Shown: positions 1 through 30,453 of the stretch, one piece after another
Position numbering within the stretch: position 1 is the first letter of the stretch
Layout: every line of letters begins with the position of its first letter
Position numbers and translations under genes: made by a program
Assembly (NCBI GenBank): GCA_049472355.1
Contig: JBLIRP010000047.1
Location: 1-30,453 of the forward strand
Source of the DNA: a bacterium
GTDB taxonomy: Bacteria; SZUA-182; DTGQ01; JAFGSM01
Direction: 5' to 3'
Length of the DNA stretch: 30,453 nucleotides
The notes under the pieces: model-generated
What the model was told of the DNA's origin: nothing
Seen by the model: only the letters and a program-made list of their open reading frames with translations
Databases searched by the model: none

Positions 1-2631
1 AAGGACCTCGGGAATCTGTGGGTCTATAGCGAGTCATCGTATACAAGCGCCCTGAGCCAGGGAAAGATTAAGACCTATAAGGATCCGTGGGGAAACAACT
101 ATACCCTGGCAGTGGGCACCAATCAGGTCTCCCTGACCACCAGGGGGCCCGACAAAAAATCCGGCACCCTGGATGATATCACCTACACCCTGCAGTATGA
201 GCAGGTCTACAAGCCAAACCCGGCTCCGGTGCGGCAGCAAGTCCCTATCGGCGGCGGATTGTGGGGAGGTCTATGGGGTATGCCTTTTGTGGGTGGCCAG
301 TTTTTCGCCCCTGCTCCCATGCTCGACATCAATCGCAACGCTCAGGGCCTAGCGTACGGCGCGTACGCCTCGGCTGCCTATGGCGGCACTGGCGGCACCG
401 TGGATGCCGGCGGCACCTATGTCGCGCAGACCAAGCAGGGTTTCATGAGTTCCCCCGAGCAGGGAGGGGAGACCCCCTCCGAGGGAACCGAGGAGACCGT
501 GGAGCCGCGAAGGGTGCGGAGGGATTTCCCCGAGACCCTCCTGTGGGAACCCTGCCTGATCACCGACCCGAACGGCACCGCCTTTCTCGATGCCAACATG
601 GCGGACTCCATCACCACCTGGCGGATGAGCACCATGGCCTCCGGCATGGACGGAAGTCTGGGAGGGAACACGGATGGGATCGTGGTGTTTCAGGAGTTCT
701 TCATCGACCTGGATCTGCCTGTTGCACTCACCCGCAACGACGAGATATCCCTTCCGGTCGCCATCTACAACTACCTGGAGGATTCCCAAAGCGTGCGCAT
801 CGTCATTGACACGAACAACCCATGGTTCGAACTCCTGGATACGAGCGAGAAGGAGGTTGACCTCGAGCCCGGCCAGGTGACATCAGTCCACTTCCGGATC
901 AGGGCACAGGAGGTCGGGTGGCATGAGCTCACCGTATTCGGGTACGGCACCAGCATGAGCGATGCAATCGCACGCACGATCGAGGTGCTCCCCGACGGTC
1001 TTGAATTCAATACCAGCATAAGCGACCGACTGGCAGGCAGCAGCATCGAGCGTACGGTCACCATCCCCGCGGACGCCATCGACAATGCCAGCAGGATCCT
1101 GGTCAAGGTCTATCCCGGCATCTTCAGCCAGGTGGTGGAGGGACTGGACAACCTGTTCAGGGTGCCTCACGGCTGTTTCACCCAGAGCACCACCATAACG
1201 TGGCCGAATGTGCTCGTTCTCGACTATATGCTCACCACCGACCAGATCACCCCTGAGATCGAGATGAAGGCCCGGGAGTACGTCAATCTCGGCTATCAGC
1301 GGCTTCTCACCTTCGAGTGCCCGAACGGCGGGTTCAGTTGGTACGGGAACGAACCGGCAAAGCCGGTGCTCACCGCCTACGGACTCATGGAGTTTACCGA
1401 TATGGCACGGGTGCAGTACGTGGACCCCGCCATGATCCAGCGCACCCAGGAGTGGCTCGTGGGCAAGCAGCAAAATGACGGGTCATGGCCGCCGGACCAA
1501 GTGAGGGAGCTCTTCAACGTGCTCAGCAACAACCTGCAGGCCACTGCATATGCGGTCTGGGCACTTATCCACTCCGGCTACTCCGCGCAGCACCAGAAGA
1601 TCATAAAGGGACTCGACTACGTGAGGGCGAATTGGGATGGGGTCCAGGACAACTATACCCTGGCCCTGTGTGCCCATGCGCTCCTGGAGGCCAATACGCA
1701 GGATTCCACAGGATTGCAAATCCTGGATATCCTGGAATCCACGAAGATCGTGGAGGGGGATACCATCCACTGGACCTCCACCCAGCCAAGCATGACCTAT
1801 TCAAGGGGCGGCTCCCTGACTCTGGAGACAACGGCCATGATCACCCTCGCCCTGATGAAGGCGGGCTGGAGATACCCGCAGAGCATCAACGGCGCGATCA
1901 ACTACATCATCCAGCACAGGGATGCCTTCGGCAACTGGGGACAGACCCAGGCCACGGTGCTCTGCCTCCGCGTGCTCATGACGGCCATGTCGGGTCAGAC
2001 CCAGGAGATGGAAGGGGATATCGTCATCGCCATCAACGGCCAGACACTGGACTATAACGACCTGCCCGTACTGAGGATCACCCCCGTGGACTCGAGCGTG
2101 GTGCGCCTCATCGACCTGAAACCTTACACTACGGAGGGTGACAACCAGGTAGGCATCAGCCTCGTCGGCGAGGGAAACCTCCTCTACCAGATCGTTGGCT
2201 CCTACTTCCTCCCCTGGCAGGGTGTCGGCATACCCACATCCCCGCAGCTCAAGATCGATCTGACCTACGACCGGCAGAACCTCACGGTGGATGACATCAT
2301 CCTGTGCACCGTGACCGCCACCAACACCGTGCCCGGGAGTGTGACCCAGATGGGCATGCTGGATCTCGGCATACCTCCGGGATTCAGGATCTTCTGGGAG
2401 GATTTCGAGGCGGCGATCGAGGAGGGAAAGATCTTCAAGTACGAATCCACGAACCGGCAGCTCACCCTGTACCTGCATCCCCTCCCCTACAACGAGCCCC
2501 TCTCCATCACCTACCGGCTCCAGGCGAAATACCCGCTGAAGGTCACCACACCGAGATCCAGGGTCTACGACTACTTCAACCCGGATATAGGGAATGAAAC
2601 CAGGCCCGTGATCCTCACGGTCACCGATTAA
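1..2631 (+). CDS. Alpha-2-macroglobulin family protein, 5'-truncated by the window edge
   Basis: The frame is open from base 1 (KDLGNLWVY...) into the 112..2631 ORF. Family motifs: RRDFPETLLW, ADSITTW, VFQEFFIDLDLPVALTRNDEI, thioester-site PHGCFTQ, GYQRLLTFE..GGFSWYG, terminal RVYDYFNP. Confidence 0.95.
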   Translation, partial: KDLGNLWVYSESSYTSALSQGKIKTYKDPWGNNYTLAVGTNQVSLTTRGPDKKSGTLDDITYTLQYEQVYKPNPAPVRQQVPIGGGLWGGLWGMPFVGGQFFAPAPMLDINRNAQGLAYGAYASAAYGGTGGTVDAGGTYVAQTKQGFMSSPEQGGETPSEGTEETVEPRRVRRDFPETLLWEPCLITDPNGTAFLDANMADSITTWRMSTMASGMDGSLGGNTDGIVVFQEFFIDLDLPVALTRNDEISLPVAIYNYLEDSQSVRIVIDTNNPWFELLDTSEKEVDLEPGQVTSVHFRIRAQEVGWHELTVFGYGTSMSDAIARTIEVLPDGLEFNTSISDRLAGSSIERTVTIPADAIDNASRILVKVYPGIFSQVVEGLDNLFRVPHGCFTQSTTITWPNVLVLDYMLTTDQITPEIEMKAREYVNLGYQRLLTFECPNGGFSWYGNEPAKPVLTAYGLMEFTDMARVQYVDPAMIQRTQEWLVGKQQNDGSWPPDQVRELFNVLSNNLQATAYAVWALIHSGYSAQHQKIIKGLDYVRANWDGVQDNYTLALCAHALLEANTQDSTGLQILDILESTKIVEGDTIHWTSTQPSMTYSRGGSLTLETTAMITLALMKAGWRYPQSINGAINYIIQHRDAFGNWGQTQATVLCLRVLMTAMSGQTQEMEGDIVIAINGQTLDYNDLPVLRITPVDSSVVRLIDLKPYTTEGDNQVGISLVGEGNLLYQIVGSYFLPWQGVGIPTSPQLKIDLTYDRQNLTVDDIILCTVTATNTVPGSVTQMGMLDLGIPPGFRIFWEDFEAAIEEGKIFKYESTNRQLTLYLHPLPYNEPLSITYRLQAKYPLKVTTPRSRVYDYFNPDIGNETRPVILTVTD

Positions 2632-2667
2632 CAACCGTTAGAGACACCGCAGCCTCTCTACGGATCA

Positions 2668-2705
2668 AGGGGGGACGGCCCTTCGGGCCGCCCCCCCTAA
2701 CTTTT
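2668..2705. terminator. GC-rich hairpin, probable intrinsic (possibly bidirectional) terminator
   Basis: AGGGGGG-A-CGGCC/CTTCG/GGCCG-C-CCCCCCT followed by AACTTTT, lying between two convergent stop codons. Confidence 0.7.
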
Positions 2706-2737
2706 CGTCCTTCCTTTTTCCCCACTTTTGTCGGGGA

Positions 2738-4705
2738 TCATCTACGCGATGAATGGCCGAAGATGACGTACGGGGACCCGGAAAATCCCCCAAAGAGGAG
2801 GGAGGGTGTTCCGAACCCGCTCAACGGATACCATTGCTGAAAACCGGAACCGAAGGGTGAAAGGGACAGGAAACCCGGCGAGCCGTACGTACCCGGTTGA
2901 TAGAACTGCCCGGGAAAGGCATATCCACTGTATGGTTGACTAAGGACCCGCCCGAATTGTGAAGGGTAGTAAAAATTGCTTCCGATAAAGGGCTGCTGCA
3001 GACCCTGGCTGAATTGCCCTCCGGGAAGGCCGCCCCCTGTATAGAATAATTGCTGAAGGTATGGGTAGAATGTGCTGGATAGGAGGCCGGGAGCGAAGCC
3101 GTAGGGGCCGGACCCACCTAAGAGGCTATAATACGGATACAGGGAAAATCCCGGTACATAGGGGTTGATATAGAACCCGCCAAACGGCACAGCAGTGCCT
3201 GTCCCGGAGGAGGAGGGATTTCCCTGCTGGGTGACGCTGGTATAATCCCACAGATGGTCATCCAGTCGATCAAGGGCCAGCCTCAGATTTATCAGGCCGT
3301 ATCCCAGTTTCTTTTCGCCGAACAAGGGGTCATCGATGACCGTGCTGGTTTCCCTGAGCAATTGTCTGAAGGTATGGACCGTAAAATTGGAGTCCCTCGA
3401 TCGGATCAATGCAGCCAACCCGCTTACAAAGGGGACCGACAGGGAGGTCCCTGAAATCGCTTTGATGTCGGTGGAATCGGGCACCAACGATACAATGGAT
3501 TCACCGGGGGCCACGACATCGATCCAGGTCCCGTATTGGGCGTTGTCACGCCGTACGATCTTATTCTGCGCATTCACCCTGATGGCCGTGGTCCCGATCA
3601 CGTTGTTGTATGCCGCAGGATAGGCCTCATTCTCTTCGTCTTCGTTGTCAGCAGGCGCCACGAATATGCAATTATAGGCCTCACATGCCTCGTCGATGGC
3701 GTCCTGCATGATCTCCGATCTGCTCGGGGTGGACATGCTGAGATTGATCACGTCTGCCCCCTTGTCTACCGCATATTCGACAGCCTGCGCAATCGTCCCG
3801 GTGGTCGAGGTCCCCTGGGTGAAGGGTTTTATTTTCCCGGTTTGTTCCTCCAGATGCTCCAAATAGCTCGTCTTGATGGGCAGAATCTTACAGCGGGGGG
3901 CAATACCGGGCACCCCGATCGCATTGTGATTGGCGGCAATGATCCCGGTGATGGGGGTGCCGTGCGGTACCACGTCCCTGATGTCATGCTCGGGAGGCAG
4001 GACGCCGCCGTCCAGTTCCGCAGAGTGGACATAGATATCAAAGCAGTAGGTTTTTCCGCTGTAAAGGTAGCATTCCTCGGAGGGAGCAGCCGGATTGATG
4101 GAGGCATCGGGGGGATATCGCTTGAACAGGGCCGGGCTCACAAACCTGTTTGCGAGGTCGGGATGGTCTACATCCACCCCGGAATCGATAACGGCAACGA
4201 TCACCTCCTCCGAACCCTTTTCCATATCCCAGGCCTCGTATGCCCCGATCAATGCATAGTAGTCGTAGGTCATCTGACCTATTGCCGGGTCAGGGGGAAC
4301 GGCCCTCGATCGGGTTATAAACTCCTTTTCCGCGGTAACAATGGCATCATGCTTCTCTAATAACCACGCTGTTATTGCATCCAGGTCAAGGCTCCCTTCG
4401 GTTACAAACCTGACCTTGTACCACCGGGCCAGTTGGCTTTCCGGGTCCCCCCTCGCAAACAGCTTTACAATCACCACCTCTGCATCGTATCCTGCAGACT
4501 GTAGATCCTCTGTCAGATCCTGTGCCAGGGATTCGATGAAATCGCCGGCCTTCCCTTCCATAACCATGCCCCTGGATATCTTTATGTTGAGCTCATTCGG
4601 CACAAATACCTGGGCACGACCAAGCCCAAAGGAGAATAGGAGGATTGACAGAACGATTACCGGCAAAATCCTCGTCTTTCTTGAAAGACCAAAATAACTA
4701 ACCAT
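2738..4705 (-). CDS. Secreted S8 (subtilisin-like) serine peptidase with a C-terminal Gly/Tyr/Pro/Phe-rich tail
   Basis: Catalytic motifs VAVIDSGVD, HGTPITG, GTSLSVPFVSG; oxyanion Asn in APADN; also GADVINLS and LGYGLIN. Signal peptide ends at GRA-Q. Start placed at ATG 4705 (GAGGA RBS) rather than 4762. Confidence 0.93.
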   Translation of the reverse strand: MVSYFGLSRKTRILPVIVLSILLFSFGLGRAQVFVPNELNIKISRGMVMEGKAGDFIESLAQDLTEDLQSAGYDAEVVIVKLFARGDPESQLARWYKVRFVTEGSLDLDAITAWLLEKHDAIVTAEKEFITRSRAVPPDPAIGQMTYDYYALIGAYEAWDMEKGSEEVIVAVIDSGVDVDHPDLANRFVSPALFKRYPPDASINPAAPSEECYLYSGKTYCFDIYVHSAELDGGVLPPEHDIRDVVPHGTPITGIIAANHNAIGVPGIAPRCKILPIKTSYLEHLEEQTGKIKPFTQGTSTTGTIAQAVEYAVDKGADVINLSMSTPSRSEIMQDAIDEACEAYNCIFVAPADNEDEENEAYPAAYNNVIGTTAIRVNAQNKIVRRDNAQYGTWIDVVAPGESIVSLVPDSTDIKAISGTSLSVPFVSGLAALIRSRDSNFTVHTFRQLLRETSTVIDDPLFGEKKLGYGLINLRLALDRLDDHLWDYTSVTQQGNPSSSGTGTAVPFGGFYINPYVPGFSLYPYYSLLGGSGPYGFAPGLLSSTFYPYLQQLFYTGGGLPGGQFSQGLQQPFIGSNFYYPSQFGRVLSQPYSGYAFPGQFYQPGTYGSPGFLSLSPFGSGFQQWYPLSGFGTPSLLFGGFSGSPYVIFGHSSRR

Positions 4706-5175
4706 TGCCGTCCTCTCATCCGTTACAAATTGATAGTGGTCCCTGATTAACCCCTCATACATAATTATACCATGATCATCGTCTTTGTGAACTATTCACC
4801 CGGAATCGTGTCCTGAAAATACCATATATCTGCATGAAAAATTTATTGTAATGTCTTGTGCTCACCTTAATGGTATGAGAACTTTTATGAAAGTTTTCAA
4901 TTAATCATTTGTTTTTACGAACTTTCATCCCTTTTTGTTATCGATAGACCATGGATGTTCAGTGGCAAATTCATATTCCCTCAGCCATGTTCTCTATCCG
5001 GTCACCTATCAGATCATGCATTCTGATTGTTATTTATCAGCATTACGGTCGCGACGGTCATTCCTCAAAAGGCAATTTGCAATTGGAATGTGTTGACGGT
5101 AATATAGACTCGTTTGTGGAAAACGGCTCTCATCATGGCATGGATCAATATTCACAGATCAGGAAGGGGCGTCAC

Positions 5176-5433
5176 ATGGATACGGTGAAGATAGGAAGGG
5201 ATTTCTTCGATACGATCAACAGCATGGAACGCGAGGAATTGATAAAACTCATCAATACGGAGGTGGGAGAGGAACTTACCCAGTACCTCCAAAACTACGC
5301 CCTCCGTGTGGCCTCTATCACCGATGATATGCAGGTGTTGAAGAGGAGCTTCTCTTCCATGCTTATCCTCGGTTACCTGCTCAGGGGGAAGGTGGAGTCT
5401 GCTCGACAAAACGATGCGCCACATACCAACTGA
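5176..5433 (+). CDS. Small hypothetical protein (85 aa, likely helical)
   Basis: AGGAAGGGG RBS before ATG 5176 (MDTVKIGRDFF...); protein-like composition; the upstream extension to 4951 looks non-coding. Confidence 0.7.
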   Translation: MDTVKIGRDFFDTINSMEREELIKLINTEVGEELTQYLQNYALRVASITDDMQVLKRSFSSMLILGYLLRGKVESARQNDAPHTN

Positions 5434-5550
5434 TACCCGATCATGCCGCATCCACAGTGCCCGGCGGCGTTTTTCCCCCGGGACTGATCCCCATGCCCCG
5501 GCCGAGGGCTCTACGACCGAAGCCATACGATAAGCGGTACTACATCCGGA

Positions 5551-8166
5551 CTACCGGATGCCGGGACCGGGGGCAAGGCAACCCTTCAAAAAATCTATCT
5601 CCTGCAGCCTCATTTCAACGGATTTCACCATCTCCTGCGGCATTCCCTCCTTCATAAGGACGAGGGCATCCCTGAGGGGGGTCCGTGACCGCTCCAATTC
5701 CCCCCGGTTGAACAGGATGGTTCCCAGTTCCAGGTGCAGGCGCGCATCCTTCGGTGAATCGGCGATGGCCTCTTCATAGGCATACAGGATCTCAGGATAA
5801 TCGGGATCGTGCTGCGGCCGTAAGGAAAGACCGACGCCGCATTCCTCGATCGCCTTACCAAGCATTTGTTTTCTCGATACCGTATCCGCCATCGAATTCC
5901 CCCGGGCATGTCCTGCATAGCATGCACTTAACAAGAAATGATAGGGTGCATAGAGTCCCACTATGGAACCATTGAGTTTTTCCAAAAGCCCTCGCGCCTT
6001 TTCATAATTTCCATATCCATAATAGGCCTCAGCAAGGAGGTACGAGGAGCTTATCGGATTGTCCACCCTCTCCAGTATCCTCGCAGCAGCCGTTGCCTCT
6101 TCAAACCGGCCGTTTCGCTCGTACAGGACGACGAGCCGGGTCACGACCCAGGGAAGCCCCGGCCGCATTTTGTTGAGAAGCTCGTACTGATGGAGGGCGC
6201 CCTCCGGTTCACCCTTTTCTTCGAGGCATCGCGCCAGGTAATACCGGGGCTGAGAAATGGGAAGGGTATATCCGTAGTATCCCTCCACCCCTTCATCAGC
6301 GAGGCCGCTGAATGTCCGGATCGCTTGATCATAGAGACCGGCTCGGAATAATAAATACCCAAGCATGAACCGCGCATAGGTATGATCCGGCTTGGTCCGG
6401 AGCACCTCCTCCCAGAACCGGATACCCTCCCGGCAGGCCCGTGAGGCGCCTCCGAGAAAACGGGCGGGGACCCGTGAGTCGTTGAATGGATTGAGGGCAA
6501 AGGCCACCTGAAATGCCGTGCGGGCACTTTTGCACTCCTGCCTGTTGAGCAGATCGAAGGCATTGCGCGCAGAGGTGCGGGCGTCACGGTCGACATCGAG
6601 CAGCAAGGTGAAATGCTCAACGGAGCCGGAGGGATGATTGACTCCCATAAAAATCAACACCAGCAGCAGTGCCCCTCCCAAAAACACCATCAGAGGGGAG
6701 ATATGCCGAAGTGTGTCCCTGACGCTTGTCGTGAGGGACTTCCCCTTGAACAGGGACATCGAGGATGATCCGAGGCTATAGATAAGCCCGACGAGATACA
6801 CCGCCCCTTCGTGGAGTGCATAGGCTGCAAAGGGGATCATAAAGGGAATTGCCGGAAGTCGCTGCCGGGAGGAGACAACAAAGAGGATGTTGAAAAAAAG
6901 GTAATTTCCCACCGCTGCGTACAAGAGCAGGTATCGCATGAATCCCCTGACACACAGGATCATTCCCAGAATCGCAAGGGGTATGACGAGGCCGAAGGTA
7001 AGCAAGGGAAATCGGCCGATCTCCCGGTCCAGGTAGAATACATTCCGAATGTCGTGGATTTCATAACGACTCCAGAAAAAGCGAAACTTCTGCAGAATGA
7101 GCCTCAGGTAATGGAGGGGAAACTCGGCGATAAAGTGCAGCGACCGTTCACACCAGAATGAGTTCGCCGGCAGCGGCGCATCCGAGGTCACCTCCGAGGT
7201 TACCACGGCCCCCTGAGCAAAATAGGGATAGAGATGAGGGGCAAAATCGGGCATCTGTTCGGTGTTGATCCCCGGCTCCCTTTCCACCTCCTTCAACAGA
7301 TAGGGATGGGCGCCGTAAAACCCTCGGGCCATGGGATTGTTTCCCTGGTAAAATACCTGCTCCGGACTCATTACGAATTGTAACCTGCCCTGGGAATGGT
7401 GGAAATTCCGGGCGAGAAGCGGGATCATAACGATGCAGAAGCCTGCCGCCACAAAGAAAAGGGCGTTGCCGATCCGAAGGGGCCTTTTAAATCCGATATA
7501 GATGATCCATACAACCACGCCGCACAACAAGATAGGGATGTTGGGACGGGTGGCCACCGACAATCCCAGGCCGATGCCGGGCAAAAGCCACAGCAGGGAG
7601 TTACGCCGGAAGACGGATTTCCCGGTGTATCCCTGGAGCGGGATGAGGCAGGGCCTCCCGTATTCAGAAAAGACACTTTTTTCGGCGCAATACAGGAGCA
7701 GATAGACGGAGAGCAGATTAAGGAAGATCACAACCGTCACCGGCGCCAAAACGTCTTCATACAGGATAAAGGGCTTATAGAACAGGGCGATCAGCCCGGC
7801 AATAACCGCAACGCGGGGATGAAAAAGGTAGGTGCAGATCATATAGATGAGGACGCAACCGAAGGCCCCTATGACCATCTGCAGGAGTATGTAATAGAAG
7901 TAGCTATTGGAGAGGACACGGTACAAAATGGTTATGAAACCGGTGTAGAGGGGGCTGAGGTTCAGAATCCTCGTGCCGATCGGGATGTCGGAAACGAGTT
8001 TATGCGCGACCCAGGGGTATTTGGAGAAGATGAGATAATTGTGTGACAATCGATCGAATAGCTGGGGGTGAAAGGTGGTGCTCACCAGAAAGAAACGCAC
8101 CAGAAACGCGCTTATGAAAATGGCAAACGCACACCAATCCCATGATCCTGAGGAAGGATGCCCCAT
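5551..8166 (-). CDS. Polytopic membrane glycosyltransferase (GT-C, PMT/ArnT-like) with C-terminal TPR repeats
   Basis: Many hydrophobic helices; SPLY, GLSVATRPN, FYQGNNP and SSRQRLP motifs; C-terminal TPR-like helices (ARFMLGYLLFRAGLYDQAIRTF, LHLELGTILFNRGELERS). Confidence 0.8.
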   Translation of the reverse strand: MGHPSSGSWDWCAFAIFISAFLVRFFLVSTTFHPQLFDRLSHNYLIFSKYPWVAHKLVSDIPIGTRILNLSPLYTGFITILYRVLSNSYFYYILLQMVIGAFGCVLIYMICTYLFHPRVAVIAGLIALFYKPFILYEDVLAPVTVVIFLNLLSVYLLLYCAEKSVFSEYGRPCLIPLQGYTGKSVFRRNSLLWLLPGIGLGLSVATRPNIPILLCGVVVWIIYIGFKRPLRIGNALFFVAAGFCIVMIPLLARNFHHSQGRLQFVMSPEQVFYQGNNPMARGFYGAHPYLLKEVEREPGINTEQMPDFAPHLYPYFAQGAVVTSEVTSDAPLPANSFWCERSLHFIAEFPLHYLRLILQKFRFFWSRYEIHDIRNVFYLDREIGRFPLLTFGLVIPLAILGMILCVRGFMRYLLLYAAVGNYLFFNILFVVSSRQRLPAIPFMIPFAAYALHEGAVYLVGLIYSLGSSSMSLFKGKSLTTSVRDTLRHISPLMVFLGGALLLVLIFMGVNHPSGSVEHFTLLLDVDRDARTSARNAFDLLNRQECKSARTAFQVAFALNPFNDSRVPARFLGGASRACREGIRFWEEVLRTKPDHTYARFMLGYLLFRAGLYDQAIRTFSGLADEGVEGYYGYTLPISQPRYYLARCLEEKGEPEGALHQYELLNKMRPGLPWVVTRLVVLYERNGRFEEATAAARILERVDNPISSSYLLAEAYYGYGNYEKARGLLEKLNGSIVGLYAPYHFLLSACYAGHARGNSMADTVSRKQMLGKAIEECGVGLSLRPQHDPDYPEILYAYEEAIADSPKDARLHLELGTILFNRGELERSRTPLRDALVLMKEGMPQEMVKSVEMRLQEIDFLKGCLAPGPGIR

Positions 8167-8252
8167 GTCGTCAAACGTGCGTATGGAAGACTCCTCTCCT
8201 ATCCTTTTGATTGATCAAGCGATTCCATCTCAAGAAACCATGCGAAGAACCC

Positions 8253-8281
8253 TTGACGCCGTTTGGCGCACAAGGCATAGT
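8253..8281 (+). promoter_or_regulatory. Candidate sigma70 promoter for the 8579 gene
   Basis: TTGACG-17 nt-CATAGT in the divergent intergenic region. Confidence 0.35.
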
Positions 8282-8578
8282 GTACCGTAACCACGCAAGC
8301 AGTATAGGAGAACCCTGCCTGCGGCCGGACACATGTGCCTTGAATAGAATATGTGTATATATGGTTACATCACAAATGTCAATGCTCAAACCCACACCCA
8401 AAACTCTGTCAGGCTGAGCGTAGCGAAGCACTATGCTCCCCTTTGCATTCACCAAACGGGCCCCCCTATCCGAGTAAAACCATAGTCCTCCATCATGATG
8501 CAGCGACAAAATAAAAAACGAGAATAAGGAAATCCCATTTTCAATAGTCTAATATATGTTAGAAAGGGGGGATACGCT

Positions 8579-9076
8579 ATGAACCTTAAAAAGTCGTTGT
8601 GCGTACTCGTTGTAGTGTGTGCAGTATTGATGTTTATCGTTTCTGTTGCTCCTGTTCGATCCGAGGTTGATACGGAGGATGACGAGACCAGAACCGCTCA
8701 ATTCCTTCCATACGGGACGTACGGATTATACGGCTCACCCTATGCAAGCCCCTATGGCCTGCAGTATCCGCCGTATGCCGCCTATGGGGGACTATACCCT
8801 TATGGGGGGATTCTTCCCTATGGGGGCATTCTTCCCTATGCGTCCTATGGGTCCTATGGATTGGGAATGAGTCCCTTCGGGGCACAAAACATCTATTACC
8901 CTATACCCCTTCAAGGGACGGGCTATGTATTTCAGGCTCCGTATCTACAAATAGCACCGTACCTTGGGGCGACGACATTCTGGCAGAACCAGTTTCCGAA
9001 TGCGGATTGGAGCAATGTACTTGCGGCACAGTTTCTTGGTCTCATCGATCTTTCCGGAATGCCTCGTCTATTCTAA
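8579..9076 (+). CDS. Secreted Tyr/Gly/Pro-rich low-complexity protein of unknown function
   Basis: AAAGGGGG RBS; signal peptide MNLKKSLCVLVVV...; short acidic stretch EVDTEDDE; then PYG/YG-rich repeats (PYGGIL twice); own terminator. Confidence 0.85.
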   Translation: MNLKKSLCVLVVVCAVLMFIVSVAPVRSEVDTEDDETRTAQFLPYGTYGLYGSPYASPYGLQYPPYAAYGGLYPYGGILPYGGILPYASYGSYGLGMSPFGAQNIYYPIPLQGTGYVFQAPYLQIAPYLGATTFWQNQFPNADWSNVLAAQFLGLIDLSGMPRLF

Positions 9077-9083
9077 AATCCGG

Positions 9084-9129
9084 AAACCCGTCAAGAATGC
9101 AGGCACCTGTCATTCTTGACGGGTTTTTT
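9084..9129 (+). terminator. Intrinsic terminator
   Basis: AAACCCGTCAAGAATG...CATTCTTGACGGGTTT inverted repeat running into a T tract, just after stop 9076. Confidence 0.9.
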
Positions 9130-9172
9130 CTTTCTGCAGCCGTATCCTGGCCGGACGCGGCCCTTGCGATCA

Positions 9173-9622
9173 TTATTCCTTCGAGTGACAATCATTGCAG
9201 ATGGTCGGACCTGAAGGATTCCCCTCGGTCTTCGTTTGCCTGTGACAATCAACGCAGCTCCTGCTCACCGTCTCCGCCTTGGCATGGAATGCGGCATAAA
9301 AGGAGTCGGTACCGCTTTTCGTTGCGGTGTTTGCATGGCACCCCTCCATCGAGCAGTTCCCAACGGTCAACGTCTCGAAGACCTTGTGATGGCATACGGT
9401 GCAGTCATGAGAGCTGTGTGTCTGGTGAGGAAAGGCCGCCTGCTCCTTTGTCATGTTTGTACCTTCAGGGACCGTGACCAGCACCTTTTCCGGGATCTTC
9501 ACCACACGGGCACCGGGTTCCTGGGCGCCGCCCGGATCGGGCGCCAATGCAATAAATAGCATGGCGATAAAGGTGATGATCATCCATACCATGACACCAT
9601 ATCCGAGTCCCTTTCTCATCAT
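9173..9622 (-). CDS. Tetraheme cytochrome c3 family (class III) protein, exported
   Basis: Heme sites CTVCHH, CSMEGCH (CX4CH), CVDCH, CNDCH; distal His motifs FPHQTH and YAAFH; N-terminal signal/membrane anchor; AAGGGGG RBS before ATG 9622. Confidence 0.92.
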   Translation of the reverse strand: MMRKGLGYGVMVWMIITFIAMLFIALAPDPGGAQEPGARVVKIPEKVLVTVPEGTNMTKEQAAFPHQTHSSHDCTVCHHKVFETLTVGNCSMEGCHANTATKSGTDSFYAAFHAKAETVSRSCVDCHRQTKTEGNPSGPTICNDCHSKE

Positions 9623-9772
9623 TGACATCCCCCTTCTGTTCACTGAGTTAGAGGTTTTCACCCCGCTTACCTTCCTTGAGAGAGATTTTCCCGCCCGCCC
9701 CTTCTGTGACGGCCCTTGCAGAAAGATATTCGCAGGCATATGTTACATGGTCTGCACATATGATTATATGGA

Positions 9773-9789
9773 TTCAAAAATTGTGCCAA
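9773..9789 (-). promoter_or_regulatory. Candidate sigma54 promoter for cytochrome c3
   Basis: Minus strand TTGGCAC-AATTT-TTGAA; correct -24/-12 spacing, with GA instead of GC at -12. Confidence 0.55.
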
Positions 9790-9980
9790 AACAAGGGGAA
9801 ATGCCGCCTTCTCCCCTGCGCTCAACCTGACTCCGTTGCCTACCATCTCGAGATCCGCTTTTTCCACACTTCATTCATAAGCGCACCTTCCTCCGTTCCC
9901 CATTTTCGATGCAACCGCCGGCCAGGTCTCGCCTGTTTTCAAGGACTACAACCGTTCAACCGTTCCTCTATGAAAATATT

Positions 9981-10102
9981 GTAACCGTTCACCGCATTTC
10001 CATATTCTCATGCAGGAGCGGAAGGCGACGTGGCAATCTTAAAACGACATTGCTTCGCTTTGCTCGCAATGACTTGCAATCTGAAATAGTGTGAACGGTC
10101 AC
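9981..10102. mobile_element. MITE-like non-autonomous element, 122 bp
   Basis: 12-bp terminal inverted repeats GTAACCGTTCAC / GTGAACGGTCAC (one mismatch), flanked by identical AAAATATT at 9973-9980 and 10103-10110; no transposase. Confidence 0.8.
10007..10073. repeat. Degenerate REP-like palindromic unit nested in the MITE
   Basis: GGAGCGGAAGGCGACGTGGCAATCT...ATTGCTTCGCTTTGCTCGCAATGAC resembles GTCATTGCGAG...CTCGCAATGAC-type intergenic palindromes; left arm decayed. Confidence 0.6.
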
Positions 10103-10388
10103 AAAATATTAACACATAGGCGCCTGTTCGGCCATAGGAGGCGCCGTGCTGTGTTTTTATCCCGGGTTGAATCATCTGGACGGATATAGGGCTGAGCAAA
10201 GGTTTATTCGCAAGGTCGAATAGAGCAGGTGAACGATTTGCGTGTGATCGAAAATCGAACCATACACCCTGTCCCTCTCTATTGCAAGGGAAACCCGGTT
10301 GCATATATGATTGAAGGGTGATGCAGGTATTGCAGCGATCCGCCGCAATCCGCATAAACGATGAATGGCCTCAGAGAAAGGAGAACCG

Positions 10389-13300
10389 ATGATACCGCAA
10401 AAGGGAGGAGGGTCCCGGAAGGGGCGCATCATCCGCATCATTGCCTATTCATTGCTCGCTGCCGGTGTTTGTCTTTTCCTGCTCGCCGCCGTCACCCCCA
10501 CCCTCCTTTCCCTCCGCCCTGTTCGCGGGGTAGTTCTTTCCATGGCCCAGGATGCCATCGAAGGCTCTCTGAATATTCAATCATGGTCCCTGGGGTGGTT
10601 TTCAGGCATCCAGGTGGAGGGCATCGAGTTTGATGACGGAAGGGGAACGACGGTGCGGGCGGCCCGAATGTCCATGTCCTCGGGACTCATTCGCCTATTG
10701 TGGAGCCCCAGGGACCTGGGCACCGTTCTCCTGATCGAACCCGATGCATCGGTACTGCTCCAAGGGCCCTCCGCCGAAAAGGAGGTCCACCGGAAGCCCC
10801 CCGGAGGTCTCCCTTTGGGCGGGCGTATAAAGGGGTTGTTCGTCATCCGTGACGGAAGGGTCGAGACAAGGACAGAGGGCGGGAAAAATCCCCTGCTGCT
10901 TGAAAAGATCAACGTGGACCTGGCGGTCAATGACCTGGACAAACCCATCACCCTCGATTTTACTGCAATGCAGGGGGGAACCAGCGGGCAGGTCCATGGA
11001 AATGCCGTGGCCGGGATATTCGCAACGGATGGATTTGACCCCAACAGGGCGCAGGGCAAGATCCGCATCGACCTGTCCGCATTCGACCTGGGGCCGGCAA
11101 GCGAGGTGGCCGGGTTCTTTGCACCCCTGCCGCAGATAAACGGAACAGTGGATTGCACCGTGTCCGCCGCAATCGAGGGGCTCGAACAGGTCTCCCTGGA
11201 CGGCCGCATACACCTTGCATCCCTGAACATGACCGGGGGCCCCCTGGGGGATGACACCCCCTCCTTCGATTCCATGCAGATCAATTTCAACGTGCTCAGG
11301 GATGGCCGAAACGTCCTGGTGAAGGGCTTCAACCTCGACGCCCCCTTTGCACATATCACGGCCGCAGGCGATCTCCGCGATGAAGGAGCGGCATATCCTG
11401 CAGGCACGGTTTCCGCCAAGGGGAACCTGGATATCGCGCGCATCCTTTCGGAGATCCCCCGGACCCTCAAGATAAAGAAGGGGATGCGCATGTCGAGCGG
11501 TGACCTCGACTTCACCACCGAGGCTTCCTCCTCCGGAGAAAAAATGGACCTTTCCGCGGATGCGGAGGTCTCGAACATACAAGGGATACAGGGGCAAAAG
11601 ACCTTCACCATCGAGGCACCCATCACCCTCTCCGCAAAGGCGGCAATGACGAGACAGGGGCCAATGCTTGAACGTATGACCCTTGCCTCGTCCTTTGCGA
11701 ATATGAGCGGCCAGGGGGACCCAAACGATGCGCAGGCGAGCATTGCGATCGACCTGGATACCCTCACGAGGGAGCTGGGAGCATTCGTCGACCTTGGGGC
11801 ATTTCGCGCATCAGGCTCCACAAACGCACACCTGCGCATGCAGGGTACGGGCAGGTACAACAAGACGTGCAGCGTCACCATGCTCTGCAAGAACCTCTCC
11901 CTCAAGGGAATCACCCCGAAACCGATTCGGCAGGATTCGGTTCAGGCAGACCTCTCGTTCCGGCTCGCCTTTACCGAGAGTGGTATGTTCATGGAGGAGG
12001 TTCATGACCTCAGCCTCAGGGTTGCTTCATCCGCTCTTTCGGCGGACATATTTGGAGACCGCCTTGCGATCACGGAAATGGGCCCATTGCTTCATAACGC
12101 CCGGGCACGAATGACGCTTGATATAGGGGAGGCGGCACACATAGCCGGGAACATCGGTCTCATGAAATCCGACGTCGATGCAAGGGGGACACTGCAATTT
12201 GAGTGCGTCGCCGGCATTTCAGCAAAGGATAGTATCAATGTGTCATCGGTTGCTGCGGACATAACAAACCTTCTCCTTGTTTCCGGCGCCACGGGAATAT
12301 CGGAGCCCTCCGTCACACTGAGGACCAAGGCCACGATCAACCCCTCCACCCGTGAGGCCACAATCCGGGACCTGACTGTGCGCCTTTCTGCAGGAACGCT
12401 CACCGTCCCGGAGGCGGAGATCCGGGATTGGAAGGCGCTGCCTTCCGGTTTAACGGGTGAGGCGTTGGCAGAGTTCAGCCTTGGCCCCCTCGTGTCCAGG
12501 TTCTTCTCACCCTCACCCCTACCAAAGGGGTCCTCCCTCTCGGGAAATATGACCTGCACCATCAAGGCCGCCCCGGAGGGGCCGCTGCAGCGCGTGGAGA
12601 TCGCGTCGGAGTTCTCGAACATACGATTCATCACCGCTGACAAACGGGTGATCCAGGAGGAATCGGCACAGGTAGGCCTGATTGCCGGGCTCAACGAAGC
12701 AGCGGACAACCTGATACTCGATGCCATCCGGATACAGACCCGCCCCCTGCAGATAACCGGCTCCGGGAAACTGACCGGCCTGGACACCACGAGGGACCTA
12801 TCAATGAGCGGGCAACTGGGGTGCGATTTTGCGCGCATGGGGGAGATCCTGGCCGCGCTATCCGATATACGCCTGGACATCGAGGGAACAAGCAACCGAA
12901 AATTTACCGCGGAAACCTCCCTTGCCGGAAAGACCTGGACCGATATCCTCAAAATGACGCGCGCCTCAGCCGGCCTCCGGATCGAACGGCTCAAGGCGTT
13001 CGGCATCGAGGCCCGCGATATGCAGGCACAGCTTTACGCCGAGGATTCCACGGCCCGGGTGGACCTCTCCACGAAGGTCAACGAAGGGGATCTTGCCGTT
13101 GTCCCTATTCTGGACCTCAGGGGTGAGAAACCCGTCCTGTTCGTAGCGAAGGATTCGAAGGTCCTTCAGAACGTGAGCCTTACGGATGAGATGGCCACCG
13201 AACTCCTTGCCCTGGTCCACCCCGTGTTTCGCGGGTGCGCGATCATGGGGGGGCGGTTGGGCCTGCTGCTCAAACAGTGCAGGGTCCCCCTGGACAAGAA

Positions 13301-13769
13301 CATGAAGCGGGACATGATGATCATCGGTGATATGGAGCTGAAGGGGGTGGAACTGGTGCCCTCCGGACTCCTGGGATCGCTCCTTGAAATCATCAGGCTG
13401 GAGCCGTCACCTGCGCGCATCCCGGATCAGACGATTTCCTTCATCTGCACAGACGGGCGTATACGGCCGTCACCGTTGACCATCCGATCAAGCGGCTATG
13501 AAATCATCCTCTCCGGCTCGGTAACCCTTGATGGGATCGTCGACTACGTGGCGGAGGTGCCGGTGACCGAAAAAATGGTGAGCCAGGATGTCTACAAATA
13601 CGTCAAGGATTCTCGGCTGAAGGTATCGATCGAGGGCCCGGCGGCAAGGCCCCGAATATCGAAAAAATCCCTGGATGAAACCCTGAGCGGTCTGGTGAAG
13701 GATGCGGCACGGAATCTGATCAAGGAAAAGGGCACGGAGATGCTCAAACAGTTGTTCAAGAGCCGGTAG
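10389..13769 (+). CDS. AsmA-like (TamB/AsmA superfamily) envelope protein
   Basis: Single N-terminal TM helix followed by over 1000 aa of amphipathic beta-strand pattern; C-terminal ILSGSVTLDGIVDY...IEGPAARPRI and a terminal amphipathic helix. AAGGAG RBS before ATG 10389 (alternative start 10365). Confidence 0.8.
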   Translation: MIPQKGGGSRKGRIIRIIAYSLLAAGVCLFLLAAVTPTLLSLRPVRGVVLSMAQDAIEGSLNIQSWSLGWFSGIQVEGIEFDDGRGTTVRAARMSMSSGLIRLLWSPRDLGTVLLIEPDASVLLQGPSAEKEVHRKPPGGLPLGGRIKGLFVIRDGRVETRTEGGKNPLLLEKINVDLAVNDLDKPITLDFTAMQGGTSGQVHGNAVAGIFATDGFDPNRAQGKIRIDLSAFDLGPASEVAGFFAPLPQINGTVDCTVSAAIEGLEQVSLDGRIHLASLNMTGGPLGDDTPSFDSMQINFNVLRDGRNVLVKGFNLDAPFAHITAAGDLRDEGAAYPAGTVSAKGNLDIARILSEIPRTLKIKKGMRMSSGDLDFTTEASSSGEKMDLSADAEVSNIQGIQGQKTFTIEAPITLSAKAAMTRQGPMLERMTLASSFANMSGQGDPNDAQASIAIDLDTLTRELGAFVDLGAFRASGSTNAHLRMQGTGRYNKTCSVTMLCKNLSLKGITPKPIRQDSVQADLSFRLAFTESGMFMEEVHDLSLRVASSALSADIFGDRLAITEMGPLLHNARARMTLDIGEAAHIAGNIGLMKSDVDARGTLQFECVAGISAKDSINVSSVAADITNLLLVSGATGISEPSVTLRTKATINPSTREATIRDLTVRLSAGTLTVPEAEIRDWKALPSGLTGEALAEFSLGPLVSRFFSPSPLPKGSSLSGNMTCTIKAAPEGPLQRVEIASEFSNIRFITADKRVIQEESAQVGLIAGLNEAADNLILDAIRIQTRPLQITGSGKLTGLDTTRDLSMSGQLGCDFARMGEILAALSDIRLDIEGTSNRKFTAETSLAGKTWTDILKMTRASAGLRIERLKAFGIEARDMQAQLYAEDSTARVDLSTKVNEGDLAVVPILDLRGEKPVLFVAKDSKVLQNVSLTDEMATELLALVHPVFRGCAIMGGRLGLLLKQCRVPLDKNMKRDMMIIGDMELKGVELVPSGLLGSLLEIIRLEPSPARIPDQTISFICTDGRIRPSPLTIRSSGYEIILSGSVTLDGIVDYVAEVPVTEKMVSQDVYKYVKDSRLKVSIEGPAARPRISKKSLDETLSGLVKDAARNLIKEKGTEMLKQLFKSR

Positions 13770-15882
13770 CAGGGACCTGCTGCCGCTCCTTGATGGCATT
13801 CAAGGCCCTTTCCGCCTCCTCCCGCACGGTGTCCAGCTTGGTGCGCACCATCTGCTCAAGCAGGCCCAGGGATTTGGACGTGCCCACGGCCCCCAGGGTA
13901 GCGCAGATCGCCGCGACGATCCCCCGGGACCTGCCGAACCTCATCCGGAAAAACCTGGTGAGCACATTGCCGCGATGCCTCCTGAGCGCCGTGAAAAGCG
14001 CCTCTTCCAGGTCCCGGTTTCCGCCAAGCTTGACGTTGCCCAGGGCGCCGAGGGTCTGGCATACATCCTTCTGGAGGGCCTCCATCGCTTCGGTGCCGTT
14101 GTCCATCATGAGAATGTCGAGCAGGGCGGGGACTGCATTTGGGCTTTTGGTCATCCGCACGCACCACACCGCCCTTCTTCGCACCCGGTCATCCTTGTGT
14201 TTCAGGGCCTCGATCACCTCGACATCCGCCTGTGAACAGCCAAGTTGTCCGACCAGGGTCAAGGCCTCTTCCTGCACCCTCGGATCGCTATGTATGAGGC
14301 AGCCCTTCATGAAATCGAGCAATTCCTGTGAAAAGGAAGGGGCATCGATCTCCTTGGCGATATCCACGCACGCAGCAAGTATTGTCTTGAGCAGCGATTC
14401 GGGAATCGCCCCCTCTTTGAATTTCAATACCAGGGAATCGAGCGCATCCGGACCGAAGGGGACCAGTGCGTCGCAGGCATTCTTGAGCACCCACTGATCC
14501 CTGCTCGAGGTGATCACCTCGAGAAGTATCTCCTTGCCCGGGTTGCCCAATGCAACCAGAATCCGGTTTATTTCCATGCGCTTCGGTTTGTCCGCCGCAA
14601 TATAGGCCTGTTGAAACCCCAGGGCGGTGATCCGCGCCCCGATCTCCTTCAATGCCTCAGCCGCCCATTCCGAACGGACGGTGCCTTCGGCGCGATGATT
14701 GTTCAAGGCATCAAGGATGAGCTGTAACTCCTTATACCTTTCCATTTTCACCAGATCAGGGGTGATTGCCTTGAATATCTGCCTGTATTGGTCGTATACG
14801 TCAGGGGTTTGGGTGTTGTTAAAATGCTGGATACAGCTTTCGGCGGCACCCAGGAATTTTGCCAGGATCTTTTCGATCTTGAATCGTAACTGCAGATGCT
14901 TTGGAAGTTCCTCAAGCCCGATTATCTGGCCCTCGTAGAGACTCTTCAAAAGGGCGCCGGTCTTTTCGCCGTCGTCATGTTCGGGGATCCGGAAACAGAG
15001 CCTCTTGATGATCGATCGGGCCCGGGAGCCCTGGGAAAGGGACGCACCTTCCGCATTATCACCATTCTGCCGGAGGATCTCCAGGCATACCTCCGAGATC
15101 AGGGATTCGGGTATATTGTCGATGATCTCCGGTTCGATCTCATCAAGCGATATCTGCTCGCCGGCGAGAAGATCGGCATTCATTATGAACTCGGCAAGCA
15201 ACGACGGCCTCACGATCGGCCTGATGATTTCCTTGATGAGCTGTTTTCGTATGTTCAGGAATTCCTCGGGGGCCATCTTCCGGAGTATGGGAATGATCGT
15301 TATATCCTTCTTGAAACGTGATATGGTCAACCACACCTGCCAGTGGAGGTTACGGTCCGCACCTACCACATCCTGATCAAAGAGATAGGAGACATGGGTT
15401 ATGGACTTCTCGCTCAGGGAATGGGTGAAATGGTCCATGGATTCATGGAGTTCCTTGATATCGTCCATGCTGGTATGGCTGAGGATCTCCATAAAGGCTA
15501 TGAATTCCTCCTCGGTGATCTCCTTTTTCAAGGTGAGGCTCACCAGGTTTTTTCTGCCCATGAATTCGGTGATTTTTGAAGAGAATACCCCTGCATTCGC
15601 CCCGGGAATGAGGTCATGCATCCTGAGCGGTTCGTCGACGATCCCCATGAGGAGGATCTCCTTCCCGGTTTCGGTCTGTTGCACCACGAAGGTCAGATCG
15701 TACCGGTTGGCAAAGAAATGGTTGAATTTCTCGGATAGACCTGTCTTTATCTTGGAGGACTCGGGGTGCGCCGGATCGTAATACCCGATCCGGAGAAGCG
15801 ACTGGATCAATTTGCTCAGAAAGTCGCCAAGCTCCACCCTCTTTTCCAGGACCACACGTTTTGATTCTGCCTGTGTCTCCAT
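13756..15882 (-). CDS. HEAT-repeat (alpha-solenoid) protein
   Basis: HEAT-like units HSDPRVQEEALTLVG, HKDDRVRRRAVWCV, DQWVLKNACDAL; GGGAGG RBS before ATG 15882; 3' end overlaps the convergent AsmA-like gene by 14 nt. Confidence 0.8.
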   Translation of the reverse strand: METQAESKRVVLEKRVELGDFLSKLIQSLLRIGYYDPAHPESSKIKTGLSEKFNHFFANRYDLTFVVQQTETGKEILLMGIVDEPLRMHDLIPGANAGVFSSKITEFMGRKNLVSLTLKKEITEEEFIAFMEILSHTSMDDIKELHESMDHFTHSLSEKSITHVSYLFDQDVVGADRNLHWQVWLTISRFKKDITIIPILRKMAPEEFLNIRKQLIKEIIRPIVRPSLLAEFIMNADLLAGEQISLDEIEPEIIDNIPESLISEVCLEILRQNGDNAEGASLSQGSRARSIIKRLCFRIPEHDDGEKTGALLKSLYEGQIIGLEELPKHLQLRFKIEKILAKFLGAAESCIQHFNNTQTPDVYDQYRQIFKAITPDLVKMERYKELQLILDALNNHRAEGTVRSEWAAEALKEIGARITALGFQQAYIAADKPKRMEINRILVALGNPGKEILLEVITSSRDQWVLKNACDALVPFGPDALDSLVLKFKEGAIPESLLKTILAACVDIAKEIDAPSFSQELLDFMKGCLIHSDPRVQEEALTLVGQLGCSQADVEVIEALKHKDDRVRRRAVWCVRMTKSPNAVPALLDILMMDNGTEAMEALQKDVCQTLGALGNVKLGGNRDLEEALFTALRRHRGNVLTRFFRMRFGRSRGIVAAICATLGAVGTSKSLGLLEQMVRTKLDTVREEAERALNAIKERQQVPATGS

Positions 15883-16202
15883 GTATGACCTCCCGATATA
15901 TGTCTCTGGTATATTTTTCGGAAAAAATGACCGAGATGGCCGGGCGATGATCGTTATCCGTATCAAGCGATGTTATCCGGCATTATTGCAGAGCAAGGTG
16001 ATGAAACAACGATGTTTAACCGGATCGACAAAAAGAAAGGGATACGATTATAATTTAATTAAGTCATGAAGAAAAACGCGGATGTTCGATGGTGAAAATC
16101 CTTCGCGACCAGACAAAATGTGCCGTGTAACAGCCGGAAAGCCAGTGCCTTAATCCTTGTCAACGTTCTCAGCAGGGGGAAGCGGCAGCCGTCAGGACAT
16201 TA

Positions 16203-17438
16203 CTATAGCGGCATGGACCGCAAGGCCGCGATGCGATCGAGGACCGGCGGATGGGTATAGCGCAGCACCACGTTCAATGGATGAGGGGTGAGATTTCCGA
16301 GGTTGGAAACCGCAAGGTTTTTCAGGGCCGAAACGATTCCCTCTATGGAACCGGTGGTTTGTGCAGCGAACGTATCCGCCTCCAACTCATGTTTGCGGGA
16401 AATATGGTTCATCAGAACTGAAATTACAAACTCCACCGGAAGATAGAGAAATGCAAAAAAGACGAACCCGGCATACACGGATGTCCGCTGCACCCCGAAT
16501 GCCTGGAAGAGCCTCAGGTTATCCATAAAAATGGAGAGCAGGTACAAAAATACGCCGGTGTGGAGGATGGCCCACACCATCCCCTTGACCACGTGCCGTT
16601 TCTTGTAGTGGCCCACCTCGTGCGCGATAACGGCAACGATCTCCTCGGGGGAATGCCGGTTGAGCAGGGTGTCGAAGAGCGCAATCCTCTTTTTATAGAG
16701 CCCGCTGAAATAGGCGTTGGAGTGCGCCGACCGCCGGGATCCGTCCATCACGCTGATCTCCTTGAGAGGAAAACGGACCCGTGCGGCGTACCGTTCAATG
16801 TCCCCCTTGAGCCCGCCCTCTTCAAGCGGGATAAAATCGTTGAACAGGGGTGCGATGACCATTGTATACAGGGGTTGGGCAATAAGTATGAAAATGGACA
16901 CAAAGGCCCATACATAAAGCCATGCAAGGGAGCCGGCCCGTTCAAAGATGAACTGCATTCCTCCCAGGATGATTGAACCCAGGATGCATACGAGGAGGTA
17001 CATCTTGGCCTTGTCGATAAAGAAGGTCCTGAGGGTCATGGTGTTGAATCCGAACCGTTCTTCGATCACGAAATGATTGTAGAGAGAGAACGGGATAGAG
17101 AAGACCTCGTAGATGAGAAAGAGGATCCCGAAGAAGATGAGACCTGCGATCGTAGTCGGGACGTCAAGCCCCCGGACGAACCGGTCCACGTAACTGAATC
17201 CGCCCGCCAGGATGAAGGTCAGCACAAAAACGAGGCTGAATGCCGATGAAATGCAGTCGAATTGCGCCTTGCTTCTGGTATATTGCTGGGACCTGGCATA
17301 GCGCTCGGGCTCATACATGCCCTTGAATTCATCGGGCAGGGTCATATCAAGGGATCTGATGCACAGAAAATCCCCGATGCACTCAACGACAAACCCGGCA
17401 ACAAGGGCAGCCAGAATGATTATGAGATATATGTTCAT
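16203..17438 (-). CDS. M48 family Ste24-like membrane zinc endopeptidase
   Basis: HEVGH zinc motif, DGSRRSAHSNAYFSG, IEERFGFN, SRKHELEADTFA, YTHPPVLDRI; multiple TM helices. Confidence 0.96.
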   Translation of the reverse strand: MNIYLIIILAALVAGFVVECIGDFLCIRSLDMTLPDEFKGMYEPERYARSQQYTRSKAQFDCISSAFSLVFVLTFILAGGFSYVDRFVRGLDVPTTIAGLIFFGILFLIYEVFSIPFSLYNHFVIEERFGFNTMTLRTFFIDKAKMYLLVCILGSIILGGMQFIFERAGSLAWLYVWAFVSIFILIAQPLYTMVIAPLFNDFIPLEEGGLKGDIERYAARVRFPLKEISVMDGSRRSAHSNAYFSGLYKKRIALFDTLLNRHSPEEIVAVIAHEVGHYKKRHVVKGMVWAILHTGVFLYLLSIFMDNLRLFQAFGVQRTSVYAGFVFFAFLYLPVEFVISVLMNHISRKHELEADTFAAQTTGSIEGIVSALKNLAVSNLGNLTPHPLNVVLRYTHPPVLDRIAALRSMPL

Positions 17439-17584
17439 TGGGTAACCGCGAAACCGTTTCGTCTTTCCTGTATGACGGCATATCGATTCCGTTTATTATG
17501 ATAGCATAGTCCTCCCCTGTTGTCTCCCCTTGCCGCATCGAGGACAACCGTTTACATCGTACACTGCCGGAAAATCGGCCTTTT

Positions 17585-17654
17585 CACCGCAAAGGACACG
17601 GAGTCTACAAAAAAGATCAACAGTCGCCCTCTCTTCTTTGTGAATCCTGCGGTG
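17585..17654. repeat. Decayed intergenic palindromic element
   Basis: CACCGCAAAGGACACGGAG ... CTTTGTGAATCCTGCGGTG imperfect inverted arms. Confidence 0.4.
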
Positions 17655-17827
17655 TATTTCAAAATCGCGCATTATGGCCGTATGAAGCATGATGAACTGC
17701 GCCATGGACTGAAGGCAGGCGTGTACGCAAGGCGCATACACAAAAAATCGTAACGATAGGGTGCCTTTTGGGGTCTATGAGGGTACTTTACGGCCAGGGG
17801 GGATGATAGCCTGCTATAGTGCGGAAT

Positions 17828-17857
17828 TTGCCTTTCCTGCATTGTTTGACCTATAAT
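17828..17857 (+). promoter_or_regulatory. Candidate sigma70 promoter for the Kazal gene
   Basis: TTGCCT-18 nt-TATAAT. Confidence 0.4.
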
Positions 17858-18033
17858 AGCACTGTTGTTCTCTCACAACACATATCCCTTGCCCCCCCGC
17901 AACAATTACCAGCATCCGGATTGTTTATCAAGGAGGTTCCATCGCATACACTAAGTCATGCATGTCTTATTGATCTCTTTTATTCGTATCTGTCATCACA
18001 TCCGAGCATTTCACCGCATAAGGAGGATACACC

Positions 18034-20625
18034 ATGAAAACGGCAGCCATACGCACGCGTATCGTCATCCTTGGTCTCATCATCGTTTCGTTTCTTTTTC
18101 AGGCCAATGCAGCGCCTGCCGGCACCCATGGAATCGGGCATTCCTGCTCCAGCACCATGGAATGCTCGCCCGGGGCTTACTGCAAAAAGGACCCGGGAGA
18201 CTGCCAGGGCGAAGGTGAATGCGAGCGACGGCCCTTTTACTGTCCCCAGGTATGGGCACCGGTATGCGGATGCGACGGCAAGACCTATCCCAACGAATGT
18301 GAAGCGTCCCGCAAGGGCATCAATGTGCAGTCACAGGGTGCATGCCAGCCCGGACAGACCCAGTGCACGGACAACGGCGACTGTGCATTGAATGACTATT
18401 GCCGGAAACAGATCGGGGTATGCGAAGCAGGCGCCGGGACCTGCGCGCCCAGGCCGGAGGTCTGTGCCCAGATATGGGACCCGGTATGCGGATGCGACGG
18501 CAAGACCTATCCCAACGAATGCACGGCTGCGACCTACGGGATCAATGTGCGATCACAAGGTGCATGCCAGCCGGGGCAGACCCAGTGTACGAACAACAGC
18601 GGTTGCCAGCCGAATGAATACTGCCGGAAGCAAACCGGGGTATGCGAGGCAGGCGCCGGGACCTGCGCGCCCAGGCCGGAGGTCTGTGCCCAGGTATGGG
18701 ACCCGGTATGCGGATGCGATGGGCAGACCTATCCCAATGCCTGCGAGGCGGCAACCCGGGGCATCAATCTCGCCACCGAATCGGCCTGCACCCCGGGGCA
18801 GATACCCTGTACCACCAACAGCGCCTGTCCGCCCGACTCCTATTGTGACAAGCCGATCGGCCAGTGTAATGCGGCCGGGACCTGCGCGCCCAGGCCGGAG
18901 GTCTGTGCACAGATATGGGACCCGGTGTGCGGATGCGACGGCACAACCTATCCCAATGAGTGCACGGCTGCCTCAAACGGCGTCAGCGTCTATCAGGAAG
19001 GCGAATGCGAGCCGGGAATCACCCCATGTACGGGCAACAGCCAATGCCCATCCGGATCGTTCTGCAAAAAGGCGGCCGGGGATTGCACGGGAAGCGGGGA
19101 ATGCGCCCCCGCACCCCAGACCTGCCCGGAAATCTACGCACCGGTATGCGGGTGCGACGGCAAAACCTACTCGAGCGAATGCGTGGCAGCCGGAAACGGC
19201 ATCAACGTGGACTATGCAGGGGAATGCACCCCCGGAGGCATAGAATGCACCGCAGATGCCGAATGTGGAACGGACGAATACTGTCAAAAGGCCACCGGGG
19301 ATTGTAACGGGAACGGGGTGTGCGCTGTGGTTCCGGAGGGATGCCCCGATGTATGGGCCCCGGTGTGCGGGTGCGACGGCAAGACCTATCCCAATGACTG
19401 CGCCGCCGCCCTGGAGGGGATTAATGTCAATTACACCGGCGAATGCCAGGGAACCGGTCCCCAGTGTTCGGACAGCAGCATTTGCCCTGCAGGGACCACC
19501 TGCCAGAAGAGCCCTGGACAGTGCTCTGGGATGGGGGTCTGCGCACCACCGCCGACGTCCTGCCCTGACGTATGGGCTCCGGTGTGCAGTTGCGACGGCA
19601 AGACCTATCCCAGCGGATGTGTTGCTACCTCCCAGGGGAAAAACATCGCCTATACCGGGGTGTGTCAGGCAAGCGACGTCACCTGTTCCGATAACAGTGC
19701 ATGCCCTGCAGGTGAGTATTGCCGGAAGGACTCCGGGGAGTGTAGTACTGCACAGGGGGCATGCGCCCCCCGTCCCGAGACGTGCCCGGACATATGGGAA
19801 CCGGTCTGCGGATGCGACGGTCAGACCTATCCCAACTCGTGCGAGGCGGCAGCCCAGGGGGTCAATGTGGACTATACCGGCCAATGCCCCGGAGGAAGCC
19901 TTTTTTGCTCCACCAACAACGATTGCTCACCCTTTGCCTATTGTCAGAAGGACCCGGGGAAGTGCACCGGCCTGGGCACGTGTGCGCCGCGTCCCGAGTT
20001 CTGCATCCAGGTCTATGACCCCGTGTGCGGGTGCGACGGAAAGACCTATTCCAATGAATGCGTGGCAGCTTCAAGCGGTGTGAGCGTCGACTATGAAGGC
20101 GCCTGCAAATCCACGCCCTCCCCCAGCCCCCAGCCCTCCCCCTTCCCGTTTCCCGGTTCCCTCTTCGGCGGGTACCCCATCGGGGGATTCCCCGGCGGGT
20201 TCCCTGGCGGAGGGTACTATGGCGGGGGATATCCCTATGGCGGCTCCTACGGGGGAGGATTCCCCTACGGCGGCATCATCGGGGGCCTTATCGGCGGATT
20301 CCCGTACGGCGGCATCGGCGGGGGCCTCATCGGCGGATTCCCGTACGGGGGCTATTCATTCGGAGGATTTGCAGGAAGCAGGTATCCGTACGGTGGTCTT
20401 TCCGGCACCACCTACCCCTATGGAGGGTTTTCCGGGACCACATTCCCGTCCGGGGGATTTTCGGGGACCACCTACCCCTACGGAGGATTTTCCGGAACCA
20501 CTTACCCCTACGGCGGGTTCACGGGTGGCTCCTTCCCCTTGGGCGGCTACTTCAGTGGGGGCTTCTTCGGATTCAACAGGGGATTCACCTCCTATCCGTT
20601 CAGCTACCCCTACTCGCAGCAATAA
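18034..20625 (+). CDS. Secreted multi-Kazal (nine units) Cys-rich protein with Gly/Tyr/Pro/Phe-rich C-terminal tail
   Basis: AAGGAGG RBS; signal peptide; nine C-x6-VC[G/S]CDG-x-TY-x3-C-x-A Kazal cores, each preceded by a five-Cys module; PSPSPQP linker and GGFPYGG/GGFSGTTYPY tail. Confidence 0.93.
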   Translation: MKTAAIRTRIVILGLIIVSFLFQANAAPAGTHGIGHSCSSTMECSPGAYCKKDPGDCQGEGECERRPFYCPQVWAPVCGCDGKTYPNECEASRKGINVQSQGACQPGQTQCTDNGDCALNDYCRKQIGVCEAGAGTCAPRPEVCAQIWDPVCGCDGKTYPNECTAATYGINVRSQGACQPGQTQCTNNSGCQPNEYCRKQTGVCEAGAGTCAPRPEVCAQVWDPVCGCDGQTYPNACEAATRGINLATESACTPGQIPCTTNSACPPDSYCDKPIGQCNAAGTCAPRPEVCAQIWDPVCGCDGTTYPNECTAASNGVSVYQEGECEPGITPCTGNSQCPSGSFCKKAAGDCTGSGECAPAPQTCPEIYAPVCGCDGKTYSSECVAAGNGINVDYAGECTPGGIECTADAECGTDEYCQKATGDCNGNGVCAVVPEGCPDVWAPVCGCDGKTYPNDCAAALEGINVNYTGECQGTGPQCSDSSICPAGTTCQKSPGQCSGMGVCAPPPTSCPDVWAPVCSCDGKTYPSGCVATSQGKNIAYTGVCQASDVTCSDNSACPAGEYCRKDSGECSTAQGACAPRPETCPDIWEPVCGCDGQTYPNSCEAAAQGVNVDYTGQCPGGSLFCSTNNDCSPFAYCQKDPGKCTGLGTCAPRPEFCIQVYDPVCGCDGKTYSNECVAASSGVSVDYEGACKSTPSPSPQPSPFPFPGSLFGGYPIGGFPGGFPGGGYYGGGYPYGGSYGGGFPYGGIIGGLIGGFPYGGIGGGLIGGFPYGGYSFGGFAGSRYPYGGLSGTTYPYGGFSGTTFPSGGFSGTTYPYGGFSGTTYPYGGFTGGSFPLGGYFSGGFFGFNRGFTSYPFSYPYSQQ
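18139..20106 (+). repeat. Intragenic tandem repeat array, nine units of about 220 bp
   Basis: GCCGGGACCTGCGCGCCCAGGCCGGAGGTCTGTGC recurs exactly in units 2, 3 and 4 (spacing 222 and 219 nt); TGCGA[C/T]GG recurs in all units. Confidence 0.9.
20380..20530 (+). repeat. 30-bp coding tandem repeat (GGFSGTTYPY-like)
   Basis: YPYGGLSGTT-YPYGGFSGTT-FPSGGFSGTT-YPYGGFSGTT-YPYGGFTGGS. Confidence 0.85.
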
Positions 20626-20689
20626 GTAGTGTGACCTTCAATGGATTTTTAGGGAAAATCGCTATAATTTAGATCATTGGCTGATTTTG

Positions 20690-20757
20690 GGCGAGGTAAC
20701 ATGGCGAGGTAACATGGTTGACGCCTTGTACAATGTGATGCATACTGTGATGTATAA
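20690..20757 (+). promoter_or_regulatory. Promoter/operator region of the toxin-antitoxin pair
   Basis: Exact tandem GGCGAGGTAACAT x2 (20690-20715); TTGACG-17 nt-CATACT (20718-20746); direct repeats TGTGATGCATA and TGTGATGTATA over the -10. Confidence 0.55.
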
Positions 20758-20786
20758 GGTATGAATTTTTGAAAGGAGACCGCTAC

Positions 20787-21071
20787 ATGGCACAGATGAT
20801 CCGGAAGCAGGTTTATATTGAACAAAGACAGGATGCAATACTAAAAAGGCTCGCCCATGTAAGAGGCGCGACCGAAGCCGAAATCATTCGAAAGGCAATC
20901 CAAAGAGAGGCCAATGCGGTTGTTGAGGGAGAAGGAAGTCCTGATCCCCAAGCATGGGGAGCTGTGCGCGACTTCATACTCACACTCATTGCGAAAGGAA
21001 GCGCAGCCGGGGGAAGAAAATGGAAGCGGCAGGATATCTATGAGGAAAGATTGAAACGAGATGGCCGTTAA
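20787..21071 (+). CDS. CopG/ribbon-helix-helix antitoxin (VapB-like)
   Basis: RKQVYI...ILKRLA...TEAEIIRKAI RHH pattern, C-terminal RKWKRQDIYEER; AAAGGAG RBS; overlaps the PIN gene start. Confidence 0.85.
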   Translation: MAQMIRKQVYIEQRQDAILKRLAHVRGATEAEIIRKAIQREANAVVEGEGSPDPQAWGAVRDFILTLIAKGSAAGGRKWKRQDIYEERLKRDGR

Positions 21072-21494
21072 ATATCTTATTGACACCAATGTGCTCGTCC
21101 ACGCCATGACCGATCGGAACCAGAAAAGCAGCGAAAGGCATTTGAAGTCATGGAGCGGCTGTATACCCTTGGTTCTGCAGCACTGACAACACAAATTCTC
21201 GCTGAGTTCTTTACCATTGTCACTCGCAAATTGAGTAATCCTTTAACGATAGAGGAATCCACGCGTCAGGTTGAGCTGTTGGCCCGTGTGTGGCCGGTTT
21301 TCGATGTGACAGCCTTCACCGTCATTGAGGCAATTCGAGGAGTCCAATCCCACCAGATGCCCTACTGGGACTCCCAAATATGGGCATCTGCGCCATTAAA
21401 TCAGATACCGATTATCTTGTCCGAAGATTTTAGTGCCGGAAGGGTGATCGAGGGAGTTCGCTTCATAAATCCCTTTATCCAGGAAATTGAATAA
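21061..21494 (+). pseudogene. vapC: PIN-domain toxin (VapC-like) with a 1-nt frameshift near 21105
   Basis: ATG 21061 gives MAVKYLIDTNVLVHA; homology continues in the -1 frame as DRSEPEKQRKA...TQILAEFF...YWDSQIWA...ILSEDF...GVRFINPF. Confidence 0.85.
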
Positions 21495-21498
21495 GTAT

Positions 21499-21760
21499 TT
21501 ATAGGAAATAGTCCTTCTCCAGGCTCTCGTTGCACCACTTTTGAATGACCTCCAGGATCGGATCGGGATTGAAATCCTCGTATCTTCCCAGGAGACATAT
21601 ATTCCCCGTCACCGGCTTGAAAAACATGTCAATGTAGGGGATGATGATGTGCGGAGGAAGTGCCTCCAGGAAAACGCATTTCTGCGCGCCGAAGTAATGC
21701 CCCAGGATCAATGCCGCATCGTTGAAATCCCCGCCGTTTGACAGGATTGTTTCCTTATTC
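21499..21760 (-). pseudogene. Probable internal fragment of an agmatine/peptidyl-arginine deiminase family gene
   Basis: ILGHYFGAQKCVFLEALP...PYIDMFFKPV...CLLGRY recalls the YFG...HIDMF..F...LVG.Y segment of that family; the catalytic His position reads Tyr; neither terminus of the enzyme is present. Confidence 0.4.
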
Positions 21761-22213
21761 TCCCCCTCAATGGATTGATCATGATGCGAGCTGCATGACA
21801 GGAGTCGTGCATGACATAGTGGCATTGTCAGCAGGTGCGTGGACGACGAGGAAGCGGAAACATGTGATACATCACTGCAACGCCTTCACAACAGTATAAT
21901 AATTTTATATCGGGGCGCATCCCGCGCTCGATCATCATTGTAGAGACCTCGGTATGCGAGGCTCCGGTCCCGTATGGCTGTAATCCGGAGATGGGGCACA
22001 AGGACGCATGGGATTGCCGGGGGCGCCGGCCGTGCCGGATACCCCCTTACAACAAGGGCACGCATGTACAGGCGTGTTTCTCTGAGCGACAGGGTGCTTG
22101 GCCGCAAACGTACTGGCCTTGCGTATTCATGGCACACGATTCTGCGCACGCCGATAGCGCCCTGGAACCCGAGCGTCACCCATTGCAGCATGGTCCGTTT
22201 CCCCTTCAGGGGG

Positions 22214-22237
22214 GGAAGTGGCCTGAAGGCCACTTCC
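22214..22237 (-). terminator. Perfect 10-bp hairpin 40 nt downstream of the 22278 stop
   Basis: GGAAGTGGCC-TGAA-GGCCACTTCC; no clear U tract, so terminator or stabilising hairpin. Confidence 0.5.
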
Positions 22238-22277
22238 TTATACGGTCTCATGCCATACGTTGTCTCGGATTGCGTAA

Positions 22278-22841
22278 CTACAGAAGCGGCAGTCCCCACA
22301 CCTCAGCAGGGGTCAGGAAGCTCGAGAACGAGTAATTGTAAATGGACGGCGGATAGAGAATGGCGTACGTGGTATTGGCTGCGTTGAAAAAGAGCCCGAA
22401 GTCATCCAATTCCGTGGGAGGCAACAGTTCGAAACCTGCGGGCAGGGTAGTAGGCACGGGCGCACCGGTTACAGGATCACTGAGATACGAGGGAGGCCAT
22501 GGATTGAACCCATAGTACGGTGCAAAATAGGTAAGGCCCCCGCCCAGGACAGAGGGAATATTATACAGGAGCCACGGGAAGCTCTGCGCCGGGTCCCATA
22601 CCAGTGCAGGTTGTACCGGGAGTATTGTGTTATTGGAGATCTGTGTCAGCAAGGGCGTGGCCAGCCCCGTACCCGGATCCACCGGAGAGAGCGCAGGCGA
22701 CCACAAAGGCCACAGGAGATTGTATGGTGGCAGCGCTTGCCAATATTGAGCCCGAGCCATTGATGCATTGACGAAGATAAAGGCGGCAAGCAGTACCAGA
22801 CCCGTAATTGCCAGCCACACAAACCTTTTTTCCTTCATCAT
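22278..22841 (-). CDS. Secreted Pro/Leu/aromatic-rich protein of unknown function
   Basis: GAGGAAAGGG RBS; signal peptide ending ARA-Q; mature sequence QYWQALPPYNLLWPLWSPALSP..., few charged residues. Confidence 0.88.
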   Translation of the reverse strand: MMKEKRFVWLAITGLVLLAAFIFVNASMARAQYWQALPPYNLLWPLWSPALSPVDPGTGLATPLLTQISNNTILPVQPALVWDPAQSFPWLLYNIPSVLGGGLTYFAPYYGFNPWPPSYLSDPVTGAPVPTTLPAGFELLPPTELDDFGLFFNAANTTYAILYPPSIYNYSFSSFLTPAEVWGLPLL

Positions 22842-22957
22842 ACCCTTTCCTCCTCATAGCACGAAGGACAGTCCAAAAAAACACTGGACGAATGAATGAT
22901 AAAGACACGCTACATGTATGCACCCCCTTCCCTTCTCTGGTCTCTTGTATGAAACAG

Positions 22958-22974
22958 AGCATGAATGGTGCCAA
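22958..22974 (-). promoter_or_regulatory. Candidate sigma54 promoter for the 22841 gene
   Basis: Minus strand TTGGCAC-CATTC-ATGCT, exact GG-N10-GC spacing. Confidence 0.7.
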
Positions 22975-23101
22975 TGGTATTTGATTGATCCTGGGCCTCC
23001 GTGAACATTGGAAGGGTACGTCCACCCTGTGATTTCCAGACAGTGAATATATGGTGCATGGTTACGAAGGGGGGATGGTGCGGATAGAAATTACGAATGA
23101 T

Positions 23102-24214
23102 TCATAATTTTTTCCCCGTTCCCAGCCATCCCTTTTCAAGGGGATCTGGGGGCACCCGTCCCTGCCGCTCTAGCCGGTAGCAGCAAAATGCGTTCTCTGC
23201 ATCGGAGCCGCTGAGGGCGAGGGGAAGATTCGGGCATCCACCCCTGCATTGGAGGTTATGGGGGCAGGTGCGGCAGAATCCCTGGAGCATTGCCGGATGA
23301 AACAGGCGGGTACGCCAAAAGCGCCCGTGGTCCTGCCAGATCGCATGCAGGGACTCCATTCTGAGATCCCCCACCATCCTTGAATCGGGAAGGGAAAGAC
23401 AGGGTTTTATCTGACCGGTGCTGCATATGCCCAGGGTGGCGATTCCTGCCGCGCACCCGGACCATACGGGCAGTTCGGTATACCCGGTAAGCCGCCCCGA
23501 AAAATACCCGAAGCAGTGACTCCCGGCAACCGGAAGGTCATCCACCCCATACGCAGCCCGGCTTTTCGAAATGAACTCGGCAACCTGGTAGACCTGCTCG
23601 GGGCTCAGGTTCCATTCATCCGACCATCGCCTGCCGTGCGCAGCCACTGCCTGCAGTTGCCACGTGATATTCCGTCCGGCCAGGAGATCCCGGAGCTCCA
23701 CAAGCTCGCCGAGATTCAGAACGGAGACGGAGGTAATGGCCCCTGTTTCAAAACCTGCATCCCTCAGCAACCACAGGGCGTTAAGCGCACGCTGGTGGGA
23801 GCCCGCTCGTCCCCGAATCCGATCGTGAATCTTCGCCGTTGCCCCGTCCAGGCTGACCCCGATCCGGCTCAACCGGCTGAGGTCCTGCAATCGCCGTATC
23901 ACCGGCGGTTCAATGAGCCATCCATTGGTGATGATCACCAGGTCCATACCAAGATCGCAGATAGCCGAGGCGACGTCGAACCATCCAGGGGCGAGAAGGG
24001 GTTCGCCGCCCAGGATACATACCTCCCGGCAGCCCAGGGAGGCCAACTGCTCCATGACCCCGATCCACTCGGCGGTGTCGAGCTCGCCCGGACGTGGATC
24101 TCCTGCGGTGGAACCGCAATGAAGGCAACGCAGGTTGCATCGCAGGGTAAGCTCTACGTTCACGAACCAAAGGGGAGGGATAGTATTCTGCATTATACCC
24201 GTTTTCTCACACAT
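23102..24214 (-). CDS. Radical SAM enzyme with SPASM domain, probable peptide/protein maturase
   Basis: CNLRCLHC SAM-cluster motif, GGEPLL, ITNG, VSLDG..HDRIRG; SPASM WSGCAAG..GQIKPC..CRTC..CRGGC..NAFC. Confidence 0.93.
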   Translation of the reverse strand: MCEKTGIMQNTIPPLWFVNVELTLRCNLRCLHCGSTAGDPRPGELDTAEWIGVMEQLASLGCREVCILGGEPLLAPGWFDVASAICDLGMDLVIITNGWLIEPPVIRRLQDLSRLSRIGVSLDGATAKIHDRIRGRAGSHQRALNALWLLRDAGFETGAITSVSVLNLGELVELRDLLAGRNITWQLQAVAAHGRRWSDEWNLSPEQVYQVAEFISKSRAAYGVDDLPVAGSHCFGYFSGRLTGYTELPVWSGCAAGIATLGICSTGQIKPCLSLPDSRMVGDLRMESLHAIWQDHGRFWRTRLFHPAMLQGFCRTCPHNLQCRGGCPNLPLALSGSDAENAFCCYRLERQGRVPPDPLEKGWLGTGKKL

Positions 24215-24292
24215 TCACCGGCTGCACCCTGTGAAAAACCTGCCGGCAGTCTCCTGTGATACGGGATTGCGCCTGTACAAGGGCATGCACAC

Positions 24293-24760
24293 CTATGCCT
24301 TCAGATGGGACCGTTTTACCAGTCCGTAGAGGGTGCCGGCCGGATACGGACTTGACGATCCCGATCCCGGGTAGATCCCCGGGTAGTTCCCTTGATACCC
24401 CCACGGGGAGCTCCACGGGGAGGACCATAGATTTCCCCAGGAACCCCACGGTGACCCCCATGCAAAGGAGGGATACGACAGGAATGACGAGGCACCCGAC
24501 CATGGGGAATAGAACGAACCGAAGGGAGACCATGGCGTATAGGACCACGGCGTGTAGTATGATGAATAGGAAGACCAGGGAGAGAAGAAGCCCCCATACG
24601 AGTATGGGAATGAAAAGAACTGGGAAGGCGCCCTGGTCTGGTATTGAATGCTTGAGCCGATACCCTGCTCGAGGGCATCCAACCCCGGAAATGCATTCAA
24701 AGGAAACAGAGATTGTGTGCTTTTTCTTCGTTCCAATCTTTTAAAATAGATGGAAGGCAT
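24293..24760 (-). CDS. Ser/Pro/Trp/Tyr/Gly-rich repeat peptide, candidate precursor for the adjacent radical SAM enzyme
   Basis: AAGGA RBS; charged N-terminal ~40 aa then a charge-free region with ten Trp, seven in [S/T]PW; no hydrophobic signal peptide; 78 nt upstream of the rSAM gene on the same strand. Confidence 0.8.
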   Translation of the reverse strand: MPSIYFKRLERRKSTQSLFPLNAFPGLDALEQGIGSSIQYQTRAPSQFFSFPYSYGGFFSPWSSYSSYYTPWSYTPWSPFGSFYSPWSGASSFLSYPSFAWGSPWGSWGNLWSSPWSSPWGYQGNYPGIYPGSGSSSPYPAGTLYGLVKRSHLKA

Positions 24761-24893
24761 AATCCTTTTCCTTTATTGAAGAATGATGTCAATGGGCCGG
24801 ACAGACGAAATCGTGGTACGGTCGATCTCCCACCCCCTTTAAAGGCATCCATTACCCTTTCCTGTATCGGTTCATTGAATACCTCTGCATGAG

Positions 24894-24911
24894 TTGCACA
24901 AAATATGCCAA
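24894..24911 (-). promoter_or_regulatory. Candidate sigma54 promoter for the peptide/rSAM operon
   Basis: Minus strand TTGGCAT-ATTTT-GTGCAA, exact GG-N10-GC spacing. Confidence 0.65.
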
Positions 24912-25295
24912 TCCGAAACGAATCTCACATGCACCTGGGATGCATTCCTCGTGCGCCATGCAGTCGGGCATATGACCATAACTACCGGTATTGACGTATC
25001 AATCACGGTACTATTACGAGGATGCACTGTCGGTATACATGCAGAACATATGCATTTTCATGCACCCGCCCCTGATCTGAACTATGCCGATAAGGCCCCT
25101 GCTGCCGACTTGTCAAGCCGCGATGGACAATGTCATAATGGTGCATAAAAGGCACGCGTTAATGGATGCCAAACCTGCCCTTCCCTTCCAAACGGTGCCG
25201 GGGGATTGCAGCGTGCCTCCGCCGGTCTGCGAACGGGCATTGAATTCGAGCACATGGAATGCCCATATCCCCATAGGTCAAAAAGGAGAGAGATC

Positions 25296-25787
25296 ATGAG
25301 TTATCACCTTGAGCCCATGTCCGAGGCGCACCGGCACCCGGTGATCGACATCTTTAATCATTTCATCATCAAGAGCTTTGCATCCTACCTTGACGCACCG
25401 GTGCCGTACGATTTCTTTGACCGCTTCCTTCACATGTCCCGTGGATATCCCTCGGTGGTCATCAAGGATGAAGCGGATGCAGTCATTGGTTTCGCCTTTC
25501 TGCACCCTTACCACCCCGCCTCCACCTTCAAAAGGACGGCGGAGATATCGTACTTCATACTGCCTGAGCACACCGGAAAGGGCCTTGGGAGGCGCGTCCT
25601 GGACTCGTTCATCGAAAAGTCACGGGCACTGGGGATTGATTCAATACTGGCGAGCATATCATCATTGAACGAGCAAAGCCTGAGCTTCCACCGAAAAAAC
25701 GGATTCAGGGAATGCGGAAGGTTTGTGAACGTAGGACGAAAATCGGGTGAGAGCTTCGATGTGGTCTGGATGCAGATGATGCTCTAA
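25296..25787 (+). CDS. GNAT N-acetyltransferase, phosphinothricin/methionine-sulfoximine acetyltransferase-like
   Basis: TAEISYFILPEHTGKGLG acetyl-CoA motif, NEQSLSFHRKNGFRECG, VGRK..FDVVWMQ; AAGGAG RBS before ATG 25296. Confidence 0.92.
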   Translation: MSYHLEPMSEAHRHPVIDIFNHFIIKSFASYLDAPVPYDFFDRFLHMSRGYPSVVIKDEADAVIGFAFLHPYHPASTFKRTAEISYFILPEHTGKGLGRRVLDSFIEKSRALGIDSILASISSLNEQSLSFHRKNGFRECGRFVNVGRKSGESFDVVWMQMML

Positions 25788-25998
25788 GCGGTGTCCCCCT
25801 GCCACGATTCAGGGTATCGTCGCGAAGCATTGGCATGCTGGCGGGTCATGGTTTGTAGAATGGGATTGAATAGGGATGTGTGTGGTGGTTCAGCATCCCT
25901 GCTCCTGCGAAGATACACGTAAAGGTTCGATGTGATGCAGCTTGAAGGGTACGATGCAAAGGAGTGCCGGGAATTAAGATAATGGCTGGGGTATCGAT

Positions 25999-27219
25999 AT
26001 GAAGGTCAAGGTACTGCCCGAGGATTTTCAGGTCAGCGAGATCGCCGAAGTCACGATCTCCCGCGAGACGGATGCATTCTCCGTCTATGCCCTTTCCAAG
26101 TGCCGCTGGGATACCTTCGATTTGATAGGCTACCTCTCGAAGAGGCTGAGGATCAGCCCCTCCGACATCTCCATCGGCGGGATCAAGGACAGGCATGGCA
26201 GGACATCACAGACCCTTACCATCCGCACCCAGGGGCACCTCCCCTCCTCCATCACGGAAAATAATTTCACCCTGAAACGCCTGGGGTACTCGGGTGAACC
26301 GATCCGGTCACGGGATATTGCGGGAAACCGGTTCACCATCGTCCTCAGGGACATGAGCGAGGAGGAATACGAGGACCTCCTCCTGAACATGGAAGAGGTC
26401 CGCGAATGCGGTTTCCCCAACTACTATGATGAACAGCGATTCGGTTCCGCCCGGCACGGGCTGGGATTCATGGGCAAGGAACTCTTCCTGGGACGAAGCG
26501 AGCAGGCCCTCAAGCTGTACCTGTGGCCGTCCAGGCGTGACCGGGGTGATGTAAAACGGTTCAAAAGGTGCGTCATTGCAAACTGGGGACGGTGGGAGGA
26601 GTGCACAGAAAAGGTTCCTGAACGATATAAGGTCATCATGGAGTACCTCTGCCGGAGGGGATGCCGTCAGGCATTCACCAAGGCACTTACCCGGATCGGA
26701 CGGCCCTTTCTCATGTTTGCCCTGAATGCCTATCAATCCTTTCTCTTCAACCAGATTCTCCGGGAATACCTCCTTGTGCTCTCAACGTTCTATCGGATTC
26801 ACCTGACGGAACTCCCCTTTGCTTACGGCAGTCTGCTCTTCTACCGGAAACCCTGCGGGGAATGCCTTTCCAGGATGAGATCAACCAAGCTCCCCGTGCC
26901 CGGGCACAACAGCATTATAGAGGACGAGGATGTCCGTGCCGTCACTGAAACGATTCTCTCCGGGGAGGGAATCACCCTCAGGGACCTCAAGGTGAAAAAA
27001 CTCCACAAAACAGCGGTGGGCGGCATCGAGCGTGATATGATCGTTGTTCCCCAGGACTTACGCATTGTTGAGAAGGGACCCGACGAACGCTATCCCCCAC
27101 GGATTAAATGCAGGATGGAATTCCTTCTTCCCAGGGGAAGTTACGCCACCATGCTCCTCAAGCGATTGTCGCTCAGCCGTACACAGCCGATTTTCTGCGC
27201 CGGGAAAAAACAGACGTGA
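25999..27219 (+). CDS. truD: tRNA pseudouridine(13) synthase TruD
   Basis: PEDFQVSE, catalytic GIKDRHG, FPNYYDEQRFGS, NAYQSFLFNQIL, FLLPRGSYATMLL. Confidence 0.95.
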   Translation: MKVKVLPEDFQVSEIAEVTISRETDAFSVYALSKCRWDTFDLIGYLSKRLRISPSDISIGGIKDRHGRTSQTLTIRTQGHLPSSITENNFTLKRLGYSGEPIRSRDIAGNRFTIVLRDMSEEEYEDLLLNMEEVRECGFPNYYDEQRFGSARHGLGFMGKELFLGRSEQALKLYLWPSRRDRGDVKRFKRCVIANWGRWEECTEKVPERYKVIMEYLCRRGCRQAFTKALTRIGRPFLMFALNAYQSFLFNQILREYLLVLSTFYRIHLTELPFAYGSLLFYRKPCGECLSRMRSTKLPVPGHNSIIEDEDVRAVTETILSGEGITLRDLKVKKLHKTAVGGIERDMIVVPQDLRIVEKGPDERYPPRIKCRMEFLLPRGSYATMLLKRLSLSRTQPIFCAGKKQT

Positions 27220-27358
27220 TTCCTCCCCGGTCCCTCGTACTCGCCTATCGCGCGTTCCCCTTGATTTTCTCCGTCTTTCAATATAATTATAGATGCATAC
27301 GCATGAAAGGTGTTCCGGAATCACAGGGGCGCTTTCCAATAGGACAGCGGAGGCTGAT

Positions 27359-27520
27359 ATGAAACGGAACAACATCCAATACATTATACTGGTGATGACC
27401 ATCTTCCTGTATTTCCCGGCCTTTGTCGCCACTCTGTATGATTACGCCGTCGGGCCCTTTCTGATTGCCCTGGCCGGCATCAGCACCGTGATACTCGCCA
27501 TCGTCATGCTGCTCAGATGA
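27359..27520 (+). CDS. Small two-helix membrane protein (53 aa)
   Basis: GGAGG RBS before ATG 27359; two hydrophobic segments. Confidence 0.65.
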   Translation: MKRNNIQYIILVMTIFLYFPAFVATLYDYAVGPFLIALAGISTVILAIVMLLR

Positions 27521-27711
27521 GGGATCACCCTTTCCGGGTACCCGGCGGGATCGCCGGTAACCTGGCGGGATAGTCGATTCGTACCGGGTAACGAATTGTA
27601 TAGGCCGCGGATTGAGAGGATTGCGCCCACTGATTGATCGCAGTCCGAAGGCAAGGTCGAGGCGTTGTTCTGAGTGATGAATTCGTGGAGGAACGCTCCG
27701 AACGAACACAT

Positions 27712-28242
27712 ATGTGCACTACGATGGAGACCAACAGTAGCATGTCACAAAACACATCTTGCGATCAAAGACCGACAGGTGTGGCAGTGATAGCGGTCAT
27801 CAACGCTGTGGCCGCTGCATTGACGCTCTTGTTTTGGACGCTTGCATATATCCGGTTTTTTGCCGGGGCGCCGATCCGGGACCCCGTTCTTCGGGCGTCT
27901 GCAGCGGCAACGCTGGGGTTTCTGGTGGGGGACCTTATCTGGGCCGTACCCGTCTTGATCCTGAGCGTCCCCGGGCTCTGGCGCTGTCGGGACTGGGGGT
28001 GGTCCCTGGCACAGGCGGCGAATGTCCTGTGGGTCTATTCACTGACCGCGGTATGGGTGCGCGACCTGTACGCGGGCCGTATCAGTCCCGGCGCCGTGCT
28101 CTTCACCCCGTTTGCCCTGGTTGCCCTGTGGGCCATCGTCTACCTCTGGAGAACGCGGGACCGGTTCCGGAAGGCAATACCCGATATGATTACCGGGGAT
28201 TCTTCCAGCCCGGATGACAAGGATCTTGTGACCAATGGCTAA
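27712..28242 (+). CDS. Membrane protein with about four TM helices, unknown function
   Basis: RPTGVAVIAVIN start of first helix and several hydrophobic segments; stop overlaps the activator start. Exact start uncertain (27712, 27724 or 27742). Confidence 0.75.
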   Translation: MCTTMETNSSMSQNTSCDQRPTGVAVIAVINAVAAALTLLFWTLAYIRFFAGAPIRDPVLRASAAATLGFLVGDLIWAVPVLILSVPGLWRCRDWGWSLAQAANVLWVYSLTAVWVRDLYAGRISPGAVLFTPFALVALWAIVYLWRTRDRFRKAIPDMITGDSSSPDDKDLVTNG

Positions 28243-29620
28243 GACGCACCAACGCAAGGAAGACCCGTCAGTCCTTACCCCTACCGAGGCCATCCTGGAG
28301 AGTATTTCCGACGGGGTGTTCACGGTGGACCTGGAATGGCACATTACCACGTTTAACAGGGCTGCCGAGGAAATCACCGGCATTCCTCGCACCGAGGCCA
28401 TCGGCCGATTCTGCTCCGAGGTGTTCCGCTCCAGTATGTGCGAGACCGAATGCGCACTGCGACGGACACTGAAAACCGGAAGGCGGATCATCGGAAAGAC
28501 CGGATATATCATCAGGGCCGACGGCTCCAGGATCCCCATCAGCGTTTCCACGGCAATGCTCAGGGACAAGGATGGCCGTATCGTCGGAGGGGCGGAGACA
28601 TTCAGGGACCTGAGCGAGGTCGAGGCATTGCGCCAGGAACTGGAGAGGCGCGTCCGTATCGGCGATCTGGTTAGTCGAAGCCCCCTCATGCAAAAGGTGT
28701 TCGAGGTTCTTCCCGCCATTTCCGCAAGCCCGAGCACCGTGCTGATCCTGGGTGAAACCGGGACCGGCAAGGAGTTGATGGCCCGAACGATTCACTCGTT
28801 GAGCCCGCGCTCCAAGGGGCCTTTTGTCGCCGTTAGCTGCGGGGCCCTGCCGGATACGCTCCTGGAGTCGGAGCTCTTTGGCTACAAGGCGGGCGCGTTC
28901 ACCGGGGCGACCAAGGACAAACCCGGGCGTTTCGACATAGCCACCGGAGGAACCCTGTTCCTTGATGAAATCGGCGAGGTGAGTCCTGCCCTCCAGGTGC
29001 GGCTCCTCAGGGTGCTCCAGGAGCGCACCTATGAACCGCTCGGCGCAACCCGCTCCGAAACCGCCGATGTGCGAATCATTGTGGCCACCAATAAGGACCT
29101 TGCGGAGCAGACGCGACAGGGGACCTTGCGCGAGGATCTTTACTACCGGGTGAACGTGGTTCGGGTGGAGTTGCCTCCGCTTCGCCGCCGCAAGGAGGAC
29201 ATCCCCCTCCTGGTGGAGCAGTTTATCGCCCGGTTCAATCGATTGCAGCAGAAATCCATCCAGGGGATCTCGGCGGATGCGCTTTCCCTCCTCATGGCAC
29301 ACGACTGGCCCGGAAACGTACGGGAGCTCGAAAATGTCATCGAATATTCCTTCATCCTGTGCACCGACGGCATCATCGGCATCGGTCATCTTCCCGAGGA
29401 ACTAACCGCACAAGTCGCTATTGACGCCACTGCACCCACCATGAAGGGGGCGCATGACCTGCTCGACACCCAAACCATTCGGGACGCCCTCGAGCGAAAC
29501 GCCTTTAATCGCCTTGCAACGGCACGGGACCTGGGCATCCACAAGACCACCCTGTACCGGAAGATGAGGAAGCTGGGGATCGCCCTTCCTGAGAAAGACG
29601 GCAGATATCGCCATTCGTGA
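28235..29620 (+). CDS. PAS-domain sigma54-dependent transcriptional activator (OrpR-like)
   Basis: N-terminal PAS with C-x8-C-x3-C; Walker A GETGTGKE, ESELFG, GAFTGA, FLDEIGE, WPGNVRELEN; Fis-type HTH. Confidence 0.95.
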   Translation: MAKTHQRKEDPSVLTPTEAILESISDGVFTVDLEWHITTFNRAAEEITGIPRTEAIGRFCSEVFRSSMCETECALRRTLKTGRRIIGKTGYIIRADGSRIPISVSTAMLRDKDGRIVGGAETFRDLSEVEALRQELERRVRIGDLVSRSPLMQKVFEVLPAISASPSTVLILGETGTGKELMARTIHSLSPRSKGPFVAVSCGALPDTLLESELFGYKAGAFTGATKDKPGRFDIATGGTLFLDEIGEVSPALQVRLLRVLQERTYEPLGATRSETADVRIIVATNKDLAEQTRQGTLREDLYYRVNVVRVELPPLRRRKEDIPLLVEQFIARFNRLQQKSIQGISADALSLLMAHDWPGNVRELENVIEYSFILCTDGIIGIGHLPEELTAQVAIDATAPTMKGAHDLLDTQTIRDALERNAFNRLATARDLGIHKTTLYRKMRKLGIALPEKDGRYRHS

Positions 29621-29721
29621 AAGAAGTAGCTTTATTGCACCCATAAAACTATGATACCACATCCAAATTGCTACTATACTCTCCGATGCCTTCACATGTG
29701 CTCACATTGCAACTATTAGTA

Positions 29722-29734
29722 TTTCAAATTGTTA
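29722..29734 (+). promoter_or_regulatory. IHF-like site
   Basis: TTTCAA-ATTG-TTA, one mismatch to WATCAANNNNTTR, about 30 nt upstream of a -24 element. Confidence 0.45.
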
Positions 29735-29761
29735 TAGCTATTATATGCACACTTGACCACG

Positions 29762-29778
29762 TTGGCACAATGAATGCT
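29762..29778 (+). promoter_or_regulatory. Sigma54 promoter for the NifB/NifX-family gene
   Basis: TTGGCAC-AATGA-ATGCT, exact spacing, directly downstream of a sigma54 activator gene. Confidence 0.8.
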
Positions 29779-29815
29779 TATCATTATATGGAAAATGATA
29801 CGCAGGAGCTTGATC

Positions 29816-30415
29816 ATGAAAGCCGCCTTTTCAGCCTGGAACAATCGAATTGCACCGGTCTTTGATGTGACCCGGCAGGTTCTTCTTGTGGAGGCCCAAT
29901 CGGGACGCATCGTGAGGGAGACCCGGGAATCCCTCGGGGATGATATACCGGCCCAAAGGGCGCTTCGTCTGGCCCGGTTCGGCATAGACACCCTGATCTG
30001 TGGTGCGATCTCTCGACCCATGCAGGCCATGGTGGCAGCCTACGGCATTCGGGTTATCCCCTTCGTGGCCGGCGACCTTCGCGAGGTCATCCAGGCGTGG
30101 CTCTGTGACGGGCTCAAGGATACGCTCTTCGCCATGCCCGGCTGCTGCGGACAAGGGCGTCGCAGGCGCCGAGGCACGAGCGGCATGGAAAAGGAGGAAT
30201 ATATCATGAACGGAGGAAACCGAGGCGGAAGGGGCCCAGGCGGCGGACAGGGTCAGGGCGGCCAGAGGTTCGGCCGCATGGGCGGACCCTCTGCAGCAGG
30301 CCCAGGGGGATATTGTGTGTGTGTGCGATGCGGACACCAGGAACCGCATGAACGCGGCGTACCCTGCACGCAGAGGCATTGCCCGAAGTGCGGGGCTTCC
30401 ATGACCAGAAAATGA
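29816..30415 (+). CDS. NifB/NifX (FeMo-cofactor-binding fold) family protein fused to a Gly-rich, Cys-rich C-terminal domain
   Basis: RIAPVFD, GIDTLICGAIS, GIRVIPFVAG, FAMPGC; C-terminal CVCVRCG..HERGVPC..CPKCG; AGGAG RBS before ATG 29816. Confidence 0.88.
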   Translation: MKAAFSAWNNRIAPVFDVTRQVLLVEAQSGRIVRETRESLGDDIPAQRALRLARFGIDTLICGAISRPMQAMVAAYGIRVIPFVAGDLREVIQAWLCDGLKDTLFAMPGCCGQGRRRRRGTSGMEKEEYIMNGGNRGGRGPGGGQGQGGQRFGRMGGPSAAGPGGYCVCVRCGHQEPHERGVPCTQRHCPKCGASMTRK

Positions 30416-30453
30416 AACAGGGAACGAATCACGTGCCGGAGAGGAATGAACCC

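Follow-up and report, generated by a model that had tools for sequence, protein, structure and literature searches.

Charge-poor, aromatic-rich segments on exported proteins of one bacterial order: a possible self-assembling coat addressed by composition

Segments that are almost free of charged residues and rich in aromatic residues, glycine and proline are confined to the exported proteins of one bacterial order, where they are under purifying selection that avoids charge and keeps composition. We consider the best explanation to be that they form a non-covalent, self-assembling material of the envelope or surface that retains enzymes tagged with the same kind of segment, a reading to which we assign a probability of about 0.55. 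The analysis began from a window of 30,453 nucleotides (the whole of the stretch examined) in a genome that is 87.5% complete, with genes and signal peptides called by simple rules and the thresholds of the segment filter set after five segments of the window had been seen. A literature search turned up no paper on proteins of this lineage, and a 2022 splicease survey in Chem may treat the type of precursor described below.

Five segments of the window

The original prediction picked out five segments (Table 1), and its coordinates and compositions were borne out on recount, the mature part of the 22278 protein being the weakest compositional fit. As it had said, four of the five proteins begin with what looks like a signal peptide, on visual inspection and under a hydropathy rule (the 24293 protein has none), and none carries a known sorting tag: LPXTG, PEP-CTERM, SLH and T9SS families of Pfam and NCBIfam gave no match on the five proteins. 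Nor was any further membrane helix found on segment carriers in a search for a sorting signal made of a helix with a basic tail.

The prediction that the segments share no domain stood in that the five are mutually unalignable (composition-corrected BLAST, best E 2.4-3.7), but the 22278 protein and the C-terminal half of 8579 each turned out to be an alignable family. One alignable module across all five was rejected on pairwise BLAST and on family-profile scores, two family profiles giving weak or null scores against the tails of the S8 and Kazal proteins (E 0.0075 at best among three targets). Ser/Pro linkers, proposed for both tails, hold for the Kazal tail, that of the S8 tail being Ser/Thr/Gly. 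The larger claim, that all five represent a single module defined by composition only, failed: the S8 and Kazal tails are of that kind, and the segments of 8579, 22278 and 24293 are of other kinds.

Table 1. Features of the window. DEKR, FWY, G, P and Ser give percentages of residues.
Feature	Position	Strand	Description
Macroglobulin segment	220..447	+	76 aa; DEKR 7%, FWY 13%, G 22%; below strict filter
S8 subtilase	2738..4708	-	PF00082 E 3.7e-39; signal peptide, pro-region, intact Asp/His/Ser motifs; orthologues in genomes G001 and G004
S8 tail	2741..3190	-	150 aa; DEKR 2%, FWY 25%, G 19%, P 12%
8579 protein	8579..9076	+	Signal peptide, short acidic stretch, Gly/Tyr block (8699-8869), conserved block (8870-9001)
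8579 mature part	within 8579..9076	+	124 aa; DEKR 2%, FWY 23%, G 15%, P 12%
44-residue motif	8870..9001	+	Predicted beta-hairpin and helix; model pLDDT 66, pTM 0.35
Kazal protein	18034..20625	+	Exported; nine Kazal-type inhibitor repeats (PF00050, 9 stretches)
Kazal tail	20140..20622	+	160 aa; DEKR 1%, FWY 28%, G 36%, P 11%
22278 protein	22278..22841	-	Exported; order-specific Pro-rich, charge-poor family; model pLDDT 96, pTM 0.90
22278 mature part	within 22278..22841	-	156 aa; DEKR 5%, FWY 17%, G 6%, P 17%
Radical SAM/SPASM enzyme (23102)	23102..24214	-	Related to tyramine-splicing maturases
24293 precursor	24293..24760	-	RiPP-type; conserved leader (24701-24760), Ser-Pro-Trp-rich core, conserved YG site (24317-24337)
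24293 core	within 24293..24760	-	105 aa; DEKR 0%, FWY 30%, G 13%, P 14%, Ser 26%

Confinement to exported proteins of one order

A scan of the whole genome found charge-poor segments in 97 of 636 exported proteins and in one of 1391 cytoplasmic proteins, an enrichment of roughly 200-fold that agrees with the prediction of a secreted set. Nor are the segments a GC effect: no signal-peptide case appeared in the control lineages, neither in 361 kb of DNA at 53% GC from 20 genomes outside the class (~14 expected at this genome's rate) nor in 508 kb from 7 genomes of the class's other orders (~19 expected on the same basis), a single non-signal ORF passing the segment filter in the 869 kb of control-lineage DNA. 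An artefact of GC content or of chance was rejected on these controls and on the counts of exported against cytoplasmic proteins. The pattern YGG[LMIF]YG occurs 17-217 times per genome in 13/13 genomes of the order, never in 7 genomes of other orders and 0-3 times in 41 others; marker motifs and families are likewise present across all 13 genomes.

Lipobox-like sequences are rare among segment carriers (1/109, against 33/539 of the other exported proteins), and carrier genes are modestly clustered (25 of 97 against 15 expected, with a maximum of 27 in 500 permutations). Gln stands directly after the predicted cleavage site in 57/109 carriers and 86/539 other exported proteins; despite this excess, pyroglutamate capping was set aside, the PF05096 cyclase not being found. 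An R-x-A-[AQ] cut site, present in 8579, was likewise dropped as a rule of the strict set, in which it is not enriched (5/61 versus 31/261). Within the segments GGL was counted 267 times (95 when shuffled) and GLYG 207 times (17 when shuffled), and Ala makes up 5.2% of residues.

Selection at the level of composition

Purifying selection acts on the tails, at dN/dS values of 0.16-0.24: 0.24 for the S8 tail against 0.20 for the S8 domain, 0.16 for the Kazal tail and 0.17 for the 8579 protein. Charge is avoided, two of 60 substitutions creating a charge where about 22% would be expected, and aromatic residues are evenly spaced, adjacent aromatics numbering 301 against 587 in shuffled sequence. 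Between orthologous tails the repeat unit differs and the composition stays: the S8 tail and its counterpart in genome G004 are 37% identical (shuffled 30%) with composition kept, against 72% for the S8 domain, and the Kazal tails of G004 and G005 have other repeat units at DEKR 1%. Neutral slippage as the origin of the segments is rejected by dN/dS together with codon diversity, the 181 copies of GLYG being written in 72 different codon strings. Selection at the level of composition is shown for the S8 and Kazal tails, as a tag of the kind originally proposed would require, but not for all five segments.

Enzymes, inhibitors and small proteins that carry segments

The S8 subtilase probably starts at Met19 (position 4708), as judged from where the orthologue begins and from a sequence resembling a Shine-Dalgarno site; an orthologue was found in only 3/13 genomes of the order. 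Five of the seven complete S8 genes carry a segment, against 36 of 314 exported proteins longer than 320 aa, although these paralogues are not independent of one another, and in two of them the segment precedes the pro-domain, so that maturation would remove it from the enzyme. No terminal tail like that of the window's Kazal protein occurs on the short Kazal proteins of G007 and G010, nor on long multi-domain ones. The macroglobulin segment directly precedes PF00207 (aa 179) in a 5'-truncated alpha-2-macroglobulin (ORF 1..2631), the position of the bait region in such proteins. Similar charge-poor Gly/aromatic stretches were found in the two other macroglobulins detected in the genome, and the one readable bait from another order has DEKR 25%. 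Other carriers include multihaem cytochromes, an M4 peptidase, a deacetylase, and propeller and Ig proteins.

Neither the 8579 nor the 22278 protein has a Pfam or NCBIfam match. The 44-residue motif of 8579, itself matched by nothing in Pfam, was found in 12/13 genomes of the order and 0/138 others, and a Gly/Tyr block precedes it in 28 of 30 loci, these 28 being the only ones with enough upstream sequence. The 22278 family comprises 34 genes in this genome, just 13 of them among the strict segment hits, and is present in 13/13 genomes of the order and 0/28 others; in 4 of 12 long homologues scanned its domain is fused to beta-helix/PKD, LVIVD, FG-GAP or MAM domains. Its predicted model had no Foldseek match in the PDB at E 0.001 and a best VIA Z of 2.4, results that show neither a new nor a different fold, and the best score of an ESM Atlas search (0.79) was uninformative. 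In RNA runs, examined as contigs only, 22278 was without cover in 4 runs; intergenic pieces were also covered, so expression cannot be ranked from them.

A leader-bearing precursor beside a splicease-like enzyme

The 24293 protein had been proposed as a stand-alone scaffold. What was found instead is a leader-bearing precursor adjoining a splicease-like enzyme, and 24293 is very probably a cytoplasmic, RiPP-type precursor that stands apart from the exported segments. Its leader, which has no Pfam or NCBIfam family match, is shared by a family of 26 ORFs, drawn from 12 of the order's genomes, plus one more; two relatives share the C-terminal YG site, and a related strain has an in-frame insertion of 12 bases. 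In this genome the leader occurs in only two ORFs, both adjoining radical SAM genes, and the second of these clusters includes a YydH/daptide-like membrane protease (below cut-off).

The adjacent enzyme, 23102, has TIGR03913 and TIGR04103 as its best NCBIfam hits (~180 bits, the next at 132), all below cut-off: 178/725 and 180/592 bits for TIGR04103 and TIGR03913 respectively. Its best named plasmid hits are GDL and nif11 maturases at 31-36% identity, and no close relative has been solved, the best PDB hit being SkfB (E 1.5e-17). In a tree it falls within a 28-row clade with the named maturases, with 7 further radical SAM rows outside it (support 95/87), in a separate subclade that is not their sister. 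Splicease-like enzymes were found in 10/13 genomes of the order and 0/7 others.

The enzyme would be expected to modify 24293 at the conserved YG site, and tyramine excision is probably the chemistry involved. The parallel lies with spliceotide systems, among them PlpX/PlpY/PlpA and the binary RhaX/RhaA (PMC11414181, PMC11626197, PMC10533398, PMC9811515, PMC10849128): in these, as here, a PlpX-like radical SAM/SPASM enzyme adjoins a precursor with a conserved leader and XYG sites flanked by Leu/Val/Ile, and published splice tags contain LYGL and YGVV (PMC10533398). In contrast to those systems, the enzyme here scores below both cut-offs and lies in its own subclade, the leader lacks a family match and also adjoins other kinds of radical SAM enzyme, and the cores are ~80-240 residues long and mostly uncharged.

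A 22278-family gene lies near a window-type radical SAM cluster in G000, G001 and G010. Fixed linkage of the two was rejected, since the closest homologues in G004 and G005 have no adjoining 22278 gene.

A proposed non-covalent coat and its alternatives

All the segments but 24293 are part of a set of signal-peptide proteins that spans the order, and their nearly uncharged stretches with evenly spaced aromatic residues would be expected to stick together after export, through contacts of aromatic stickers and Gly/Pro/Ser spacers. Export would proceed through Sec without a lipid anchor. The bulk of the material would be small proteins, built from Gly/Tyr blocks, the 8579 motif and the folded 22278 domain, and enzymes and inhibitors with tails would be retained in the resulting coat or matrix. 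Its own proteolysis may be kept in check from within by the subtilases, Kazal proteins and macroglobulins, with macroglobulin baits that would mimic the coat material. We favour the outer surface over the periplasm as its location; four full secretins were found and are a possible route across the outer membrane. Dityrosine cross-linking, part of the original prediction, gained no support: catalase-peroxidase, multicopper oxidase, di-haem peroxidase and haem-copper oxidase (PF00141, PF07731, PF03150, PF00115) were not found in the 87.5%-complete genome in a search for these four families with positive controls.

Chaplins, curli and hydrophobins are secreted, self-assembling, hydrophobic surface proteins that occur as several paralogues in defined sequence families. 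The proteins described here are likewise exported, hydrophobic and present in paralogues, and would self-assemble, probably at the surface, but 8579 and 22278 match none of the families in Pfam or NCBIfam. The sulfur globule proteins SgpA/B/C of Allochromatium vinosum, hydrophobic, exported envelope proteins that have been likened to keratins, resemble them in being small, very hydrophobic structural proteins with a signal peptide, called by rule in our case (PMC10386293); the difference is that more than 100 genes are involved here, with the segment also fused to enzymes, against one to six sgp genes there. PF17228 (SGP) had no match among the proteins of the genome and window, nor in 14 control genomes. 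Squid suckerins, which self-assemble into fibrils, share a block design with Gly/Tyr/Leu modules of GGY and GGL (PMC9999432), a likeness of composition. They are animal proteins with an ordered block rich in Ala/Thr/His, of a different kind from the conserved block of 8579 and set against a His content of 0.4% in our segments, and the portion of that account available describes no enzyme cargo, in contrast to the enzyme carriers here.

Rather than building a self-assembled material, the tails could be adsorption handles by which each protein attaches singly to membranes, envelope polymers or hydrophobic particles, which we hold to be unlikely. Uncharged, aromatic-rich tails on hydrolases would suit such a role, as would the excess of C-terminal Trp or Phe (18 of 49 proteins, 4.6 expected), and no docking motif common to the tails was found, which also weakens the case for a coat. 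Yet 69 of 109 carriers are either small proteins or made up largely of segment, the segment is also present in inhibitors and in the bait regions of macroglobulins, and conserved ordered blocks adjoin the repeats. There is a smaller chance that no common system exists, and that glycosylation acceptors, spacers or tolerated repeat expansions look alike through lineage-wide bias only. The five segments do fall into three different kinds, 95 of 101 sequence clusters are singletons, and the window encodes a GT-C/TPR-like membrane protein (5551..8166; weak PF13231 match); against this stand purifying selection that matches the domains in strength, the avoidance of charge, the even spacing of aromatic residues, diverged codons and the near absence of segments from this genome's cytoplasmic proteins.

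Where cells have an outer membrane, a signal peptide by itself takes a protein no further than the periplasm. Periplasmic material around a storage inclusion or inner compartment would accord with this and with the keratin-like Sgp proteins, exported by Sec to the periplasm (PMC10386293), but we judge it improbable: the number of genes far exceeds the one to six of that account, the 22278 domain is fused to adhesin-type domains, and neither a dsrA over cut-off nor a flavocytochrome c sulfide dehydrogenase domain (PF09242) was found in the 87.5%-complete genome. That the exported YG repeats are themselves tyrosine-cross-linked, or substrates of the splicease-like enzymes, is very improbable in spite of the excess of YG over GY in the segments (844 versus 458), the spread of those enzymes in the order and the neighbouring 22278 genes of three genomes, for the flanks differ ([LY]YG[VI] at 7 of 1743 Tyr in exported segments against 55 of 355 in precursors), the leader was found in this genome only in its two ORFs beside radical SAM genes, and none of the four oxidative cross-linking enzymes searched for was found.

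Significance

To our knowledge, bacterial surface display has so far meant sequence motifs with dedicated enzymes, and self-assembling surface proteins have come from single families with few paralogues each. In the present order, marker families in every genome, together with about 4% of the called genes in one of them, point to composition alone as the means of display, a principle known from animal protein materials and from condensates. A bolder picture, which we regard as rather doubtful, is of a squid-tooth-like surface across the order, addressed by composition without a sorting motif, which more than 100 exported proteins, proteases, inhibitors and multihaem cytochromes among them, would join through interchangeable uncharged aromatic tails, in which macroglobulin baits would trap attacking proteases by imitating the material, and which precursors with a core of the same kind would enter once a splicease-like enzyme had given them reactive ketoamides, serving either to inhibit proteases or as oxygen-independent cross-links of the coat. 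Splicease-like enzymes find use in protein labelling, and the precursor family offers them large substrates with multiple sites. If the coat is real, it would represent a new envelope design, the source of one unmatched fold (22278) and a natural library of self-assembling tags for the immobilisation of enzymes.

Distribution of the segments

Each of the five segments spans 105-160 residues, 0-5% charged and 17-30% aromatic; the original prediction had placed them correctly, and its observation that they do not align with one another holds after composition correction. Genes were called with a hexamer model (3317 genes; gene and signal-peptide calls were rule-based) and screened with a composition filter whose thresholds, fixed only after the five segments had been seen, allow a 60-residue stretch up to 3 DEKR and up to 21 LIVMA and demand 11 or more FWY and 12 or more G+P; 123 of the 3317 genes in this genome passed. 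Once the signal region was left out and the set restricted to genes of at least 100 aa whose 5' end was intact, 109 carriers (proteins bearing such a stretch) remained. In this genome-wide scan, which had been proposed, segments were concentrated in exported proteins (97 of 636), compared with 1 of 1391 cytoplasmic proteins and, for two classes of membrane protein, 9 of 276 and 2 of 156.

The collection used for comparison holds 20 genomes of the class, 13 of these in the order. Two sets of control DNA, 361 kb at 53% GC drawn from 20 genomes outside the class and 508 kb belonging to the class's other orders, held no signal-peptide carrier under the same filter, and one non-signal ORF passed in this out-of-order DNA. 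Genomes of the order itself, at 44% GC, yielded four signal-peptide carriers in 255 kb. The DNA pattern YGG[LMIF]YG occurs 17-217 times per genome in each of the order's 13 genomes; it is missing from the 7 other-order genomes, and 41 further genomes have 0-3 copies. The trait tracks lineage, not GC; a GC artefact, raised at the outset as a possible refutation, is not borne out by the 53% GC controls, in whose 361 kb no signal-peptide carrier turned up.

The genome itself comprises 3.49 Mb at 54% GC and is 87.5% complete, with C91, the window, as an entire contig. The presence of an outer membrane is suggested by four full secretin genes; a search for haem-copper oxidases gave none at this level of completeness. 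Of 49 carriers whose segment extends to the C-terminus, 18 have Trp or Phe as their last residue (4.6 expected) and none has Gly (about 10 expected); Gln or Tyr comes first in 83 of the 109 predicted mature N-termini.

Coordinates of the features discussed (window positions unless a genome, contig or locus is named; G000, this genome; G001, same genus)
Location	Strand	Feature	Remarks
1..2631	+	Macroglobulin	
2741..3190		S8 tail	
5551..8166	-	Membrane protein between S8 gene and 8579	TPR repeats; weak PMT_2 (GT-C) match
8579..9076		Exported protein 8579 (segment in its mature part)	
9173..9739	-	Class III cytochrome c	Ordinary
20140..20622		Kazal tail	
22278..22841		Exported protein 22278 (segment in its mature part)	
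23102..24214	-	Radical SAM/SPASM enzyme 23102	Splicease-like; adjoins 24293
24293..24760		Precursor 24293 (segment in its core)	
28235..30415	+	PAS sigma-54 activator, then NifB/NifX-type protein	Ordinary
G000:C72:21176-34900		Protein of 4574 residues	Two 22278 domain copies
G000:C83:5417-10080 (L163)		Second, fuller precursor cluster	YydH/daptide-like membrane protease, SPFH-radical SAM fusion, splicease-like enzyme, precursor
G000:C92:11987-21760		Exported multihaem cytochrome, 3257 residues	Ig-like domains; segment at residues 919-1039
L206:5161-8213 (G001:C55); L175 and L176 (G007)		Relatives of 24293	Methyltransferase-like/radical SAM fusion downstream
L002:4675-4890, 7179-7433 (Thermoplasmatales archaeon)		Short precursors of YKAG/YGT repeats	Accompany a run of three related radical SAM genes

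Three kinds of segment and their candidate cargo

The claim of a single composition-only module for all five stands for the S8 and Kazal tails, which are composition-only; it fails for 8579 and 22278, members of alignable families, and for 24293, a precursor. A 44-residue motif makes up the C-terminal half of 8579. It is present in 12 of the order's 13 genomes and 0 of 138 others, follows a Gly/Tyr block in 28 of 30 loci (all those with upstream sequence) and is predicted with modest confidence (pLDDT 66) to form a hairpin plus helix. The 22278 family, with 34 genes in this genome, was matched in all 13 of the order's genomes and in 0 of 28 others; worldwide it comprises few sequences, 104 clusters out of 1.84 billion. 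Its predicted structure is confident (pLDDT 96, pTM 0.90) with no match in the PDB, and 4 of the 12 long members that were scanned carry fusions to adhesin-type domains. Family profile searches detected no known sorting signal on the five proteins, as had been stated.

Amongst 40 long carriers scanned against Pfam were four more subtilases, two macroglobulins, two multihaem cytochromes, an M4 peptidase, a transglutaminase-like protein, a deacetylase and propeller or Ig proteins; 20 of the 40 had no Pfam match. Of the complete S8 genes, 5 of 7 have a segment; among long exported proteins the share is 36 of 314. Two subtilases have theirs N-terminal to the pro-domain, which is removed on protease maturation; such a segment would be cut off with it and so could position the zymogen, not retain the mature enzyme. 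The bait-position stretch is charge-poor and Gly- and aromatic-rich in all three macroglobulins found, compared with 25% charge in a single bait from another order. The window macroglobulin carries Cys-Phe-Thr-Gln as its thioester motif, the usual one being Cys-x-Glu-Gln, and before its bait lies what we take to be a pseudopilin-like stretch. The C92 multihaem cytochrome is a possible electron-transfer cargo.

Selection on the tails

Compared between G000 and G001, the S8 tail has a dN/dS of 0.24 against 0.20 in its domain, the Kazal tail 0.16 against 0.12, and mature 8579 0.17, next to an M48 peptidase at 0.09; in the two tails and mature 8579 taken together, 2 of 60 substitutions create charge, against about 22% expected. 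At greater distance the tails diverge faster than their own domains: identity to a farther S8 relative is 37% in the tail (shuffled 30%) and 72% in the domain, and identity to two farther Kazal relatives is 45% and 49% in the tail (shuffled 36-37%) and 58% and 57% in the domain. The tail repeat unit varies between genomes at a constant 1-3% charge, and this turnover with low charge retained is the strongest argument for a function encoded by composition. Against its generality, the S8 orthologue was found in 3 of the order's 13 genomes, and in G007 and G010 the short Kazal proteins lack a tail.

Probable precursor 24293 and the adjoining radical SAM enzyme

24293 lacks a signal peptide, and its leader (the conserved N-terminus of such RiPP-type precursors) recurs on a second ORF of the genome, behind another related radical SAM gene. 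The leader family numbers 26 ORFs longer than 60 aa, spread over 12 of the order's genomes, plus one more in G001; a false match from another order, an ORF of 23 residues and a partial duplicate were not counted. None of the 26 has a hydrophobic N-terminus. The composition filter is passed by 21 of them, which is why 24293 had been grouped with the exported segments. With two relatives, in G007 and G001, 24293 shares the leader and one C-terminal YG site (a putative modification site), the core between being unalignable. Splice tags containing LYGL and YGVV are among those described (PMC10533398), and a Nostoc precursor adjoining an annotated nif11 maturase has LYGL near its end. Spliceases are described as cutting tyramine out at XYG, which leaves protease-inhibiting ketoamides (PMC11414181, PMC9811515).

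The 23102 enzyme scores highest with TIGR03913 and TIGR04103, both below cut-off, and in a tree retaining 35 of 64 rows (long-branch and redundant rows left out) it clusters with named members apart from other radical SAM enzymes (support 95/87), in its own subclade. A metatranscriptome contig of 1604 bases, about 93% identical and from a library that may contain DNA, extends over the precursor and the greater part of the enzyme gene, with an in-frame 12-base insertion equal to one extra core repeat. The C83 precursor has four YG sites and a dN/dS of 0.04; clusters resembling its own occur in G001, G002, G004, G005, G006, G009, G010 and G011. The methyltransferase-like/radical SAM fusion is absent from the window, where 24293 and 23102 look like a reduced operon. 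At loci L102, L105 and L126 the leader stands on precursors with Cys-containing motifs, flanked by a pair of radical SAM genes that fall outside the splicease-like clade; their chemistry is possibly another.

A proposed exported material

We favour, at a probability of roughly 0.55, a reading in which exported tail-bearing proteins associate into a material holding enzymes as guests; distribution, selection, spacing and architecture are the observed parts of this mechanism. Carriers would be exported by Sec with no lipid anchor (1 of 109 has a lipobox-like site), pass to the surface and associate through aromatic stickers with Gly/Pro/Ser spacers; across 114 segments, adjacent aromatics number 301, compared with 587 in shuffles, and gaps of 3-5 are favoured. 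That tails adsorb, with no assembly, is the foremost competitor, albeit an unlikely one. Rather less probable is that there is no common system. An envelope around a periplasmic inclusion seems more doubtful again. Enzymatic modification of the exported tyrosines can nearly be dismissed, as [LY]YG[VI], the form of the precursor YG sites, accounts for 7 of 1743 Tyr in exported segments and 55 of 355 in precursors. Dityrosine cross-linking, raised with the original prediction, is unsupported: four oxidase/peroxidase families were not found in the genome whilst controls were positive.

In the exported material that we favour, small proteins would form the bulk and tailed enzymes the guests, and proteases and inhibitors may control turnover. 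The system would act in the manner of sulfur globule proteins or suckerins, a likeness in way of working rather than established membership. The literature covered, which does not extend to the main splicease survey, yielded no account of a tail system in this lineage. We infer the assembly itself, and the system appears unusual in its scale and in tagging cargo by composition.

Follow-up and report, generated by a model that had tools for sequence, protein, structure and literature searches.

The locus

The window analysed here, a stretch of 30,453 nt, corresponds to contig C91 of a 3.49-Mb genome, G000 (87.5% complete), and carries on its reverse strand a two-gene unit of a precursor gene followed by the gene of a radical SAM (rSAM)/SPASM enzyme. 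The precursor, P0001 (24293-24760, minus strand), comprises 155 amino acids arranged as a leader, an aromatic low-complexity insert, and a C-terminal core. Its leader motif I-Y-F-x-x-L-E-x-R-x-S-T-Q spans residues 4-16 (24713-24751, minus strand), the Trp/Ser/Pro/Gly-rich insert holds ten tryptophans within residues 60-121 (24398-24583, minus strand), and the conserved core or tag SPYPAGTLYGLVKRSHL covers residues 137-153 (24302-24352, minus strand), with invariant Tyr139, Gly142, Tyr145, Gly146, Leu147, and Arg150. The enzyme, P0002 or “rSAM-B” (23102-24214, minus strand), was called with 370 residues and has a probable start at Met9 (24190). ORF calls and domain matches thus confirm an earlier note on this DNA that had paired a 155-residue frame containing ten tryptophans with an rSAM/SPASM gene. 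The spacing of 78 nt given there holds if counted to the first ATG of P0002, but since homologues close to P0002 start near Met9, the gap is probably 102 nt. As the earlier note had also stated, a domain search of the neighbours with Pfam and NCBIfam models found no adjoining RRE, protease, or transporter gene, and neither a small Y-like gene nor heme genes were seen in the two-gene unit.

The direct junction of precursor and enzyme genes is no assembly artefact because it is bridged by independent contigs from DNA runs (X7, 23724-24892; X9, 22549-24786) as well as from RNA-library runs (X18, X19, and X20). The RNA-library contigs come from two studies and cover both genes; since such libraries can hold DNA, we read them as showing gene arrangement and not transcription, and the absence of RNA-library coverage on the flanks was given no weight as evidence. 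The two-gene form with open frames was seen again in relatives at around 92-93% nucleotide identity, the near relatives stemming from marine-sediment and mangrove metagenomes. Third codon positions account for 23 of the 34 differences listed, out of 132 rows, between P0002 and a junction-spanning relative (p 5e-5), and the enzyme gene therefore looks intact and under selection.

A sigma54-like site (-24/-12, GG-N10-GC; 24896-24911, minus strand) lies around 135 nt upstream of P0001 and is a candidate by pattern. The loose pattern occurs 12 times in the window compared to 8.05 +/- 3.13 expected by chance, and the stricter score of this site is matched by 0.9% of 3,000 random 400-nt windows of the genome. 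G000 encodes one ORF with an RpoN box and 15 with a GAFTGA motif, which we take to mark sigma54 machinery. The promoter proposed earlier thus has a real sequence pattern behind it and is plausible, but no such site was found upstream of the orthologous precursors in genomes G001 and G007, and the X18 RNA-library contig reaches position 24949, beyond the site, which lends no support to a transcription start there. Sites of this kind are also no general feature before low-complexity genes of this genome (3 of 23).

A conserved C-terminal core in precursors of the clade

The C-terminus of P0001, PYPAGTLYGLVKRSHL, had been overlooked in the earlier note and matches a core motif that is conserved among precursors found beside related enzymes. 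P0001 itself has no Pfam or NCBIfam match, sequence searches returned three other homologues (50-89%), and the ESM Atlas held no usable match for it and only unnamed matches below 0.9 for a short precursor. Precursor orthologues were found in G001 and G007, so that 3 of the 20 genomes from this class, the own genome included, hold one. Alignment A4 has invariant core columns at Y139, G142, T143, Y145, G146, L147, and R150, and across alignments A4 and A5 the core stays invariant while the insert is present or absent; the core is also intact in P0123 and P0125. At the other end of the protein, the leader motif is common to 15 precursors of the same order in fetched genome regions, among them a paralogue at another locus of the own genome (C83), and short relatives have a similar leader of the form [IV]xELExR. 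All 15 contain Tyr-Gly while their tryptophan counts range from 0 to 18.

A profile searched against 1.84 billion representatives gave 62 matches, 53 of which have the full 16-column core. The 62 comprise 28 leader precursors that are short or have several cassettes, 6 long proteins with a P0001-like aromatic insert, 19 leaderless proteins, 4 core-only sequences, and 5 without the core. One assignment, that of P0167, was changed by eye from “leaderless” to “leader”. Partly because the profile selects for them, Tyr and Gly are found at their core positions in 61/63 and 60/63 sequences, respectively, with a variable preceding residue. The core has two invariant tyrosines six residues apart; the second is followed by Gly in 57/65 and 60/63 cores by two counts and by Ala or Ser in 7/65, and the position before it is free (R, L, D, K, Y, I, or M).

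Metagenomes were scanned with an alignment of the enzyme, and the best 80 of 199 loci were analysed. The pattern [YW]xxG[TSN]xY[GAS] is present in 23 of these 80, compared to 3 for reversed ORFs. Orthologues of P0002 were assigned in 12 of the 80, nine by their place in the tree and two partial ones by identity (L038 and L047), with L040 duplicating L039. Six of these 12 loci have a precursor on the contig, either peptides of 56-58 residues or one three-cassette protein, all of which have an LExR leader, no more than one tryptophan, and an end of the form PYxPGT[LRYD]YGLx[KR]RxN[LI]. Among the six precursor-less loci, five are on contigs that start within or shortly before the upstream rSAM gene, and at L049 no precursor was found. 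Precursor-like ORFs hence do occur in orthologous loci, which bears out the pairing of precursor and rSAM/SPASM maturase proposed earlier. Loci with a single rSAM gene (L090, L092, and L113) bear YxxGTxY[AG], so the two-tyrosine motif needs no two enzymes.

The tryptophan-rich stretch is a lineage-specific insert

P0001 has its ten tryptophans at residues 62, 72, 77, 87, 101, 105, 108, 112, 116, and 120 and contains 7 [ST]PW motifs, a number reached by 0 of 20,000 shuffles (mean 0.29). Relatives mostly lack them: At most one tryptophan is found in 41 of the 53 core-bearing relatives from the profile search and three or more [ST]PW in only one of the 53, and no ORF with at least three [ST]PW was seen in the best 80 of 199 metagenome loci, many of them short, in a check that was independent of the core motif. 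The orthologous precursor of G001 has 8 tryptophans and no [ST]PW, that of G007 has many SPW, and SPW-rich inserts recur in a few order-level relatives (L133 and P0200). Copy number differs even among strains, with a 12-nt in-frame insertion in X3, X7, X9, and X18. Furthermore, 40 ORFs of G000 contain an uncharged, aromatic, Ser/Gly/Pro-rich stretch of 60 residues, many of them with signal-like N-termini. A Kazal-repeat protein and a subtilase encoded in this window are among these 40 ORFs.

Given this variation among strains and orthologues and the 40 similar ORFs, the stretch is a lineage-specific insert, a habit of the lineage placed between leader and core. It might serve as a disordered spacer or as an adhesive, as may the aromatic tracts in numerous other G000 proteins. 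The earlier reading of the [S/T]PW repeats as modification sites or core thus finds no support, given their rarity in relatives, strain variability, genome-wide low-complexity likeness, and position outside the confident predicted interface (see below). Striking repeats in precursors of this lineage should be treated with caution as background low-complexity sequence.

The enzyme is splicease-like and lies outside the named families

P0002 matches the Radical_SAM (PF04055, E 5e-26) and SPASM (PF13186, 22.2 bits at a cut-off of 21.5) domains and is predicted to fold as a radical SAM barrel (pLDDT 83). Its CxxxCxxC motif (C26/C30/C33), a GGE motif at residues 69-71, and SPASM cysteines at 254, 272, 314, 317, 323, 327, and 344 are readily recognised, and the cysteine motifs are invariant across 19 homologues. 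The best-scoring NCBIfam models, TIGR03913 (180 bits, cut-off 591.75) and TIGR04103 (178.3 bits, cut-off 725), both stay below cut-off, as do AhbD (132.5 of 500), NirJ (117.5 of 515), and the Trp-crosslinking WgkB model (86.6 of 650), and DynA falls outside the best 25 of 60 families. Foldseek matched the model best to SkfB, SuiB, and PqqE (18-23% identity), and structural relatives were only generic rSAM/SPASM proteins, with no named splicease among the matches listed (9 sequence matches).

We built a FastTree phylogeny from 136 of 165 phmmer hits that had CxxxCxxC and 280 residues after removal of duplicates, and a second, quick IQ-TREE phylogeny of 48 sequences. The reference enzymes were a protein of a Nostoc plasmid (L126) and two DUF1843-associated enzymes, all of them annotated and none a proven splicease. 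L126 scores 853 bits, above the TIGR04103 cut-off, and its locus holds a Nif11 precursor with the C-terminus ALYGLPP as well as a small gene downstream. In both phylogenies P0002 falls into clade B (99), whose sister (84) is clade A (99), and the two are part of a 32-row clade (SH-aLRT 97) that also contains archaeal enzymes encoded beside YKAGTxYGT repeats. The annotated TIGR04103/TIGR03913 references group in a clade of their own (100), separate from that of P0002, which nevertheless lies on their side of the tree and away from Ahb/NirJ-like enzymes (FastTree 0.897; SH-aLRT 97). Ahb/NirJ-like enzymes of the own genome were likewise placed apart (97), so that clustering with cofactor enzymes, which by the earlier note would have refuted its idea, was not observed. 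By scores and trees, P0002 is therefore splicease-like by sequence affinity, in a sister clade outside the named families. The rSAM-B clade is without the tryptophan of the WE[LI]T motif that other splicease-like groups keep.

Elsewhere, the usual cassette consists of one or more precursors, a methyltransferase-TPR protein, and two rSAM paralogues, rSAM-A and rSAM-B (L037, L042, and G007, there across contigs C245 and C57). Variants add an RRE-M50 protease (L039) or miss the methyltransferase (L039, L045, and L050). The window has rSAM-B alone out of this set, and in the own genome, at 87.5% completeness, neither the methyltransferase-TPR part nor an rSAM-A orthologue was matched. A scan of the genome collection with P0002 alone returned 3 loci. 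G001 (97% complete) has a methyltransferase-TPR-A fusion and no rSAM-B match. Because rSAM-A is present in all 12 rSAM-B loci among the best 80 of 199 metagenome loci and in both other genomes with rSAM-B, rSAM-B may perform a second or different step. The 78-102-nt spacer was checked for leftovers of rSAM-A, which were dismissed because alignment with upstream regions gave nothing above shuffles in 5 of 5 cases.

Predicted docking of the core in the enzyme barrel

The modelled complex comprised P0002, full-length P0001 (155 residues), SAM, and three 4Fe-4S clusters. It scored 0.95 in three runs and the best of three controls 0.00; 116 of 157 solved pairs attain the score mark, compared to 2 of 215 mismatched ones, a calibration that does not extend to ligands. 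The runs share at least 47% of contacts with a partner pLDDT of at least 38. Residues 137-150 and 152-155 of P0001 alone form the confident interface, which is set against the barrel interior including enzyme residues 68-69 at the GGE motif, and no tryptophan of P0001 is named in it. The lowest-error contacts involve Leu147, Val148, and Gly146, the latter touched by enzyme residue Asn19, and Tyr145 is in the interface yet outside the 25 best pairs. P0001 residues 137-155 are hence predicted to dock in the barrel of P0002, in a model that may be biased by the supplied alignments, of which that of the partner is deepest at the core, and that may remember solved rSAM-peptide complexes (5v1t, 9gmc).

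Proposed reaction and alternatives

Spliceases act on XYG motifs, among which LYG occurs as a natural site, and no Y protein is needed in binary systems (PMC11414181, PMC11626197, PMC10533398). Based on the XYG pattern of the core, with a free X and fixed Tyr-Gly, and on splicease-type nearest families, we favour at a probability of roughly 0.55 that rSAM-B would excise tyramine (C8H9NO, 135.07 Da) at Leu144-Tyr145-Gly146 of P0001 (24323-24331, minus strand), leaving a ketoamide in the tail that would block proteases. This fits a side option of the earlier note, a loss of 135 Da by tyramine excision, at a Leu-Tyr-Gly site that had gone unnamed there. We infer that a single rSAM enzyme suffices, as single-rSAM cassettes with YxxGTxY exist and a genome of the same genus keeps only the sister paralogue. 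A membrane HExxH protease encoded at C83 may handle the leader in trans, since the precursor there shares the leader of P0001 and has four XYG sites. That protease scores 49.7 bits with a daptide-type model, below cut-off, and the locus further encodes an SPFH-rSAM fusion and another splicease-like enzyme, which reaches 290 bits with TIGR04103.

Several observations speak against splicing: P0002 scores far below the family cut-offs (178 of 725 and 180 of 592 bits), two invariant tyrosines exceed what the XYG rule explains, and the clade is separate, has lost the WE[LI]T tryptophan, and usually has rSAM-A as companion. The core could thus be the substrate of another tyrosine-directed change on YxxGTxY, such as a crosslink at Tyr139 and/or Tyr145 or a step before or after rSAM-A and the methyltransferase. 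The second tyrosine, the clade apart from annotated splicease families, rSAM-B-specific substitutions in barrel strands (e.g., the loss of the WE tryptophan, or Asn19 with its modelled contact to Gly146), the usual company of rSAM-A and methyltransferase-TPR, and the Ala or Ser that follows the second tyrosine in 7/65 cores make this a possibility to be taken seriously. We nonetheless consider it rather improbable in view of the prevailing Gly after that tyrosine (57/65 and 60/63), the free residue before it, and the splicease-type families nearest to P0002. Alternatively, the locus might be an orphaned half-cassette in which rSAM-B needs the lost rSAM-A or methyltransferase and yields little or no product, given that neither partner was matched in the 87.5% complete genome and that every other rSAM-B locus seen has rSAM-A. 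Decay of this kind is unlikely for a two-gene form that recurs with open frames at around 92-93% nucleotide identity, has an excess of third-position changes in a relative, keeps the core intact in P0123 and P0125, and is covered in both genes by RNA-library contigs of two studies, though these are no proof of transcription.

Tryptophan crosslinking or epimerisation at many [S/T]PW repeats, giving a poly-crosslinked peptide, seems very unlikely. The repeats are real and beyond chance (0 of 20,000 shuffles) and have SPW-rich counterparts in L133 and P0200, but they are missing from the precursors of all six rSAM-B loci with a precursor on the contig (6 of the 12 among the best 80 of 199) and from the G001 orthologue, no tryptophan enters the confident interface, and the WgkB model gives 87 bits at a cut-off of 650. 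We give hardly any credence to P0002 being a cofactor-biosynthesis enzyme of the AhbD, NirJ, or PqqE type with an unrelated upstream ORF: Its AhbD and NirJ scores (132 and 118 bits) do not approach the cut-offs of 500 and 515, core-bearing ORFs accompany the clade, the trees separate Ahb/NirJ-like enzymes, and the predicted complex joins the two proteins.

The core as a portable tag

The 19 leaderless proteins among the 62 profile matches are small and mutually dissimilar outside the tag, which lies within the last 23 residues in 17 of them. The tag is therefore portable in the sense that it is found on unrelated small proteins. A further carrier, a 62-residue ORF ending in YTPGTRYGLLYRKNLK, is encoded on an IMG/VR contig (L139, 11% complete) that has a terminase-like gene and, within this fragment, no rSAM gene. 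A strict tag pattern gave 0 matches in the viral scan, a relaxed pattern and the tag alignment run over 2.9 million viral contigs returned the same single contig, and no tag match was found in 50,697 GenBank phages. In the viral scans neither P0195 nor the rSAM-B alignment had any relatives. PHROGs and Pfam gave no convincing family for the 19 proteins (weak PHROG matches for 3), so the label “phage-like” goes back to L139 and an impression, and PADLOC returned generic viperin-rSAM matches that leave a defence role unsupported.

We speculate, with considerable doubt, that PYPPGTRYGLxKRxNL may be a leader-independent portable modification tag for the splicease-like clade, carried in bacteria by short peptides or sticky aromatic polymers such as P0001 and appended by phages to their own proteins, so that the host enzyme would install a ketoamide warhead that inhibits proteases or be occupied by a decoy. 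Phage-encoded partner enzymes or non-viral origins of the tag are possible alternatives. Its presence on small proteins that are unrelated and in part phage-borne hints at viral use of host peptide-maturing enzymes; if true, the portable-tag reading would place a RiPP maturase in phage-host conflict and provide, in nature, a splice tag of 16 residues for a one-component enzyme.

Comparison with known systems

As cited in two later papers (PMC10849128, PMC10533398), 27 tested and 939 predicted systems are covered by the main splicease survey, that of Scott et al. 2022. Our literature search found no paper on the core motif or the cassette, and Scott et al. 2022 or its supplement may list the clade. 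With the substrate narrowed down to a 16-residue tag, a sharp and cheap test becomes available for a widespread, chemically unstudied splicease-like clade, and two co-expressions could assign each paralogue since G000 keeps only rSAM-B and a genome of the same genus only rSAM-A. Splicing, if true, would offer a new splice tag to install beta-amino acids in proteins, and another tyrosine reaction would be new radical chemistry.

Triceptides are Trp-crosslinking rSAM RiPPs. In the portion of the literature on such peptides considered here (darobactin, streptide, and WGK; PMC8326336), the likeness to our locus consists of the rSAM/SPASM fold and a precursor that is Trp-rich at first sight. P0001/P0002 differ in an enzyme outside those families, unconserved tryptophans, and a model that docks the tyrosine core. 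TIGR04103, which we take to be identical with IPR026482, is one of the two best-scoring families of P0002, with around 31% identity. Type I spliceotides (PlpX/PlpY/PlpA and PcpXYA) belong to IPR026482 (PMC11002830). Unlike these systems, P0001/P0002 have no Nif11 leader and no Y protein, and the enzyme reaches 178 of 725 bits. The GDL-motif rSAM enzymes of TIGR03913 with DUF1843 precursors, presumably spliceases as well, are the equal-best family, and their precursors carry LYG, PYG, xYA, or MYM motifs. Their tyrosine motif is N-terminal, however, and their clade is separate; P0002 scores 180 of 592 bits, and P0001 has no DUF1843 match.

Archaeal cassettes of rSAM and methyltransferase-TPR genes (L034 of Thermoplasmatales and others, with YKAGTxYGT repeats) share the 32-row enzyme clade with P0002, and they and the bacterial relatives have the same YxxGTxYG motif and the same LGCG-type methyltransferase. 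What sets the bacterial branch apart is a separate A/B duplication, a leader of the LExR type, and a GLx[KR]RxNL tail, and the window has lost rSAM-A and the methyltransferase. Binary spliceotides of Rheinheimera (RhaX/RhaA, RcsX/RcsA, and RasX/RasA; PMC11414181, PMC11626197) are likewise two-component systems of an rSAM/SPASM enzyme and a precursor without a separate RRE. They have a conserved XYG as in P0001, with LYG being the site of RasA, and separable leader and core. P0001 in contrast has another leader, a core of the form PYxxGTxYGLx[KR]RxNL with a second invariant tyrosine, and an aromatic insert of 90 residues, and the family of its enzyme is set apart from the descriptions of binary spliceotides by usually having two rSAM paralogues together with a methyltransferase-TPR protein.

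A portable tag on unrelated proteins

The tag PYPPGTRYGLxKRxNL is carried, mostly at the C-terminus, by 19 unrelated, leaderless small proteins (P0174, P0176-P0178, P0180, P0181, P0183, P0185, P0186, P0188, P0190, P0191, and P0193-P0199, all from the profile search). The same tag is present on a large-phage fragment, the IMG/VR viral contig L139, in an ORF at positions 3991-4179.

Other genes and aromatic tracts of the window

A 187-aa protein with a signal-like N-terminus is encoded at 22278-22841 (-) and matched no Pfam family; the GG-N10-GC site at 22959-22973, a sigma54-like promoter pattern, belongs to its gene. Pieces of this gene recruited several paralogous contigs, and the cassette of genome G001 also has a homologue of the protein downstream (L021:7520-8056). 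By eye, a small gene pair at 20769-21494 (+) resembles an antitoxin and a PIN-type toxin, and searches of Pfam, NCBIfam, and PADLOC gave no match for it. Neither a Pfam nor an NCBIfam family was found for the 1134-aa ORF at 10365-13769 (+).

Proteases and protease inhibitors are abundant in the window, which encodes an alpha-2-macroglobulin (1-2631, +), an M48 peptidase (16203-17438, -), a Kazal protein, and a subtilase. Genome-wide, 40 ORFs contain uncharged low-complexity tracts rich in Tyr, Gly, Ser, Pro, and Phe, and many of them have signal-like N-termini. In the window, genes with such tracts lie at 18034-20625 (+), 2738-4762 (-), and 8579-9076 (+), and the subtilase and the Kazal protein, which has eight Kazal domains, contain them. 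The tracts may act as an anchor to the envelope or matrix that is specific to this lineage.

Related radical SAM loci

Archaeal-type loci (L034, from Thermoplasmatales, and L041, L046, L059, L060, L066-L070, L073-L075, and L081) each contain 1-4 radical SAM paralogues, often with a methyltransferase alongside, and their precursors display 1-6 Tyr-Gly sites, chiefly as YKAGTxYGT[IV]S repeats. At L052-L055 and L079, the radical SAM genes adjoin those of small hydrophobic proteins in which a YG site follows a predicted membrane segment. At L032:5398-11498 (genome G004), a splicease-like radical SAM gene adjoins what look by eye like three ATP-grasp ligase genes and an ABC transporter, and this locus may be a mixed spliceotide/graspetide cluster.

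The window's own genome encodes a second splicease-like locus on contig C83 (L001:5417-10080) that is conserved across the order and comprises a membrane HExxH protease, an SPFH/band-7-radical SAM fusion, a further radical SAM protein, and 1-3 precursors. These precursors share the leader of the window's precursor P0001 and have several [LY]YG[VI] sites flanking an aromatic tract, and the stand-alone radical SAM protein of the locus is nearer than the window's enzyme to the PlpX-type family TIGR04103 (290 bits).
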